Assembly (NCBI GenBank): GCA_050951545.1
Contig: JBMNJG010000007.1
Location: forward strand, 480,001 to 544,000
Source: Limnochordia bacterium
Lineage (GTDB): Bacteria; Bacillota; Limnochordia; DTU080
Direction: 5' to 3'
DNA length: 64,000 bases
This document shows positions 1 through 64,000 of this stretch, piece after piece. A program made the position numbers and the translations under genes. The notes under the pieces are model-generated. The model saw nothing but the letters and a program-made list of their open reading frames with translations, was not told where the DNA came from and made no database searches. Position 1 is the first letter of the stretch. The number at the start of each line of letters is the position of its first letter.

Positions 1-291
1 GATGGTGCCGTGGGCGGTTTGCATGTAGATGGGGCAGTCGAGATTCTGCAGGAATCTCAAGTAGCTGCGATACGACAGCCTGCGCTTGGTGTTTCGCTGC
101 AGCTGTCCCTGTAGATCCTCGAGCGCATGCATTTCAAACCAGCGGGTGATTCTGGGCGTGGGTAGGCGCAGGCTTGAGAAGGCCCATATTTCCCAGGAAT
201 GGTCTTCATAGGGGGCTTGGGTACGTGACCGTGCGCCGCCGACGATCGCTACCTTCCTAGGGGGATGGGGTGGTTGTGCATCGTAGCCCAT
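1..291 (-). CDS. Hypothetical protein, truncated at window edge (not in ORF track); possibly glycosylation-related
   Basis: Hand translation from ATG at 291, with GGAGG SD upstream, is open to position 1: MGYDAQPPHPPRKVAIVGGARSRTQAPYEDHSWEIWAFSSLRLPTPRITRWFEMH...CPIYMQTAHGTI. Confidence 0.75.
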   Translation of the reverse strand, partial: MGYDAQPPHPPRKVAIVGGARSRTQAPYEDHSWEIWAFSSLRLPTPRITRWFEMHALEDLQGQLQRNTKRRLSYRSYLRFLQNLDCPIYMQTAHGTI

Positions 292-373
292 GGATCGATC
301 CTCCGCTGACAGTTCATTTCCATAGCACTGCCGTCATGCGCCCGTTCGCTTCTTCGGGACTCTGGGGCTATAT

Positions 374-402
374 CATGGTATGCCGTACGAGGCGGTTCGT
401 GC
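374..402 (-). promoter_or_regulatory. Putative sigma-K-type (mother-cell sporulation) promoter for the 1-291 ORF
   Basis: Minus strand reads GCAC-N16-CATACCATG, matching the AC-N16-CATAnnnT consensus. Confidence 0.45.
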
Positions 403-505
403 CAGACATACCGCTGGGTCTCAAGTCGGCGGAATAGCTCCGCATTCCTATTCCTCCCCCTAGATGACCCGCGTAGGATGAACCCGGGTCTCTAGCCAGC
501 AGTAA

Positions 506-1693
506 ATGAATGGCATTCGGCGAGTAGGGGGAGGGGTCGGACCTTTGAGTGCTCTTGCGGTGATCCCGGCCCGCGGCGGATCGAAAGGACTGCCACGGAA
601 GAACGTCCGCCTCCTCTGCGGCAAGCCTCTGATCGCCTGGACGATAGAGGCAGCGATGCAGGCGGAGACGGTAAGGCAAATCGTTGTGTCTACTGATGAT
701 GCAGAGATAGCCGGGGTGAGTCAACGTCACGGGGCGGAGGTTGTCTGGCGTCCGAAAGAGATAAGTGGTGACACATCGCCTTCAGAGGCAGCCCTGCTGC
801 ATGCGCTTGATCAACTGCAGGTCAGTGAGGGGACCCTCGTGTTCTTGCAGTGTACCTCTCCGCTTATGCTGCCTGAGGATATCGACGCCACGGTAGCCGC
901 TCTTCAGCACGCTGACGCTGCTTTCACAGCGACCCCTTGGCATCGGTTTGTGTGGAAAGAGACAGTGGAAGGGGCGCTCCCCCTGGGGCACAGCAAGGGG
1001 CATAGGCCCATGCGTCAACAAAGAGAGCCCGAGTTTCTGGAAGTCGGGGCTGTCTACGCGATGAAGGTCGAAGGCTTCGTCCAGGCGCGTCACCGGTTCT
1101 TTGGGCGCGTCGCGATGCACCTCGTACCACCTGAAAGAAGCATTGAGATCGATGACGAGACAGATTTTCTGCTCACTGAGGCATTGATGCGGCAACGCTT
1201 GGATCGGGATAAAACGGCACGTCTGCCCAAGAGGGTAGCTGGCCTGGTGATGGATTTTGATGGTGTGTTGACCGATAACCGCGTGAGCGTTGACGAGGAT
1301 GGGCGGGAGGCTGTGGTTCGTCACCGTGGGGACGGATGGGCCATGCAGCGACTCAAGGAGGCAGGGATTAGCCTTCTGGTGCTGACCAACGAGGCTAACC
1401 CTAGTGCAAGGCGTAGCTGTGCCAAGTTGGCGGTGGAGTGTATCGTGGCTCATGGTGATAAGCTGCCAGCGCTGAAGCAATGGCTGGCACAGCACGGCAT
1501 CACCTCTGAATGCACGATTTACGTTGGCAATGATGACCCTGATATCCCGTGCATGCTCCATGCTGCGTGTGGCGTAGCGCCTGCGGACGCCTATCCCAAG
1601 GCGAAGAACGCAGCGCAAATCGTCCTCGCCGCGCCTGGTGGGCATGGATGCATCCGCGAGTTGGCAGGTCTTCTGTTGGGCAGCTGTCTGTAA
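506..1693 (+). CDS. neuA: Acylneuraminate cytidylyltransferase fused to C-terminal KdsC-like HAD phosphatase
   Basis: IPARGGSKGLPRKN, LQCTSP and SIEIDDETD motifs; C-terminal MDFDGVLTD and YVGNDDPD HAD motifs; true start may be slightly downstream. Confidence 0.9.
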   Translation: MNGIRRVGGGVGPLSALAVIPARGGSKGLPRKNVRLLCGKPLIAWTIEAAMQAETVRQIVVSTDDAEIAGVSQRHGAEVVWRPKEISGDTSPSEAALLHALDQLQVSEGTLVFLQCTSPLMLPEDIDATVAALQHADAAFTATPWHRFVWKETVEGALPLGHSKGHRPMRQQREPEFLEVGAVYAMKVEGFVQARHRFFGRVAMHLVPPERSIEIDDETDFLLTEALMRQRLDRDKTARLPKRVAGLVMDFDGVLTDNRVSVDEDGREAVVRHRGDGWAMQRLKEAGISLLVLTNEANPSARRSCAKLAVECIVAHGDKLPALKQWLAQHGITSECTIYVGNDDPDIPCMLHAACGVAPADAYPKAKNAAQIVLAAPGGHGCIRELAGLLLGSCL

Positions 1694-1739
1694 AGGCGGA
1701 CGGCTATGTGTCGACTCCTCACCGACTAGGAGGGATACC

Positions 1740-2609
1740 GTGAACGCCCCATTCATAGTAGCTGAAATTGGGTGCAATCACCGAGGGGAGCTAGCTACGG
1801 CTGAAGAGATGGTTCGAGTGGCAGCCGATCTCTGTGGCGTGGATGTCGTGAAGTTCCAGAAACGGAACCCGCGCGAGTCTCTGACTCCCGAGCAGTATGT
1901 GGCGCCTCATCCAGTACCACGAAACGCATATGGGGCAACCTATGGAGAGCATAGGGAAGTACTGGAGTTGGGGATCGATGGGCATGGTCGTCTGAAAGCG
2001 CTCTGCGAAGAGGTAGGGGTCACCTACAGTTCGAGCGTCTGGGACATGACCAGCGCTCGGCAGATTGCAGCCCTGGACCCGGCTATGATCAAAATACCCT
2101 CAGCATGTAATACGCATTTCGCGATGCTGAGCTATCTCTGTGATGAGTTTGGTGGCGGTATCCACATCTCCTTAGGTATGACGACGAGGCAAGAGGAGGA
2201 GCGCATTGCCAAGTTCCTGCAAGGGCGCTCGCGTATGCAAGATGTGGTGCTGTATCATTGCGTCTCTGGGTATCCTGTGGCCTTTGAGGATCTGTCCCTA
2301 CTGGAGATCCAGCGGCTGCGTACCGAATATGGCTCACAGGTGAAGGGGATCGGTTTCTCCGGTCACCATCTGGGCATTGCTGCTGACATCGCCGCCATGA
2401 CCCTTGGGGCGCAGTGGATTGAGCGGCATTTCACGTTGGATCGGACATGGAAGGGCACGGACCATGCCGCGTCGCTCGAGCCCGATGGCCTTCGCCGGTT
2501 GGTGCGTGACACTCGCAATGTGTCGAAGGCGCTGCAGCACAAGGCCACAGCGCTACTGGAAATCGAAGTCCCACAACGCCAGAAGCTGAAGCGGGTGACT
2601 ACGGGATAA
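1740..2609 (+). CDS. neuB: N-acetylneuraminate/nonulosonate synthase family protein, no C-terminal SAF domain
   Basis: AEIGCNHRG, VKFQKR, GFSGH and IERHFTLDRTWKGTDHAASLEP; GTG start at 1740 after AGGAGG. Confidence 0.9.
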   Translation: MNAPFIVAEIGCNHRGELATAEEMVRVAADLCGVDVVKFQKRNPRESLTPEQYVAPHPVPRNAYGATYGEHREVLELGIDGHGRLKALCEEVGVTYSSSVWDMTSARQIAALDPAMIKIPSACNTHFAMLSYLCDEFGGGIHISLGMTTRQEEERIAKFLQGRSRMQDVVLYHCVSGYPVAFEDLSLLEIQRLRTEYGSQVKGIGFSGHHLGIAADIAAMTLGAQWIERHFTLDRTWKGTDHAASLEPDGLRRLVRDTRNVSKALQHKATALLEIEVPQRQKLKRVTTG

Positions 2610-2722
2610 GGGGGAGGCTGTGGCGCCAGTGGTCCTCGGTGCATCTGCCAGAGCTGACCGCGAACGGCGGTGGCAAGGAGTCGCCACAGGACCTCCGAAG
2701 GCTTGATTAGCAGAGTGTATTA

Positions 2723-2751
2723 TTGCACAGGTTTGAAAACGAGCATAGTTT
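2723..2751 (+). promoter_or_regulatory. Putative sigma-A promoter with nearby TGAAA(A)C operator-like half-sites
   Basis: TTGCAC-N17-TAGTTT in an AT-rich intergenic stretch. Confidence 0.4.
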
Positions 2752-2828
2752 ATATGCGCTGAAACGTCTGAAAACAAAGGAGTAAGTGGCCATCCAGAGA
2801 AGGCAATATCGGGCGATATCGTTTTCAA

Positions 2829-4193
2829 GTGCCGAGTAGGCATTGGCGAGATGATCACCATAGGGGGGTGGCTCGGATGTGGTTGTTGAGTAGAACTGGA
2901 ACTGGCCAAGGCAGGTTTGTACAGAGGTTTTCGGCGCAGGTAGTGTCTGCGGTAGCGTTGGCGGTCATCGTAAGCGTAGGACTAAGCGCAGCCCCAACAA
3001 CGATTCAACTGGCGACATATGGCATGGGTGGGCTACAGGCTGAGGACTGGCAGAATATGCTTCTACCTTTTATGGAGGCGAATCCAGATATACAGGTAGA
3101 GGTCCAGATCTACGGGTTCGGCGAGTACAACGAGAAGCTTATGACGCAGATCGCGGCTGGGGTAGCACCAGACCTGATGCAGACCTGGGCACAGTATAAG
3201 CCTAAGTTCGTTGAGATGGGCCTACTGCGCGACATTACGCCAGAATGGGAAAAAAGCAGCGTGGCCAAGAAAGCACGACTGTACCCGTTCGTTCTCGAGG
3301 CTCCTAAAAGCGGGGGCCGCCTGTACGGTGTGCCGTTTGACTTCAACTCTATGCTTTGGTTTGCCAATGTCGATTACCTGTCTGAGAGAGGGGTGGTCCC
3401 TCCTGGAAACGATTGGACGGTGGAGGATCTTCGTGTCTTGGCTCGCAAACTGACAGACCCCGTGCAGCGGGTGTACGGAAGCCATAATGAGGTGTCCAGG
3501 GGCGGGACGCACAGTCTCCAGTGGACTCAGTTGTGGACGGGCCATGATTGGGTCAGCGATGACCGGAAGAGAGCACTGGTGGATAGCCCGGAGAACCTGG
3601 ACATGCTGACATTCTGGAGCGAGCTGCAGAATGACCTGAATGTCACACCCGGCTGGCCCGGTGCTTGGGCGGCGAAGGGCGACTTCTATCAAGGTGGCTA
3701 CGCCATGCAGGTAGGATGGTTATCTTATGCCGCGGCGTTTGCGGACAAGCTCACCTTCGATTGGGTCTATGCCCCTATGCCCAAGACATCAGCGAGTCAA
3801 CTGGCCTTTGCTCAGGGTCACATGTTCTCGATCCCGGTGGGCTCGAAAAGCCCTGCCGAGGCCTGGCGTCTGGCAGAGTGGCTGATCAGCTATGAGGGCC
3901 AGAAGGTGATCGTGCGTGAACTCAAATGCCATCCCATGGGCCCCTACGCTGACCTGTGGAACGAATTCTATCAGATACTGGCGCCCGATAAGCGAAACTA
4001 CGCAAGGGAGTTTGTCATGAACGTCTTCTACGGCGGCAACATGATTCGCACGATGGATTACTGGACCTCTTACCCTGAGGTGAACACTATCATGACCGAG
4101 CACGTCGGCAATATCTTCACTCGCCAGGCACCTATTGGTAATGAAATGCGCAACGCGGCGGTCAAGATACAAGCACTGTTGGATGGTAAGTGA
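2829..4193 (+). CDS. ABC transporter sugar-binding protein (family 1)
   Basis: Hydrophobic signal segment; F...NPDIQVE, IAAGVAPD, LYGVP and EAWRLAEWL motifs; start uncertain. Confidence 0.88.
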   Translation: MPSRHWRDDHHRGVARMWLLSRTGTGQGRFVQRFSAQVVSAVALAVIVSVGLSAAPTTIQLATYGMGGLQAEDWQNMLLPFMEANPDIQVEVQIYGFGEYNEKLMTQIAAGVAPDLMQTWAQYKPKFVEMGLLRDITPEWEKSSVAKKARLYPFVLEAPKSGGRLYGVPFDFNSMLWFANVDYLSERGVVPPGNDWTVEDLRVLARKLTDPVQRVYGSHNEVSRGGTHSLQWTQLWTGHDWVSDDRKRALVDSPENLDMLTFWSELQNDLNVTPGWPGAWAAKGDFYQGGYAMQVGWLSYAAAFADKLTFDWVYAPMPKTSASQLAFAQGHMFSIPVGSKSPAEAWRLAEWLISYEGQKVIVRELKCHPMGPYADLWNEFYQILAPDKRNYAREFVMNVFYGGNMIRTMDYWTSYPEVNTIMTEHVGNIFTRQAPIGNEMRNAAVKIQALLDGK

Positions 4194-5521
4194 GGATGCA
4201 CAGAATGCGGCTAACGAGACCAACGAAAGGAAGGTGTTGCTCAGTGTGGTTGGTGCGGAGAGTCGTCTCTGGTCGCCGAGTCGCTGTATGGTTGTGTATA
4301 AGTGTGGCCATTGTCTTGTCCACTGTGGTCACGCAGGCGGCAAAGACCCAGCTTATCGTGTGGGACTGGTGGGACATAGCTAACCCGTCAATCAAGGCCT
4401 TTTACGACTGGGCCAAGGGTACGTTTGAGGCCTCCAATCCTGACATTGCACTTGAGTACCAATTCATAGCTGAGAGTCAGTACTACACAAAGATCATAGC
4501 CTCGACAGCCGCGGGTGTGGGCCCGGATGTGGTGCAGCTTTCTATCACTCGGGCGCGGGATTTCTATAACGAAGGGTTGCTTTTGGACCTAAGCAGCTTT
4601 GTGGCCAAAACGCCGTCCATGTCTCCTAGTCAGTTCATACCCCCCACCCAGATTTATAATCAAAAGGACGGAAAGATCTATGGCATCACTTTTGTGATGG
4701 ACGCCTCTGCTCTCCTGTACAACCGACAGCACTTTCGCGAGACGGGACTGGATGACTCCCCGGAGGGGATTGCTTCGTGGGACGCTTTTGCTCAGGCGGC
4801 GAAGAAGCTGTCTCGGCGAGAGGGCGGGGTGACAAGTCGTTTCGCATATACTTTTTATGGGAACCCGATTGAGGAGTTCTGCACATGGATGCGTACCAAC
4901 GGCGGGTCTTTCTACAATGCAGACTTCACCCGGACTGGTTTCAATACCAACGCGGGAATTGAGACCTTGCGGTTCCTGCAGGGCCTCTCTCTTGATCAGC
5001 TGACCGGAGGAAGCTTCAACGCCGAGACGGCTTCTATGCGCTACTGGGGCACTTGGGCTGGCTCGTACATCCGTAGTGCCAATGCCTCACTCGATTTCGG
5101 CATGATCACCTTCCCAAAGGGGCCTTCGGGCAATCAACGAGGAAGCACGACGTGGGGCAACATGATGACTGTGCTGAAGTCGACGCAAGAGGCCGAGGCT
5201 GCTTGGCGATACATTTCGTTCATCTGTGGCTTGGAGGCTGATATTCAGCTGCTGAAGCTGATGGATCGGCCCACCTCTCCACGTTTGGAGTTCTACAGAA
5301 CGGCGGCGTGGAGAGAGGCAGTGCGCGCCAACCCCTGGATGGAGCAACTGCCAGCTATCGTCAACTCTGGTGGCGCCTATCCTTTTATCCGATTTGCTGA
5401 CGTCAATGCGGGGATGGGACCGCTGATCCGTAGCGTCATCCAGACGACCACAATGTCGCCAGAGGAGGCCTTACTGCGTTCTGAAGAGCTCGTCAACCGT
5501 TTGCTCGCCGAGACAGAGTAA
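4190..5521 (+). CDS. ABC transporter sugar-binding protein (family 1)
   Basis: FEASNPDI, AAGVGPDV, GKIYGI, LLYN and EAAWRYISF; start uncertain. Confidence 0.88.
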   Translation: MRMHRMRLTRPTKGRCCSVWLVRRVVSGRRVAVWLCISVAIVLSTVVTQAAKTQLIVWDWWDIANPSIKAFYDWAKGTFEASNPDIALEYQFIAESQYYTKIIASTAAGVGPDVVQLSITRARDFYNEGLLLDLSSFVAKTPSMSPSQFIPPTQIYNQKDGKIYGITFVMDASALLYNRQHFRETGLDDSPEGIASWDAFAQAAKKLSRREGGVTSRFAYTFYGNPIEEFCTWMRTNGGSFYNADFTRTGFNTNAGIETLRFLQGLSLDQLTGGSFNAETASMRYWGTWAGSYIRSANASLDFGMITFPKGPSGNQRGSTTWGNMMTVLKSTQEAEAAWRYISFICGLEADIQLLKLMDRPTSPRLEFYRTAAWREAVRANPWMEQLPAIVNSGGAYPFIRFADVNAGMGPLIRSVIQTTTMSPEEALLRSEELVNRLLAETE

Positions 5522-5565
5522 CGCAGGGCAAGGGGTCTCGTACTGCCTTCGCACATTTCAGAGTG

Positions 5566-5601
5566 GAATGGCCGACCGATGCATTCATCAGACGGCCATT
5601 C
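5566..5601 (+). terminator. Stem-loop downstream of the SBP pair
   Basis: GAATGGCCG...CGGCCATTC 9-bp inverted repeat; weak U-tract. Confidence 0.4.
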
Positions 5602-5799
5602 TTCCTACCAGTGATCTCTCAAGTCACGCTATCTCGATCGGAACTGAAATGAGAAAAGGTCGGCATCTCGCATCACGAATCGTAGCCTCATGAAGGCGAA
5701 ACAGCTGAGAAGGAACCTGCATGCGATCAGGGGAATGAGATTCCGCGGAAGGCGAAGTGTCTGCAGATTTCGGGATAGCATCTTTCTCATGAAGGGAGA

Positions 5800-7284
5800 T
5801 TGACCAGCGTGGATTCTTCACATGGTTCCGATAAGCCACGACTAGAGGAAGGCGAACTCTATGTGGGTTGGAGCGAAAGAAGCATCACGCCCGACAGACC
5901 AGTAATGTTGCAGGGCCAATTTCATCAGAGAATCTCAAAGTATGTGCAGTCCGAGCTAGTGGTCACGGTACTGGCGTTGGAGACCAGGGATGGCTCGGGA
6001 GGCACTCTGGAGCAGATGATGATTGGTGCCTGCGATCTCTGCAACATTCCCGCGGAGCTTCTTGTGGAAGTGAGAAGCAAGCTCAGAGGTCAACTGTCAG
6101 GCTTCTGCGTGGACAAGCTGTTTCTCAATGCGACGCACACCCATACGGCGCCGATAAAGACGGAGGCCGAGGTGGTAGCCGGAAGCCTCATATACAGGTA
6201 CATTCCCAAGGAGATGCAGCCTGCGGCCGAGCCTGTAGATGGCGAGGTGATGTCTCCTCAAGAGTACAGTGAGCTTCTGGTCGAGCGCCTGTGCGAAGCT
6301 TTCATTGAGGCCTGGGAGAAACGGGCGCCGGGGTCTGCCAATTGGCAGTTAGGCCATGCTGTCGTGGGGCATAACAGGCGCCTGGTCTATGATGACGGCA
6401 GTGCTCAGATGTACGGCTCGAGTGACACCATCAATTTCGACTGCATCGAGGGCCCCAGCGATCACGGTGTGGAGCTGCTGTATCTCTGGGACAAAACTGA
6501 GCGACTCTCGGGTGTCGTGGTCAATGTCGCCTGTCCATCGCAGGTAGTGGAAGGGCATAGCTTCATCTCATCCGACTACTGGGGCGAGGTAAGAAAGCAG
6601 CTCAAGGAGCATTTCCCAGACCCGCTTTTCGTTTTGCCGATGTGTGGTGCTGCAGGTGACCAATCGCCAAGGGATTTGGTGAGGCGGCGCCGGGGGGAGC
6701 CCAGCATGCACAACGTGGAGGGCGCCATCGAGTTGGGGGCTCGTATCACAGCTGCCGTAGTCGGCAAGCACGCTGCAGCGGCAGAGGAGAAAAGGTCAAG
6801 GCTGAGATTCGGACATCTGGTGGTGCGCATGGATTTGCCGTTACGCACGGTCTCCAGACAGGAGCATGACGAGGCTCAGGCCAAATTCCAGGCTATTCTC
6901 GCCACGAAGAAGCCCGGAGAGCGACTGGAGACCAGGGATATCGTCAAGCTGTTCACTCCCGGGGGAGTAATGGCTAGATATGAAGACCAGCAGAAGACGT
7001 CCTTCTACTCGCCCGAGATCCATGTGATTCGGCTAGGCGAGATCGCCATAGCCAGCAATCCCTTTGAGCTGTTCTTAGATTACGGTCTGAGAATGAAAGC
7101 GCGTAGCCGAGCTGCGCAGACTTTCCTTGTCCAGCTGGCCTGCGAGAAAGGGAGGTATCTTCCTACTGAGAAAGCTGCCGCAGGTGGTGGCTACAGCGCT
7201 ATTGTGGCCAGCAACCTGGTGGGTCCCGAGGGAGGTAGACTGCTGGTTGAGCAGACGGTCGGTCTGATCAACAGCCTGTTCTAG
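5800..7284 (+). CDS. Neutral/alkaline ceramidase-like metal amidohydrolase, function unknown
   Basis: ITP..PV.LQG, NATHTHTAP, GAAGDQSP, PFELF.DYG and YLPT...GGYS motifs. Confidence 0.65.
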   Translation: MTSVDSSHGSDKPRLEEGELYVGWSERSITPDRPVMLQGQFHQRISKYVQSELVVTVLALETRDGSGGTLEQMMIGACDLCNIPAELLVEVRSKLRGQLSGFCVDKLFLNATHTHTAPIKTEAEVVAGSLIYRYIPKEMQPAAEPVDGEVMSPQEYSELLVERLCEAFIEAWEKRAPGSANWQLGHAVVGHNRRLVYDDGSAQMYGSSDTINFDCIEGPSDHGVELLYLWDKTERLSGVVVNVACPSQVVEGHSFISSDYWGEVRKQLKEHFPDPLFVLPMCGAAGDQSPRDLVRRRRGEPSMHNVEGAIELGARITAAVVGKHAAAAEEKRSRLRFGHLVVRMDLPLRTVSRQEHDEAQAKFQAILATKKPGERLETRDIVKLFTPGGVMARYEDQQKTSFYSPEIHVIRLGEIAIASNPFELFLDYGLRMKARSRAAQTFLVQLACEKGRYLPTEKAAAGGGYSAIVASNLVGPEGGRLLVEQTVGLINSLF

Positions 7285-7308
7285 ACTAGAAATGGAGGCA
7301 TCGACGCT

Positions 7309-8571
7309 ATGGGAGATAAGCTAGCCATACGTGGAGGTACACGGCTGATTCCCGAGGGAACCATCAAGAAGTGGCCGCCTGTTGACGAAACTGACAGGCA
7401 GCTGGTGCTTGGCGCGCTGGCTGCTCCGAGCCATACCTTCAGCACCAATTGCTATGCGTTCCAAGATGAGTTTGCAGCCTGGAACGGCAATAAGTATGCG
7501 GTCACCACGAACTCGGGCACGGCGGCAATGCACATGTGTCTGGTCGCCTGTGACTGTGGAACAGGTGACGAGGTGATAGTCCCCGCTTACACGTGGTCCT
7601 CGTCAGCTACGTGCGTGATGCAGCACAACAGTATCCCGGTCTTTGTAGACATCGACTTTGATACTATGAATATCGATCCGGACAAGATCGAACAGGCGAT
7701 TACTCCCAAGACGAAGGCCATCATTGTGGTGCATCTGCATGGCCTCCCTGCAGACATGGACCGGATCATGGCCATTGCCGAGAAGCATAACCTGAAGGTC
7801 ATTGAGGATGCCTGCCAGGCTCATGGCGCCAAATACAAGGGCCAGAAGGTAGGCACCATCGGGCACTGCGCGGCTTTCAGCTTCAACCAAAACAAGTGCC
7901 TCAGCGCGGGTGAAGGTGGCATGTTCGTCACTGCGTCAGAGGAGATGCTGGCTAAGGCCAGGGCCTTGTGGTCCTTCGGCGAGAGCTTTCAAGATATGGC
8001 AAAAAGGGACTACCATGTGTACTCCATGGGCTGGATGTATAGGAACTCCGAGCTGAACGCGGCTTTTGGCAGAGCGCAGCTCAAGAAGCTAGATGGCTAC
8101 TTGGCCTATCAGGAAGAGAGTACACAGCTTCTCACGGAATTGCTGGCGGATGTGCCGCATCTGATCCTGCCGACAGCTCCTGAAGGGTACGAAACCAACG
8201 GGTACAACTATACGATTCGCTTTGATATGAAGGCCTTGGGTCACGAACACGACGCTAGCGCCTTTCGTTACAAGATCATCGAGGCTCTCAAGGCAGAGGG
8301 CGTAGAGACTGGAGTATGGCAGCGCTTCATTTTGCCAGCCATGGCTGTGTTTCAGGCGAAGAACGGCTATGGGAAGGGCTGTCCCTGGCAGTGCCCCAAT
8401 GCTCAGCCGGTCGATTATTCCCTTGAGCAGTATCCCATGGCGCAAAAACACTGCGACACACACACTGGCATGACTACGCCCTTGCGGCTACCCAATGATC
8501 TGGACACCGTGAGACTGGTGGCAGAAGCGTTTCGCAAGGTGATGGGCAATATCGAGCAGCTTGAGCAGTGA
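7309..8571 (+). CDS. DegT/DnrJ/EryC1/StrS family PLP aminotransferase
   Basis: NSGTAAMH, GDEVIVPAYTW, IEDACQAHGA and FSFNQNKCLSAGEGG (PLP lysine). Confidence 0.92.
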   Translation: MGDKLAIRGGTRLIPEGTIKKWPPVDETDRQLVLGALAAPSHTFSTNCYAFQDEFAAWNGNKYAVTTNSGTAAMHMCLVACDCGTGDEVIVPAYTWSSSATCVMQHNSIPVFVDIDFDTMNIDPDKIEQAITPKTKAIIVVHLHGLPADMDRIMAIAEKHNLKVIEDACQAHGAKYKGQKVGTIGHCAAFSFNQNKCLSAGEGGMFVTASEEMLAKARALWSFGESFQDMAKRDYHVYSMGWMYRNSELNAAFGRAQLKKLDGYLAYQEESTQLLTELLADVPHLILPTAPEGYETNGYNYTIRFDMKALGHEHDASAFRYKIIEALKAEGVETGVWQRFILPAMAVFQAKNGYGKGCPWQCPNAQPVDYSLEQYPMAQKHCDTHTGMTTPLRLPNDLDTVRLVAEAFRKVMGNIEQLEQ

Positions 8572-8583
8572 CGCTAAAAAGGG

Positions 8584-9423
8584 TTGGTGATGATGAAGAT
8601 CTCGCTGATGTCCTATACTCTAGCTCGTGGCAGCTGGGGGAAGAACCCGGATCTCGAGGAGCTGTGCCGGCTGGCATGCTCACTGCATCTTGATGCGATC
8701 GACTGGGTTACGCTCTATGGTTTCACGCCTGAGCAAGTTGCGCAGGTAACAGCCGACCATGGCCTCAAGAACATCTGCTATACCTTCTTTGCCCCCATCC
8801 ATCATGCTCAGAAGAAAGCCGCGGCGATGGATCTGATCAAGCGTGGGCTAGACATTGCGAGCATATTGGGCGCGGACAAGATCATGCTCCCCCTATCGGG
8901 GGTGGAAGGCCAGACGAGGGAGTTCAGTCAGAAGCTGGCGCTAGAAGGCCTAGCAGAGGTCGTGCCTTTGGCCTCGGCGTACGGCGTCACCGTGACTGTG
9001 GAGCACTTCCATGGTCGGTCGGCTCCGTTTGTCACCTCCCAAGACATGGAGCAGGCCGTGACAGCGGTCCCAGGCCTGAAGATCACCTATGACAACGGCA
9101 ATGTCTATACATCTGGTGAGAGTCCCGCCGAGGCGTTTACTAAAATGAAAGAGCACATTGTGCACGCTCATTTCAAGGACTGGCGCGTGGTCACAGAAGG
9201 TACGCTCCAGGGCCTGGATGGCCGATACTATGCAGCTGCCTTGGTAGGTGAAGGCGCAGTTGAGCCCTTGCCCTGCTTACAGGCGATGTCGGCCGCAGGC
9301 TACGAAGGCTATATCAACATGGAGTACGAAGGGAAGGAATACGATCCAAAAGAGGCGGTTGTCCGCGGCACGAAGCACCTGCAGGGCCTGATCGCCTCGC
9401 TGAGTCAGGAGCGTGACAAGTAG
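8584..9423 (+). CDS. Sugar phosphate isomerase/epimerase (xylose-isomerase-like TIM barrel)
   Basis: VTVEH, YDNGN, HAHFKD and GYINMEYEG metal-binding motifs. Confidence 0.85.
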   Translation: MVMMKISLMSYTLARGSWGKNPDLEELCRLACSLHLDAIDWVTLYGFTPEQVAQVTADHGLKNICYTFFAPIHHAQKKAAAMDLIKRGLDIASILGADKIMLPLSGVEGQTREFSQKLALEGLAEVVPLASAYGVTVTVEHFHGRSAPFVTSQDMEQAVTAVPGLKITYDNGNVYTSGESPAEAFTKMKEHIVHAHFKDWRVVTEGTLQGLDGRYYAAALVGEGAVEPLPCLQAMSAAGYEGYINMEYEGKEYDPKEAVVRGTKHLQGLIASLSQERDK

Positions 9424-10382
9424 TGATCACACGTGGCGTGGTCTTGAATCCAACGGACCTTTCTTTCTCGGATTGGCCTGCGCGGGCCAAGGAGGCGGGG
9501 CTCACAACGATTGCTCTACATCATTCGCGTGAGGTTTCTCACGTGAGTGATTTCATGCAGCGAGAGGAGGGGCAGGCCTTCTTGGCCACATGTAGGGAAC
9601 TCGGACTCGAGGTCGAGTATGAGCTGCATGCCATGAAAGACCTTTTGCCAAGGGACCTGTTCGACAAGGAGAAGAGCCTGTTTCGGATGGCTGATGACGG
9701 CGAGCGGGTTCCCGACTTCAACCTCTGCGTGCACTCAGAGCGGGCATTGCAGATTGCGGCTGAAAACGCTGTCGCTATCAGTCGTCTGCTTCGTCCCACC
9801 ACCGGGAGATATTTCCTGTGGGGTGACGACGGTAGGCCGTGGTGTCGCTGTCCCCAATGCCGACACCTGTCTGATAGCGACCAAGCTCTGATCGTGGCCA
9901 ATTTCCTACTCGATGCTCTAAGAAAGGACGACGCAAAGGCACAGATAGCTCACTTGGCCTATCTGAACATGCTTGCACCGCCACAGCAGATCAAGCCGCA
10001 AGAGGGCGTTTTCCTGGAGTACGCCCCCATCAGACGGCGCTACGACATCCCGTACTCCGAGCAAGTCGGGAGCGATTACGCCAATGCGCTAGAGCTGTTG
10101 GACGCCAATCTGGCACTCTTTGAGCGTTCAAGTGCTCAGGTGCTTGAGTACTGGCTCGACGCGAGCCTCTTCACGAGATCGCAGAAGCCTCGCTCAGCGA
10201 CTGTGGTCAAGGTCCCCTGGCGCCCGGAGGTGTTTCTCAGCGACGTGGGCTTGTATGCAGAGCGTGGAATCCGGCACATTACGAGCTTTGCCTGCATGAT
10301 CGACGCTAGCTATGTGACGTTACATGGGGAGCCACCACTTCACGAGTATGGAACTGGTCTCATACGAAGGGGAAATGCGTAG
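9423..10382 (+). CDS. DUF4838-like, glycoside-hydrolase-like hypothetical protein
   Basis: NLC.HS, WGDDGRPWCRCPQC and AHLAY motifs. Confidence 0.6.
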   Translation: MITRGVVLNPTDLSFSDWPARAKEAGLTTIALHHSREVSHVSDFMQREEGQAFLATCRELGLEVEYELHAMKDLLPRDLFDKEKSLFRMADDGERVPDFNLCVHSERALQIAAENAVAISRLLRPTTGRYFLWGDDGRPWCRCPQCRHLSDSDQALIVANFLLDALRKDDAKAQIAHLAYLNMLAPPQQIKPQEGVFLEYAPIRRRYDIPYSEQVGSDYANALELLDANLALFERSSAQVLEYWLDASLFTRSQKPRSATVVKVPWRPEVFLSDVGLYAERGIRHITSFACMIDASYVTLHGEPPLHEYGTGLIRRGNA

Positions 10383-10430
10383 TAGGCCGCCGACGTCCCG
10401 CATAGCGCGTAACACGGTTTGCTGGGGGAA

Positions 10431-10459
10431 GCTGACGGCCCCGTTACGGGGCCGTCAGT
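10431..10459. terminator. Hairpin between convergent genes
   Basis: CTGACGGCCCCG-TTA-CGGGGCCGTCAG perfect 12-bp stem. Confidence 0.7.
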
Positions 10460-10475
10460 TCATGGGTGGGTGAAG

Positions 10476-11777
10476 CTACTTCTTAGCGCTGCGTTGCAGG
10501 TCGTCGACGATCGCCTGCTTCTGGATGTGCAGCTGCTCGAGGAACTGCCTTGCTGGGATCTTGCCCAGAATGACGTCGTTGACGTTGACCGAGCGTGCAC
10601 TCAGTTCTTGCGGCACCGCACCGTACTCGGGGGGCGGCAGGTAGTTGAGCGCATCAAAGATCACTTGGTAGTTCTTATCCCTCAGATTGGCGATGCCAGC
10701 ATAGGCGGGTTGAGCAGAGGTGAGGGCTGGCACGGTACCCACCAAGGCCATCATGTCTTCCATGTTTCGCCTGTTGATGAAAAGGAACTTACACCATTCC
10801 CAGGCCTCGTTGAGGTGCTTTGTGGAGGCCATAATGTTCGGGCCGTAGCCACCAGCACCAGATGCAATGGGGCCTTTGGGACCTGCGGGGAGCAGCGTCA
10901 TATCCCAGTCCCAGGTTACATTGCTGAGGTAGGATCCAATGATTCCCGTAGCATCTACGATGTCGATGCCCGTTTTGCCAGTCCAGAAGAAGTAGTCGTC
11001 ATGCCTGGCCACGCGCATCCAGGGGATAGTACCCTCTTCCCACAGACGCGCCACATACGAGAGGCCTTGCTCTACCTCTGGCGTGTTCCACAGACTCTTG
11101 ATAGCCTGACCGTTGCTGTCGTACTCGTAGAATCTGCCGCCTGCTTGGGCTACAGCTCGTCGCCAGTAGGCGTAACCGCGATCTACACCAAACGTTTCGG
11201 GTATGCCATCGCCATCCACGTCGCGGGTAAGCTTCTTGCCTAACTGTAGAACCGCATCCCAGTTGTACTCGCTACCCAGCTTATCAGGGGGTGTTACACC
11301 AGCCTCGAGGAACATGGTGCGGTTGAAGAAGCCGACGACACTGGCGATACCCTGGGGTACCTCATGAAGCGCGCCTTTCTGATCGCTCATGGCCTTGATC
11401 AGCCCGGGGTTGAACTGCCCGAGGAGCCCGTCCCTTTTCAGCAGCGGAATGATATCGACATAGTAGTCGGAAAAGGCCAAATAGTCGAAGTCGGGGAGAT
11501 CGTGAATGTCGGGATCGGCACCACCAGCGAGCATGGTCTTGAACTTCTCTTGGTTGCCGACGATGATCTCAACGTCGATGTTGGTCAGTTTCTTGAACTC
11601 TGCCGCTTTCTCCTCAAGGTATCTGAGGAAGGCGTCACCGTGGTAGACGTATGTCAGGTGGGTGACACTTACTGCAGAGACTACGGAGGCCGCGATGCCG
11701 ATCAGGGCCAGTGCCAACACAATAATCAGAGCTTTGGAGAAGCGGCTCAAAGGAAACCCTCCTATCTGTGAATACAC
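10476..11777 (-). CDS. ABC transporter sugar-binding protein (family 1)
   Basis: Signal peptide; MLAGGADPDI, FFNRTMF, DVDGDG motif, LPAGPKG and EAWEWCKFL. Confidence 0.88.
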   Translation of the reverse strand: MYSQIGGFPLSRFSKALIIVLALALIGIAASVVSAVSVTHLTYVYHGDAFLRYLEEKAAEFKKLTNIDVEIIVGNQEKFKTMLAGGADPDIHDLPDFDYLAFSDYYVDIIPLLKRDGLLGQFNPGLIKAMSDQKGALHEVPQGIASVVGFFNRTMFLEAGVTPPDKLGSEYNWDAVLQLGKKLTRDVDGDGIPETFGVDRGYAYWRRAVAQAGGRFYEYDSNGQAIKSLWNTPEVEQGLSYVARLWEEGTIPWMRVARHDDYFFWTGKTGIDIVDATGIIGSYLSNVTWDWDMTLLPAGPKGPIASGAGGYGPNIMASTKHLNEAWEWCKFLFINRRNMEDMMALVGTVPALTSAQPAYAGIANLRDKNYQVIFDALNYLPPPEYGAVPQELSARSVNVNDVILGKIPARQFLEQLHIQKQAIVDDLQRSAKK

Positions 11778-11959
11778 GTGGTGACTTCCCAGAGGTGACA
11801 GGGGTAGGCTTCATGACGGCTTCGATCTGGATGGCTGGTTTGGCATCACCCCTTCAAGAAGCGATCGGCAAGACATGAGCACCTGAAGTATATTATGACG
11901 AAACACCTGAATTCCCTGCCGTATTGGAGGTATGGACGAAGGGGATCTACGGAGGGGAT

Positions 11960-13021
11960 CTATGGTAGGTTCATCACCGTCCCTGAGGCTGCTGACGCCA
12001 CCATGGACTCGAGGAGTCTGAGAGAATCTAGCACGCTCTCGGGGGTTACCGCCAAAGGGGCCCCGTGCAGCAAGGCTGCAGCGATATTCCGATAGTAGGC
12101 GAGGTAGTCCCCTGGAACGATCTGAAGCTTTGCTTCGGGAATATCGCTTTCGAAGTGGCAGCTCTCGTATGCGATGCAGGCCTGGTCACTGCCGGAGATG
12201 ACGACGTTGCGTTTGAGTTCAGCTTCCTGAGGGTCAAGGCCTTGGATGACAAGTGCGCCCTGCGAACCGCGTACGTACCAGCGTGGGCGATCAATCTTGG
12301 AGATACTGCCTACCTCCATGCGAAAACGCACACCCTCAGCAAAACGAATCCAGCACATTGCCGCACTCTCCACGTCAATTCCTGGCCAACGGTACTGGAA
12401 ATCGGCGTAAACCGAACGCATGTTACTGCCGAAGAGCTGTATGGCCTGGTCGAGCAGGTGCGCGCCCCAGTCACGAACGGCTCCACCTCCGTAGCGAGCC
12501 TGCATCCGCCAGGGCAAGTGGCTGCCAGCAGCAGGAGGTTTTCGGTAACCTACCACGCTCGATTCTATCACGTAGGGCTCGCCAAGCAGGCCCTGCTGCA
12601 GAACTGCTTTGACAGTGAGAAAGTCGCTATCCCAGCGCCGGTTGTGAAATACGCTGAGAAGGACGCTCGCTTGCTCAGCGGCTTTGACCATCGACTCCGC
12701 CTCGGCGACATTCAGGGCCATGATCTTGTCGACGACAACATGCTTACCCCTTCTGCAAGCTTGGATGGTTAGCGGAGCGTGTGTGGAATGGGGGGTGGAG
12801 ATCACCACCAGGTCGATGCGCTTGTCGGCCAGGAGAGCATCATAGTCATCGTAGATGCGGACGGCTGGAAAGTGTTGAAGTGCTTGCTGCTGGCGGTCGG
12901 GGTTTGTGCTTAGCACCGCCCTGATCTCCAAACCCTCTGTCTCACGGATAAGGGGCCCATGAAAGGCCCTGTTGCCAAAACCGTAGCCAATTAAGCCGAC
13001 CCCGACTGTTGCCATCACCAA
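11960..13021 (-). CDS. Gfo/Idh/MocA family oxidoreductase (IolW/YdgJ-like)
   Basis: GLIGYGFG Rossmann motif, GKHVVVDK, VFHNRRWDSDF and DWGAHLLDQ. Confidence 0.9.
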   Translation of the reverse strand: MVMATVGVGLIGYGFGNRAFHGPLIRETEGLEIRAVLSTNPDRQQQALQHFPAVRIYDDYDALLADKRIDLVVISTPHSTHAPLTIQACRRGKHVVVDKIMALNVAEAESMVKAAEQASVLLSVFHNRRWDSDFLTVKAVLQQGLLGEPYVIESSVVGYRKPPAAGSHLPWRMQARYGGGAVRDWGAHLLDQAIQLFGSNMRSVYADFQYRWPGIDVESAAMCWIRFAEGVRFRMEVGSISKIDRPRWYVRGSQGALVIQGLDPQEAELKRNVVISGSDQACIAYESCHFESDIPEAKLQIVPGDYLAYYRNIAAALLHGAPLAVTPESVLDSLRLLESMVASAASGTVMNLP

Positions 13022-13160
13022 TACCTCCTAAGTGTGTGATCACCTCTTGGTTTCACCTGTGAATGGTCGAAATCCTGGAAGTACGCCTGGAAACAAGGTC
13101 TAGCGCGCATGACGACGAAAGAGTTGCCCATGATAGCGATAGTTCAGCGGAGGTGGCACT

Positions 13161-14441
13161 ATGGAGTTTCGTCGATCGCTCGAGCTCTTTTCCGAGGCAC
13201 GCCAGATTATCCCGGGCGGAAGTCAGACCAATAGCAAGCGCCCGCAAGCGTTTGCCTACGGGGTTTACCCGATCTATATTGGTCGGGGTCGTGGGTGTCG
13301 TGTGGAAGATGTCGATGGAAACACTTATATCGATCTGGTTGGGGCACTTGGACCCATCAACCTTGGTTACTGTTATCCGGCTGTCAACAAGGCTATTGAG
13401 GAGCAGTTGAGTCGGGGAATCGTCTCTGGGTTGCTCTTTCGGGCAGAGCTAGAGGCGGCGCGTCTACTCACAGAGATTGTGCCCAGCGCTGAGATGGTCC
13501 GCTTCTTCAAGGGAGGCGGGGAGGCCACGGCAGCTGCGGCGCGCATCGCCCGCAAACACACCGGGCGTGAGCTCATCCTCAATTGTGGCTATCGAGGATG
13601 GCCGGACGTGTGGACTGCAGCCCGCAACGATGGCGGAGTGCCCACCGCCCTCGAATCGTCTATCCGTTCGTTTCCCTTTGGTGACATAGCTGCTCTAGAG
13701 CAGTTGTTCGCTACCAACAAAGACAACGTAGCCGCAGTGTTTCTGGACATTCTCGCCAGGGAACCAGAACCAGGGTACCTGCAGGCAGTGATCGATCTGG
13801 CCCATGCCAACGGGGCTCTTTTCGTAATGGATGAGATCGTATCTGGGTTCCGGGTGGCTACGGGTGGGGCCCAGGAATACTTCGGAGTCGTGCCAGATAT
13901 GGCGTGTTTCGCCAAAGGTATAGCCAACGGGATGCCTCTGAGTACTGTGGTCGGCAGAGCAGACGTCATGCGCCAGGCAGAGGATCTGCTTATCTCCATC
14001 ACCTATGGTGGAGAGGCACTCTCCCTGGCCGCAGCTGTGGCCACCATGCGTGAGCTACGTGAGAAAAAGGTAACTGACTATCTGTGGGATATTGGCCGTA
14101 CTCTCATGGATGGGTTAGACAATGCCGCCGTGAAAAATGGTGTGCCGTTTGAGTGCTACGGTATACCACCGATGAGCCTCATGCGCTTTCGGGATGTGGA
14201 TGCGCAGGGTAACCAGCTCGTCTGGGGTTACTTCTTACAGGAGATGGCGGCACGTGGCGTTCTTTTGAGGCGGGGTGGTGTCAACTTCGTGTCTTACAGT
14301 CATCGACCTGAAGACATTGCCGAGGTAGTCGCTGCAGCAGACCAGGTCTTTGCTGAGTTGGCAAAGCTGTGGGGAACACCGAAGCTTGCCGAGCACGTAC
14401 GCATCCAGGACGTCAAGCTTGGCTTTCGCAGTTTCGCTTAG
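13161..14441 (+). CDS. Class III aminotransferase (glutamate-1-semialdehyde aminomutase-like)
   Basis: DVDGNTYID, DEIVSGFR, GAQEYFGVVPD and FAKGIANGMPLS. Confidence 0.88.
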   Translation: MEFRRSLELFSEARQIIPGGSQTNSKRPQAFAYGVYPIYIGRGRGCRVEDVDGNTYIDLVGALGPINLGYCYPAVNKAIEEQLSRGIVSGLLFRAELEAARLLTEIVPSAEMVRFFKGGGEATAAAARIARKHTGRELILNCGYRGWPDVWTAARNDGGVPTALESSIRSFPFGDIAALEQLFATNKDNVAAVFLDILAREPEPGYLQAVIDLAHANGALFVMDEIVSGFRVATGGAQEYFGVVPDMACFAKGIANGMPLSTVVGRADVMRQAEDLLISITYGGEALSLAAAVATMRELREKKVTDYLWDIGRTLMDGLDNAAVKNGVPFECYGIPPMSLMRFRDVDAQGNQLVWGYFLQEMAARGVLLRRGGVNFVSYSHRPEDIAEVVAAADQVFAELAKLWGTPKLAEHVRIQDVKLGFRSFA

Positions 14442-14465
14442 TCCATCGCCCAATCTGTCTTAGGG

Positions 14466-16934
14466 GTGAGTCTACCATTGGTATATGAAGAGGTCGTACT
14501 TCAGAGCATCCCCAAGTCAGCTCTTGGCCTGTGTTGGTTGTGCGCGCTGACTCTGCTAGCTGTTTTCGCGACTCCCGTAGCAGCGACGGGTTGGCGATCC
14601 GAGCTATATCCCGCTGATTGGACTCCGGGCTTCGCAGACGCAGAGGGGCGCTTTCTGCAGGACTTCTCCTTTGCAGGCTACCATGCGGGGACGCGAGAGA
14701 TACCTGAGGGGGCTGTTGCCCCCGTCGTCGATGTCACACAACCTCCATACTCCGCTGACTTTTCTGGTCAGACGGATGCCACGCAGGCCGTTCAAGCCGC
14801 CATCGACACGGTGGGTGGGGCGGGCGGAGGCACAGTCTATCTGCCCCCGGGTACTTACCGGCTAAGCGCTCCATCTACACAAGCTTTTGCTCTAGGGATC
14901 CCCTACAGCAACGTGCGCCTACTGGGGGCCGGGTCAGAGCAGACGTATCTGCACCTGGACTGCCAGCAGATGCGGAATAAGGATGTCATTCGCGTTTATG
15001 GTGCGGGTGCCTGGCAGCACCCTGTGGGAGCTACGCAGGCGATTGCGGAACCACTGACGTATCCGACACAGATCATCCCGCTAAAGGGCAGGCCGCGTTT
15101 TGAAGTCGGGGATTGGGTGGTCATCACTCACGATACTACAGAAGCTTGGATCGCAGAGCACTACATGGACGATTTGTGGCCGCCAAGCTCGATTCCCGGG
15201 GCCACCTTCTACCGTCAGGTGTTGGCAGTGGACGACGAAAGAGCGACCATCACAGTTGATGCTCCCATTCGCTACTACCTACTACCGCGTGACAACGCCC
15301 GAGTGTACAAAGTAGGCCCTCATGTGGAAGAGGTCGGCATAGCGCACCTGGCCATCGGCATGACAGAGCACCCCGGACAAGGATGGGGTTCGTCAGATTA
15401 CGAGGTGGCTGGCACTGCGGCCTATGATATACACCATTCCCATGCCATTCGGTTCATCGGTGCCGTGAATTCCTGGGTGAATGACGTGCGCAGCTTCAAG
15501 CCGTCGGGTAATGAAAGAGTGCATCTGCTGTCTAACGGCATCCTGATCAGCCATAGTCGTTTTGTGACTATCCAGGGGGTCGATCTGCGGGAACCCCAGT
15601 ACCGGGGCGGTGGCGGTGAGGGCTACCATTTCACCTTAGCAGGCAACGATTCGCTCATTAAGAATTGCGCCGCCTACAACGGGCGGCACAACTACGACTT
15701 CAAGCAGGGCTACGCCAATGGTAACGTGATCACGCAGTGCTACGCCTATAGCCCCGACAGCCTCAATTCGGATTTCCACATGCATCTTTCACCCGCAAAT
15801 CTGATCGATCAGGTGGTGGTGGACCAGGACCGCTTTGACGCTGGCTGGCGCGGTTCATCGGGGACTACGCCTCATGGTCTTAGTACGACGCAGTCTGTTT
15901 TCTGGAATGTCCGGGGTGAAGCCTATAAGCATCGCTATCGGGCCATTGTCTACTCCGAACAGTATGGATGGGGGTATGTGATTGGCACTCAGGGAGCTGC
16001 AGATCAGGTCCAGCTGGGGCGAAACCCCCGTACCCTTCCCGAAGACTATGTCGAGGGTGTGGGGCGCGGCGAGAATTTGGATCCGCCATCTTTGTATGCA
16101 GATCAGCTGAGCCGAAGGCTGGCCCGAGACGAGATCATCCACTGCCCTGAGCTGGATTTTAGACCGCCGATGCCTAGAATCGCTATCCAGTATCCGCAGG
16201 CCAATGACAGAGTCATAGGTGACCTTTCTCTGCAGCTCACGGTGGATCCACCGCGCCAGGATACGAGCCTGACGAAAGTGACCCTCTTGCTTGATCAGGA
16301 TGTGCTCTTTACGGGAAGCGCATTGCCAGACGAGGGGCTGACCATCGATACCCGCCAACTTGAGGATGGCAGGCACACGCTGCGTGTTGAAGCCGTTTCC
16401 GAGGCCGGGCTCGCCGCCCGACAGAATGTAGCCTTCTCGGTAAGCAACAGATGGACCATGGTGGACCATCTCGATGCGCCGATTGAAATGTCTTGGTTTG
16501 GTGTGCTCTCTCGCGAGATGACGCTTGAGGCCTCGGATGGATGGGCCTACGACACGTCGCGGTCTCAAGATTTTGGTGATGACGAGAGTCGCCGTGTTCG
16601 TGATGTAGACAGCGAGGAGTATTTGGTCTGGAAGGCTACAGGACTAGAGACCTTTGCAGTGACCCTCTATTCCCAGACTACGTCAGCGGTTGACTTCGTG
16701 CGCTTAGAGGTTCTCGATGAGTCGGGTTGGCAGAAGCTTGACTTTGTCACGGAGGCCTCGGAGTCCTCAGAGAGTCCATGGTACCAGATTATCTTGACGG
16801 GTTCGGTTCCTCGGGCGACGGCCGTAGAGCGGTTGCGGCTTACTCTGCTATCCGGGGCCGGTGAAGGCCGCCGCATTCAACTGGGTGAGGTGAGGCTGTC
16901 AGGGTGGCGCACCTCACTCGATGATGGGTTGTGA
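14466..16934 (+). CDS. Secreted parallel beta-helix (pectate lyase superfamily) protein with C-terminal Ig-like and beta-sandwich domains
   Basis: Signal peptide; DFSFAGY and DATQAVQAAID..GGGTVYLPPGTY; Ig-like LEDGRHTLRVEA. Confidence 0.7.
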   Translation: MSLPLVYEEVVLQSIPKSALGLCWLCALTLLAVFATPVAATGWRSELYPADWTPGFADAEGRFLQDFSFAGYHAGTREIPEGAVAPVVDVTQPPYSADFSGQTDATQAVQAAIDTVGGAGGGTVYLPPGTYRLSAPSTQAFALGIPYSNVRLLGAGSEQTYLHLDCQQMRNKDVIRVYGAGAWQHPVGATQAIAEPLTYPTQIIPLKGRPRFEVGDWVVITHDTTEAWIAEHYMDDLWPPSSIPGATFYRQVLAVDDERATITVDAPIRYYLLPRDNARVYKVGPHVEEVGIAHLAIGMTEHPGQGWGSSDYEVAGTAAYDIHHSHAIRFIGAVNSWVNDVRSFKPSGNERVHLLSNGILISHSRFVTIQGVDLREPQYRGGGGEGYHFTLAGNDSLIKNCAAYNGRHNYDFKQGYANGNVITQCYAYSPDSLNSDFHMHLSPANLIDQVVVDQDRFDAGWRGSSGTTPHGLSTTQSVFWNVRGEAYKHRYRAIVYSEQYGWGYVIGTQGAADQVQLGRNPRTLPEDYVEGVGRGENLDPPSLYADQLSRRLARDEIIHCPELDFRPPMPRIAIQYPQANDRVIGDLSLQLTVDPPRQDTSLTKVTLLLDQDVLFTGSALPDEGLTIDTRQLEDGRHTLRVEAVSEAGLAARQNVAFSVSNRWTMVDHLDAPIEMSWFGVLSREMTLEASDGWAYDTSRSQDFGDDESRRVRDVDSEEYLVWKATGLETFAVTLYSQTTSAVDFVRLEVLDESGWQKLDFVTEASESSESPWYQIILTGSVPRATAVERLRLTLLSGAGEGRRIQLGEVRLSGWRTSLDDGL

Positions 16935-16947
16935 GGGGGACTCGCTA

Positions 16948-18132
16948 GTGAACACACAACACTGCTTTGATATCCAGCATTACGGGGCTTGTCCGGACGG
17001 CAACACGTTGAGCACTGTGGCTATCCAGAAGGCCATTGACGCCTGCCATGAGGCTGGTGGAGGGAGGGTCTTGTGTGGCCCAGGGGCTTTTCTGACCGGC
17101 TCGTTGGTTCTGAGGAGCAATGTTGAGTTGCACGTGATGGCCGGATGCAGACTCGTGGGCAGCACCTCGTTAGATGATTACGAGGTGCTGACAGCAGATG
17201 GCTTTAGAACTGAGAACGCTCCAGAGCGTAGTGCCCAGAGCCTCGTGCGAGCGGTCGATGCCGAGAATGTGGCCATTACGGGTCCGGGTGAGCTTGACGG
17301 ATCTGGCTTGGCATTTTATGGCACAGAGAGGGTCAGTGGCCGCTTTTTTGCCAAGCCCAGCACACCGCGGCCGCGTATCGTCATGTTCTACCGCTGCCGG
17401 AATGTCCGCTTCGAAGAGACGTCATTTGTAGACTCGCCATGCTGGACGATGTGGTTGATGAAGTGTGAGCAGGTCCGGATTCACCGGGTGCGCGTTATCG
17501 GTGACCAGAGAATGATCAACAATGACGGTATTGACTTGGACTCTTGTCGCGATGTCGTAGTCAGCGACTGCATTATCAAGACTGGGGATGACTGTCTTGT
17601 GCTACGGGCCTTGGGCCGGGTCTACGACGAGCCGGGTGTGTGCGAGAATGTGACGATCAGCAACTGCGTGCTCGATAGCTGGTGTCAAGCGGTACGTGTC
17701 GGTTGCCCGGGAGACAGTGTCATCCGCAACTGCACGCTAAGTGGTTTGGTGATCCACAGCGCAGCCAATGGGATCGTCTTTGACAACCCAAGGCGTTACC
17801 TGCCGGAAGGTAGCACCGGGAGAGCGGACGTCCACAACATTTCGTTCTCGAATGTCACTATCGATTGTGAGAGAGTACCCATTAAAGTGTCAGTGGAATC
17901 TGGTATCGAGTTGCCCAGGTTGGCTGCATTGAGTTTCTCAGACTTTCGGATACGAAGTGGTGAGCCGTGTCGAGTGGAAGGCAGCCCGGAGACGATTGTC
18001 CGTCATGTGAGTTTCAGCAACATGCAGATCGATACGTATGGCGAAGAGGCCATCGTCTGTCGTCATTGCGAGGGCATTCAGCTTAGGGGTGTGGTCTTGT
18101 CTAACCGGAGGCAAGAGGCGACGGGGGCTTGA
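16948..18132 (+). CDS. Glycoside hydrolase family 28
   Basis: AIQKAIDAC...GGGRV, SPCWT, NNDGID and TGDDC; GTG start after GAGGGGG. Confidence 0.88.
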   Translation: MNTQHCFDIQHYGACPDGNTLSTVAIQKAIDACHEAGGGRVLCGPGAFLTGSLVLRSNVELHVMAGCRLVGSTSLDDYEVLTADGFRTENAPERSAQSLVRAVDAENVAITGPGELDGSGLAFYGTERVSGRFFAKPSTPRPRIVMFYRCRNVRFEETSFVDSPCWTMWLMKCEQVRIHRVRVIGDQRMINNDGIDLDSCRDVVVSDCIIKTGDDCLVLRALGRVYDEPGVCENVTISNCVLDSWCQAVRVGCPGDSVIRNCTLSGLVIHSAANGIVFDNPRRYLPEGSTGRADVHNISFSNVTIDCERVPIKVSVESGIELPRLAALSFSDFRIRSGEPCRVEGSPETIVRHVSFSNMQIDTYGEEAIVCRHCEGIQLRGVVLSNRRQEATGA

Positions 18133-18156
18133 TGACAGATCCGTGGTGGTAGACGA

Positions 18157-18186
18157 GGAGGGGAGTGAGGTGTCTCGCCCCCCTCC
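18157..18186. terminator. Hairpin between convergent genes
   Basis: GGAGGGG-AGTGAG...CTCGC-CCCCTCC inverted repeat. Confidence 0.5.
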
Positions 18187-18211
18187 AATGGTGCAGATCT
18201 GGAGCATCCGG

Positions 18212-19582
18212 CTAGCGGTCGCCAGCCAACTCAGTAGCCATGCAGGCGATCTCTTCTGCTTCGTGGCGCAGGGGCTCCAAACGATCGCCAGTAAAACGAG
18301 AGATCCAGATATCTGGAACCAGGCCTGAGAAAGCTTGCTGTATGTTCTGAGCCTCAGTGTCCATTCGGGCTACCAGGGCCCCTAGGCTCTTCGCCCATTT
18401 GGCATACAGCACTGGCTCGATACGGGCAGGATCCAGTGTGGCGCAGGCCATGTTCTGGCGAGTGCGGCGGATGTTATCCCACGCGGAGTGCTTGAGGCGA
18501 GAGAACGCTGCTACACTCTGGTAGCACGCCTGGAAGCGCTCGTACTCTCCTACTGATTTCAGGAATTCTCGACAGCCATCGATGCCCTCTTGCGGTGCTG
18601 CACCATCATGTAGGACAGCCGCACTGAGCACCAGCACGTCAAGGGCCGCATCAATCGGTTCCACCTGCGTGATCATGGTGTTGTAGCGGCTCCAGGCGGT
18701 GGAGATGACGCCTTTCATCTCAAACCGCTGGGCTATCTCAGTCCAGGCCAGCATGTTCCTGAGGCGGTTCTCCACAACCGGTAGCTCGCTGTCGTTTCCA
18801 TCGGCGCCTTTGTAGGCGGTGCCAGCCCACATGCTGACGCCATGATCTTGGAAACGCTCGATATTGGCCGTATGGTAGTGGGCTCTCGGATTTGCGGTGT
18901 CGGGATGCCCCTGGTAGCCCCAGACACACAGATCTGCCTTCTCCCGGATGTTATGTAGTGAAGCTGCATCCCATTGGGTCATCATATCGTGCCAGAGAAT
19001 TGGCCGGACGCCTCGGGCGAGAAGGTTGTCAAGCAGAGGCTCTACGTGGTGCATATACAGGGCGCCTTTGCCATGCTCTTCGATGAACGCTTTCGTGTCG
19101 GGGTGCGAGCCAAAGGTCCAGGCCTCGTCGCCACCCAAGTGGAAATGTTTGGCATCGGGTAGTAGCGCGAGCACATCATCAACCATTTCTTGCACGAGTT
19201 CGCGGGCTCCTGCTGCCAGCGGGTTAAGCACATCGTAGTGGTCGGGCAACTCACGCAGATGGGCGTACTCCGGGAACTTGAGGGGCGTCTGCATGTGTCC
19301 GAGACACTGTACCAGAGGGATGATCTCTATGCCGAGCACCTTGGCCTTTTCCCGGAAGTGGACGATGTCGTCGGGGCTATAGGCAGTCTCGCACCGAAAG
19401 CGGGTATCGCAAGTCCAGGGAAACATGTCTTCCCATTCAACGAGTACCGCATTGTAGCGGGCTGCAGCCAACAGGTCAAGCAGGCTGAGCAGGCGTTCAT
19501 TCGTTGGTGGCAGGCCTTTCAGGTCAAGGTGTAGACAACGCACAGGAACGACGGGTTGAGACGATCGGAAAAGGTCAGACAA
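18212..19582 (-). CDS. GH20 hexosaminidase (HexD-like)
   Basis: HLDLKG, EWEDMFP, PLVQCLGH and catalytic HLGGDEAW; TTG start after AAAGGAGG. Confidence 0.88.
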   Translation of the reverse strand: MSDLFRSSQPVVPVRCLHLDLKGLPPTNERLLSLLDLLAAARYNAVLVEWEDMFPWTCDTRFRCETAYSPDDIVHFREKAKVLGIEIIPLVQCLGHMQTPLKFPEYAHLRELPDHYDVLNPLAAGARELVQEMVDDVLALLPDAKHFHLGGDEAWTFGSHPDTKAFIEEHGKGALYMHHVEPLLDNLLARGVRPILWHDMMTQWDAASLHNIREKADLCVWGYQGHPDTANPRAHYHTANIERFQDHGVSMWAGTAYKGADGNDSELPVVENRLRNMLAWTEIAQRFEMKGVISTAWSRYNTMITQVEPIDAALDVLVLSAAVLHDGAAPQEGIDGCREFLKSVGEYERFQACYQSVAAFSRLKHSAWDNIRRTRQNMACATLDPARIEPVLYAKWAKSLGALVARMDTEAQNIQQAFSGLVPDIWISRFTGDRLEPLRHEAEEIACMATELAGDR

Positions 19583-19605
19583 GTCAATGCCTCCTTTTTC
19601 AGTTC

Positions 19606-20805
19606 TCAGTGACTCACCTTTTGCCATAGACGGGCCATGGCGAGCAAAGGGTTATGTCCTAGGTAGTCAGGGCATGGGGTGTTCTGACTGGTCTGGGGTT
19701 TGCGCTGCAGATCACGCGGGTTCCCGCCCTGTGGGTGGTAGAACTCCCAGATGGTTCCGGTTTTTTCAAACTGCACCACAGAGGCATCGAGCGCTGCTGC
19801 CAGGATCGCACCAGCCGCATCGGCTCTGCCATAGCGCATGCAGCCGAGGGCGGCCCAGTAGGTCATGCTGTTCCAGGTGGGACCACGCCACATACGCAAC
19901 TCAAAGCGGGGGTCACCTGTGGAAACGGAACTCACGGGATGGGCGGTGAAGAAGCGCTCGGTGTTGAGGAGATTCTCATCAATCACGCGTTGCGCTTGCT
20001 CGGGGGTGGCCGCACCCATGACCATGGGGAACATCCCCTCGAGGGCCATCCGCCGCATTTGCGGTTGACCGACAGCCCACATGTCGTGGAAGAACCCGGT
20101 CTCTTCATCAAACAGGCGGTTTTGTATAAGCTCTCGCAGTGCATCAGCCTTTTGCTGGTGTGGATGAGCATCGCGGCCTAGAATCTCAGCCCAGCGAGCG
20201 GCTGTGGCGTAGGCCTGGTATAGGTGCGATGTGGCATCGACACACGTGTAGGGGCCAGCAGGAGCATCGTCGAAGCGCACGCCTTCATCAACACCGCTCT
20301 CCCAGCTGCGGTGCGTGATATCCAGGTAGAAGAAACCGCCTTCCTCGGCTCGTCGATTGGTCTCGAACCAGTTGAGTTGGCGAAGCAACGGCTCGTAGCA
20401 CTGACCGATCAGCTTGTTACAGCCCGTGAGGGAGCAGTAGGCGTCGACAGCGACTGGCCAGACAAGGGGGTGCCCCACTGTCTTGCTCCAGCGCGGTTCG
20501 GGGCCTCGCAGCCAAATAGAGCCAGGCACCAAACCGTCAGGCTCTTGGTTGGCCAGGTTATTGAGGATCTGATTTCTGGCATGCTCAGGCTCTGAGGGAA
20601 GCGTGTCAAATACTTGGTGGATGATATCCCAGTGGCCAAATGCCGGGGAGGCCTGATAGCCTGGCCCAATCTCCTCCCATGGGTATGCGAAGGGAGGGCG
20701 AGGTGGGTGTGTACTACGCTCGTGCAGCTCTGCTACGTATTGGAGCATCGGCTGCCATGCTTGTTTGCCCAAGCGGGCTGCTTCGGCCTTCAGTGCCTCT
20801 AGCAA
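19606..20805 (-). CDS. GH63/MGH1-like (trehalase-like) (alpha/alpha)6 glycoside hydrolase
   Basis: WESGVDEGVRFD, MWRGPTW and IWEFYHP motifs. Confidence 0.8.
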   Translation of the reverse strand: MLEALKAEAARLGKQAWQPMLQYVAELHERSTHPPRPPFAYPWEEIGPGYQASPAFGHWDIIHQVFDTLPSEPEHARNQILNNLANQEPDGLVPGSIWLRGPEPRWSKTVGHPLVWPVAVDAYCSLTGCNKLIGQCYEPLLRQLNWFETNRRAEEGGFFYLDITHRSWESGVDEGVRFDDAPAGPYTCVDATSHLYQAYATAARWAEILGRDAHPHQQKADALRELIQNRLFDEETGFFHDMWAVGQPQMRRMALEGMFPMVMGAATPEQAQRVIDENLLNTERFFTAHPVSSVSTGDPRFELRMWRGPTWNSMTYWAALGCMRYGRADAAGAILAAALDASVVQFEKTGTIWEFYHPQGGNPRDLQRKPQTSQNTPCPDYLGHNPLLAMARLWQKVSH

Positions 20806-20842
20806 GGGAAGCTCTTCCTTTCTAGATCGGTCTGGGTGTCGA

Positions 20843-21643
20843 CTAGGATGCCGATTCCAGCAGTGTGATCAGCTCAACCATGCCAGCCACGATCTCTTTG
20901 GCTATTTTTCCGCCCAACTCCGCAGAAGCCTGCGACGGATCACCCAAGACACCGATCTTGATTCCCTCATTTTGTTTGATGCGGGGCATGACCATGGGAT
21001 GATCTACAGGCCGCTCCACTGTCTGGTAGGCATCCTGATCTGCTCGGAGCATGGCCATTATCTCTTCGCGGTCAGTGACTCGCTCTTCGCGGACTAGCTC
21101 TGGATGCCAGTACAGCATGCGTGAGGTTTCCGATTTCCCGGCGTGGAAGTCTTTTTGCTCGAAGCATTCCCTGGCGGCAGGTGAGAGGCTGCTTAACGAG
21201 ACCAAGGCCACCTTGGCGTTCGCCAGCGAGGGGTTCATGCGCAAGGTGATATCGAGGCCATCTCGAATTCCCCGCACATTCTCAGAGCCCCCGTGGCCCA
21301 GGGCCACGATGATGTTGACGAATCCTTGCTGGGCCAGTGAGCAGCAGATATCGTTGATTACTGCAGAGACAGTCTGTGGGGCGATATTGATCGTCCCGGG
21401 CAGGCTGCCCCCGGAGTAGCTATAGGGCATGGCAGGCGCCACAAAGCAACCCGTGGCGGCCGAGACTCGTTTGGCAATCTCATAGGCGTTGTGGATATCC
21501 GTACTGAGGGGAAGATGCCACCCGTGCTGCTCCACACAGCCCACTGGCAGGATGACAGTCTGTGTGACGCGTAAGCCTTCCTCAACGTCCTTGATCGTCA
21601 TGAGTTCCATGAGTCGTGTTTGCTTTCCTGATCCTACGTTCAT
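20843..21643 (-). CDS. Creatininase family amidohydrolase
   Basis: LPVGCVEQHGWHLPLSTD, GHGGSEN, HAGKSETS and GVLGDPSQASAELG. Confidence 0.9.
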   Translation of the reverse strand: MNVGSGKQTRLMELMTIKDVEEGLRVTQTVILPVGCVEQHGWHLPLSTDIHNAYEIAKRVSAATGCFVAPAMPYSYSGGSLPGTINIAPQTVSAVINDICCSLAQQGFVNIIVALGHGGSENVRGIRDGLDITLRMNPSLANAKVALVSLSSLSPAARECFEQKDFHAGKSETSRMLYWHPELVREERVTDREEIMAMLRADQDAYQTVERPVDHPMVMPRIKQNEGIKIGVLGDPSQASAELGGKIAKEIVAGMVELITLLESAS

Positions 21644-21684
21644 GCGCCGCGCCTCTCCTTCTTAGAGCCTTCTGGGCTGCATCA

Positions 21685-21715
21685 GCTCCTGCGGGCCCTT
21701 GGGACCCGCAGGAGC
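21685..21715 (-). terminator. Stem-loop after GH20 copy A
   Basis: GCTCCTGCGGG...CCCGCAGGAGC 11-bp perfect stem. Confidence 0.55.
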
Positions 21716-21722
21716 CATCACA

Positions 21723-23627
21723 CTAGCCACGGGCAGCGATTGGACTGCCTGATACGATGCGAGGGTAGTAGTTTGTGTAGCGGACGACGCCCGGCTTGCC
21801 GTTATAGTAGAGTCGCTCGGCTTCCAGCTCCTCAATCTCCGGGAGATCTCCGCCTAGGTAGCGCTCTATTTGGTCAACGGCACTATTAATACGTGCCTCG
21901 ATAGAGGCATAGCGCATATCCATGATATCCCAGCCGAAGGCTTTGTAGGTGTCTAGCCATACCCTTCTGTGGCATTCGTGCAGCTTCTTCATCTGTTTTG
22001 CCAGCGCGGGGAGCTCGTCACTGGCCAGCTCCTCCAATCGCTGGCGATCGCCAGCGCGGTAGGCCTCGGTCACTTTCAGCCCCATCTCGGACTTTAGGGC
22101 CAGCACCTCTGCCACTTGGTGGAGGAATTCAAAGAGAGAGTTGTAGGCCCCATTACGCTTTACGGCCAGACTTAGGGTGTTGGCCAGTTTGGCGTAGTGT
22201 GCCGCGACCGGATGCCCCTCAATGTTCTTGTCGAACAAGCCAGCGAGGATATCCTGCCACATCAGATACTTGCTGGGGTTGGCTGTGTTTAGGTTGTCAG
22301 ACTCGGTGCCGGGTATTTCATCGAGGTACTTCAGATTGATGAAATCGTCGTAGCGGGCACCTGTGCAGAACTCAAAACGCCGCTTAAGTCGCTCCATGTC
22401 GAGCTCGCGAGCGTAGCCGTGCTCGGCAAAGAGTTGCAGACCTAGCAGGGTGGTGTAGATGCTACATTCCGTGCCGTTATCGCCCCATACGGTGGCAAAG
22501 ACCTCTTTGACTCCTTCGTGTTTGCAGGCATTGAGGGCGGCGTTCGTGGTGACGAAGGTCTTGCTCCAGTTGACGGTGTAGCTGATCCAATTCCAGATAC
22601 CCCCAGCGAAGATGGGCTCAGTGCCAAACTCGCGGTGGCGCTTAATGAACTCTCGGTAGAACTTCTCGTCGTGGTGGTAGTAATCCCAGTAGACCAGTTC
22701 TACCCCCTTGGGCATCGAGGCGAGCATCTCGGGAGTGAATTCGACGGCTAGATCATAGTAGCCGCCTGACTTGGAGGCGGCGCGAAAAAACATGTCGCTC
22801 CACATCATCGGTTGCAGTCCGTGCTTTTCCACAATCTCGAGTACCCGTGTGAGGTGCTCGGTCATGATATCAAACTTATTACGCAGCCCGTGGCGCCTAA
22901 AGTAGGCACCCATGCCTAGGCGCCATGCTTCGTCCATCCCGATATGGATGCGTTTGGTACGGAAAGGCGCAGCCGCTGCCTTGATCATGTTCTCAATGAA
23001 CTCGTATGTCCGATCGCTACCCACCAGCAAGGTGGTGTCGTCCTCTTTGATGTCGGCGTATACGGGCCATTTGAGCACATCGGGCAGATGGGCGAGTGTC
23101 TGCATGCAAGGGATCATCTCAATACCGAGAATCGCCGCGTACTCGTCACACTCTCGCAGATCGTCGTGGGTAAATTTCGGCCGCATATAGCCAAAGTACG
23201 GCTCTTCGGGGACTACATAGCTGTCTTCGGTGTACATCATGAGCATGTTGAGGCCCATGATGGCCATGCGCCGGAGAATGTTTTTCACCGTCTCTACTCG
23301 GGGTACCGCATTGCCCTGCGAGACGTCGTACATAACTCCGTTCATGGTGAACTGAGGCTCTTCACTGAGGGAAAAGTCTCCAGATCCTACCGCTAGTTGC
23401 TCCAATAGAAGTCCTAGCGCCCGGAAGAAATGGATTTTCTCTGAGTAGCGGATAGTCGCTTGGTTGCCTTTCTTCTCTACCGTAACCGGGCAGCCAGGTT
23501 GCTGCTCGACTGTGACCGTGAGGCCGTCTGCAGACAGCTGGTAGCGAAAGTCGGGGGCCAGCAACTGCAGGCCTTCCATACAGTCTTGGACATCGCCTTG
23601 AAAGTGGAGACGGTGCTCTTGCGCCAT
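21723..23627 (-). CDS. GH20 beta-N-acetylhexosaminidase, tandem copy A (634 aa)
   Basis: MYTEDSY, PYFGYMR, QTLAH, HIGMDEAW and WGDNGTE; start set by SD GGAGG and by identical length to copy B. Confidence 0.9.
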   Translation of the reverse strand: MAQEHRLHFQGDVQDCMEGLQLLAPDFRYQLSADGLTVTVEQQPGCPVTVEKKGNQATIRYSEKIHFFRALGLLLEQLAVGSGDFSLSEEPQFTMNGVMYDVSQGNAVPRVETVKNILRRMAIMGLNMLMMYTEDSYVVPEEPYFGYMRPKFTHDDLRECDEYAAILGIEMIPCMQTLAHLPDVLKWPVYADIKEDDTTLLVGSDRTYEFIENMIKAAAAPFRTKRIHIGMDEAWRLGMGAYFRRHGLRNKFDIMTEHLTRVLEIVEKHGLQPMMWSDMFFRAASKSGGYYDLAVEFTPEMLASMPKGVELVYWDYYHHDEKFYREFIKRHREFGTEPIFAGGIWNWISYTVNWSKTFVTTNAALNACKHEGVKEVFATVWGDNGTECSIYTTLLGLQLFAEHGYARELDMERLKRRFEFCTGARYDDFINLKYLDEIPGTESDNLNTANPSKYLMWQDILAGLFDKNIEGHPVAAHYAKLANTLSLAVKRNGAYNSLFEFLHQVAEVLALKSEMGLKVTEAYRAGDRQRLEELASDELPALAKQMKKLHECHRRVWLDTYKAFGWDIMDMRYASIEARINSAVDQIERYLGGDLPEIEELEAERLYYNGKPGVVRYTNYYPRIVSGSPIAARG

Positions 23628-23723
23628 TTCAGGTAACCTCCGTTTGTGTGTGTGGTGATGCAAATGCCGGGGACGCTTGGAAGAAGAGCGCTCGGCAGTT
23701 CCGTGTACCTAGATAAGCTCACA

Positions 23724-25628
23724 TTAGCTACGGGGACCGATTGGACTGGCTGACACGATGCGCTGGTAGACCTTTGTGTAGCGGACGATGCCGGGTCTGT
23801 TGTTGTAGTAGAGTCGCTCGGCTTCCAGCTCCTGGATCTGCGCCAAGCGCCCGTCAAGGTAACGCTTAACCTGATCGATAGCGCTTTGGATGCGCGTCTC
23901 GATAGAGCCGTAGCGCATATCAATGATCTCCCAACCGAAAGCCTGGTACGTGTCTAGCCATAGCTCCCTGTGGCATTCGTGTAGCTTCTTCATCTCTTTT
24001 GCCAGTGCAGGGAGTTCGTCACTGGCCAGCTGCCCCAGTCGCTGGCGATCACCAGTACGGTAGGCCTCGGTTAGCTTCAGCCCCATCTCAGACTTCAGGG
24101 CTAGTACCTGTGCTACCTGGGAGAGAAATTCAAAGAGGAAGTTGAAGGAGCCATTACGCTTTACCGCCGGACTTAGGGTGTTGGCGAGTTTGGCGTAATG
24201 TGCGGCAACCGGGTATTCCTCGATGTTCTTATCGAATAGGCCTGCGAGAATGTCTTGCCACATGAGGTACTTGCTAGGATTTGCCGTGTTTAGGTTTTCG
24301 GGCTCGGTACCGGGTATTTCATCGAGGTATTTCAGATTGATGAAGTCGTCGTAGTTGGCACCGGTGCAGAACTCAAAACGTTGCTTTAGCCGCTCTTCAT
24401 CGAGTTCGCGGGCGTAGCCGTGTTCGGCAAAGAGCTGCAAGCCCAGCAAAGTGGTGTAAATGTTGCATTCGGTGCCTTGATCGCCCCATACAGTGGCGAA
24501 GACCTCTTTGACACCCTCGGCTTTGCAGGCATTGAGTGCGGCGTTCGTGGTAACAAAGGTTTTGCTCCAGTTTATGGTGTAGCTGATCCAGTTCCAGATG
24601 CCGCCAGCGAAGATCGGTTCGCTGCCAAACTCGCGGTGGCGTTTGATAAATTCCCGGTAAAATTCCTCATCGTTGTGGTAATAATCCCAGGCGATGAGTT
24701 CGACGCCCTTGGGGACCGCGGCCAGCATCTCAGGGGTAAACTTGATATCTAGATCGTAGTAGGCGCCCGATTCGGAGACGGCGCGGAAGAACATGTCGCC
24801 CCACATCATCGGCTGTAGCCCGTGCCTTTCTACAATTTCGAGTACTCGTGTGAGGTGCTCCGTCATGATATCAAACTTGTTGCGTAGCCCATGCTTCTTG
24901 AAGTAGTTACCCATGCCCAGGCGCCATGCCTCGTCCATTCCGATATGGATGCGTTTGGTGCGAAACGGTGCTGCGGCGGCCTTGATCATGTGTTCGATGA
25001 ACTCGTATGTCCGGTCGCTACCCACCAGCAAGGTGGTCTCGTCCTCTTTGATATCAGCATATACGGGCCACTTGAGCACATCGGGCAGATGGGCGAGTGT
25101 CTGCATGCAAGGGATCATCTCAATACCGAGGATCGCCGCGTACTCGTCACACTCTCGCAGATCGTCGTGGGTGAATCTCGGCCGCATATAGCCAAAGAAC
25201 GGCTCTTCGGGGACTACATAGCTGTCTTCGGTATACATCATGAGCATGTTGAGGCCCATGATGGCCATGCGCCGGAGGATGTTCTTCACCGTCTCTACTC
25301 GGGGTACCGCATTGCCCTGCGAGACGTCGTACATGACTCCGTTCATGGTGAACTGGGGCTTTTCACTAAGGGAGAAGTCTCCAGATTTTGCGGCGAGTTG
25401 CTCTAAGAGAAGTCCTAGGGCTCGGAAGAAATGGATCTTCTCTGAGTAGCGGATGGTCGCTTGGTTGCCTTTCTTCTCTACAGTAACAGGGCAACCAGGT
25501 TGCTGCTCGACCATGACTGCGATGCCGTCTGCAGACAGCTCGTAGTGAAAGTCGGAGGCTAGCAACCGCAGGCCTTCCATGCAGTCTTGGACATCGCCTT
25601 GAAAGTGGAGACGGTGTTTTTGCGCCAT
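23724..25628 (-). CDS. GH20 beta-N-acetylhexosaminidase, tandem copy B (634 aa)
   Basis: Same motifs; colinear with copy A at a 2001-bp offset. Confidence 0.9.
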   Translation of the reverse strand: MAQKHRLHFQGDVQDCMEGLRLLASDFHYELSADGIAVMVEQQPGCPVTVEKKGNQATIRYSEKIHFFRALGLLLEQLAAKSGDFSLSEKPQFTMNGVMYDVSQGNAVPRVETVKNILRRMAIMGLNMLMMYTEDSYVVPEEPFFGYMRPRFTHDDLRECDEYAAILGIEMIPCMQTLAHLPDVLKWPVYADIKEDETTLLVGSDRTYEFIEHMIKAAAAPFRTKRIHIGMDEAWRLGMGNYFKKHGLRNKFDIMTEHLTRVLEIVERHGLQPMMWGDMFFRAVSESGAYYDLDIKFTPEMLAAVPKGVELIAWDYYHNDEEFYREFIKRHREFGSEPIFAGGIWNWISYTINWSKTFVTTNAALNACKAEGVKEVFATVWGDQGTECNIYTTLLGLQLFAEHGYARELDEERLKQRFEFCTGANYDDFINLKYLDEIPGTEPENLNTANPSKYLMWQDILAGLFDKNIEEYPVAAHYAKLANTLSPAVKRNGSFNFLFEFLSQVAQVLALKSEMGLKLTEAYRTGDRQRLGQLASDELPALAKEMKKLHECHRELWLDTYQAFGWEIIDMRYGSIETRIQSAIDQVKRYLDGRLAQIQELEAERLYYNNRPGIVRYTKVYQRIVSASPIGPRS

Positions 25629-25831
25629 TCCAGGTGACCTCCGTTTGTGTGGTGGTGATGCAAATGCCGGAGACGCTTGGCAGAAAAGCGGTCGGCGACC
25701 TCTCGTATCTCAAAACCATGTTCCACAAGAGGTCGCTATCCCCTTGGCCAGCTACGGTTTTTCGCGGGCGGTAGATACTGGGGCAGAGGCCACGGATGAT
25801 GCGTACCAATCTGCCCCAGCACTCATGCACT

Positions 25832-28627
25832 CTATAGCAGTGCGAGGATATCCTCCGGAAGCTCACCGACGACAATCGGTGCACTGCGAGTGGAAAACGC
25901 TTGCCTACCGCCATCCTCAGTGCAGTAGCTGCCCTTGATCAGAAGTCGGTAAAGGCCTGAGGAGGGTGGTGTAAGGGTGAGCGTCATGGTTTCATCTGCA
26001 GGAACACTGCCAATTTCCTGGATCACCGCTCCATGAGCATTCTCAAGGATCAAAGTGGCCTGGATACCGGCAAACTCACGATCACTTCTGTCAGGTGCTC
26101 GGCGCACGGAGACCTCTAGTGGGGATCCGATCGCCGCGTGTCTTCCGTAGGTGGCCTCGCGAGTGAGCGGCCCTAAGTCGAAGCTATAGCGCGGACCAGC
26201 CTCCGGGATGAGCGCAGGCGTTTGCAGCTGAGCTTCACCGAGCGCGGGCACGATGTCCGAGGCGATCCTGGCACTGTAGTCGAAGATGGTGAACCCGTCG
26301 GCTCCTAGGTGCCTGGTCAGCACCACCTGTCCGGCGACGCGGTCTGCGGAGAGGGTGGAGCCCGAAGACACAGCACCGATGCCAGGATACAGAGGTACTA
26401 GCCCATCCACGAGATGCAGCTGCTGGGTGACACGAGCCGCGAAGGAGGCGTCGGATTCGGTGTAGTCCATCGGGCAGAGGAAATCTACCCAGCCCTGCTC
26501 AGCCCAGTACACCCAGTCTTGTCCGTTGCTTACTCGACAGGCCGGATAGTTGCTGAAGACCGCCGCGGAGATCCGACAGTCAGGCTTGACACTGCGCACC
26601 GCCTCGGAAGTGCGCTGTACCAGGCGGTCGATTTGATCGCAGCGCCACTGCACCCAGGCTTGCTCCACGTGGGGAGAGCGGACGCCAGCGGGCCAATTGG
26701 TTACGGTGATACCAGTGTCGCGCTGGAAGCGTTCCCGGCAGCCGTCACAGAAACACGAGTCGGCATCTGAGTAGCGGATGTAATCGAAATGGATGCCATC
26801 TACCTCGTAATCGGTCACGACTTCCAGTAAGCTGTCTAGCTCGAGCTGCAGATTGCGCGGATCAGAGGGGCAGAGCCAATCCAGCTCTTTGCCGTTGAAG
26901 TGTCGGGCCAGCCGGCCCTCGCTGCGCATGCGCTGCAGGAAATGGGCGGGAGTGTTTCCGAGTTTCCAGTTCACTTTCCACACATGCACCTCAAGGCCGT
27001 GACGCTTGGCGGCCTCCACGCATTCGGCGATCTGATCGCCACGTTCTGCCACCACGGGGTGGTGAGGCAGATGCTTACTATCGTAGAGGGCTAGGCCGCC
27101 CCAAAGCATGTTTGGCAGAACGGCGTTGAAGCCGTGCTCTTTGAGGCTGCCAATTGATTCCTCCCATGTCGCGAAGGCGCCTGTCCCGCTGTGGTTCCAG
27201 CAACCTCGGAACTCCACGTCGCGTGCTGGCTGAGCCAACAAGTAGGCGTGTGTCCGCTGGTCCCAGGCTGTGGTGGCCAGATCAGCCGCCTCCAGGTAGC
27301 GATGTGTCTCATAGTCCTGTTCCGCGGCGGCCAGCTTCTGCTCCGCAGCAGCAAGCAGGTCTTCAGCGGCATCGCCATGTGCACTAGAGGGGGCCTGGCG
27401 CTTCACCCACTCCGGCACCGATGTAGAGCCCTCCACGAGGTGGCCAATCTGGCTGGGACCCTGAATCGCCTTCTCAGCAACCGCAGGCCATATTTCAGGG
27501 AGGTAGTGCCCTAGTAGGGCGACGAGCATGCGCTGTTTGCCTGAGGGGTTGTCGCCCAGGACGATGTGGCTCATGAAGACACCGTTCTCTGAGATAGTCA
27601 TCGCCGGAGCCCCAGCATCTCGCCCCTGATCGTCATGCCATGAGCCGATGACCCGGGCCCGGTCGCCAATGGGTGTCACCACAGTGATGTTCCATGAAGC
27701 TTGTGCAACCTGTGTGGGCATACCTGTGATGTCGGGAGCGTTGAAGCGAATCTCACTGTATTGGCGGGGGTAATCCTGGCGCTTCCAGCCCGTCTTGCGG
27801 AGCCCCAGCAGGTCATCGAGGCCTATCGGGAGCGAATAGAAGACCAGTATCTTGCCTCCACCTCTGACGAAGCGTACCACTTCGAGGGTCTCGTCGAGCG
27901 TCATCGTGGGGTTATAGGGAAAGATGGCCAGTTTCATGTCTTGTAGGGCGCCCCGGGCGACATCAGCACCAGTGATCGTGCTGGTGAGAATCCCGGCCTC
28001 TCTCAGTAGCGTGGATACGGTGTCTGCGGCCTGCTGAATGCCAGTCTGGTCGTCACCGCTACCTAGGACCACGCAGATCGTTTCCCGGTGAGCGACGAGG
28101 TTGTCGACCAAGCAAGTCCCAGTGAAGTCGCCGCCGCGCCACGCTGAGATGCGTATGCCATCGATTTTGTGCCAACCTGCTGGCTGCCCTTCTGTGCGAA
28201 AGGCCGAGCGGGGAAGGTGCACAGTACCCCAACGCTTGCTAGGAAGCGTGCCAGTTGCCGCATACCAGCCACCTCCTGAGCGGAAGTACAGGGTGAAGGT
28301 GGAAAAGACGCGAGGTTCGTCTACGCGCAACTCAAGCGTAAAGCGCCCCCACCGACTGAGATCGAGACTCACATCGCGGTCGTAGACGACGCGGCGTAGG
28401 TCGCCCGTGAAGTCAGCGTTCATCTGAAGCGCCTGACCGTCTTCGTGTGCAACAAGCGAGACGGGTGGGGAGTTCTGGGCAGGCCGCCACGTCTCTCGAG
28501 CCTGCGTCGCATCGGGGTAGTCGAAGTCGTCGATAAGCATGCTCTCTGAGGCATACGTCAGCCCCGGTATCAGCACTAGAGCAAGGAGAAACAGAGCGGT
28601 GATGCAGTGCTTCATTGGCAAAGGCAC
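25832..28627 (-). CDS. Secreted multidomain GHL10/DUF187-like glycoside hydrolase with N-terminal carbohydrate-binding-like and GATase-like domains
   Basis: Signal peptide; GFNAVLPN, GLEVHVW, WLCPSDP, VDGIHFDYIRY and QDW..W..QGWVDFLCPMDY. Confidence 0.75.
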   Translation of the reverse strand: MPLPMKHCITALFLLALVLIPGLTYASESMLIDDFDYPDATQARETWRPAQNSPPVSLVAHEDGQALQMNADFTGDLRRVVYDRDVSLDLSRWGRFTLELRVDEPRVFSTFTLYFRSGGGWYAATGTLPSKRWGTVHLPRSAFRTEGQPAGWHKIDGIRISAWRGGDFTGTCLVDNLVAHRETICVVLGSGDDQTGIQQAADTVSTLLREAGILTSTITGADVARGALQDMKLAIFPYNPTMTLDETLEVVRFVRGGGKILVFYSLPIGLDDLLGLRKTGWKRQDYPRQYSEIRFNAPDITGMPTQVAQASWNITVVTPIGDRARVIGSWHDDQGRDAGAPAMTISENGVFMSHIVLGDNPSGKQRMLVALLGHYLPEIWPAVAEKAIQGPSQIGHLVEGSTSVPEWVKRQAPSSAHGDAAEDLLAAAEQKLAAAEQDYETHRYLEAADLATTAWDQRTHAYLLAQPARDVEFRGCWNHSGTGAFATWEESIGSLKEHGFNAVLPNMLWGGLALYDSKHLPHHPVVAERGDQIAECVEAAKRHGLEVHVWKVNWKLGNTPAHFLQRMRSEGRLARHFNGKELDWLCPSDPRNLQLELDSLLEVVTDYEVDGIHFDYIRYSDADSCFCDGCRERFQRDTGITVTNWPAGVRSPHVEQAWVQWRCDQIDRLVQRTSEAVRSVKPDCRISAAVFSNYPACRVSNGQDWVYWAEQGWVDFLCPMDYTESDASFAARVTQQLHLVDGLVPLYPGIGAVSSGSTLSADRVAGQVVLTRHLGADGFTIFDYSARIASDIVPALGEAQLQTPALIPEAGPRYSFDLGPLTREATYGRHAAIGSPLEVSVRRAPDRSDREFAGIQATLILENAHGAVIQEIGSVPADETMTLTLTPPSSGLYRLLIKGSYCTEDGGRQAFSTRSAPIVVGELPEDILALL

Positions 28628-28944
28628 CCCTTTTCAGAAACTCGTGGTAATACTACGCTTTCAGCAGTGGTTGTTCCTCGTGCGAGTCTCGCGGATAGCA
28701 GGAGGGAGATCAACAAACGCTTCGAATGGGGAACGTGAATGTATCGTATTGCCCAGACACCCGAATCACTGTCTACAGAAAGTACGACATTACCAGCGGT
28801 GACGACTGGCCCGCACATCATTGGTCAGGGCTGGGGGGCCGGAGCTGTATGAAGCTGTGGTTGCTCAGTTCAGAAAGAGCCACCCTGTAGAGGAGTCTTC
28901 GGTACAGAGTACACCCGGGCTATCTGAGCGACGTCGACTGAGGG

Positions 28945-30261
28945 GTGACCTGTAGTCCCGATCTGGGTGGCGGATCTGTAGCGGTGTTTGCGTACATGCC
29001 ACGCGCGAGTCAGCAAGGATTAAGAATGGGTCTTATCATCGCTCTCATCGTGGCGCATGTGACGCTAGCAGCAGGGGCGGAGCTAAAAGGTTCCATCACG
29101 TTTGGTTGGAAGGGTACGCTACAGGCCATGGAGATCACGAAAGAGATGCTCAAAACGTTTGAACTGCAGCATCCTGATGTGGAGGTCGATTTCGTCTACC
29201 TTATGGCGGGTGGCGGGTCGTGGGAGGAGAAGCTCAAGACCATGATATTGGCTGGTTCGCCGCCCGATGTCACAAAGATGGAGTACCAGGTAGGGATGCC
29301 CCTAGCCATTGAGGGGCTGTTGCTTCCGCTCGATGGGCTAGCAGCTCGAGATCCAGAATTCAGACTTGACGCGTATTTCCCTGTGGCATTGGACGCCCAT
29401 CGATATAGGGGTCAGCTCTACGGCTTGCCGCAAGAGGCCAATCTTGGTGCTGTCTTCTACAATGCAGAGATGTTTGAGGCAGCAGGATTGCTCCCTCCAA
29501 CGGGTGATTGGAGTCACGACGATATCGTAGAGTGGGGAAAGAAGCTAGCGAAAGACATCGACGGTGATGGACTGAAGGACACATTCGCCATTGACTACTC
29601 ATGGGGCCGAACCTCTATGGAACCCCACATCCAAGCCTTTAACGGTACGGGGTATATGGCCAGTGACGGAAGTCGGACCATGCTAGGCGACCCTGGTTTC
29701 ATCCAGGCAATGCAGTGGGTGGTAGACACCGTCCATAGCTGGGGCATCGCCAACAACCCGCGTCGCTCACGCGGCTCCTTTGCGGGAGGAAATGTGGCCC
29801 TTTTCTATAACGGGCCGTGGATGATCACGGGCTTTCGCTCTGCCAAGTTCCGCTGGGATGCTGCACTGAGCCCCGTGGGGCCAAAAGGCCGCGGCACCAG
29901 GCTTAGTTCCGATGGTCTACAGATATCGCGGCAGAGCAAGTACTCTGACGCAGCCTGGGAGTTGGCCAAGTTCATGGCGGGCCAGGAGGTGCAGCTAGCA
30001 CTGGCGAAAGCAGGCTACCTGATTCCATCGTTGCGTCGGCTAGCGCAGTCTCAGACATGGCGTTCGTCACCGCCGGACTACGAACCGTTTATCCAGAGCG
30101 CAGCGTGGAGCTTGCCGGAGGTGATCGTGCCTCGCCTCAGTGAGGTCCGACGCATCTATGATAACGCTCTGAACGCCTCATGGCTACTTGAGCAGACACC
30201 GCAAGCGGCTTTCAGCCAGGCTGCAGCTCAGATCAACGCCTTGTTGCGGGAGAACAAGTAG
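28945..30261 (+). CDS. ABC transporter sugar-binding protein (family 1)
   Basis: FELQHPDVEV, AGSPPDV, GQLYGLP, FYNAEMF and DIDGDG; start uncertain. Confidence 0.88.
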   Translation: MTCSPDLGGGSVAVFAYMPRASQQGLRMGLIIALIVAHVTLAAGAELKGSITFGWKGTLQAMEITKEMLKTFELQHPDVEVDFVYLMAGGGSWEEKLKTMILAGSPPDVTKMEYQVGMPLAIEGLLLPLDGLAARDPEFRLDAYFPVALDAHRYRGQLYGLPQEANLGAVFYNAEMFEAAGLLPPTGDWSHDDIVEWGKKLAKDIDGDGLKDTFAIDYSWGRTSMEPHIQAFNGTGYMASDGSRTMLGDPGFIQAMQWVVDTVHSWGIANNPRRSRGSFAGGNVALFYNGPWMITGFRSAKFRWDAALSPVGPKGRGTRLSSDGLQISRQSKYSDAAWELAKFMAGQEVQLALAKAGYLIPSLRRLAQSQTWRSSPPDYEPFIQSAAWSLPEVIVPRLSEVRRIYDNALNASWLLEQTPQAAFSQAAAQINALLRENK

Positions 30262-30333
30262 AAGCACACATGGGGGCCTGGCTGGTGCACGAGTTGCGAC
30301 AGAGAGGCTCTATGGCTTGGGCAGGGTAGAAGA

Positions 30334-31614
30334 TTGCTCCAGGGGGTCATGATAGTGTTCTCGAAAAAACAGAGGATCCTGGTGTACGTAGTCGGCTTGG
30401 CGCTGTTGGTGGCGCCAGCAGCTCTCGCTAAGCAGACACTGCGTGTGCAGATCATTCTTGGCGCAGCGGCGACTAAGTACATTAACGACAGCATCATCCC
30501 AGAGTTCGAACGAACCCATGATGTCATTGTACAGATGGAGACAGTCAATTGGAATACTCGCATGGAGAAGCTGCTGATTACTACGGCGGGTGGGGTTCCG
30601 CCTGATGTCTTCATGAGCGGGGCCGAACACATCTTGGAGTTGGTACAGGCCAACCTGATCGCTCCCCTAGACAGGGAGTTCGCCACGTGGCGTGATCGCA
30701 ATGACTTCTTTCCACCCACTTTTGGTAGCTCGGTCTGGCAGGGATCGAACTATGGAGTGCCCATCTACACAGGGCCACGAACGTGGTGGTACAGGACTGA
30801 CCTGTTTGAGCTCACGGGTCTCGACCCCAACAGTCCGCCTTCCACGTGGGAGGAGCTGCTTGTAGCCGCGAAAAAGCTGACGCGCACCGAAGGTAGTACG
30901 GTCGTTCGGCAGGGGTATGATCTGTCGCGTTGGACGGGTACTGCGAGTGGCTTTGGCAAGATCCAGGACTATGTCACGTACCTCTGGCAAAATGATGGTG
31001 AGTTGGTTGACGCCGAGTACCAGCCGTTGTTCCATTCACAGGAGGGGCTTGAGACACTACAGTTCCTCGTGGAACTGAAAGAGACGGTAAGACCTCCGGG
31101 CTATGATCTGGCTATCCCAGGGGGCTCAGGCAGTGCCTTCATCAAGGGTGCGGCGGCCATCTATCTGTTTGGTGCGGGAACCGCTTCGGAGGTCCATAAC
31201 ATAGCGCCTGGCCTCGTCGACTCGGTGAGAGCCATACTTCCGGTGATTGGTAAGAAGACGCAGGTTACTACGGTTTTCAGTGACTGGTTGGGTATCCATC
31301 CCCAGAGCCCAAACAGGGATGTGGCGTGGGCCTTTGTCCAGGCGCTGACACAGCCGAAGGCGCTAGTGGATATCAACGCTGAGTTGGGATTACTATCGCC
31401 CCGGCGTTCCACTGTCAACGAATTCGTACGGCGCAGGCCGCTGGTGCGCTATCTCTACGATACGCTCAATTACTGTCGCGCCTTTCCTGTCTACCCCAAG
31501 TCAGTGGAGCTGGCCAATGCCTTTGGTGCGGAGTACACCCGGGCCATCGAGGGTCAAGCCGCTCCGCACACGGTGTTAGAGGAGGCTGCAAGACGGGTGG
31601 CGGGTCATTCTTAG
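30334..31614 (+). CDS. ABC transporter sugar-binding protein (family 1)
   Basis: Type I signal peptide (..APAALA), AGGVPPDV, YGVP and PPSTWEEL. Confidence 0.88.
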   Translation: MLQGVMIVFSKKQRILVYVVGLALLVAPAALAKQTLRVQIILGAAATKYINDSIIPEFERTHDVIVQMETVNWNTRMEKLLITTAGGVPPDVFMSGAEHILELVQANLIAPLDREFATWRDRNDFFPPTFGSSVWQGSNYGVPIYTGPRTWWYRTDLFELTGLDPNSPPSTWEELLVAAKKLTRTEGSTVVRQGYDLSRWTGTASGFGKIQDYVTYLWQNDGELVDAEYQPLFHSQEGLETLQFLVELKETVRPPGYDLAIPGGSGSAFIKGAAAIYLFGAGTASEVHNIAPGLVDSVRAILPVIGKKTQVTTVFSDWLGIHPQSPNRDVAWAFVQALTQPKALVDINAELGLLSPRRSTVNEFVRRRPLVRYLYDTLNYCRAFPVYPKSVELANAFGAEYTRAIEGQAAPHTVLEEAARRVAGHS

Positions 31615-31700
31615 CGACGCCAACTAGAGGATGATCTGCAGGTTTCATTGAGGCGGCCAATGTGTTGCGCTGTTTGTGTATTGAGATAATAGCGAGCATG

Positions 31701-31737
31701 AGAGGGCAGGGTTGTTCTTGACCCCGCCCTCTTCTTT
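31701..31737 (+). terminator. Rho-independent terminator
   Basis: AGAGGGC-AGGGTT...GACCCC-GCCCTCT stem followed by TCTTT. Confidence 0.55.
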
Positions 31738-31954
31738 GTGCCACATAGCTGCAGCCTTATATGCCTAAAGTCATAGTACCAAACGACGGTCCTGTCTTGT
31801 GGGACTGGGTACTTGGAGGCCTTAACCAGCGAAATCATGGGGCAAAGGTACCGTTTCCTCGAAATTGGCGGGATGCTGGAAGGGATCAGTGTCTCTATGT
31901 CGTAATGCATAGCGATACACAGTGACGCGTGTCACAATGAGGGAGTGCATATGG

Positions 31955-32347
31955 GTGCCTGGGCATATGAACGGGTTACGCGGAACTGGCTACACCGGGG
32001 GTATTCTGGAGCGAACCCTGGATGCCCTGGGTTTGAGGCACAGGGTTACAGCTCATAATGTGGCGAACGTCAGCACTCCGGGATACAAGCCGCTCCAAGT
32101 CACCTTTGAGCAGGCGCTGCGCCGAGCGCTTGCTGACGAGTCGCTCTCTGGGCGCACAGTCTCAGATATTCCGCTGCGCGTGGTCGAGAGCACTGGCGGC
32201 CGTGTGCGTGAAGACGGTAACGGTGTCGATATTGATCAGGAAATGGCCACCGTGGCTAAGACGACGATCGCCTACAACGCTGTGACGCAGCAGTGGAGTG
32301 GTCTGTACACTCGCCTACGTATGGCGGTGAGGGAGGGACGGCGGTAG
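31955..32347 (+). CDS. flgB: Flagellar basal-body rod protein FlgB
   Basis: AHNVANVSTPGYK and DGNGVDIDQEM; start uncertain. Confidence 0.9.
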   Translation: MPGHMNGLRGTGYTGGILERTLDALGLRHRVTAHNVANVSTPGYKPLQVTFEQALRRALADESLSGRTVSDIPLRVVESTGGRVREDGNGVDIDQEMATVAKTTIAYNAVTQQWSGLYTRLRMAVREGRR

Positions 32348-32784
32348 TGGCCTTGTTTCGTGGTCTGGATATCAGTGCCTCCGGATTGACGGCTGAGCGG
32401 TTGCGCATGGATGTGATTGCCAGTAACGTGGCTAACGCCGTGAGTACCCGTAGCGACCGGGGAGGAGCCTATCGCCGCATCGTGGCGGTCTTGGGAGCCC
32501 GAGAGGATGGCGAACGAGTGTATCGGCCTTCGGGAGAGGTGACATTTCGTGGGGCGGGCGTGCGAGTGTTACGCCTTGTAGAAGATCCTTCTCCTTTTCG
32601 GTTGATCTATGACCCCGCACATCCAGACGCCAGGGCCGATGGATATGTAGAGATGCCCAATGTTGATCCGGTGACCGAGATGGTTGATCTGATCTCAGCA
32701 ACCCGGGCCTACGAAGCCAACGTCACGGTGCTCAATGCTGCGAAGCAGATGGCCATGAAGGCTCTGGAAATCGGTAGAGCGTGA
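32347..32784 (+). CDS. flgC: Flagellar basal-body rod protein FlgC
   Basis: ISASGLTAERLRMDVIASNVAN and YDPAHPDA..DGYVEMPNV. Confidence 0.95.
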   Translation: MALFRGLDISASGLTAERLRMDVIASNVANAVSTRSDRGGAYRRIVAVLGAREDGERVYRPSGEVTFRGAGVRVLRLVEDPSPFRLIYDPAHPDARADGYVEMPNVDPVTEMVDLISATRAYEANVTVLNAAKQMAMKALEIGRA

Positions 32785-32800
32785 ATGAGGGGGAAGGCAG

Positions 32801-33079
32801 ATGCAGGTTGCTCGCATCGGCTCGTCGGCAGCAGCCTCTTCACAGGTGCAGCGGGAAGATGTGGGCTTTGCACAGACGCTAGCCAGAGCCGTCGGCGCAG
32901 TGAATCGACAGGAACTGGAGGCACAGCAAGCGGGCCTCCAGTTGGCAAGTGGCGAGATCACTGATGTCCATACGGTGATGATCGCGGCGGAAAAGGCAGA
33001 GCTAGCCCTGGATCTCACCCTAGCTGTTCGGAATAAGGTCTTGGAGGCCTACCAAGAGATTATGCGCATGCAGATTTAG
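32801..33079 (+). CDS. fliE: Hook-basal body protein FliE
   Basis: VRNKVLEAYQEIMRMQI. Confidence 0.95.
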   Translation: MQVARIGSSAAASSQVQREDVGFAQTLARAVGAVNRQELEAQQAGLQLASGEITDVHTVMIAAEKAELALDLTLAVRNKVLEAYQEIMRMQI

Positions 33080-33098
33080 GGGTTGAAGGGGACAAAGA

Positions 33099-34658
33099 AT
33101 GGGTGCTTTCGGCGCCATAGGTGAGGCTTGGCAGCAACTCTTGTCTGCGTGGGCAAAGCTGAGACCAGTTCAGAAGTGGTGCACCGCTGCAATCGGTGTC
33201 ATCGTGTTTGGTGGACTTATCGTCTTGATCCTGCGGACCAGTACCCCCGAGTACGTGCCGCTGTACGCAAATCTCCACGAGAGTGACGCTGCGGAGGTCG
33301 TTACGGCCTTGAGGGAGGCAGATGTCAGCTATCGACTCGCCGCCCAAGGCACGGCCATCTTGGTTCCACGGCGGCACGTGTATCAAACTCGTCTAGACCT
33401 AGCAGCGAAGGGGCTACCAAAGCAGGGCGTTGTCGGATTCGAGATATTCCAACAGGTCTCATTCGGCAGTACCGACTTCGAGAGAAACGTGAAGTACGTC
33501 TGGGCTCTGCAGGGCGAACTGACGCGCACCATCCGCGAGTACGATGCTGTTGAGAACGCCCGAGTACATATCTCCCTTCCTGAAAAGAGTCTCTTTGTGC
33601 GAGAGCAGCGGCCCGCAAGTGCGTCTGTATTATTGCAGCTACGGCCGGGGTCCAAGCTCAGCCAGGGGCAGGTTAATGGCATCGCTTACCTGATAGCACG
33701 TAGTGTGGAGTCACTTGATCCTGCTGACGTCACGATTGTGGATACTGCAGGGAATCTACTTTCCCAGCCTGCCGATGCGCAGGCAGCGGTTGGGACTGTG
33801 GCCATGCAACGCTTGGAGATTCAGAGAGCCTTCGAACAGGACGTGGAACGCCATCTACAGTCTATGCTAGAGCCGCTGTATGGAGTTGGCAAAGCCTTGG
33901 TAAGAGTGAAGGCGGACATGAACTTCGACAGTGAAGAGGAGACCCTGGAGATCTTTGAGCCAGCTGCATCTGACGGGTTGGTGCGTAGCTCAAAGACCCT
34001 GGAAGAGATCTCGGACAGTATGCCCGTTGCCAGTGGGACAGCCGGGGTGATGGCGAACACGCCGGACCAGCCGATCCCTACCTATACGACGCCTGACGGT
34101 GAGGGAGGCAGTGGCAGGTATCAGCGTAGATCAGCGGAGATCGCCTACGAGGTGAACCGGACTGAACGTCGGCGAGTCGTGGCTCCCGGGGGTCTTCTCG
34201 GACTGTCGGTAGCAGTTTGGATTGATGGCAATCTTCCCGCTGCCGAAAGGGAGCAGGTACGGGGTACCATCATAGCCGCCATTGGCGGCAATAGGCGTGG
34301 TGACGATGTCGTTACTGTCGAAAGCATGCCTTTTCGCTCCGGCCTGCAGGAGTCAGAGACCGATGGCTTTGACCCGAGGCAGGATGCGCGCCAGCCTTTG
34401 CGCCTGTCTCTGTGGATCAGAATCGGAGCGTTGGCAGGTCTTCTCTTTGCGCTTGTGCTCTCAGCAGTATTGTGGGGTCGGCGGCGTCCGCAGGTAGACA
34501 CCGCTATGCCCGAGGTGGCAGCGACTCAGGAGCAGACGCTGGCCACGGTCGCTGCCCCTGATGAGAATGCTCTGCGCCGCAGTAGGGTGGAGGAGTTCGC
34601 CCGCGAGAAGCCTGCGGAGTTCGCTAGGCTGGTGCGCACATGGCTAGCAGAGGAGTAA
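33099..34658 (+). CDS. fliF: MS-ring protein FliF
   Basis: GFEIF, ALQGELTRTI, ARVHISLP and two TM segments. Confidence 0.95.
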   Translation: MGAFGAIGEAWQQLLSAWAKLRPVQKWCTAAIGVIVFGGLIVLILRTSTPEYVPLYANLHESDAAEVVTALREADVSYRLAAQGTAILVPRRHVYQTRLDLAAKGLPKQGVVGFEIFQQVSFGSTDFERNVKYVWALQGELTRTIREYDAVENARVHISLPEKSLFVREQRPASASVLLQLRPGSKLSQGQVNGIAYLIARSVESLDPADVTIVDTAGNLLSQPADAQAAVGTVAMQRLEIQRAFEQDVERHLQSMLEPLYGVGKALVRVKADMNFDSEEETLEIFEPAASDGLVRSSKTLEEISDSMPVASGTAGVMANTPDQPIPTYTTPDGEGGSGRYQRRSAEIAYEVNRTERRRVVAPGGLLGLSVAVWIDGNLPAAEREQVRGTIIAAIGGNRRGDDVVTVESMPFRSGLQESETDGFDPRQDARQPLRLSLWIRIGALAGLLFALVLSAVLWGRRRPQVDTAMPEVAATQEQTLATVAAPDENALRRSRVEEFAREKPAEFARLVRTWLAEE

Positions 34659-34716
34659 GGGAGTTGGATGGCGACAGTGTCTGCCATCCGATCGACAAAG
34701 GGGGTCACAGGAGACA

Positions 34717-35760
34717 GTGAGTGTTTCGCAGCCGCTCGTGCCGAGTGCCGGTGCCCTTCCGGGTCGCCTAAGTGGCAAGCAGAAAGCCGCTGTCTTGCTG
34801 GTCTCACTGGGCCCAGATCTGGCGGCAGCGGTGTTTCGGCACCTGAGCGAAAGCGAGATAGAGGTGCTGACGCAGACGATTTCCGTCATGCCCCCGGTGG
34901 CACCTGATACTCGCGACTCTGTGCTGAAGGAGTTCCACAGCATGCTTGCCGGCAACGCGTTCAGCGATCCCGCTGGTCCTGAGTACGCCATGACTTTGCT
35001 ACAGCGCTCCCTTGGATCCGACAAGGCGGCCACGATCATGGACCGGGTGGCAGAAAGAGTTAAGGAACCACCTCTGAATGTAGCGAGAAGAGCTGAACCT
35101 GCGCAGCTCGCCGAGTTCATTCGTAACGAACATCCACAGACCATCGCCGTGATCTTGGCGCACTTGCGTCCGAGTCAGGCTGGGGCAGTACTGTCAAGCC
35201 TGCCGCCGGAAAGGCAGGTGGAGGTGGCCGGGCGACTCGCTACTTTGGACCGGACAACGCCTGAGTTGCTCAAGGAGATCGAGAACGTGTTACACAGGCA
35301 CCTGGCACCCATGGGTACGCAAGAGATGCAGGTGGCGGGTGGTGTAGAGGTGGTAGTTGATGTCCTCAACCGCGTGGACAGAGCTACGGAGAAGACGATA
35401 CTCGATGGGCTGAGAATGCAGTACCCCGATCTGGCGGAAGAGATCAAGAAACACATGCTGGTGTTTGAGGATATCGTGCGGCTCGATCCGCGCTCCATGC
35501 AGCGGGTCATTCGCGATGTCGACGCAGCCGAATGGGCCTTAGCCCTCAAGGTGGCCAGCGATGAGGTCGTGAACCACGTGTTCGCCAACATGTCGAAACG
35601 GTTAGCAGATCTGGTACGAGAGGAGATCGGGTATCTGGGTCTTGTGCGATTGCGTGAAGTTGAGGAGGCCCAGCAGCGCATTGTGGGCCTGATTCGTCGT
35701 CTTGAGGAAGCAGGCGAGGTAATCGTCGCTCGCAGCGAGGAGGATGAGGTCTTTGTCTAG
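34717..35760 (+). CDS. fliG: Motor switch protein FliG
   Basis: QKAAVLLVSLG, EHPQTIA, GGVE and EAQQRIV..IRRLEEAGE. Confidence 0.95.
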   Translation: MSVSQPLVPSAGALPGRLSGKQKAAVLLVSLGPDLAAAVFRHLSESEIEVLTQTISVMPPVAPDTRDSVLKEFHSMLAGNAFSDPAGPEYAMTLLQRSLGSDKAATIMDRVAERVKEPPLNVARRAEPAQLAEFIRNEHPQTIAVILAHLRPSQAGAVLSSLPPERQVEVAGRLATLDRTTPELLKEIENVLHRHLAPMGTQEMQVAGGVEVVVDVLNRVDRATEKTILDGLRMQYPDLAEEIKKHMLVFEDIVRLDPRSMQRVIRDVDAAEWALALKVASDEVVNHVFANMSKRLADLVREEIGYLGLVRLREVEEAQQRIVGLIRRLEEAGEVIVARSEEDEVFV

Positions 35761-36460
35761 CATCATTAAGGCCAATGCCCTAGGTCATCGCTCGCTGCTG
35801 GCGCGTGGAAGCTGGCATACGAGAGGGGCTACCCAGACGACTATCCGTGATGCGGCGCAGTTGCTGAGTCAGGCACGCCAAGAAGCCGCGGCCCTATTGG
35901 CAGCAGCGGAAGTGGAATCCCGGGCTCTGCGAGAGACAGCGCGCAGCGACGGCTACCGCGAGGGGCTGCAAGCGGGGCGCGAACAGGGGCACAAGCAGGG
36001 TGTTGAGGAGGGTCTGGCCGCGGGATGGGAAAGCGGCTTGGCACAAGTGCGCAAAGCGCTCGAGGTGGCCCGAGACGTCGTGTCGGCTGCAGAAGAGACC
36101 AAGAGCCAGGCCTTCGTCGCTATGCAGGCCGAAATCGTGGAACTCGCTGTAGCCATTGCTGAGAAGATCGTACACGGGGAAATCGCGCGAAATGATCAGT
36201 ACCTGCAGCGGGTAGTCAGTGATGCTCTGGAGCAGTTGAGACAGCCAGGGCCCATCGTCGTGCGGGTGTCTGCAGGTACTGAGAGCACACACACAGACGC
36301 AATAGGCGTTCTGCAGGACATGGCAGTAGAGATGCAGGTGATCGCAGATGAGACACTTGCGCCGGGGGACTGTGTTATCGAGACCGAAGGTGGTTTGCTT
36401 GATGGTCGGCTATCCACTCGGTTAGCCAACATACGTCAGGCGCTGCGAGGTGTTGAGTGA
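35744..36460 (+). CDS. fliH: Export apparatus protein FliH
   Basis: GxxxG repeats (GYREGLQAG..G), GDCVIET..G.LDG; gene position. Confidence 0.88.
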   Translation: MRSLSSIIKANALGHRSLLARGSWHTRGATQTTIRDAAQLLSQARQEAAALLAAAEVESRALRETARSDGYREGLQAGREQGHKQGVEEGLAAGWESGLAQVRKALEVARDVVSAAEETKSQAFVAMQAEIVELAVAIAEKIVHGEIARNDQYLQRVVSDALEQLRQPGPIVVRVSAGTESTHTDAIGVLQDMAVEMQVIADETLAPGDCVIETEGGLLDGRLSTRLANIRQALRGVE

Positions 36461-37830
36461 TGGCTGCCGTGGGCGAAGCTCTGGCGAGCCCTTCCTTTAA
36501 TATCGACCGCTATCTGGCCGCTCTCCGTCAAGCTCCCGATTGGGAGCAGGTGGGGTCTGTTACGCGAGTGATCGGTCTCACGGTTGAGGCGAGCGGCCTG
36601 CGGGCCAGCATCGGTGACACCTGTCTTATTGAGGCTGACAGGATGGATTGTGCAGGCCAGGGGTGTCGGGAGGATGTCCCCGCAGAGGTAGTCGGTTTTC
36701 GCGATGGGCGCATTCTCATGATGCCCCTGGGCGAACTGGCTGGTATTGCCCCTGGTGCTCGGGTGATCGCTACGGGTCGATCACTGGGGGTGAGTGTCGG
36801 GCCAGGGCTTGTGGGGCGGGTGCTCAATGCTCTGGGCGAGCCCATCGATGGGCTGGGGTCTCTGGCGGTCCATGTAACCCGCCCTGTGCATGGACGAGCG
36901 CCGGACCCCATGGAGCGCCAACTAATAGCGGCCCCTCTGGAGGTGGGGGTGAAGGCGATTGACGGCTTGGTCACCTGTGGCAAGGGACAGCGGTTGGCGA
37001 TCATGGCTGGCAGCGGGGTGGGCAAGAGCATCTTGCTCGGCATGATGGCTCGCCATACGGCGGCAGACGTGAACTGCATCGCCCTTGTGGGTGAGCGGGG
37101 TCGAGAGGTTCGGGAGTTTTTGGAGCGTGATCTGGGACCGGAGGGTCTGGCTCGTTCTGTAGTCGTCGTGGCCACCGCGGATGAGCCACCACTGCTGCGT
37201 ATCAGAGGGGCCCTCGTAGCCACGGCCATAGCTGAATACTTCCGAAATCAGGGCCAAGACGTACTGCTCATGATGGATTCCTTGACTCGTTTCGCCATGG
37301 CCCAGCGCGAAGTGGGGCTGGCGGTTGGTGAGCCGCCTACTTCGCGGGGCTATACACCGTCGGTCTTCAGTCTGTTACCCAAGTTACTCGAGCGCACAGG
37401 CCCTGGAAAGATCGGCACCATCACGGGCTTTTATACGGTCTTGGTGGAAGGGGACGATCTCACTGAGCCCATCGCAGATGCAGTACGCAGCATCGTCGAT
37501 GGACACCTGGTGCTCTCCAGAACGTTGGCTGAGCGCAACCACTATCCGGCGATCGACGTACTCGCCAGCGTCAGCCGGGTGATGAACCAAGTGACGAGCC
37601 ATGAGCATCGTGTGGCAGCGGGGAAAATTCGCGACCTTCTAGCCACATTCCGAGATGCGGAGGACCTGGTGAATGTCGGCGCTTACAAGGCAGGCTCGAA
37701 CCCACGCATAGACCGAGCTCTGGCCTCGATAGACTCGATCAACGCCTTTTTGTGCCAAGATCGTAACGAGTCTAGTCCGTGGGCCGATACCATGCACTCG
37801 CTGCGTGCACTGACTGCGGGGGATGCGTAG
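36457..37830 (+). CDS. fliI: Flagellar export ATPase FliI
   Basis: AGSGVGKS Walker A, GERGREV and LLMMDSLTRFAMAQRE. Confidence 0.95.
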   Translation: MMAAVGEALASPSFNIDRYLAALRQAPDWEQVGSVTRVIGLTVEASGLRASIGDTCLIEADRMDCAGQGCREDVPAEVVGFRDGRILMMPLGELAGIAPGARVIATGRSLGVSVGPGLVGRVLNALGEPIDGLGSLAVHVTRPVHGRAPDPMERQLIAAPLEVGVKAIDGLVTCGKGQRLAIMAGSGVGKSILLGMMARHTAADVNCIALVGERGREVREFLERDLGPEGLARSVVVVATADEPPLLRIRGALVATAIAEYFRNQGQDVLLMMDSLTRFAMAQREVGLAVGEPPTSRGYTPSVFSLLPKLLERTGPGKIGTITGFYTVLVEGDDLTEPIADAVRSIVDGHLVLSRTLAERNHYPAIDVLASVSRVMNQVTSHEHRVAAGKIRDLLATFRDAEDLVNVGAYKAGSNPRIDRALASIDSINAFLCQDRNESSPWADTMHSLRALTAGDA

Positions 37831-37832
37831 AG

Positions 37833-38261
37833 ATGGCTGCGTTTCGGTTGGCGCGTCTTCTACATGTGTACAGGCGGCAAGAAGAAAACTGCCGCTGGGT
37901 GTGCGGGCAGGCTGAGAGGCACCTGGCAGCGGTGGCCCGCGCCCTGCAGGAGCTCATTGCAGAGATTGTGGACTCAGGGTGTACGCCAGGGTTTACGGAT
38001 AGCGAGCGTGTGCGCAGGTTGTGGTTGTACCGTAGCGCTCTAGGCGAAGGGCTGACCAGACTCCGGCAAGATCTCAGAGACGCGGAGGCAGAATTGGTTG
38101 CGGCTCGCTCAGAATATCTGGCCGTCCGACGGCGCCGAAAAACTCTGGAGGCCTTGCAGGAACGACATGCAGCACAGGACAGGCTGGAGAGAGCACGTCA
38201 GGAACAGGTGCTGCTTGATGAAGCTGGCCTCAATACCTACTGGCGTGAGGTGGAGCGATGA
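37833..38261 (+). CDS. fliJ: Flagellar export protein FliJ
   Basis: FRLARLL..R N-terminus, coiled coil, EQ..LDE C-terminus; follows fliI. Confidence 0.8.
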   Translation: MAAFRLARLLHVYRRQEENCRWVCGQAERHLAAVARALQELIAEIVDSGCTPGFTDSERVRRLWLYRSALGEGLTRLRQDLRDAEAELVAARSEYLAVRRRRKTLEALQERHAAQDRLERARQEQVLLDEAGLNTYWREVER

Positions 38262-40696
38262 TCGATACGACCATGGGCTCTCCGCAGATGGCGACCATGC
38301 CCGTTTCGCGCCGGCTGGTGGCTGACCCGATCGGCGGTCAGTCTGAGATGTCTCCGTTTCGGCTAGCCTTGGGCAGAGCCAGGCGGCTCTGGCAAGATGA
38401 ACCCCTCCCAGTGGTGGATGAAGGCCATGACGAGGAGATGCGTCTGGATGTAGCTGTTCTGGCGATAGTGACCATGTGGCGCGGCTATGGACGTTTGGAT
38501 ACGCCACTGCTCATCTCGTCCGAGGGGAAGCCCCTCATGGCCGAACAGGTCGGAGACGCTCTAAGTGGCCAGCAGCTGGACGCAGTGAAGCTGTCCGGGG
38601 CCGCGATGCAGATGCCAGCGCCTGAGAGACCCGCCGAAGCCTCGAAATTGGCGTTGTCCACACCTGCGGAATCAGCTGAGGCTCCAGGGTTGGAGCGGAC
38701 CCAAACGGATCCCAGGGGACCGTTAAGCCAGCCAGCTTTCGGTGGACCGCAGATCTCGCCTGAGTCTTTCTTCGGCAGAACGCGACCAGTGGTAGAAGAG
38801 GCTCAGCATGGCGCTCAGCGCGGGTCGACCGAGCCTGCACCCGGGGGTGCGCCTGTACTCCCGCAGCAGCGGTATGTAGTCACGGAGGCCAGTGCCCCGG
38901 CGCAGAGGCCAGCACCCAGGGAACCAGCCGAAGCTCCGAAATTGGCACTGCTGTCCACACCTATGCGGTACACTGTGGCCCCGGAGTCGGTGCAGTCCCA
39001 GATGGATCTCCAGGGCGTCTTAGGCCAACCAGCGCACGATGGAACGCAAGCCTTTTCTGAGCTGTTGCAGGTCGCCCAGACGTCGCAGGTCACTGATAGG
39101 CCACCGGTGGCAGAAGAAGCTCAGCGTGAAGCACCGCCTGAGCCGCTGCATTCGGCGGAGAGGCGGACTGTGGTAGAAGAGGCTCAGCATGGAGCCCGGA
39201 TTAGATCGACCGAACCTGTGCCGGGGGGTGAGTCTGTACTCCCTCAGCGGCTGAATGTAGTGACAGAAGTCGATGGTCTGCTGCAGGGGCTAGTGCTCGG
39301 GCGAGCGGCCGAGGCGGAGGCCACGTTGACTCTGGAATCAAGGCCCCCCGCCGAGGTGGAGGTTGCGTTGACGCTGGAACCAAGGCAACTCGCCGAGGCA
39401 GCGGACACTGCACCGTTATCCACATCCGGGCGACCAGTCGAAGCCCCGAAGTTGACCTCGATGCCCACGTTGCCCGCGCCTGCGGCATTAACTGAGGCTC
39501 CGCAGGTGGTGCGGACCCGGTTGGATCTCAGCGGAGCGTCAAGCCAGCCAACTCTTGGTGGAACGCGAGTCTCGCCTGAGTCGCTACAGTCTGGTGGGAC
39601 GCGACTAGTGGAAGAAGAGACTCAGCGTGAAGCACCGCTTGAGCTGCTGCATTCGGTCCAGAGGCGAACCGTGATAGAAGAGGCTCAGCATCGACCCTGG
39701 CCTGGGTCCACCGAACCTGCGCCTGGGGGTGAGTCTGAACTCCCGGAGCAGCCCAGTGTAGCATCGGTGCCCAGTGCTCCGATGCAAAGGCTAGCACCCG
39801 GGCGATCCGCCGAGGCAGCGGAGTCTGCGCTGTTGTCTACGCCTAGGGGACCAACCAAAGCCTCGGAGTTGACGCCAGTGCCAGCACCTTCCGGATCAGG
39901 CGAGGTTCCTGAGCCCGCACATGCAGCAGCAGAAGCGCGGCGGCCAGTCAGCCAGCCGACCTCTGGACGGACAGCGTGGCCCTCAGTGGCACCATCACAA
40001 GCAGAACCTGTCGTAGCCATGGAGCGGATGCTCATCGAAGAGACAGAGCCCGATACTCCGGGGCTACTCAGGCCGACGGATGGACCTGCGCGACGCCAGC
40101 CTATGGACCGGGGCCAACAGGTGCCAGCAGGCGCGGTGGCTGATCCGCCCCAGGAAGCGCAGCTAATTCTGTCAGCTGAGGCGGTTCACATTCAGGAGGA
40201 CGGGCCGCCGCAGCAATGGGGTGTGTTGGCAGAGCACGTACATGCGGCAGTGACGCAAGAGGGAAGCGCCGCCATGGTGCGCCTATGCGTAGAGCCTGAG
40301 GCCTTGGGAGAAGTGCATGTGGAGGTGGTGTTAGACGAAGACCAGCGCTTAAGTGCTCGGTTCCTCACCGCCAGTGCGGGTGCTAAGAGACTGCTTGAGT
40401 CAGGTCTTCCTCACCTGCGACACAGATTGCAGGCAGAAGGGTTGGCGCTGTGTGAGGTTTCCTTTCAGGTCATCGCCGATTCCGAAGGCGTGCCAGCAAC
40501 GCCAGGTCTCTTGACGGGTTTCCAGGCGGGTGCTCAGGGAGGCGGGGGAAAAACTGGTCAAGGATGGAGTAGCTATATGGCCAGCAGCGCCGCGGTGGTC
40601 AGCCGACCAGCTCGCAGTGAGCAAAAGGCAACTTCGCGCCGAGTGGCGCCTCTGTACCAGATAGGAGACAGCACCAGAGTAGATATCCGAGTCTAG
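38258..40696 (+). CDS. fliK: Hook-length control protein FliK, repeat-expanded (812 aa)
   Basis: C-terminal FliK domain (VEPEALGEVHVEV...LLESGLPHLRHRLQAEGL); Pro/Ala/Glu-rich N-region; upstream of flgD. Confidence 0.85.
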   Translation: MIDTTMGSPQMATMPVSRRLVADPIGGQSEMSPFRLALGRARRLWQDEPLPVVDEGHDEEMRLDVAVLAIVTMWRGYGRLDTPLLISSEGKPLMAEQVGDALSGQQLDAVKLSGAAMQMPAPERPAEASKLALSTPAESAEAPGLERTQTDPRGPLSQPAFGGPQISPESFFGRTRPVVEEAQHGAQRGSTEPAPGGAPVLPQQRYVVTEASAPAQRPAPREPAEAPKLALLSTPMRYTVAPESVQSQMDLQGVLGQPAHDGTQAFSELLQVAQTSQVTDRPPVAEEAQREAPPEPLHSAERRTVVEEAQHGARIRSTEPVPGGESVLPQRLNVVTEVDGLLQGLVLGRAAEAEATLTLESRPPAEVEVALTLEPRQLAEAADTAPLSTSGRPVEAPKLTSMPTLPAPAALTEAPQVVRTRLDLSGASSQPTLGGTRVSPESLQSGGTRLVEEETQREAPLELLHSVQRRTVIEEAQHRPWPGSTEPAPGGESELPEQPSVASVPSAPMQRLAPGRSAEAAESALLSTPRGPTKASELTPVPAPSGSGEVPEPAHAAAEARRPVSQPTSGRTAWPSVAPSQAEPVVAMERMLIEETEPDTPGLLRPTDGPARRQPMDRGQQVPAGAVADPPQEAQLILSAEAVHIQEDGPPQQWGVLAEHVHAAVTQEGSAAMVRLCVEPEALGEVHVEVVLDEDQRLSARFLTASAGAKRLLESGLPHLRHRLQAEGLALCEVSFQVIADSEGVPATPGLLTGFQAGAQGGGGKTGQGWSSYMASSAAVVSRPARSEQKATSRRVAPLYQIGDSTRVDIRV
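38620..39975 (+). repeat. Degenerate in-frame tandem repeats within fliK (3-4 units)
   Basis: TAGAAGAGGCTCAGCAT at 38793, 39174 and 39675; repeated EEAQH..STEP.PGG..LP and P.EA.KL peptides. Confidence 0.85.
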
Positions 40697-40731
40697 TGTC
40701 GTTCGCGACGCGTCAGAGGGGGTGAGACAAG

Positions 40732-41154
40732 ATGAGCAGTGTGGGTAGGACAACGAGCACTACGCAGACTGGTTGGGGTGAGCAGAGCACGCCTACGGGT
40801 AACGCTGTCTTGGGGCATGACGATTTCCTGACCCTATTGATCACGCAGCTGAAGCATCAGGATCCTATTGCACCGATGAAGGATCAGGAGTTTGCGGCGC
40901 AGATGGCTCAGTTTAGTACTCTGGAGGGCATACAAAACCTCAATAGTCAGTTTCAGCGCTTCGTGGAGTTGCAGGAATGGTCTTCCCAGATGGCACAGGC
41001 CGCCAGTCTGATTGGCCGGACTGTCGATCTGGAAGCTGATGAAGCAGTCGTGACGGGTCAGGTGAGCGCGGTGCGTGTCGGAGATGGAGCCGTGAAGCTG
41101 GTCGTTGGCGGCGTTGAGTACGCGATGGGAGCCCTCAAGGAAGTGCGGGCCTAG
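40732..41154 (+). CDS. flgD: Hook capping protein FlgD (short form)
   Basis: DFLTLLITQLKHQDPIAPM and FAAQMAQFSTLE. Confidence 0.93.
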   Translation: MSSVGRTTSTTQTGWGEQSTPTGNAVLGHDDFLTLLITQLKHQDPIAPMKDQEFAAQMAQFSTLEGIQNLNSQFQRFVELQEWSSQMAQAASLIGRTVDLEADEAVVTGQVSAVRVGDGAVKLVVGGVEYAMGALKEVRA

Positions 41155-41164
41155 GAGGTGTGAC

Positions 41165-41548
41165 ATGCGCAAGATCTCCGGGGATGGTGGTCCATCCATA
41201 GATCCAATACGTCAGGGAACTCGCCCATTGCAGCAGCCTGCAGGGCAAGACGTGCGCTTTTCTGATCTGTTGAGCCGACAGATGCAGCAACAGGCGGCAG
41301 TGAGATTCTCAGCGCACGCAGCCAAGCGCTTGGCTGAATCGCGTGTCGCCCTGGATACTGCTCAGGTTGAGCGACTGGAAGATGCTGTGCAGAAGGCGGC
41401 AGCAAAGGGAGCACGAGAGTCATTGATTCTCATGGACAACCTGGCTCTCGTAGTGAGTATCCGTAACCGTACTGTGATCACGGCAGTGGATGGCGAGCGC
41501 ATGAAGCAGAGCGTGTTCACGAACATCGATAGCGCAGTGATCACTTGA
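41165..41548 (+). CDS. TIGR02530-type flagellar operon protein of unknown function
   Basis: FSAHAAKRL, KAAAKGARESLILM, NRTVITAVD and VFTNIDSAVI; lies between flgD and flgE. Confidence 0.88.
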   Translation: MRKISGDGGPSIDPIRQGTRPLQQPAGQDVRFSDLLSRQMQQQAAVRFSAHAAKRLAESRVALDTAQVERLEDAVQKAAAKGARESLILMDNLALVVSIRNRTVITAVDGERMKQSVFTNIDSAVIT

Positions 41549-41601
41549 TGGGCTGGACCCCTTGGGGAGGCCCAGCGGCGCCGAAACGACAGAAGCGCCG
41601 C
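41549..41601 (+). promoter_or_regulatory. Candidate cis-regulatory two-hairpin RNA, copy 1 (flgE leader)
   Basis: TGGGCT-GGA-CCCCTTGGGG-A-GGCCCA, then GCGGCGC-CGAAACGACAGAA-GCGCCGC; second copy at 59042. Confidence 0.7.
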
Positions 41602-41630
41602 GCCAGTGCTTTGCATGAGGAGGGGTTAAC

Positions 41631-42842
41631 ATGATGCGGTCGTTGTTTTCGGGATTGGCAGGGATGCGTACCCAGCAGCAATTCATGGATGTCATCGGCA
41701 ATAACATTGCCAATGTCAACACCGCGGGCTACAAGGCTGGGCGAGTCACCTTCGAGGATCTGCTATATGAATCGATACGTGCGGCGAGCGATGAGACCAA
41801 TCCGGTACAGGTGGGCGGGGGAGCGCGGGTGAGTAGCATTGACACGATTTTCCGGCAAGGGCACCCTCAGTCCACGGGTAACCAACATGATCTGGCGATC
41901 TCGGGTGACGGGTTCCTCGTGGTACAGACGGCCGAGGGGCAGGGCTACACCCGAGCGGGTGTGCTCAGCTTCAACACGGAAGGCTATCTCGTGCACACAG
42001 CCACTGGTAACCGCGTCATGGGATGGACGGCAGATCGTAACGGCAACGTACAGCCGGGCAGGGCCCTGAAAGAACTGCGCGCTGCTCCCGGCACGCGGGC
42101 TGAGGCCGCAGCTAGCACAGGCGTGACTTTCGAAGGCCTGTTTGATGCCCGTCTGCCCTTGGGCTCCACGGTCACGAGCGATATCACCGTTATAGATCCC
42201 CTAGGGGATAGTCGTTCGCTGGTCATCACTTTTGCTCGCGACACCACTACTGATTGGAGCTGGACCGTACCGCATCCTGTGGCTGGTCAAGGCCAACTGG
42301 CTTCCGGTACCGTTACCTTTGATGCCTTGGGGCGGGTGAGCGCGGCGACTGCGGTGTCTGATCCGATCACTCTGGACATGCAAGATGGAATCACGCCACC
42401 CTTGGACTTCACACTCGATTTCACTGTCTGCGAGCTGAGCGGTGGCGAGACAAAGGTCTCTGGGCAGCAGGTCGGAGGAATAGCCGCAGGTACTCTCAAG
42501 GAAGTGGCCATAGACGAGAGCGGGCACTTGATCGGTGTTTTCTCCAATGGTGTCAACCGGGTCTTGGGTCAGCTCGCCCTGGCCACCTTTGTCAACCCCG
42601 AAGGGCTGCAGCGGGTCTCTGGCAATCTATTCGCAGAGACGCTGAGTTCAGGTGGTGCTGATACCCGAGCTCCGGGCAAAGACCGGGGGACGCTGAACCC
42701 TGGCTACCTGGAAATGAGCAATGTCGATCTTACGCAGGAGTTCGCCTCCATGATTCTGAGTCAGAGGGCTTTTCAGGCGAACTCGCGACTGATTACAGCT
42801 GCCGACGAGCTATTGCAGGAAGTGATCAATCTGAGGCGATAA
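41631..42842 (+). CDS. flgE: Flagellar hook protein FlgE
   Basis: MDVIGNNIANVNTAGYK and LEMSNVDLTQEF; 403 aa with hook D2 region. Confidence 0.93.
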   Translation: MMRSLFSGLAGMRTQQQFMDVIGNNIANVNTAGYKAGRVTFEDLLYESIRAASDETNPVQVGGGARVSSIDTIFRQGHPQSTGNQHDLAISGDGFLVVQTAEGQGYTRAGVLSFNTEGYLVHTATGNRVMGWTADRNGNVQPGRALKELRAAPGTRAEAAASTGVTFEGLFDARLPLGSTVTSDITVIDPLGDSRSLVITFARDTTTDWSWTVPHPVAGQGQLASGTVTFDALGRVSAATAVSDPITLDMQDGITPPLDFTLDFTVCELSGGETKVSGQQVGGIAAGTLKEVAIDESGHLIGVFSNGVNRVLGQLALATFVNPEGLQRVSGNLFAETLSSGGADTRAPGKDRGTLNPGYLEMSNVDLTQEFASMILSQRAFQANSRLITAADELLQEVINLRR

Positions 42843-42848
42843 CGCCTC

Positions 42849-43697
42849 GTGAGTATACCTTTACGAGGACTGGAGGGTGCGCATATGGAGATGGGCAGTC
42901 TTGCGGGTTTATTGCTTGGCGTGATCGCTTTGTCGGCAGCGATCATGACTGGGGGACATGGCCTACGCGGCTTTCTCGATCCCGTATCGGCCCTCCTTGT
43001 CGCGGGTTGCACTCTGGCGGCTACGCTGATCAACTACCCCCGCGCCCAGATTACGCAGGCGATGCGCGATGCGGCTGGGGTGTTTCAGTCTCGGCGCCAG
43101 TCACGGGCGCAGATTGCTAATCTGTTAGCTACGCTGAGCCAGCAAGCCAAACGTGAGGGTGTACTGGCCCTGGAGACTGAGATTGGCGAGTTGCCCCTTG
43201 GCATCCTGCGTCGCGGGATCCAGCGCGTTGTGGACGGCACGGTACCTGACGCTCTGGCAGAGTATCTGGAACTCGAGATCGACATGATCGAGGAGCAGGC
43301 GGCTAGATCCATAGAGGTCTTGACCTCGATGGCGGGTTACTTCCCGGCCTTTGGCATGATCGGGACGGTGGTCGGCTTGGTCAAGATGCTGTTGACCATG
43401 AAAGATCCCAGCTCCTTAGGAGCGTCAATGGGCCTGGCACTCGTCACCACCTTCTACGGCGCGGCCATGGCTAATCTGGTATGCCTCCCTATCGCAGGTC
43501 GTCTTCAGAGCCGCTGTGATGACGATCTGCTCTTGGGGCGCATGGTAGCGAGAGGTGTGATGGCTATCTCAGCCGGTGAGAATCCTTCAATCATCGAGGA
43601 GACGCTGAGCGTATTCGATCTATCTGTTGGAGACGCGGGCCAATTGAACGAGGAACAGTACGAGCCGGACGCGGCCATGAAAGCAGGGGTGCAGTAG
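42849..43697 (+). CDS. motA: Stator A subunit (MotA/PomA/MotP)
   Basis: AKREGVLALE, PAFGMIGTVVGLV and ALVTTFYG. Confidence 0.92.
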   Translation: MSIPLRGLEGAHMEMGSLAGLLLGVIALSAAIMTGGHGLRGFLDPVSALLVAGCTLAATLINYPRAQITQAMRDAAGVFQSRRQSRAQIANLLATLSQQAKREGVLALETEIGELPLGILRRGIQRVVDGTVPDALAEYLELEIDMIEEQAARSIEVLTSMAGYFPAFGMIGTVVGLVKMLLTMKDPSSLGASMGLALVTTFYGAAMANLVCLPIAGRLQSRCDDDLLLGRMVARGVMAISAGENPSIIEETLSVFDLSVGDAGQLNEEQYEPDAAMKAGVQ

Positions 43698-44429
43698 ATG
43701 CGTCGGCGTAGATCAGCAGACAAGCCTGGCTCTCCCTTGTGGATGACGACCTATGCCGATATGGTGACCAATCTACTGGCTCTGTTTGTGCTGCTCTATG
43801 CGTTTTCGGAGCTGGATGTGCAGAGGTTCCAGTCGATCATTACGTCTTTTCAAGCCCATGCGGGTGTGCTGAGTGGCAGCCTGGTCGTCGGCGAGCCGGA
43901 TGCCAGAGTTGTACCGACCGATCGACGGGGCAGGGACGAGATCGTGTTGCTTCTTGAGCAGTGGGTGCACCGCGAAAACCTGGCAGGCGCAGTGGAGATC
44001 GTCCCTTCGCAAGAGGGCGTGACACTGAGCTTCATTGACCGAGTGCTCTTTGATTCGGGCAAGGCCGATCTGCGCCCAGATTCGCGTCGGATTCTCGCCA
44101 GTTTGGGTGAGCTTCTGAGTGGTCTAGACAACCAGGTGCGCATCGAGGGGCATACCGACAATGTACCAATCAGTAACGCACAATTCCCCTCCAACTGGGA
44201 GCTGTCGGTCTACCGAGCTTCGACGGTGGTGCGTTTTCTGGAGGATGCCGCTGTAATAAGCTCTGAACGGCTGTCTGCGGTTGGCTATGGCGAGTACCGA
44301 CCAGTCATGTCGAACAAGACGGCTGCAGAAAGGCGGCGCAATCGGCGGGTTGATGTTATTGTGCTGGTCGATGTCTCTGACGCACTACCTACCGAAGCCA
44401 CACAGACGAAAAGAGAGGACGACACCTAA
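43698..44429 (+). CDS. motB: Stator B subunit (MotB/PomB/MotS) with OmpA-like domain
   Basis: WMTTYADM TM, IEGHTDN, SNWELS and NRRVDV. Confidence 0.92.
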   Translation: MRRRRSADKPGSPLWMTTYADMVTNLLALFVLLYAFSELDVQRFQSIITSFQAHAGVLSGSLVVGEPDARVVPTDRRGRDEIVLLLEQWVHRENLAGAVEIVPSQEGVTLSFIDRVLFDSGKADLRPDSRRILASLGELLSGLDNQVRIEGHTDNVPISNAQFPSNWELSVYRASTVVRFLEDAAVISSERLSAVGYGEYRPVMSNKTAAERRRNRRVDVIVLVDVSDALPTEATQTKREDDT

Positions 44430-44435
44430 CCTACC

Positions 44436-44867
44436 ATGCCGAAAAGACGCAGTTTCTTCTTCTGGGCCGCCGTCGTGTTCATAGTGGCTGCTATGGCGGG
44501 TGCCTATGGGACCACGCGCCTGTTAGGGGCTGAGGGGCACCAACGTACGGAGGCAAAGAAAGGGCCAATGTTTGAGGTCGGAGTGTTCACGGTGGATCTA
44601 GAGCCTGAGGGGCGTAGCCTCGGTCGGTTACTGCGCGTAGCGGTGGTGTTAGAGGCCTCCTCGGCCCAAGCGCTACGGCGGATAGAGGGACGTAGCGCTG
44701 AGGTGAAGCACGCTATTGTCTCCGTTTTGCGCGGTCGCGGTGCCTCTTCACTGACCGGACAGAAGGGCATGACTTCGCTGCAAACAGAGATTCGGGACTC
44801 TCTGAATGCTGTTATTGGCGATGGCGTGGTCACCGATGTCTACTTTCCAGAATTCGTGATGCAGTGA
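44436..44867 (+). CDS. fliL: Flagellar basal-body protein FliL
   Basis: N-terminal TM, FTVDL and VTDVYFPEFVMQ. Confidence 0.9.
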   Translation: MPKRRSFFFWAAVVFIVAAMAGAYGTTRLLGAEGHQRTEAKKGPMFEVGVFTVDLEPEGRSLGRLLRVAVVLEASSAQALRRIEGRSAEVKHAIVSVLRGRGASSLTGQKGMTSLQTEIRDSLNAVIGDGVVTDVYFPEFVMQ

Positions 44868-44891
44868 GTTTCCTGTGGTGGTGAGGTAGTA

Positions 44892-45893
44892 ATGGCAGGT
44901 GCATCGACGCGCTTGACGCCTGAGGAGATCAGTCTCTTGCTTGGCGCGAGGGGGACGATCATCGCTGATTCAAGCGACGCAGCGGGCGCCACGCCCTTTG
45001 ATTTCCGCCGGCAAGAGAAGATGTCCAAAGAAAACGAACAGGGGCTACGGCTGGTGCAGGGTAGTTTCGCTCGCCACCTGGCAGGTTCGTTATCGACGCT
45101 GTTGCGCAGTGTCGTTCGTGTGGAGATGAAAGAGCTGATGGAGGGTTCCTATGAGGCATTCACCTCTGATCTCCCAGGGACATGTCTGATGGCGGTGTGC
45201 AGTCTGTCGCCCCTGGAGGGCAAGATTCTCTTTGTCCTAGATCCGGAGCTGTGTCTGGTCTTAGTGGATCGGCTCATGGGAGGTCAGGGGGATGCACCGG
45301 GGCACGTGCGCGAACTCACTGAGATCGAAACGGTGCTGCTCCGTAGGGTTGTAGAGCGCATGCTGGGCTGCCTTCAGGAGGCCCTGGGCAGCATAGTCAC
45401 CGTCAAACCAGCTATTGACCAGATGGAGACCAGCCCTCACTTTGTGCAGTTGGCTTCAGGCTCCGACGCTGCTGTAGTATCCACGTTCTCTATGTCAGTG
45501 CGGACCGCCGAGGGCAAGGTTAGCCTGTGCATGCCCTACCACATGCTCAAGCCCATTATCCCTCGCTTGCACGAGCATTTCTGGTTTCGGGATCACGACA
45601 AGCCCGTTGACGGGAATGCTGAGTCACCGCAGACGCGGGAGCATGTACTTCATACCCCCGTCGAACTACGGGCAGTGCTCGGAGAGGCTCGGATCTCTGT
45701 CGCGGAACTGATCGATCTGCAGCGGGGGGATTGCATAGTGCTCGATAGGCAAGAGGCTGGGGAGCTACCGTTGTTGGTGGCTGGCAAGGATCGCTTGTGG
45801 GGGCGTCTGGGTGTGGCTGGGCGCTCATATGCGGTCGTTGTGACACGTTGGCAGGACGACCCACCTATAGGAAGCGAGGACGAACAGACATGA
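44892..45893 (+). CDS. fliM: Motor switch protein FliM
   Basis: FDFRRQEK, LMGGQG, RELTEIE and C-terminal SpoA domain. Confidence 0.92.
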   Translation: MAGASTRLTPEEISLLLGARGTIIADSSDAAGATPFDFRRQEKMSKENEQGLRLVQGSFARHLAGSLSTLLRSVVRVEMKELMEGSYEAFTSDLPGTCLMAVCSLSPLEGKILFVLDPELCLVLVDRLMGGQGDAPGHVRELTEIETVLLRRVVERMLGCLQEALGSIVTVKPAIDQMETSPHFVQLASGSDAAVVSTFSMSVRTAEGKVSLCMPYHMLKPIIPRLHEHFWFRDHDKPVDGNAESPQTREHVLHTPVELRAVLGEARISVAELIDLQRGDCIVLDRQEAGELPLLVAGKDRLWGRLGVAGRSYAVVVTRWQDDPPIGSEDEQT

Positions 45894-46474
45894 CAGCATC
45901 TGAGAGCACTTTGGTGGCCCACTGGCAGCCTTCGGCCCAGGCAGTTGTCGAGCAGCTGACGGATCTTTTCGGCGCCCGGCTAGTGATGGGTGAAGCCGAT
46001 GTTGCGGCGGGCTCTTGGGGCGAGTTGACGAGGCAGTTGCCTGTGAGTGCTACTGTAGTGGAGGTCATTCTTGATGGAGCGCACCAGGGTTCCTTGTCTA
46101 TCGTGTGGGCGGTGAGCGATACGAGCGGCCCGGCCTCGTGGCTGGGTCATTCCAGCGTGCGTGAGGGTCTTTGGGAGGCCATCTCCTCGGGCATCTCTCT
46201 AGGTTTTGGGGGCGGTGTCACTGTCGTGCCGAGCGGTGACCCGTGGAGCATATCTGATGGCAAGGTGCCTGCCAGAGCCGACGAGACCAATCTGCTGGTG
46301 GCTTGGGAAGCAGGCGGTGATGGCGTTTCACTTTATCTCGGTTTCGTCTTGCAGCAGTCTGCAGCGCGCGAGACGCAGGAGCCGGAGTCTTCTGAACCTG
46401 CACGCAAGGTGCCGACGCGGCCAGCACGGCTGCCTGCTCTGAAAGCTGAGCCCGCAGAGAGGCGATCGCCGTGA
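45890..46474 (+). CDS. Degenerate FliY-like N-terminal region, likely frameshift-separated from the FliN domain
   Basis: Overlaps fliM stop (ATGA); ends in linker-like VPTRPARLPAL; no E-x-x-N phosphatase motif seen. Confidence 0.55.
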   Translation: MTASESTLVAHWQPSAQAVVEQLTDLFGARLVMGEADVAAGSWGELTRQLPVSATVVEVILDGAHQGSLSIVWAVSDTSGPASWLGHSSVREGLWEAISSGISLGFGGGVTVVPSGDPWSISDGKVPARADETNLLVAWEAGGDGVSLYLGFVLQQSAARETQEPESSEPARKVPTRPARLPALKAEPAERRSP

Positions 46475-46487
46475 TCTGGCACTGATC

Positions 46488-46736
46488 ATGGACTTGCCGC
46501 TGCGGCTCACAGTAGAGATCGGAAGAACGCAACTGCTGATCAAGGATGTGCTGGCCCTAGGAAAAGGATCCGTGGTGGAGCTTAATCGCCTGGCAGGTGA
46601 GCCAGTGGATGTCTTAGTGAACGGCAGGCTGCTGGCCAAGGGCGAGGTCGTGGTACTTCCTGACGGTAACTTTGGAGTGCGTATGGTAGAGATCTCAGGC
46701 TCCAGTGATCGCCTGAGAAGTCTGCAGGACGAGTGA
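46488..46736 (+). CDS. fliN: FliN (SpoA) domain
   Basis: MDLPLRLTVEIGRT, ELNRLAGEPVDVLVNG and GEVVV; homology extends upstream as RDLALI. Confidence 0.9.
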   Translation: MDLPLRLTVEIGRTQLLIKDVLALGKGSVVELNRLAGEPVDVLVNGRLLAKGEVVVLPDGNFGVRMVEISGSSDRLRSLQDE

Positions 46737-47065
46737 CTATGGAGACGATGACGTTTGTTAAGGTCCTGCTGTTCATGGCCTGCCTGCTGATCGCCGCACG
46801 TCTGGTGCTTGTCTTGCATGAGCGCGGCTGGCTAACCAGCAAGAGAGTGCGTCATCTGCGGCTGCTGGACTCCCTGCAGCTGGGGCCAGAGCGCTCAGTG
46901 CACGTGGTAGAAGTGGATGACCGGCGCCTTGTGTTGGGCGCCAGTCGGGGCGCGATCACCGTCCTCTTGCAGATGCCAGCTGCAGCAGAGCCGCAGCTGG
47001 GCTGTGAACCGTTACCGCACAGGGAGGTGGATCCGAGTGCAACGACCATTCCTCCGGGGGCGTGA
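46733..47065 (+). CDS. fliO: Flagellar biosynthesis protein FliO/FliZ
   Basis: TM followed by LLDSLQLGPERSVHVVEV..RRLVLG. Confidence 0.85.
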   Translation: MTMETMTFVKVLLFMACLLIAARLVLVLHERGWLTSKRVRHLRLLDSLQLGPERSVHVVEVDDRRLVLGASRGAITVLLQMPAAAEPQLGCEPLPHREVDPSATTIPPGA

Positions 47066-47822
47066 TGTGGGCCGCTTGACTACCTGGCTTTTGGTTCTCA
47101 GCGCATGGGCTGCGCCTGTCGCCTGGGCACAGAGCGTGGCTGTGCCTCGGGTCACGTTGGCCTTTGGTGCAGCCGAAGAGCCCCAGGATCTGGTGCTGAG
47201 CCTGCAGGTCATCATCCTGTTGACGATTCTCGCCCTGGCGCCATCAATACTGGTCCTGCTGACATCCTTCACGCGGACAGTGGTTGTGCTTTCTTTCACA
47301 CGGACCGCATTGGGCACAAATCAGATGCCCCCCAACCAGGTGCTTATCGGTTTGGCGCTATTTCTCACTCTGTTCACCATGGCGCCCACGTTGCAGCAGA
47401 TCAATAGCAGCGCGCTGCAGCCGTATCTTGCGGGTGAGCTAGAGTTTCGGGCCGCTGGCCAGTTGGCTCAGCGACCCCTGCGGGCGTTCATGTTGCAGCA
47501 TACGCGGGAAAAGGACTTGCATCTGTTCCTGGAGATGGCTGGAGACGAGCCCCCGGCAGACCCTCACGAGGTGGGCACCCATGTCCTCATACCAGCCTTT
47601 GTGATCAGTGAGCTCAAGAGTGCCTTTCAGATGGGTTTCGTGCTCTACATACCTTTCATTGTGATCGATATGATCGTTGCCAGCGTGCTTCTCTCACTAG
47701 GGATGATGATGCTGCCGCCCATGATGATCTCGCTGCCGCTGAAGATTCTTCTGTTTGTGCTTGCCGATGGCTGGCATCTTGTGGTGCGTTCGATTCTGCT
47801 GAGCTACCAGGTGGGGGGGTAG
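47037..47822 (+). CDS. fliP: Export gate protein FliP
   Basis: TSFTR, PPNQVLIGLALFLT, PAFVISELK and LGMMMLPP; GTG start after AGGGAGG. Confidence 0.95.
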   Translation: MQRPFLRGRDVGRLTTWLLVLSAWAAPVAWAQSVAVPRVTLAFGAAEEPQDLVLSLQVIILLTILALAPSILVLLTSFTRTVVVLSFTRTALGTNQMPPNQVLIGLALFLTLFTMAPTLQQINSSALQPYLAGELEFRAAGQLAQRPLRAFMLQHTREKDLHLFLEMAGDEPPADPHEVGTHVLIPAFVISELKSAFQMGFVLYIPFIVIDMIVASVLLSLGMMMLPPMMISLPLKILLFVLADGWHLVVRSILLSYQVGG

Positions 47823-47826
47823 GGCC

Positions 47827-48096
47827 GTGACAGATGGGGAGGCCGTGCGCTTGGGTAGAGAGGCCCTGATCACCGTCTTGGCAGTGGCTGGGCCCGTACT
47901 GGGGTTGGGGCTGATCACGGGGCTCATAGTCAGCATCGTTCAGGCAGTGACGCAGATTCAAGAGCAGACGCTGAGTTTCGTGCCCAAGATACTGGCGGCT
48001 TTGGTGGCCATCGCCATCTTTGGTCCGTGGATGCTGCACAAACTCGTCGATTACGCCGTAACGCTTCTGTCTGCCATGCCGCAGTACGTACGATGA
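47827..48096 (+). CDS. fliQ: Export gate protein FliQ
   Basis: QAVTQIQEQTLSFVPKI. Confidence 0.95.
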   Translation: MTDGEAVRLGREALITVLAVAGPVLGLGLITGLIVSIVQAVTQIQEQTLSFVPKILAALVAIAIFGPWMLHKLVDYAVTLLSAMPQYVR

Positions 48097-48881
48097 ACAC
48101 GGTCTGGTTTTCGGAGGCTGTGGTGGAGAGCTTACTGGCCTCCTTGCCAGTCTTTGGTCGCATTCTAGGCCTGATTGTGGGTTCTCCCGTGTTAGGTCAG
48201 AAAGGGGTTCCAGTGCAGACCAAAGTGGGTTTGAGTCTATTGCTCACCGCCCTTCTTGCCCCCCATACGGCTGTACCTATGAAGTTGAACATGCTGCAGC
48301 GGGCCGCACTATGCGGTGAGGAGTTGGTGGTCGGGTTATGCATGGGGTTTGTGGCCAGGATGATCTTTGTCGCCGTACAGGTGGCTGGTCAGTTTGTGGA
48401 GGTGCCCATAGGTTTGGGCATGTCCGGTGTCCTGGATCTCACTGGAGGGGCACGGGTGCCGCTTTTTGGTCAGTTTTACTACTTCCTGATCGCCATGGTC
48501 TTTCTCACTGTCGATGGTCATCTGGCTGTGCTGCGGGCGCTGGGCGACAGCTTCCGGCTTCTGCCTCCGGGCAGTCCGCTGTGGGGAGAGGGGGCTGTCC
48601 AAGTGATCATCAAGGCCTTTGCTGACATGTTTTTGGCGGGAGTGGCGGTTGCCATACCCATTCTGGCGGCCGTTCTGGTGACGGATACGGTCTTGGCCCT
48701 GGCCAACCGAGCCGTTCCTCAGCTCAGCATTTTCTCCATCGGCTTCCCGTTGAAGACGGCTGTCGGACTGTTAGCGGCTATGGTCTCCTTGCCTTTTCTG
48801 ATCCATTGGGCCGTAGGTGCGTTGGGGCCGGAAGGTGCGCTTATCGCTCAGGTATACGGCTTTCTGCAGGGCCTGCGTTAG
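48093..48881 (+). CDS. fliR: Export gate protein FliR
   Basis: AVQVAGQ, DGHL and NRAVPQLSIFSIGFPLK. Confidence 0.93.
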   Translation: MNTVWFSEAVVESLLASLPVFGRILGLIVGSPVLGQKGVPVQTKVGLSLLLTALLAPHTAVPMKLNMLQRAALCGEELVVGLCMGFVARMIFVAVQVAGQFVEVPIGLGMSGVLDLTGGARVPLFGQFYYFLIAMVFLTVDGHLAVLRALGDSFRLLPPGSPLWGEGAVQVIIKAFADMFLAGVAVAIPILAAVLVTDTVLALANRAVPQLSIFSIGFPLKTAVGLLAAMVSLPFLIHWAVGALGPEGALIAQVYGFLQGLR

Positions 48882-48887
48882 TGAGGT

Positions 48888-49970
48888 GTGACGATGCCGC
48901 CTGATGTCGGTGGGGAGCGCACAGAACCCGCAACTCCCAAAAGACGGCAGGAGGTACGCAAGAAGGGGCAATTTGCGCGTACTGCGGAGTTGGGACCAGC
49001 GCTGATCTTGCTGGGGGCCTATGCTGTGCTGAAAAGCCGCGGCCGGGCGATGGGCGAAGCGGCAGTGCGAATGCTACGGTACGGGATCTCGGCCGCCGCA
49101 GAGAGCGAAGCGCTGACCCCGAGCACGGTTGGCGCCCTACTGATTCCGCAGGTGGTGGCGGCCGGGAAGATTCTGGGGCCACTTCTCGTCGCTACGGCGG
49201 GCGCGGCCTTGGCGGGTCAGCTCTTCCAGGTCGGTTTCGTCTTGGCCAGCGTGCCGCTCAAGCCAGATTGGCATCGGGTGAATCCGCTGGAGGGGATGAA
49301 GCGCCTGCTGAGCAGGCGAGCACTCGTAGAGCTGGTTCGGAGCCTGCTCAAAGTGGGCGCTATCGGTCTGTTGGGCTGGCCAGTACTGCGGGAGACTCTG
49401 TTGGCGGTGCCCGAGTGGATGGAGAGTTCGCCAGCACAAGCAGCTGCGGCTACGGGAGCTTTGGTTGGCAGACTGACCACGAGGGTGGGAGCAGCTTTCG
49501 TTGTAGTCGCGGTGGCTGACTACATCTACCAGCGATGGGACCACGAAAAGAGCATCCGCATGACTCGGAAGGAAGTGGAAGAGGAGCTGCGAGAGAGCGA
49601 GGGCGACCCGCAAATCCGTGGCCGCATACGGCAACGGCAGCGCAAGTTGGCCATGAGTCGCATGCTCAAAGAGGTGGAACGAGCTGACGTCGTGGTCACC
49701 AACCCTGTGCACGTGGCGGTCGCCTTACGCTACGACGCGGAGCGGATGGCGGCCCCCGTGATCACTGCTCGCGGGGCCGGGGAGCTCGCCCAGCGGATCA
49801 AGCAGGTGGCTGAGCAGCATCGGGTGCCCGTGGTGCGCCATGAGACGCTAGCCAGAGGGCTCTACTACGGTGCGGATGTAGGAGAACAGGTGCCGCTAGA
49901 GTTGTTTCAGGCGGTGGCTGAGGTGCTGGCTTATGTGTACAGGTTGCGGGGCAGAAACGGCAGGCAGTAG
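48888..49970 (+). CDS. flhB: Export switch protein FlhB
   Basis: ERTEPATPKR, ESEGDPQI and TNPVHVAVAL. Confidence 0.95.
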   Translation: MTMPPDVGGERTEPATPKRRQEVRKKGQFARTAELGPALILLGAYAVLKSRGRAMGEAAVRMLRYGISAAAESEALTPSTVGALLIPQVVAAGKILGPLLVATAGAALAGQLFQVGFVLASVPLKPDWHRVNPLEGMKRLLSRRALVELVRSLLKVGAIGLLGWPVLRETLLAVPEWMESSPAQAAAATGALVGRLTTRVGAAFVVVAVADYIYQRWDHEKSIRMTRKEVEEELRESEGDPQIRGRIRQRQRKLAMSRMLKEVERADVVVTNPVHVAVALRYDAERMAAPVITARGAGELAQRIKQVAEQHRVPVVRHETLARGLYYGADVGEQVPLELFQAVAEVLAYVYRLRGRNGRQ

Positions 49971-49987
49971 CTGAAAGGAGGAGCTAA

Positions 49988-52075
49988 ATGGCGGAGAGCA
50001 GGCAAGAGAGCATGCTGGGCAGGGGGCTGCAACACGCCGACATCTTCACGGTGTTGGTGGTGGTGCTCATCCTCGTCATGATGATCTTTCCTCTGCCTGC
50101 CGCGATTCTGGACGTTTTTCTGGCGCTGAATATCAGCCTAGCACTGCTGGTCTTGCTCCTGACCATGAATGTGCATCACCCGTTGGAGCTCTCTGCCTTT
50201 CCATCGCTGCTGCTTCTGCTCACTCTCTTTCGCTTGGCGCTTAACGTATCATCGACAAGACTGCTGTTGCTGCACGGATATGCAGGACAGCTTATTCAAG
50301 CCTTTGGCAACTTCGTGATTGGCGGCAACTACGTCGTGGGCTTTGTGGTCTTTCTCATTTTGGTTGTGATCCAGTTCATTGTTATCACCAAAGGGTCCGA
50401 ACGAGTAGCGGAGGTAGCAGCTCGCTTTACGCTCGACGCCATGCCCGGCAAGCAGATGAGCGTCGATGCGGATCTCAATTCGGGACTGATGACCCAGGAG
50501 CAGGCCCGCAGGCGTCGCTGGCAGATCCAGCAGGAGGCCGATTTCTATGGAGCCATGGATGGAGCCAGCAAGTTCGTGAAAGGCGATGCTATAGCGGGTT
50601 TGGTGATCACTGCCATCAATATTCTGGGCGGTCTGGCTGTGGGCGTAGGTCAGCGCGGCTTGGCCTTAGGCGAGGCTTTGCAGAAGTACACGCTGCTGAC
50701 GGTAGGCGACGGTCTGGTAAGCCAGGTGCCAGCCCTCCTGGTCTCCACGGCTACGGGGATCATTATCACGCGGGCGGCATCGGAGAACAACCTGGGCGAA
50801 GATCTGGCCACCCAACTGCTATTTCAGCCGCGAGTGTTGAAGACTGCCGGGGCGGTCATGGCCTTCTTTGGCATCATCCCAGGCCTGCCTGCGCTACCTT
50901 TTGTGGTTATTGGTGGCCTAGCCTATGCACTGGGATTGGTTCTGGGACGCGCGGCTGCCAGTCGTGAGGTGGAAGAGGTACGACAGGAGGCCGCCCAACG
51001 GCTCGAAGAGAGCAAACGGCCGGAAGCGGTCTTGTCGCTGTTACAGAACGATCGGATGGAGCTGGAGATTGGCTACGGGTTGATCGGTCTGGTGGACGCA
51101 GACCAAGGGGGCGATGTTCTTGAACGGATCACTCTGGTTCGCCGCCAGATCGCTCTGGATCTGGGGATCGTGGTTCCGGCCATTCGCATCCGTGACAATA
51201 TGCAGCTGGCCCCCAACGGCTATGTCATCCGAGTGACGGGATTGGAGGCTGGGCGGGGCGAGCTGCTGCTCGATCGCTTGCTGGCTATGGGGCCCGATTT
51301 GGAGAGTGTGGAGGGACTGGAAGGGATCCCCGGCAAAGACCCGGCCTTTGGCTTACCAGCGCTCTGGATCGCGGTACGCCACCGTTTTCAGGCTGAGGAG
51401 GCTGGCCTCACCGTGGTCGAACCTGCGGCAGTATTGGCCACGCATCTCACCCAGGTGATCCGGACCAACGCTCCGGAACTGTTGGGCAGAAGCGAGACTA
51501 AGATGCTTCTGGACGCCCTGAGGCCTGACAATGCGTCCTTGGTTGATGAGATCATCCCTGACATTCTGACTTTAGGGGAAGTCCAGAAGGTGCTGCAGAG
51601 TTTGCTGCGAGAAGGCGTCGCTATCCGCAATCTGGTGGTTATCTTGGAGACCTTGGCCGACCATGGGCGGCAAGTGAAAGAGCCAGAGGCCTTGACCGAG
51701 GTGGTACGCGAGAGCCTGGCGCGTCAGTTATCACAGCAGTATGCCACGGCAGACGGGCACCTGCTCGCCCTCGCTTTGGATCCCCAAGTGGAGGAAGAGC
51801 TGCTAGACCTACTCAGTCAGGGCAACCAGGGCGGGGGCATTGCCTGGGAGCCTGGCCGGGCTCAGGCTTTCATAGAGAAGGTGTCGACGGAGACGCGGGC
51901 GGCCATGGCGCGGGGTGAGCAGCCGGTCCTGTTGGCGCCGCCTTCATTGCGTCTGCCGCTGCGGTTGCTTCTGCAACGGACACTACCCTCGTTGCCAGTG
52001 CTCTCCTATAACGAGGTGATACCTGAGTTGGCGGTGCAGATTTTGGGGATGGTTGGGTTGGCTCATGCGGATTAA
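49988..52075 (+). CDS. flhA: Export protein FlhA
   Basis: RVAEVAARFTLDAMPGKQM and FYGAMDGASKFVKGDA. Confidence 0.96.
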   Translation: MAESRQESMLGRGLQHADIFTVLVVVLILVMMIFPLPAAILDVFLALNISLALLVLLLTMNVHHPLELSAFPSLLLLLTLFRLALNVSSTRLLLLHGYAGQLIQAFGNFVIGGNYVVGFVVFLILVVIQFIVITKGSERVAEVAARFTLDAMPGKQMSVDADLNSGLMTQEQARRRRWQIQQEADFYGAMDGASKFVKGDAIAGLVITAINILGGLAVGVGQRGLALGEALQKYTLLTVGDGLVSQVPALLVSTATGIIITRAASENNLGEDLATQLLFQPRVLKTAGAVMAFFGIIPGLPALPFVVIGGLAYALGLVLGRAAASREVEEVRQEAAQRLEESKRPEAVLSLLQNDRMELEIGYGLIGLVDADQGGDVLERITLVRRQIALDLGIVVPAIRIRDNMQLAPNGYVIRVTGLEAGRGELLLDRLLAMGPDLESVEGLEGIPGKDPAFGLPALWIAVRHRFQAEEAGLTVVEPAAVLATHLTQVIRTNAPELLGRSETKMLLDALRPDNASLVDEIIPDILTLGEVQKVLQSLLREGVAIRNLVVILETLADHGRQVKEPEALTEVVRESLARQLSQQYATADGHLLALALDPQVEEELLDLLSQGNQGGGIAWEPGRAQAFIEKVSTETRAAMARGEQPVLLAPPSLRLPLRLLLQRTLPSLPVLSYNEVIPELAVQILGMVGLAHAD

Positions 52076-53108
52076 GCGGTTCGTGGCACCCACGATGCGA
52101 GATGCAGCGACTCAGGTGCATCGGGAGTTCGGACCCGATGCTCTTATCATGCGGACGGGGCGAGTGCGCCAGCCTGGTCTTTTGGGGCTGTTTCGCCCCA
52201 GATGGATTGCAGTGACCGCGGGTCTGGATGAGCGGGTCGAACGCAAAGTCCCGGAGCGGTCTGCGTCATGTGAAGCCGCCCCAGCGGCTACTAGGTCCGA
52301 GTCGCCAGTATCACAGGGGAAGCTGAACGCCTTAGCCGTTGCCCATTTGGTGAAGCGTCTGCGCCAGCAGGAGGTAGCGGAGGAGTACTTAGGTGAGCTC
52401 AGTGAGCAACTGGAAGCTCGTGTAGGAATGGGCGGTGAGGCACCGCAGAGGCATCTGCTAGGGCTATTGGCAGAGCAGATAAAGGTCGCTCGTCCATGGG
52501 CAGTAGGCTCTGAGAGACCGCTGGTGGTGCCTCTGGTGGGGCCCACTGGCGTCGGCAAGACCACGACTGTGGCTAAGCTCGCCGCTACCTATGCGCTAAG
52601 GTGTGGTTGTCGTGTGGGGTTGGTCACTGCGGACACCTATCGCGTAGCGGCTGTGGAGCAGTTGCGCACCTACGCTGATATCCTCAGCATTCCTTTGGAG
52701 GTTGTCTACTCTCCCGGCGATGTGGCTCCGGCCTTGCAACGGCTTCAGGAGCGTGAACTGGTCTTGGTGGATACAGCTGGCCGCAGTCCTCACAACCAAA
52801 GCCAGATGGAGGAGCTGCGGGCCCTCTTGGCAGAGATGGGGTCATCGCGAGTGCACCTGGTGATCAGTGCCACTACACGCCATGCCGATATGGTGGAGAT
52901 TGTCGATCGCTTCGTCTCCCATGCAGCCATAGAAGGGCTCGTCGTCACCAAGCTGGATGAGACGAACTCCTACGGCATTATCTACAACGTGATCCGCCGT
53001 ACGGGCCAATCGATTGCCTATATCACTAACGGGCAAGGGGTGCCAGAGGATATGGCGGCGGCAGATGCCCTGCAGTTGGCGCGGCTCATCGTGGGGGTGG
53101 AGACGTGA
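52065..53108 (+). CDS. flhF: SRP-family GTPase FlhF
   Basis: GPTGVGKTTTVAKLAA, DTYR, DTAGRS and TKLDET. Confidence 0.94.
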   Translation: MRIKRFVAPTMRDAATQVHREFGPDALIMRTGRVRQPGLLGLFRPRWIAVTAGLDERVERKVPERSASCEAAPAATRSESPVSQGKLNALAVAHLVKRLRQQEVAEEYLGELSEQLEARVGMGGEAPQRHLLGLLAEQIKVARPWAVGSERPLVVPLVGPTGVGKTTTVAKLAATYALRCGCRVGLVTADTYRVAAVEQLRTYADILSIPLEVVYSPGDVAPALQRLQERELVLVDTAGRSPHNQSQMEELRALLAEMGSSRVHLVISATTRHADMVEIVDRFVSHAAIEGLVVTKLDETNSYGIIYNVIRRTGQSIAYITNGQGVPEDMAAADALQLARLIVGVET

Positions 53109-53965
53109 ACGGTCAGGCAGAGGGGTTGCGGCGTCTCGTGCAGCAGGCTAGCCCCAAAAGAGCGAGGTGCGCCCGAGTGATTGCTATTACCAGTGGTAAG
53201 GGTGGGGTCGGGAAGAGTAACCTGGCCGCCAATATGGGAGCCTATTTGGCCAGCTCGGGGCAGCGCACTGCTGTTCTCGATGCCGATCTGGGCTTGGCCA
53301 ACGTCAATATTCTCCTTGGTGTGAACCCTATGTATGATATCGGGCATGTCATCTCTGGCCAGAAGCGGTTACTCGAGATAGGGGTACCGGGGCCAGCGGG
53401 GCTACAGCTTTTCCCCGGTGGTTCGGGGCTATATGAGGTGGCCAATCTATCTCCGTGGCGCTTGGAGACGTTTCTGTGCTCTCTTGCCGAGGTAGAAGAG
53501 GTTTACGACCTGCTCTTGGTGGACACGGGTGCGGGTTTGAGTGAGGCGGTCATCAAGCTGGTCTTGAGTGCAGCAGAGGTATTGCTGGTGACCACACCTG
53601 AGCCCCCGGCTCTGGCAGACGCCTATGGTATGGTGAAGATCATTGCCCAGCGCAGCCCTGGTGCGCGGGTCCATGTGGTGGTCAACATGGTCCGCCAGAT
53701 TGGCGAAGGGCAGATGGTCTTTCAGCACTTGTGGCAGGGGGCTCAACGCTTCTTGGGCTTCGAACTGAATCTGCTGGGCGAAGTGCCCTATGACCCTGCA
53801 GTCAACCGAGCGGTGCAAGAGCAGACCCCGTTTGTGCTGGCCTATCCGCGCTCACCTGCGGGCCGGGCTGTGGCGGAAGTGGCTAGTGAGCTGATCGGGA
53901 CACGGACGCCTACCGCTGGTGGGTTACGCGGTCTTATCAGACGCATGTGGCGAGCGCGTGGATGA
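53105..53965 (+). CDS. flhG: MinD-like ATPase FlhG
   Basis: SGKGGVGKSN, DADLGLAN and TPEP...DAY. Confidence 0.93.
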   Translation: MNGQAEGLRRLVQQASPKRARCARVIAITSGKGGVGKSNLAANMGAYLASSGQRTAVLDADLGLANVNILLGVNPMYDIGHVISGQKRLLEIGVPGPAGLQLFPGGSGLYEVANLSPWRLETFLCSLAEVEEVYDLLLVDTGAGLSEAVIKLVLSAAEVLLVTTPEPPALADAYGMVKIIAQRSPGARVHVVVNMVRQIGEGQMVFQHLWQGAQRFLGFELNLLGEVPYDPAVNRAVQEQTPFVLAYPRSPAGRAVAEVASELIGTRTPTAGGLRGLIRRMWRARG

Positions 53966-53980
53966 GAAGGACGAAGCAAA

Positions 53981-54775
53981 ATGTCTATTTGGAGAGAGCA
54001 CATGCCCCACGCAGTTTGTAACCTCGATGTGCATTGGCAGGCCTACAGGCGCACAGGTGATCATGCCTCTCGTGAGGCCCTTTTGGAGGCTTATGTGCCC
54101 TTGGTGAAGCAGGTAGCCGGGCAGTTGCACGTCAGGTTGCCCGCTACACTTGAACTGGGCGATCTCATCGGCTACGGCACCATGGGGCTAATTGATGCCC
54201 TGCACAAGTTCGAGCCCGGGCTGGGGGTGAAGTTCGAGACCTACGCCAGGACGCGCATTCGCGGGGCGGTTCTGGACGGTCTGCGGGTGCACGATTGGGC
54301 TCCGCGTAGCTTGCGGCAAAAGGGTCGCCAAGTTCAGCAGACCATGGCTGAACTGGAGAGCAGGCTGTGCCGCAGCGCCACGGATGCGGAGATCGCCGCC
54401 GCACTAGGTATCTCGGTTACAGAGTTTGAGGTGCTACTCACACAGCTCAATGGGCTGGCACTTGTGTCATTGGAGCAACCTCTCGATGCAGGTGCCGAGG
54501 GAGTCGGCGGCTCGCTTGCCGAGGTGCTGCCTCAGTCTACAGCCGAAGACCCGCATTCGCGCGTCGAACGGGAAGAGCGCATCGAAGCGTTGGCCGAGGC
54601 TATCGATGCGCTCCCTGAGCGAGAGAGACTGGTCATCGCTCTGTACTACTATGAGGAGCTGACCCTCAAGGAAATTGGTGCGGTGATGGGAGTAAGTGAG
54701 TCGCGTGTGTGCCAGCTACACACCCGAGCTTTGCTGCGCTTACGGGCGCGTCTGGAGCCTCAGTGTGAGGGGTAA
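53981..54775 (+). CDS. fliA: FliA/SigD/WhiG family sigma factor
   Basis: KFETYARTRIRGAVLDGLR..DW and LTLKEIG.VMGVSESRVCQLH. Confidence 0.93.
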   Translation: MSIWREHMPHAVCNLDVHWQAYRRTGDHASREALLEAYVPLVKQVAGQLHVRLPATLELGDLIGYGTMGLIDALHKFEPGLGVKFETYARTRIRGAVLDGLRVHDWAPRSLRQKGRQVQQTMAELESRLCRSATDAEIAAALGISVTEFEVLLTQLNGLALVSLEQPLDAGAEGVGGSLAEVLPQSTAEDPHSRVEREERIEALAEAIDALPERERLVIALYYYEELTLKEIGAVMGVSESRVCQLHTRALLRLRARLEPQCEG

Positions 54776-54777
54776 GC

Positions 54778-55119
54778 ATGCCCACACAACAGAACTCGAT
54801 CTTCGAAGGGGAGTGTTGGGTGTTTGCTCTGGTGCAATGCCTCATGCTTGGGGTCATCATTTGGCAACTACGCGAGATTCGGCGGCTGCTGCGGGCCCGT
54901 GTAGATAACCAGCCGGTGCAGTCGGAGCTTTCGTTTCAAGATATGCTTGATGAGCAGCTGGCCGAGGATGCGGACGAGGGCTGGGGGCAACTGCGGCGTC
55001 AGGCCCTGGACCTGCAGAGAGAGGGGATGTCTCTGGTGGACATCGCTCGTACGTTGGGTCTGGGTCGAGGCGAGGTGCAGCTGCTGCTACTTCCAGAAGA
55101 TAACGGGCGGAAAGCCTAA
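54778..55119 (+). CDS. Small membrane-anchored protein with C-terminal HTH-like motif (SwrB/DUF2802-like)
   Basis: N-terminal TM and GMSLVDIARTLGLGRGEVQLLL; follows the sigma-28 gene. Confidence 0.7.
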   Translation: MPTQQNSIFEGECWVFALVQCLMLGVIIWQLREIRRLLRARVDNQPVQSELSFQDMLDEQLAEDADEGWGQLRRQALDLQREGMSLVDIARTLGLGRGEVQLLLLPEDNGRKA

Positions 55120-55144
55120 AGAGTATCTCTCAGATGGTCGATAT
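55117..55144 (+). promoter_or_regulatory. Sigma-28 promoter of flgM
   Basis: TAAA-N16-GTCGATAT versus consensus TAAA-N15/16-GCCGATAT; -35 overlaps the upstream stop codon. Confidence 0.75.
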
Positions 55145-55193
55145 AAGAGATAGGCGCGCGGCGTGAGTCCGTTGCACAAGTGAGGTGCCGCAC

Positions 55194-55496
55194 ATGGTAA
55201 AGGCGCGTAACATCAACCGAGTACGACAACTGGAGCAACCGCAGACAGAAGGGCTGGCTGCACAGCGGCGCAGCAGGGCCTCCGAGGGCCGTGCCAAGCC
55301 GGAAAGAAAGGATCAGGTGGTCTTGTCTGACCACGCGCAGGCCTTGCTGCGGTTGCAGGAGACAGCGGCGCGCACGCCCGATGTGCGTACCGAGAAGGTT
55401 CAGGCTTTGCGGGAGGCTATCGCTCGCGGGGACTATGAGGTACCGGCGAGAGCTATCGCCGAGAAGATGCTGGACAGCGAGGGAGCTGGTTCATGA
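55194..55496 (+). CDS. flgM: Anti-sigma-28 factor FlgM
   Basis: DQVVLS and DVRTEKVQALREAIARGDYEV...IAEKML. Confidence 0.92.
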   Translation: MVKARNINRVRQLEQPQTEGLAAQRRSRASEGRAKPERKDQVVLSDHAQALLRLQETAARTPDVRTEKVQALREAIARGDYEVPARAIAEKMLDSEGAGS

Positions 55497-55876
55497 ACCC
55501 TGGGCTCTGTGAGGTGCGAGCCTGCTTACAGCAGCTGATGGAGCTGGAGCAGCGCAAACAGGAAGTGATCCTGGCCCAGGGCCACGCCCAGCTGCAGGCC
55601 ATCGCAGAGGCAGAGAGCAGCGTGTTGACTCAGCTGCATCAGGCGGTTGACGCCCTGGGCCATCCACCATCAGAGGCGGTCCTTCCCCTTGAGAGTGCCG
55701 TTGCCGAGGTACGGCGCCTGAGCGCGATCAATGGGGCTTTGTTGCAGGAGCAGTTGGCGGGGGTGGGGGTCTGCCTGGAGCTTTTGGCCCAGATGTCATC
55801 TCCCACGTATGCTCTCGGCGAGGGGCGCTGTAAGGCGGCGCAGCTCACCCCTACCGTCTTTGACGTGCGGGCGTGA
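55493..55876 (+). CDS. flgN: Export chaperone FlgN
   Basis: Helical protein between flgM and flgK with N..LL, TY and FDVRA ending. Confidence 0.75.
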   Translation: MNPGLCEVRACLQQLMELEQRKQEVILAQGHAQLQAIAEAESSVLTQLHQAVDALGHPPSEAVLPLESAVAEVRRLSAINGALLQEQLAGVGVCLELLAQMSSPTYALGEGRCKAAQLTPTVFDVRA

Positions 55877-55914
55877 TGCGCAGAAAGCCGTAGCCGATTC
55901 GAAAGGATGCGTAG

Positions 55915-57288
55915 ATGAGTAGCTTTGTGGGTTTGGAGATCGCTCGGCGGGGCTTGGCGGCCCAGCTGAAGAGCATGGAGGTGGCCGGGCAGAATATCGC
56001 CAATGCCAACTCCCCCGGGTACTCGAGACAGGTGGCTGTGCAGGCGACGGTTGTCGCTGGCCAGGCCAGCTCGGTTCGCTACGGCGGCCAAGACGCGGGG
56101 ATGTCAGGTGTAGAGATCGTGGAGATGCATCGTCACTACGACGCTTTCCTGACGGCGAGGGCGCGTGAGCTTACCGCCCAGCGGCAAGAGGTCTCTACGA
56201 GGCATGATGTACTGGCCAGGCTCGAGGAGTTGCTGCATGAGCCAGGTGAGGCAACTATCGGCACGGCCCTGGAAAACCTATGGGCCTCGTTTGGTCAACT
56301 GGCTACCAACCCGCGCAGTGAGGCGGCACGCAGTACTGTGCTGTACCAGGCGAGTACGCTCACGCGAGCCTTTTGTGAAGTGACCCATGATGTGCACTCG
56401 CTGCAGATGGAGATGGCCGAGCGTGCCCGCTCCGCTGTCGAAAATGTGAATGCGCTTACAGCTAGCCTGGCCGAAGTCAATAGCCGCATTGTGGCTAGTT
56501 CTGCGGCAGTGGGGGCGAGTGCTCCTAATGCGCTCTTGGATGCACGCGATACCCTGTTGGAGGAGTTAGCGGGTCTCGTAGATATCCGGGTGATAGAGCA
56601 GGCCCATGGCGAGGTGCGGGTGTTGGTGGCGGGGCGCTCCTTAGTGGAGGGCATCGGGCAGGCTGAGATGGAGATGACCTCTGTCGCTGGTCAGCTGGAG
56701 CTGTCGCTGGCTGGGGTGGCTGTAGCCGAAGTGGGTGGCTCACTGGGAGGTGCTCTACTTTCTCATAACACAGACATCCCGAAGTATGTGGCGCTCTTAG
56801 GCGAGCTGGCCCGTGATGTGATTACCCAAGTCAACACAGTGCACGCTCAGGGCTATGACATGGATGGGCACCCGGCCGTAGACTTCTTCACCGGGAGCTG
56901 CGCTAGCAGTATGGCGGTGGCCGTCGACGGTCGCCAGATGGCCGTATCGGCCGCAGCAGATGGCAGCGATGGGGTGGTGGCCCAGAGGCTGGCAGATCTG
57001 CGTCACTCGCCAGCGAGCGCCGAGCTGGCTCCGGGAGCTAGGTACGTGGGGCTGATCTCGGAGCTGGGAGCCGAGGCCGCCTCTCTGGGCGTTCGGCGTG
57101 AGAATACCCAGGTGCTGACGCAGTTTGCGCAGATGCGGCGGGATTCTCTCTCGGGAGTTTCGCTGGATGAGGAGCTGGCGGATGTCATGCGCTTTCAGCA
57201 GGCCTATGCTGCTGCAGCTCGAATGCTCACCGCCATTGATGAAGCGCTCGATGTGTTGATCAACCGGACAGGTCTCGTGGGCAGGTAG
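55915..57288 (+). CDS. flgK: Hook-associated protein FlgK
   Basis: GQNIANANSPGYSRQ, LLDARD and SGVSLDEE. Confidence 0.94.
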   Translation: MSSFVGLEIARRGLAAQLKSMEVAGQNIANANSPGYSRQVAVQATVVAGQASSVRYGGQDAGMSGVEIVEMHRHYDAFLTARARELTAQRQEVSTRHDVLARLEELLHEPGEATIGTALENLWASFGQLATNPRSEAARSTVLYQASTLTRAFCEVTHDVHSLQMEMAERARSAVENVNALTASLAEVNSRIVASSAAVGASAPNALLDARDTLLEELAGLVDIRVIEQAHGEVRVLVAGRSLVEGIGQAEMEMTSVAGQLELSLAGVAVAEVGGSLGGALLSHNTDIPKYVALLGELARDVITQVNTVHAQGYDMDGHPAVDFFTGSCASSMAVAVDGRQMAVSAAADGSDGVVAQRLADLRHSPASAELAPGARYVGLISELGAEAASLGVRRENTQVLTQFAQMRRDSLSGVSLDEELADVMRFQQAYAAAARMLTAIDEALDVLINRTGLVGR

Positions 57289-57294
57289 AGGAGG

Positions 57295-58104
57295 TTGGGG
57301 GCTTTGCGGATTACTCATGCACAGACCGCACAAAGCGTGAAAGAGCAGTTGGCTCAGGGGGCGGGACGGATGCAGCAGGCCTGGCGCCACGTCTCTTCGG
57401 GTAGGCGGGTGGAAAGACCCTCCGATGATCCGGCTGCGACAGCCCGCATTCTCAGCTATCGCTCATTACTCAGTGGGGTCGAGCAGCGGCGCTTCCAGGT
57501 AGAGGCGGGGCACTCTTTGCTGACCACGGTGGACACCGTACTAGGCAGCGCCGACTTGCTGCTGATGGAGGCGCAAGATCTGGCGCTCAATGCGGGATCG
57601 CCCGGGGTTTCTGAGGACGACAGGCGCTCCATGGCAGAGAAGGTGCAGGGACTCATTGAGCAGCTGGAAGACATCGCTGAGACGAAATACGACAACCGAG
57701 CCCTCTTTGCCGCCGGAGCGGCCAACACTTCGGCTGTAGATCTCGCAGGCTTGGATCTTTCCGCCCAGAACGTCTTCGCTACTCCCCTGGCGGCATTGCA
57801 GGATCTATATGACGAACTCTCCGCTGGCGATCGAGTCAGTGATGTGACGCTTGCTGCGTTGAAGGGTGGCCTGGATGCGCTGGTGAGCTACCGGACGCAG
57901 GTGGGAGTCCGCGTCAACCGCTTGGAGAGTCTGACCAGTCGTCTGCTGACGATGGAGCATGACCTGGTTGATCGCAAGAGCGGGGACGAGGAAGTGGATC
58001 TCGGTCAGGCCATGATCGACCTCAAGGAAGAAGAGACGGCCTACCAGGCGGCCCTAGCGGCTAGTGCGCGTCTCATGCGGATAAGCCTTGTCGATTTTCT
58101 CTGA
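57295..58104 (+). CDS. flgL: Hook-associated protein FlgL (short)
   Basis: SSGRRVERPSDDP and YQAAL...ISLVDFL. Confidence 0.9.
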   Translation: MGALRITHAQTAQSVKEQLAQGAGRMQQAWRHVSSGRRVERPSDDPAATARILSYRSLLSGVEQRRFQVEAGHSLLTTVDTVLGSADLLLMEAQDLALNAGSPGVSEDDRRSMAEKVQGLIEQLEDIAETKYDNRALFAAGAANTSAVDLAGLDLSAQNVFATPLAALQDLYDELSAGDRVSDVTLAALKGGLDALVSYRTQVGVRVNRLESLTSRLLTMEHDLVDRKSGDEEVDLGQAMIDLKEEETAYQAALAASARLMRISLVDFL

Positions 58105-58244
58105 AATTCGGTGCCTGAGGCAGGAATCGGTGGTCACTGCTGACGAATAGGGTTCATGACTTGCGACACATGAAGAAAGGCATTCATGACGGCATGTGGG
58201 TCGTCACGGACGAGGCAGAAGAGGGGCCCGAAAGGTGGTGACGT

Positions 58245-59003
58245 ATGGTACGTGGACTTTACACCAGTGCTCTGGGCATGCTGGGCAGCATGGAAAGGGT
58301 AGATATCTTAAGTCACAACCTGGCGAATGTGAATACTCCAGCCTTCAAGAAAGTGGGAAGTACCTCACGGAGCTTTTCGGAGATAATTGCCCGCTGTGAG
58401 AGGCGACCACACGATGGGCGTACTGTCTCGACCCTGATTGGAAACGTAGGAGTGGGCATCCAGGTGGATAGCACCTACTTTCTGCTGAACGAGGGTCCAC
58501 TGCGCGAGACGGGGAGCCAGCTGCAGGCCGCTATTCGTGGATCGGGCTTCTTTGTCGTAGAGACTCCAGATGGGCTAGGCTACACGCGCGATGGCCGTTT
58601 TCTCGTTGACAGCGAGGGTTGGCTGGTCACGTTGGACGGTCATCGGGTCTTGGGTGAGAATGGGCCGCTGGCGGTTTCCACTGACGATGCCATGATCACG
58701 GATGCGGGTGAGCTGTTGTGTGACGGTCAACCTGTGGGGCGTCTGCGTTGTGTGGATTTCGCTCATCCGGAAGGGCTCGTTTTGCAGGGCGGTAGTCTTT
58801 ACCGTGCTGGGACTGCCAGTGGTCCGCCCCTGATGCGGGAGTGTCATCTGGCGGTCGGCTTTCTGGAAGAGTCCAACGTCAACGTGGTTTCGGAGATGGT
58901 CGAGCTGATCTCAGCCACGCGGTTGTATGAGGCGAATCAGAGGGTGATCTTGGCCTATGATGATTGTCTGGGAAAGGCGGTGGGTGAAGTAGGCAAGGTG
59001 TAG
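58245..59003 (+). CDS. flgF: Basal-body rod protein FlgF (FlhO-like)
   Basis: MVRGLYTSA, HNLANVNTPAFK, YTRDG and LEESNVN. Confidence 0.88.
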   Translation: MVRGLYTSALGMLGSMERVDILSHNLANVNTPAFKKVGSTSRSFSEIIARCERRPHDGRTVSTLIGNVGVGIQVDSTYFLLNEGPLRETGSQLQAAIRGSGFFVVETPDGLGYTRDGRFLVDSEGWLVTLDGHRVLGENGPLAVSTDDAMITDAGELLCDGQPVGRLRCVDFAHPEGLVLQGGSLYRAGTASGPPLMRECHLAVGFLEESNVNVVSEMVELISATRLYEANQRVILAYDDCLGKAVGEVGKV

Positions 59004-59041
59004 GTAGCACACGAGCAGTGCGCGGCCGGGGCAAAATGAGA

Positions 59042-59095
59042 GGGCTGGACCGCATATGCGGAAGCCTATGGGTCACCGAACGAATGAGGTGACCC
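59042..59095 (+). promoter_or_regulatory. Candidate cis-regulatory two-hairpin RNA, copy 2 (flgG leader)
   Basis: GGGCT-GGA-CCGCATATGCGG-A-AGCCT, then GGGTCACC-GAACGAATGA-GGTGACCC. Confidence 0.7.
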
Positions 59096-59150
59096 CGGTG
59101 AAGATGCCTCTGAGCTGCGCAACTACAGCGTCTAGGGAGGCGTATCACCG

Positions 59151-59939
59151 ATGATGCGTTCACTGTGGATCGCCGCTTCGGGCATGTCGGGGCAGCAGTT
59201 TAACATCGATACCATCGCCAATAACCTCGCGAACGTAAATACCTCCGGATACAAGAAAAGCCGTGTCGATTTCCAGGATCTGCTCTACCAGACGATCCGC
59301 GTGGCTGGAACGCCAGCGACCACAGGTGCCCAGGTCCCCACGGGCATCCACATTGGCCACGGCGTACGTCAAGTAGCTACACAGAAGATCTTCACTCAAG
59401 GGGCCTTCAAACAGACTGACAATCCCTTAGATCTCGTCATTGAGGGTGACGGTTTCCTCCAGGTTCTCCTGCCCGACGGCTCAGTGGCCTACACCCGCGA
59501 CGGTGCCCTCAAGAAAGATAGCCAAGGCCGTCTGGTGACCTCTGATGGTTTTCCTCTAGAACCCGAGATCGTGATTCCTGACGGGGCAGCCAGCATTTCG
59601 GTCGCTGCCGACGGTTCCGTTACTGCCAGCATTAGTGGTCAGGATCGGCCGGAGGACATCGGTCAGATCGAGCTGGCTCGTTTTGTGAATCCGGCTGGTC
59701 TGCGCAGTTGGGGGCGTAATCTCTATCTGCCCTCTGCGGGATCAGGCGAGGCCATTGTGGGCACCCCGGGGTTGGAGGGGTTGGGCTCGATCGCGCAGGG
59801 CTTTGTGGAAATGTCGAATGTGCAGGTAGTTGAAGAGATGGTCAACATGATTATGAGTCAGAGGGCCTACGAATCGAACTCGAAAGCCATTCAGGCCTCG
59901 GATGACATGCTGCAGACCGCCAACAACCTGCGGCGGTAG
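59151..59939 (+). CDS. flgG: Distal rod protein FlgG
   Basis: MRSLWIAASGM, FQDLLYQ and EEMVNMIMSQRAYESNSK; 262 aa. Confidence 0.95.
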   Translation: MMRSLWIAASGMSGQQFNIDTIANNLANVNTSGYKKSRVDFQDLLYQTIRVAGTPATTGAQVPTGIHIGHGVRQVATQKIFTQGAFKQTDNPLDLVIEGDGFLQVLLPDGSVAYTRDGALKKDSQGRLVTSDGFPLEPEIVIPDGAASISVAADGSVTASISGQDRPEDIGQIELARFVNPAGLRSWGRNLYLPSAGSGEAIVGTPGLEGLGSIAQGFVEMSNVQVVEEMVNMIMSQRAYESNSKAIQASDDMLQTANNLRR

Positions 59940-59964
59940 CTAGCAGGGATAGAGACTTAGGGCT

Positions 59965-60975
59965 ATGGTAGGCCAGCGCAGCACGTGTGTGGGGTTCAGG
60001 CTTCTCGTGTGGGTACTGGCTGTGTGGGTAGGGCAGTGCCTCTGTGTGGGTGCAGCCGCGGCTTCGGCGGTGGCCCGGCTGCGCTCACCAGCGACGGTGG
60101 CTGGGCCAGACATTCTCTTGGGTGAGATTGCGGATATCGATAGTAGTGATGAGTTGCTGCGGGAGCGCTTGAAGAGTCTGGTTGTCGGCAAGGCAGCGTT
60201 GCCTGGAGCCGAGCGACAGCTCTTTGTGGGTTCGGTGCGGGTCCGTTTGCGTCAGGCAGGCATCCCTGAGACGTTAGTGCTTTTGCAGGCCGACGGCGAT
60301 GCGCTGCGGGTACAGACCGTTGCGACGCTGGTACCCGCTTCCGAGCTCGAGGCGGTCGCTGAGGCTGCCGTGGCGCGTTGGTTGGAGAGTTGTTACGGAG
60401 CCATTCCAGCGAGCATTCGCTGTTCGGCGGCCAGCGCGCTGGTTGCTGTGTCAGGTAGTGGCTATGCACTTCGCCCAGCCAGCGAAGTCGTCAGGAAGCC
60501 GGGAAGTGATCAGCTCAGCGTGCCTATCGCCATCTGGAGTGACCGACGCCTCGTGCAGCAGCTGACGGTCACTTGCAGTGTGACTGCCTATGCCGAGGTG
60601 GCGGTGGCGGCCACGAGGTTGGAGCGGCGCAGTGAGCTGCGCATGGACGATATCCGTTGGGAGGCGCGAAGCATCCTGAGTCTGCCAAGCGGGGCACTTG
60701 TCCGTGGCTCGTGGTCGGAGGCGACCGGATGGCGACTGACTCGCTTTGTGGATGCGGGCAGTGTATTCACCACCGATATGCTGGAGCGCCAGCCAGATGC
60801 CTACGCAGGTGCCGAGGTGCAGCTGGTCACAGCGCGAGGAGCGGTGCGGGTGAGCGATCTAGGCACGCTGACCGCAGATGGCTACGTGGGGGCTACGGTT
60901 GGTGCCACTAACGCGCGTACGGGCCAGCTGGTCCGTGGCCTTCTGGTCACGCCCACGATGGTCAGTGTCGAATAG
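59965..60975 (+). CDS. flgA: P-ring formation chaperone FlgA
   Basis: Signal peptide, ILLGEIA, SAF-like C-terminal region (ADGYVG.TV...N.RTG); position before flgH/I. Confidence 0.75.
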   Translation: MVGQRSTCVGFRLLVWVLAVWVGQCLCVGAAAASAVARLRSPATVAGPDILLGEIADIDSSDELLRERLKSLVVGKAALPGAERQLFVGSVRVRLRQAGIPETLVLLQADGDALRVQTVATLVPASELEAVAEAAVARWLESCYGAIPASIRCSAASALVAVSGSGYALRPASEVVRKPGSDQLSVPIAIWSDRRLVQQLTVTCSVTAYAEVAVAATRLERRSELRMDDIRWEARSILSLPSGALVRGSWSEATGWRLTRFVDAGSVFTTDMLERQPDAYAGAEVQLVTARGAVRVSDLGTLTADGYVGATVGATNARTGQLVRGLLVTPTMVSVE

Positions 60976-60989
60976 GGAGGTGATGGGCA

Positions 60990-61628
60990 GTGGGCAACCT
61001 GACAGCCGGTGGGTGGAGGAGGCGGCCAGGCCGACAGAGGCTCTGTGTGGACTGGCGGTGCCTGCTCTTGTTGGTGTTCATGCTTACATTGCCGGCCTCT
61101 GCCTCGTCTTTGTGGGTGGAAGGGACACGTTCCCTTTTTACCACGCCACAGCGGGCTTGGCAGGTCGGTGACCTGATCACGGTGATCATTGTCGAGCAGG
61201 CTCAGGCCACGCAGACTTCCAGTACTGAGACTGCGAAAAAGAGCGGCTTGGGGGTGGGCCTGGAGCTGCCAGCAGGTGCCTTAGAGGCACTGGGCAGCGT
61301 GAATGCGGATATTGAAGGCGGTGATCGCCTGCGTTCCACGGGGAAGACGGTGCGTGGCGGCACGCTGAGGGCCAGCCTGACAGCCGAAGTGAAGGAGGTA
61401 GACGGCTCGGGTAATCTGCACATCGAGGGGCGACAGACCATTGTGGTCAACGGGGAGACCCAGGAGATTGTGCTGTCTGGAGTCGTGCGTTCCCAGGATG
61501 TGTACTCCGATAACAGTGTGCTGTCCACCAGCATCGCCAATGCCGAGATTGCCTATAAGGGTGCTGGTACGTTGGGGTCCAAGCAGCAACAGGGGATTAT
61601 CACTAGGTTTTTTCACTGGCTCTTCTAG
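60990..61628 (+). CDS. flgH: L-ring protein FlgH
   Basis: RA.QVGDLITVIIVE, GNLHIEG, LSGVVR.QD and N.VLST.IANA.I.Y.G. Confidence 0.92.
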   Translation: MGNLTAGGWRRRPGRQRLCVDWRCLLLLVFMLTLPASASSLWVEGTRSLFTTPQRAWQVGDLITVIIVEQAQATQTSSTETAKKSGLGVGLELPAGALEALGSVNADIEGGDRLRSTGKTVRGGTLRASLTAEVKEVDGSGNLHIEGRQTIVVNGETQEIVLSGVVRSQDVYSDNSVLSTSIANAEIAYKGAGTLGSKQQQGIITRFFHWLF

Positions 61629-61643
61629 AGCAGCGGAAGGGGC

Positions 61644-62777
61644 GTGAGGCGTGTGGGTGGTTGGCGTAGGAAGCGGATGTGTCTAGTACTTGCGGCCACG
61701 ATGCTGCTCGTGGCTGGGGAGGCTACGGGGGCCAGTGAAGTGCAGCCAGAGGCGCTGGAACCCAGCCCGGCAGCTATTGCGGTGGAGATGGCCAGTCCGC
61801 TGGTGCGCATCAAGGACATTGCCCGTGTGCAAGGTGTCCGTGATAACCAACTGATCGGGATGGGCCTCGTGGTGGGCCTCAACGGCACAGGTGACGGCTC
61901 GGGCAATCAGGCTAATGTGCAGATGGTGACCAATATGCTGCAGCAGTTTGGGATCACGGTGGATGCCCGCTACATGCGTTCACGTAATGTGGCGGCAGTG
62001 GTGGCGACGGCCGCCCTGCCCAGCTTTGCTCGTAGCGGGGACGCCATCGACGTGACAGTGGCCTCGATGGGTGATGCTCGCAGTCTGCAGGGCGGCTTGC
62101 TGTTGCAGACTCCGTTGCAGGGCGCTGATGGTGGGGTTTATGCCGTAGCCCAAGGGCCGCTAGTGATCGGTGGGGAGGGTACCTCAAGAGGCCCCGGGCA
62201 GAGGACCCATGCTCAGACCGCTCGTGTCCCTGCCGGGGCCATTGTGGAGAGAGAGGTGCCAGCAGCCTTTGTGGAGGCCGAGGAGCTGCTGCTGGTGCTA
62301 CATACACCAGACTTTGCCACGGCAGCCCGAGTGGCCCAGGCCGTCAACGATGCCACGGGGCCAAAGACAGCCAAGGCGCTGGATCGCACTGCTATAGCAG
62401 TGGGCATCCCTCTTGCGTATCAGGGCAACCCGGTGGAGTTCATTGCCGCGCTCGAGGAGCTCTCGGTTACCCCTGATGCACCCGCTCGGGTGGTGGTCAA
62501 CGAACGGACTGGCACGGTGATCATCGGGGCGGGCGTGCGGGTGGCGCCAGTGGCCGTGACACACGGGACACTGCGCCTACAGATTGAGGCGCCTGACGGA
62601 GCGGCGCGTTATACGAGCCAAGGGCCCGTAACACAGAGCGTGGTGCTATCGGGCAGCACAGTGCACGATGTCGTCGCTGGGCTCAACGCCATCGGGGCGA
62701 GTCCCCGCGATGTCATCTCTATGCTGCAGGCCATCCGAGCAGCCGGGGCGCTCTACGGTGAACTGGTGGTGATCTAG
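61644..62777 (+). CDS. flgI: P-ring protein FlgI
   Basis: RIKDIA.VQGVRDNQLIG.GLVVGLNGTGD and VVNERTGTV. Confidence 0.95.
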   Translation: MRRVGGWRRKRMCLVLAATMLLVAGEATGASEVQPEALEPSPAAIAVEMASPLVRIKDIARVQGVRDNQLIGMGLVVGLNGTGDGSGNQANVQMVTNMLQQFGITVDARYMRSRNVAAVVATAALPSFARSGDAIDVTVASMGDARSLQGGLLLQTPLQGADGGVYAVAQGPLVIGGEGTSRGPGQRTHAQTARVPAGAIVEREVPAAFVEAEELLLVLHTPDFATAARVAQAVNDATGPKTAKALDRTAIAVGIPLAYQGNPVEFIAALEELSVTPDAPARVVVNERTGTVIIGAGVRVAPVAVTHGTLRLQIEAPDGAARYTSQGPVTQSVVLSGSTVHDVVAGLNAIGASPRDVISMLQAIRAAGALYGELVVI

Positions 62778-62779
62778 CC

Positions 62780-63151
62780 TTGGATATCTACGGGGTCAGT
62801 AGCAGGGCCACGGCGGCAGTATCGTCTCAGCCCTCTAGGGCCGGTAGCCAGAGCACGTTTGCGGGGGTGCTAGCCCAGGCCCATCGTGCGTACCTGGTGG
62901 ATCCGGGCTTGACGCCTCCTGTCAAAGACGCTGACGGTCAGCTCCGTTGGGCAGCACAGCAACTGGAGGCTTTCTTTACGCGGGAGCTCTTCACGAGCAT
63001 GCGCCGCACGGTACCCGAGGGCGGTCTGTTTAAGAAGAGCTTCGCCAGTGAGATGTATGAGGATATGCTCTGGGACGAACGGGCCAAGGCCGCCGTAGCA
63101 GCGGGTGGCCTTGGCCTTAGTGAGCTGATCTTGTCACAGCTGCGGGGTTGA
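62780..63151 (+). CDS. flgJ: FlgJ rod-binding domain protein (no muramidase domain)
   Basis: AAQQLEAFF..SMRRTV, MYEDML and GLGLSELI..QL. Confidence 0.82.
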   Translation: MDIYGVSSRATAAVSSQPSRAGSQSTFAGVLAQAHRAYLVDPGLTPPVKDADGQLRWAAQQLEAFFTRELFTSMRRTVPEGGLFKKSFASEMYEDMLWDERAKAAVAAGGLGLSELILSQLRG

Positions 63152-63208
63152 AGCAGCCAGCGGGTCAGAGCGTGGTACCTGTAGGTCAAATGGCAAGCAG
63201 ACATGGAT

Positions 63209-63243
63209 GTAGGGGATGCCGCGGGGTGTCCCCTGCGATTTTT
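63209..63243 (+). terminator. Rho-independent terminator after flgJ
   Basis: GTAGGGGATGCC-GCGG-GGTGTCCCCTGC stem then GATTTTT. Confidence 0.65.
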
Positions 63244-63256
63244 CTGCTGTGAACCC

Positions 63257-63284
63257 TCAAGTTTCTTGGCCAGCATGACGATAT
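63257..63284 (+). promoter_or_regulatory. Sigma-28 promoter of flagellin
   Basis: TCAA-N16-GACGATAT. Confidence 0.7.
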
Positions 63285-63367
63285 ACACAGTAGCGAAGAT
63301 GAGGCGGGCGGCCGCTGCCTCGTCTCGCCGATGTGGACAGAACGATGCACTAGGGAGGCCAAAGCAG

Positions 63368-64000
63368 ATGAGGATTCAGACAAACGTTTCGGCGCTGAAC
63401 GCGTGGAGAAACTTGAATCAGACCACAGGGGCGATGGGCAAGAACCTGGAGCGGCTCTCTTCCGGATTCCGGATTAACAAGGCGGCAGACGACGCTGCAG
63501 GGCTCGCTATCTCCGAGAAGATGCGGGCACAGATCAGGGGTCTGAACCAGGCCACGCGCAACGCCCAAGACGGCATTTCACTTATCCAGACGGCAGAAGG
63601 GGCTATGGGTGAGATCCAGAGCATCCTGCAGCGCATGCGGGAGCTGGCGAATCAGGCAGCAAGCGACGGCCTGACAGATGACGATCGCGGTCAGATCCAG
63701 AAGGAAGTCGACCAGCTGGTGGAGCAGATCACGGACATAGCCACAACGACGCAGTTTAACACGAAGACGATTCTGGACGGAACAAGTGGTATGGGCATCA
63801 TCATACAGACTGGCGCCAACGCGGGCGAGGAGCTTACCTTTGACATTGCCAGCGTGGATCCCACTGGGTTGGGGGTTGCGGCGATCTCCATCGCCACACA
63901 GACGGACGCCAGCGCGGCCATTTCCACGATCGATGACGCGATCAATGATATATCCGGCTACCGCGCCGAACTCGGTGCCCTGCAAAACCGTTTGGAGCAC
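63368..64000 (+). CDS. fliC: Flagellin, truncated at window edge (not in ORF track)
   Basis: Hand translation MRIQTNVSALNA...LERLSSGFRINKAADDAAGLAISEKMRAQIRGL...RAELGALQNRLEH. Confidence 0.96.
   Translation, partial: MRIQTNVSALNAWRNLNQTTGAMGKNLERLSSGFRINKAADDAAGLAISEKMRAQIRGLNQATRNAQDGISLIQTAEGAMGEIQSILQRMRELANQAASDGLTDDDRGQIQKEVDQLVEQITDIATTTQFNTKTILDGTSGMGIIIQTGANAGEELTFDIASVDPTGLGVAAISIATQTDASAAISTIDDAINDISGYRAELGALQNRLEH

Follow-up and report, generated by a model that had tools for sequence, protein, structure and literature searches.

The window analysed here is a 64,000-nucleotide stretch of DNA from a Limnochordia bacterium (contig JBMNJG010000007.1, positions 480,001 to 544,000, forward strand). 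It contains two copies of a motif made of two adjacent hairpins, P2 and P3, one in the flgE leader and one in the flgG leader (Table 1). A preliminary description, made from the sequence alone, had placed the copies at 41549-41601 and 59042-59095, about 30-55 nt before the start codons of the two genes. The positions and both gene names held (profile matches of 330 and 393 bits), the sequences were exactly as quoted, and the distances from the end of the copy to the start codon were measured as 29 nt for flgE and 55 nt for flgG.

The name of flgF, the cistron upstream of copy 2, rests partly on position. Its TIGR02490 score (166.6 bits) is below the curated cut-off of 178.5; its TIGR03506 score exceeds the cut-off of 70.25, and the name combines this match with the place before flgG.

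In isolation, each copy folds as two hairpins (copy 1, -27.4 kcal/mol, z -2.4; copy 2, -27.7 kcal/mol, z -4.6). The internal loop of P2 is TGGA (41554-41557) facing AG (41568-41569) in copy 1, and TGGA (59046-59049) facing AA (59062-59063) in copy 2; the P3 loop of copy 1 exceeds the 12 nt of the family by one base. We looked for a U-tract terminator and a sigma-70 consensus at both copies and found neither, in line with the earlier claim that the copies are not terminators.

Table 1. Coordinates, in the window, of the two motif copies, their parts and the flanking genes
Feature	Position	Strand	Evidence and remarks
flg_new (TIGR02530 / PF12611), gene upstream of copy 1	41105-41548	+	Stop codon 41546-41548 adjoins motif
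Motif copy 1 (flgE leader), covariance-model match	41548-41606	+	47.8 bits; E 1.6e-8 (window), 8.7e-7 (genome)
Copy 1 hairpin P2	41549-41574	+	Outer stem 41549-41553:41570-41574; inner stem 41558-41560:41565-41567; fold and family structure
Copy 1 S1 anti-SD strand UGGACCCCUUGGG	41554-41566	+	Able to pair with AGGGGUU 41621-41627; predicted duplex
Copy 1 hairpin P3	41575-41601	+	Stem 41575-41581:41595-41601; loop CGAAACGACAGAA 41582-41594; fold and alignment to model
flgE Shine-Dalgarno (SD) GAGGAGGGG (41617-41625) and start codon (41631-41633)	41617-41633	+	Sequence, ORF, FlgE match
flgE (hook protein), served by copy 1	41631-42842	+	NF004241 330 bits; TIGR03506 289 bits
flgF, cistron upstream of copy 2	58245-59003	+	TIGR02490 166.6 bits; TIGR03506 175 bits; position before flgG
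Copy 2 P1 5' strand (anti-anti-SD), predicted	59019-59033	+	Minimum-energy fold; P1 supported across Limnochordia flgG leaders
Motif copy 2 (flgG leader), covariance-model match	59040-59100	+	62 bits; E 8e-10 (genome); own sequence in model seed
Copy 2 hairpin P2	59042-59067	+	Outer stem 59042-59045:59064-59067; inner stem 59050-59053:59058-59061; fold and family structure
Copy 2 hairpin P3	59070-59095	+	Stem 59070-59076:59089-59095; loop CGAACGAATGAG 59077-59088; fold and family structure
Copy 2 P1 3' strand, predicted, carrying anti-SD GCCUCU (59106-59111)	59105-59121	+	Minimum-energy fold
flgG SD GGGAGG (59135-59140) and start codon (59151-59153)	59135-59153	+	Sequence, ORF, FlgG match
flgG (distal rod protein), served by copy 2	59151-59939	+	NF009456 393 bits; TIGR02488 374 bits

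Conservation and gene specificity of the motif

We built a covariance model (R1) from 25 flgG leaders of relatives, a seed that included the copy 2 sequence and no flgE leader. In the organism's own 3.64 Mb genome R1 found exactly two sites, scoring 62 bits at the flgG leader and 47.8 bits at the flgE leader, and no further site at E<=1. With filters off over the whole window the third-best site reached only 14.5 bits (E 0.21), which confirms that the remaining flagellar genes there lack the motif, in line with the preliminary description. A strict pattern, GGCTGGACC..GGRRGCC, has two matches in the window, against none expected, and also just two in the whole 3.64 Mb genome.

The preliminary description had proposed a covariance-model search of Firmicutes and other flagellated phyla; searches of relatives and of the phylum showed enrichment upstream of flgE and flgG. 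Among Limnochordia relatives the motif was present in 34 of 41 genomes, with at most two matches in each; all 57 matches lie before flgG (33) or flgE (24) and none elsewhere, and every flgE-type match that was fetched was confirmed (20/20). An even sample of the phylum comprised 151 genomes, 125 of them flagellated (FlgEFG genes present) and 26 without these genes. Here the motif was found in 93 genomes, that is, 93/125 flagellated and 0/26 non-flagellated. A same-strand gene of the FlgE/FlgG family follows in 122 of the 126 matches examined, and two precede flagellin genes; copies L076 and L107 come after a rod gene, yet before a terminator or non-flagellar genes. The claimed specificity for flgE and flgG leaders thus held, as did the expectation that the element is not a REP-like repeat, since no genome of the sample has more than four copies. 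The median gap from the end of the match to the start codon was 31 nt. The 32 of 125 flagellated genomes of the sample without a match imply that the element is dispensable or diverged in them, and 52 loci whose titles name other phyla yielded no homologous motif ahead of flgG. A small folded RNA ahead of flgE and flgG is common to most of the flagellated Firmicutes sampled. No family of Rfam 15 matches the motif, which the earlier reader had not recognised as a named RNA family either, and no description of it was found in the literature searched.

The family consensus is about 58 nt long, with P2 reading GGC-YGGA-C...G-RR-GCC and P3 carrying a 12-nt loop, N-GA-NY-GA-NN-GA-N. The internal loop, earlier given as GGA/A, needs a small correction, as family-wide it is YGGA facing RR. 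In the phylum instances the GG of the P2 loop is invariant (100/100) and the next A is present in 96/99, and the P3 loop has three conserved GA steps, with six near-invariant G and A bases, which can be read as GGA in only 16/96. The junction bases are variable; conservation sits in the internal and terminal loops. In the 25 flgG leaders 91% of cells were paired, versus 77% when shuffled, and the covariation score was 0.465, versus 0.205 for shuffled alignments (0/500 shuffles) and 0.08-0.14 for slid controls. RNAalifold recovered the identical structure unaided. Across 100 phylum instances, in an alignment fitted to the model, 94.8% were paired and 14 of 15 pairs change on both sides, and about 55 G-U cells are compatible with pairing on the motif strand only. 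The conservation, covariation and gene specificity of the motif are shown by these results, and the claim of a structured RNA under selection held, with strong covariation in both the relatives and the phylum sample.

Alternative pairings in the compact and extended designs

In the compact design, typical of most flgE leaders, including that of the window, the 5' strand of P2 (S1, which takes in YGGAC, one strand of the inner stem and bases of the loop) is complementary to the SD/start region about 55-70 nt downstream, which the 3' strand of P2 mimics. The mean S1:TIR duplex was -10.40 kcal/mol, compared with -9.51±0.15 for partners permuted within class (0/2000 reach it), -7.6 for a control segment and -7.25 for shuffled S1. 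The permutation tests ignore phylogeny, and de-duplication to 27 representatives weakened the effect, which nevertheless persisted (-8.77 versus -7.78±0.33 permuted; 9/5000). The duplex was -9 kcal/mol or stronger in 75 of 118 instances, 62 of these 75 pairing within the SD region, and weaker in the other 43. For the window's own flgE the S1 duplex is -13.6 kcal/mol, and the minimum-energy fold of the leader (-48.5) uses the S1 pairing, versus -47.1 with the motif enforced, so that the two folds differ by 1.4 kcal/mol, and the fold of 41540-41640 uses the S1 pairing too; the S1:TIR value of the own flgG is merely -8.8 kcal/mol. The predicted share of the folded motif in the ensemble has a median of 0.35 (91 instances), from which the element looks, in the model, bistable. 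Reading the Limnochordia flgE leaders by eye shows a rare Arg codon, AGG (giving AUGAGGUC), in 7/10 that have a CCUC inner stem and in 0/11 that do not. Part of the S1:SD complementarity, however, follows merely from the frequent CCUC/GAGG inner stem.

The extended design belongs to Limnochordia flgG leaders, that of the window included, where P2 and P3 lie within a further, outer helix, P1. In 28 such leaders, pairing between the 5' and 3' flanks scored -23.1 versus -16.0±0.74 when permuted (0/5000), and the P1 3' strands are CUCCC/CCUCC-like. The minimum-energy fold of 58995-59170 at the window's flgG (-74.3 kcal/mol) includes P1, with 59019-59033 paired to 59105-59121; without the 5' flank (fold of 59030-59155) the anti-SD 59106-59111 pairs with the SD (z -5.3). 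A distant genome (G188) again has both designs. The two alternative pairings, with complementarity specific to each instance, are thereby shown, with the proviso that all energies come from nearest-neighbour models and that RNAfold is blind to a pseudoknot that would keep the outer stem of P2 while S1 pairs downstream.

Proposed mechanism and competing explanations

On balance we lean towards the motif being a cis-acting translational ON switch for flgE and flgG, with no expression, probing or binding data as yet to support it and no RNA run listed for this sequence. In both designs the ribosome-binding site would be accessible while the motif is folded (ON) and sequestered once it unfolds (OFF). 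In the OFF state of the compact design S1 would pair with the SD or start-codon region; in the extended design P1 would tie up the anti-SD strand and so keep it off the SD. We infer that the invariant unpaired bases probably serve as the binding platform of a trans-acting factor specific to the flagellum, so far unidentified, that stabilises the folded ON state, and that ribosomes terminating at the stop codon of the upstream gene, in most cases next to the motif, may reset the fold. The upstream ORF ends at most 10 nt before the match in 83/113 instances, the median distance from stop codon to match being -1 nt in FlgE-class and +5 nt in FlgG-class leaders. Besides the intercistronic leaders of flgE and flgG, the motif occupies those of their rod paralogues in other Firmicutes.

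A post-transcriptional element had been proposed earlier, as a protein-binding site, processing site or translational switch. This is supported, and the evidence favours the switch, the alternative pairings making access to the SD or start codon depend on how the motif folds; that the element sets the supply of hook and distal-rod subunits is still inference only. A purely cis switch leaves the invariant P3 loop unexplained, and no partner for this loop has been identified. CsrA heads the candidates for the trans factor, a possibility that remains unproven in the absence of binding data.

The closest competitor makes the motif a CsrA platform, with P2 as a GGA hairpin of the CsrA type that has gained an extra helix behind the GGA, and we are inclined, though not strongly, against it. 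In one version, a specific form of the ON switch, CsrA would bind the folded motif, hold S1 or P1 and activate flgE/flgG translation, and free CsrA before hook completion would make this activation reciprocal to flagellin repression. In the other, CsrA would bridge the GGA of P2 and that of the SD and repress, as it does at hag in Bacillus subtilis. For CsrA speak the near-invariant GGA of the P2 loop, a CsrA gene in the own genome (100 bits), and the occurrence of the motif in 84/102 flagellated phylum-sample genomes with CsrA versus 9/23 without (odds ratio 7.3; naive Fisher p 7e-5, uncorrected for phylogeny). In addition, the only one of 41 relatives without CsrA (G014) also lacks the motif, Limnochordia flagellin leaders have stem-(A/C)NGGA(U/C)-stem hairpins followed by CAAGGAGG, and P2 minus its inner stem reads GGGC-YGGA-RR-GCCC. 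However, the GGA lies in an internal, not a terminal, loop, and the three GA steps of the P3 loop, so rarely GGA, are unexplained by CsrA specificity as generally understood. Moreover, 9 of 93 motif-bearing genomes have no CsrA above cut-off, 18 CsrA-bearing flagellated genomes have no motif, and the own genome (94% complete) yielded no FliW. Since CsrA and the motif both track lineage, their association may not be causal. A small-molecule riboswitch, in which P2 and P3 (with P1) would be the aptamer and a bound metabolite or second messenger would turn on hook and rod synthesis, is unlikely. One conserved sensor domain with two expression platforms sharing their logic, strong covariation, invariant unpaired bases and two folds predicted close in energy would suit it; against it stand the restriction to flagellar structural genes, no transporter or biosynthetic gene among the 126 downstream contexts examined, the low copy number, and the lack of a match to c-di-GMP-I/II or any other Rfam riboswitch. 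Variable junctions with conserved internal and terminal loops are also what one would sooner expect of protein sites or of tertiary contacts.

It is also possible, though rather unlikely, that the element acts purely in cis, without a trans factor, either as a translational-coupling device reset by each ribosome terminating at the adjoining stop codon or as a 5' stabiliser or processing site raising the yield of FlgE and FlgG, which are high-copy axial parts. The proximity of the upstream stop codon, at which the own flgE copy begins, and the place of the motif directly before strong SDs are consistent with this. Nevertheless, stop-codon adjacency may merely reflect compact operons, a terminating ribosome would open S1 in the compact design (ON) but the P1 5' strand in the extended one (OFF), so that the designs disagree, the near-invariant P3-loop bases and the YGGA/RR loop are given no role, and the flagellin-linked copies lie in apparent 5' UTRs, with no cistron shown within about 80 nt upstream. 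The remaining readings (chance similarity, REP-like repeat, terminator, DNA operator) have in their favour only the GC-rich, inverted-repeat character of the two copies, and are all but excluded by the two copies in the own genome, phylum-wide conservation before the same two genes, compensatory changes, strand-specific G-U pairs and the lack of a U-tract.

Comparison with known leader RNAs

Returning to the proposed ON switch, it resembles translational riboswitches and protein-dependent leader switches in combining a conserved sensor domain with variable platforms, where alternative pairings set SD access, but it has no known ligand, a regulon of flagellar structural genes only, and conserved loops rather than a conserved junction. 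The GEMM (c-di-GMP-I) riboswitch (RF01051) in some cases precedes flagellar genes, flgG among them (PMC1950547). Both it and the motif have two adjacent hairpins with a small conserved internal loop in the first; unlike GEMM, whose regulon is broad, the motif is confined to flagellar structural genes and has neither the GNRA tetraloop-receptor arrangement nor an Rfam match. Termite-flg (RF01729) and flg-Rhizobiales (RF01736) are, like the motif, candidate cis-regulatory RNAs in flagellar-gene leaders, of unknown mechanism (PMC2864571). They come from other taxa (termite-gut metagenome and Rhizobiales), and their models matched neither the window copies at E<=10 nor 20 diverse instances at E<=1.

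CsrA controls flagellin (hag/flaA) leaders in Bacillus, Clostridioides and Campylobacter (PMC6529632, PMC4894983, PMC8523840). Such leaders generally have a GGA within RNA structure before the SD, and their translation is tied to flagellar assembly. The motif is likewise a 5' leader element of flagellar axial-protein genes with a structured GGA upstream of the SD, and genomes with it also carry CsrA and classic hag-type hairpins. In contrast to these, its GGA is in the internal loop of a covarying two-hairpin RNA with a second invariant loop, its targets are the hook and distal rod and not (usually) flagellin, and folding would imply ON, no binding having been shown. In Salmonella, flgE is controlled post-transcriptionally through its leader, in step with assembly. 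Hook-protein synthesis under post-transcriptional leader control, as we predict for the motif, would be shared by the two systems, the one in Proteobacteria and the other in Firmicutes.

Two motif copies and their RNA family

We examined the leaders of flgE (copy 1) and flgG (copy 2), which a preliminary description, made from sequence alone, had read as two copies of one two-hairpin RNA. Both sequences are present exactly as quoted there. Copy 1 begins directly 3' of the stop codon of the flg_new gene and ends 29 nt before the start codon of FlgE; copy 2 lies 38 nt 3' of flgF and ends 55 nt before the start codon of FlgG. Each copy alone folds into two hairpins, hereafter P2 and P3, at -27.4 kcal/mol (z -2.4) for copy 1 and -27.7 kcal/mol (z -4.6) for copy 2. 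A strict pattern for P2 has two matches in the window, against none expected, and just two in the whole 3.64 Mb genome. The sequences following P3 are GCCAGTGC and CGGTGAAG in the flgE and flgG leaders, respectively, and no terminator-like site was found at either copy, so the motif does not read as an intrinsic terminator. Nor was a sigma-70-like site found at either copy.

Positions of the features discussed (window positions unless a contig is named)
Feature	Position	Detail
ORF holding the third-best model site	36457-37830	
Third-best model site	36848-36918	E 0.21; opens with AUGGGCUGG
FlgD ORF	40732-41154	
flg_new (PF12611) ORF	41105-41548	
Motif copy 1 (flgE leader)	41549-41601	
GGCUGGA in copy 1	41551-41557	
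FlgE start codon	41631	403 aa
fliA	53981-54775	
DUF6115/DUF2802-like small gene	54778-55119	
flgM	55185-55496	
5' strand of P1 (flgG leader)	59019-59033	
Motif copy 2 (flgG leader)	59042-59095	
GGCUGGA in copy 2	59043-59049	
3' strand of P1 (flgG leader)	59105-59121	
FlgG start codon	59151	262 aa
flgA, flgH, flgI and rod-binding (FlgJ-like) gene	59965-63151	downstream of flgG
Flagellin ORF as listed	63203-64000	Pfam Flagellin_N starts only at residue 58
Flagellin leader	about 63285-63367	
Likely flagellin start (ATG)	63368	after GGGAGGCC
csrA (locus L270), own genome	G000:C11:277358-277516	

A search for FlgG in 40 relatives gave 30 loci, the window's own among them, and the same motif was found upstream of flgG in 28. 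The seed alignment was taken from relatives because MAFFT misaligned the two long leaders and a short alignment shifted P3 by one column. It comprises 25 of the 28 flgG leaders, the other three (L013, L021 and L024) being excluded for long inserts in P2. The flgE copy was kept out, and the flgG-only alignment served to build a covariance model, R1. Scanned with R1, the own genome yields no more than two matches, one in the flgG leader at 62 bits and one in the flgE leader at 47.8 bits and E 8.7e-7. Recovery of the latter by a model that had not seen it is an independent test that both copies belong to one family. With filters off, the next-best site in the window scored 14.5 bits; the rest of the motif is absent there, and we take the match as chance.

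The named structure is supported by covariation. In the seed, 91% of cells are paired, against 77% in shuffled alignments, 10 of 16 pairs carry changes on both sides, and the covariation score is 0.465 against 0.205 (0 of 500 shuffles reach it; slid controls gave 0.08-0.14). RNAalifold, unaided, returned the same structure from the seed. Among 100 instances from an even sample of 151 genomes of the same phylum, Bacillota, 94.8% of cells pair and compensatory changes occur in 14 of 15 pairs, although this alignment was fitted to the model. The consensus of P2 is RGGC-YGGA-CC..GG-RR-GCCY, and P3 is a 7-bp stem with the loop Y-GA-M-Y-GA-Y-N-GA-R. The GG of YGGA is invariant, and the six G/A positions of the P3 loop are conserved at 91-100%. 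Mutual information among the unpaired columns revealed no long-range partner for the loops; the only signals were the closing pair 65-76 and one between G66 and A75, consistent with sheared G-A pairs in tandem.

We also considered a kink-turn in the internal loop of P2. A kink-turn needs a bulge of three bases and, after it, tandem sheared G-A and A-G pairs, with A at position 1n. The P2 loop sets four bases opposite two, and of 99 instances 49 have A and 48 have G at the base that would take position 1n; the reading was rejected.

The genes around the copies deserve brief comment. As listed, the ORFs of FlgD and flg_new share 50 nt; since the profile match of flg_new starts only at residue 52, the true start of this gene is probably later. 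A small gene separates fliA from flgM. The genes downstream of flgG encode both L- and P-rings, in keeping with a diderm Firmicute, beside the Firmicute-type flg_new; this gene content fits the placement of the window's relatives in Limnochordia, Bacillota. The flagellin start is preceded by a sigma-28-like CTCAAG-N16-CGATAT, and the flagellin leader holds UGGACAGAACGAUG, echoing the motif words YGGAC and GAACGA, with no covariance-model match there.

Distribution and gene specificity

We analysed where the model matches fall. In Limnochordia the motif was found in 34 of 41 genomes, never with more than two matches per genome. By coordinates, 33 of the 57 matches precede flgG and 24 precede flgE; of the 23 flgE-type matches outside the own genome, all 20 fetched have FlgE as the next gene, and three rest on coordinates only. 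In the phylum sample, 93 of 151 genomes carry one to four matches. FlgE/F/G-family genes occur in 125 of the sampled genomes, and the motif in 93 of these 125 and in none of the 26 without them. We examined 126 phylum matches (26 loci and 100 fetched; four more at contig ends were omitted). The next gene is a same-strand FlgE/FlgG-family gene in 122 and flagellin in two, so that 124 of the 126 stand before a flagellar structural gene; the remaining two matches lie just 3' of a rod gene, before a terminator or non-flagellar genes. From model match to start codon the median distance is 31 nt; in 84 of 122 cases it does not exceed 43 nt.

Outside Bacillota, 52 flgG loci whose titles name other phyla gave no match. 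Nor did any of the 81 genomes that share a phylum with a Spirochaetia-titled genome (at most 67 candidates scored per genome, no positive control); for an Atribacterota-titled genome the corresponding count is 2 of 61. In the Atribacterota-titled genome the motif precedes both flgE and flgG.

The two orphan copies, L076 (G075:C45) and L107 (G141:C56), lie directly 3' of the stop codon of a rod-like gene. The former is followed by a terminator-like hairpin with a U-run and the latter by a short U-run only; the genes beyond are non-flagellar, by eye of the LCP family and WecB/TagA-like. The orphans could be remnants of a lost flgG or could point to a role of the motif at 3' ends. In the two flagellin-linked loci, L143 (G101) and L144 (G141), the motif lies in apparent flagellin 5' UTRs, about 80-240 nt before the start codon and preceded by sigma-28-like promoters, a rare third target class.

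Taken together, we consider it very likely that the motif is a real, conserved and gene-specific structured RNA. The preliminary description is thus confirmed in its observation: one family, compensatory stem changes, no terminator. The covariance-model search it had suggested finds only the flgE and flgG leaders in the own genome, and the enrichment before these genes that it named as support is seen (57 of 57 matches in the class, 122 of 126 before FlgE/FlgG-family genes in the phylum sample). Many random copies, which would have marked a REP-like or mobile repeat, were not seen, with two copies in the own genome and one to four elsewhere. Its interpretation as a post-transcriptional element is supported.

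A predicted translational switch

Minimum-energy folds often join the 5' strand of P2 to the Shine-Dalgarno (SD) sequence and not to its own 3' strand. We therefore compared duplexes between S1 (13 nt from the Y of YGGAC) and the translation initiation region (TIR, -22 to +15 around the start codon). The predicted S1:TIR duplex averages -10.40 kcal/mol over 118 instances, against -9.51 ± 0.15 for partners permuted within gene class, where 0 of 2000 permutations reach the observed value. Shuffled S1 gave -7.25 kcal/mol, and a 13-nt control segment over the 5' side of P3 only -7.6, about the shuffled level. With 27 de-duplicated representatives the means were -8.77 and -7.78 ± 0.33 (9 of 5000). 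Duplexes of -9 kcal/mol or stronger form in 75 of 118 instances, 62 at the SD region, 8 spanning and 5 at the start codon.

Loop bases covary with bases 5' of the SD; in one leader (L084) GGACCUCUUUG pairs within UCAAGGAGGUCA over 11 bp. In the flgE leader of the window, the duplex of GGACCCCU with AGGGGUU in the SD comes to -13.6 kcal/mol. The minimum-energy fold (-48.5) uses this pairing, the motif-enforced fold lying only 1.4 kcal/mol higher, and across 91 instances the predicted ensemble share of the folded motif has a median of 0.35. In Limnochordia flgE the rare Arg codon AGG gives AUGAGGUC, complementary to GACCUCA; by eye, 7 of the 10 Limnochordia flgE leaders whose inner stem is CCUC have this codon, against none of the 11 others. 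A pairing of the P3 loop with codons 3-4 (GAACG/CGUUC; GACCG/CGGUC) would suit 12 of 21 Limnochordia flgE leaders, judged by eye; the control segment over the 5' side of P3 averaged only about the shuffled level, and the idea was set aside.

The Limnochordia flgG leaders have a more extended design, with a predicted outer helix, P1, enclosing P2 and P3. In 28 of them the 32 nt 5' of the motif form a duplex with the 45 nt immediately 3' of it at -23.1 kcal/mol, against -16.0 ± 0.74 for permuted partners (0 of 5000), and the 3' strands of P1 are rich in CUCCC/CCUCC. In the window's flgG leader P1 closes a predicted three-way junction (minimum-energy fold -74.3); if the 5' flank is left out of the fold, GCCUCU of the 3' strand of P1 has the SD as its partner (z -5.3).

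Both designs, the compact one with S1 and the extended one with P1, would thus follow one rule: folded motif, SD free. In the compact design S1 of an unfolded motif would pair with the SD (OFF), and folding would free the SD (ON). In the extended design P1 would hold the anti-SD strand off the SD when the motif is folded. The folds and duplexes are model predictions, and we favour such a translational ON/OFF switch by a modest margin. The upstream stop codon lies within 10 nt of the match in 83 of 113 instances, so a terminating ribosome would unwind S1 and may thereby reset the switch; alternatively, the abutment may merely reflect compact operons.

The 3' tail of 16S rRNA (contigs C3, C11 and C16 of the own genome, G000) reads GCGGCUGGAUCACCUCCUUUCU and shares the 7-mer GGCUGGA with the motif, just 5' of the motif's CCNC anti-SD-like strand. 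The likeness was noticed post hoc and the order of shared elements is not preserved; mimicry and chance are both possible.

Candidate partners and known systems

The cis pairings leave the invariant unpaired bases unexplained, and we therefore infer a trans-acting partner. Our leading candidate is CsrA; this is a possibility only, without binding data, and direct binding and a translational effect are inferred. The own genome encodes a csrA. Of the 93 phylum-sample genomes with the motif, 84 have CsrA, as do 40 of 41 relatives, the sole relative without CsrA also lacking the motif. Among flagellated genomes of the sample the motif occurs in 84 of 102 with CsrA and 9 of 23 without (odds ratio 7.3, phylogeny uncorrected). 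In flagellin leaders of Limnochordia relatives (L291-L320) there are well-formed hairpins whose loops read (A/C)NGGA(U/C), with CAAGGAGG after them. This looks like the classic two-site CsrA arrangement, and P2 resembles such a GGA hairpin with a helix inserted after GGA. A second GGA site overlaps the SD (flgE GAGGAGGGG, flgG GGGAGG, and GGAGG in most family members); this, however, discriminates little, being true of most strong SDs. The motif's GGA, while invariant, sits in an internal loop with a helix on either side and not in a terminal loop as in the flagellin (hag) leaders of the class. Against CsrA, nine motif-bearing genomes of the 93 have no CsrA above the cut-off, and FliW (PF02623) was not found anywhere in the own genome (94% complete). 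Nor is the GA-rich P3 loop a known CsrA site. A metabolite riboswitch would share the covarying conserved domain and the expression platforms based on alternative pairing. It is unlikely, because the regulon consists of flagellar structural genes only (122 FlgE/G-family and two flagellin genes of 126), with no association with synthesis, transport or use genes of one ligand.

The own genome's single csrA has a comFC-like phosphoribosyltransferase gene before it and a terminator hairpin after it. In one relative (G023) csrA and flagellin share a contig, with csrA immediately upstream.

Returning to CsrA, a bolder reading, conceivable but likewise without binding data, is that this one protein toggles flagellar assembly through two opposite RNA designs. 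Free CsrA would be abundant until the hook-basal body is finished and would bind the folded motif (YGGA loop and GA-rich P3 loop), keeping the anti-SD strand off the SD. It would thus activate hook and distal-rod translation while repressing flagellin. On hook completion CsrA would be titrated away, the motif would relax to the SD-sequestering fold, and flagellin translation would open. The CsrA-FliW-flagellin loop is known only to cover the last step of assembly. If the reading is true, the motif is the missing middle-gene arm of the Firmicutes CsrA checkpoint and a natural protein-activated RNA ON switch.

Post-transcriptional control of the flagellar middle genes (rod and hook) is poorly understood in Firmicutes. 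Here a strongly covarying element stands before the two high-copy early axial subunits across the phylum, in 93 of 125 flagellated genomes sampled, and offers a mutable handle on how hook and distal-rod supply is matched to assembly. The motif is short and its predicted switch simple, so the mechanism can be tested quickly in culturable carriers.

The whole window gave no match in Rfam 15 at the gathering threshold, and both leaders at E<=10 gave only chance matches to unrelated families. The sole match touching a motif copy, CRISPR-DR53, scored 22 bits against a gathering score of 45, on the opposite strand, and was dismissed. Twenty diverse instances at E<=1 gave no match on the motif. The preliminary description had proposed this check and recognised no named family; none matched, including Termite-flg (RF01729), flg-Rhizobiales (RF01736) and c-di-GMP-I/II. 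We found no description of the motif in the open-access literature searched, motif-discovery papers included (supplements and subscription journals were outside the search). The motif thus appears to be a new family of a known kind of element, the structured leader switch, its switch function being predicted by model. Of the named families, Termite-flg, flg-Rhizobiales and GEMM come closest, and none of the three matches it. By analogy, one sensor domain joined to two platforms resembles riboswitches and protein-dependent leaders, and to these structured bacterial leaders the motif adds a family with two distinct platforms, the same logic, and invariant loops that call for a partner.
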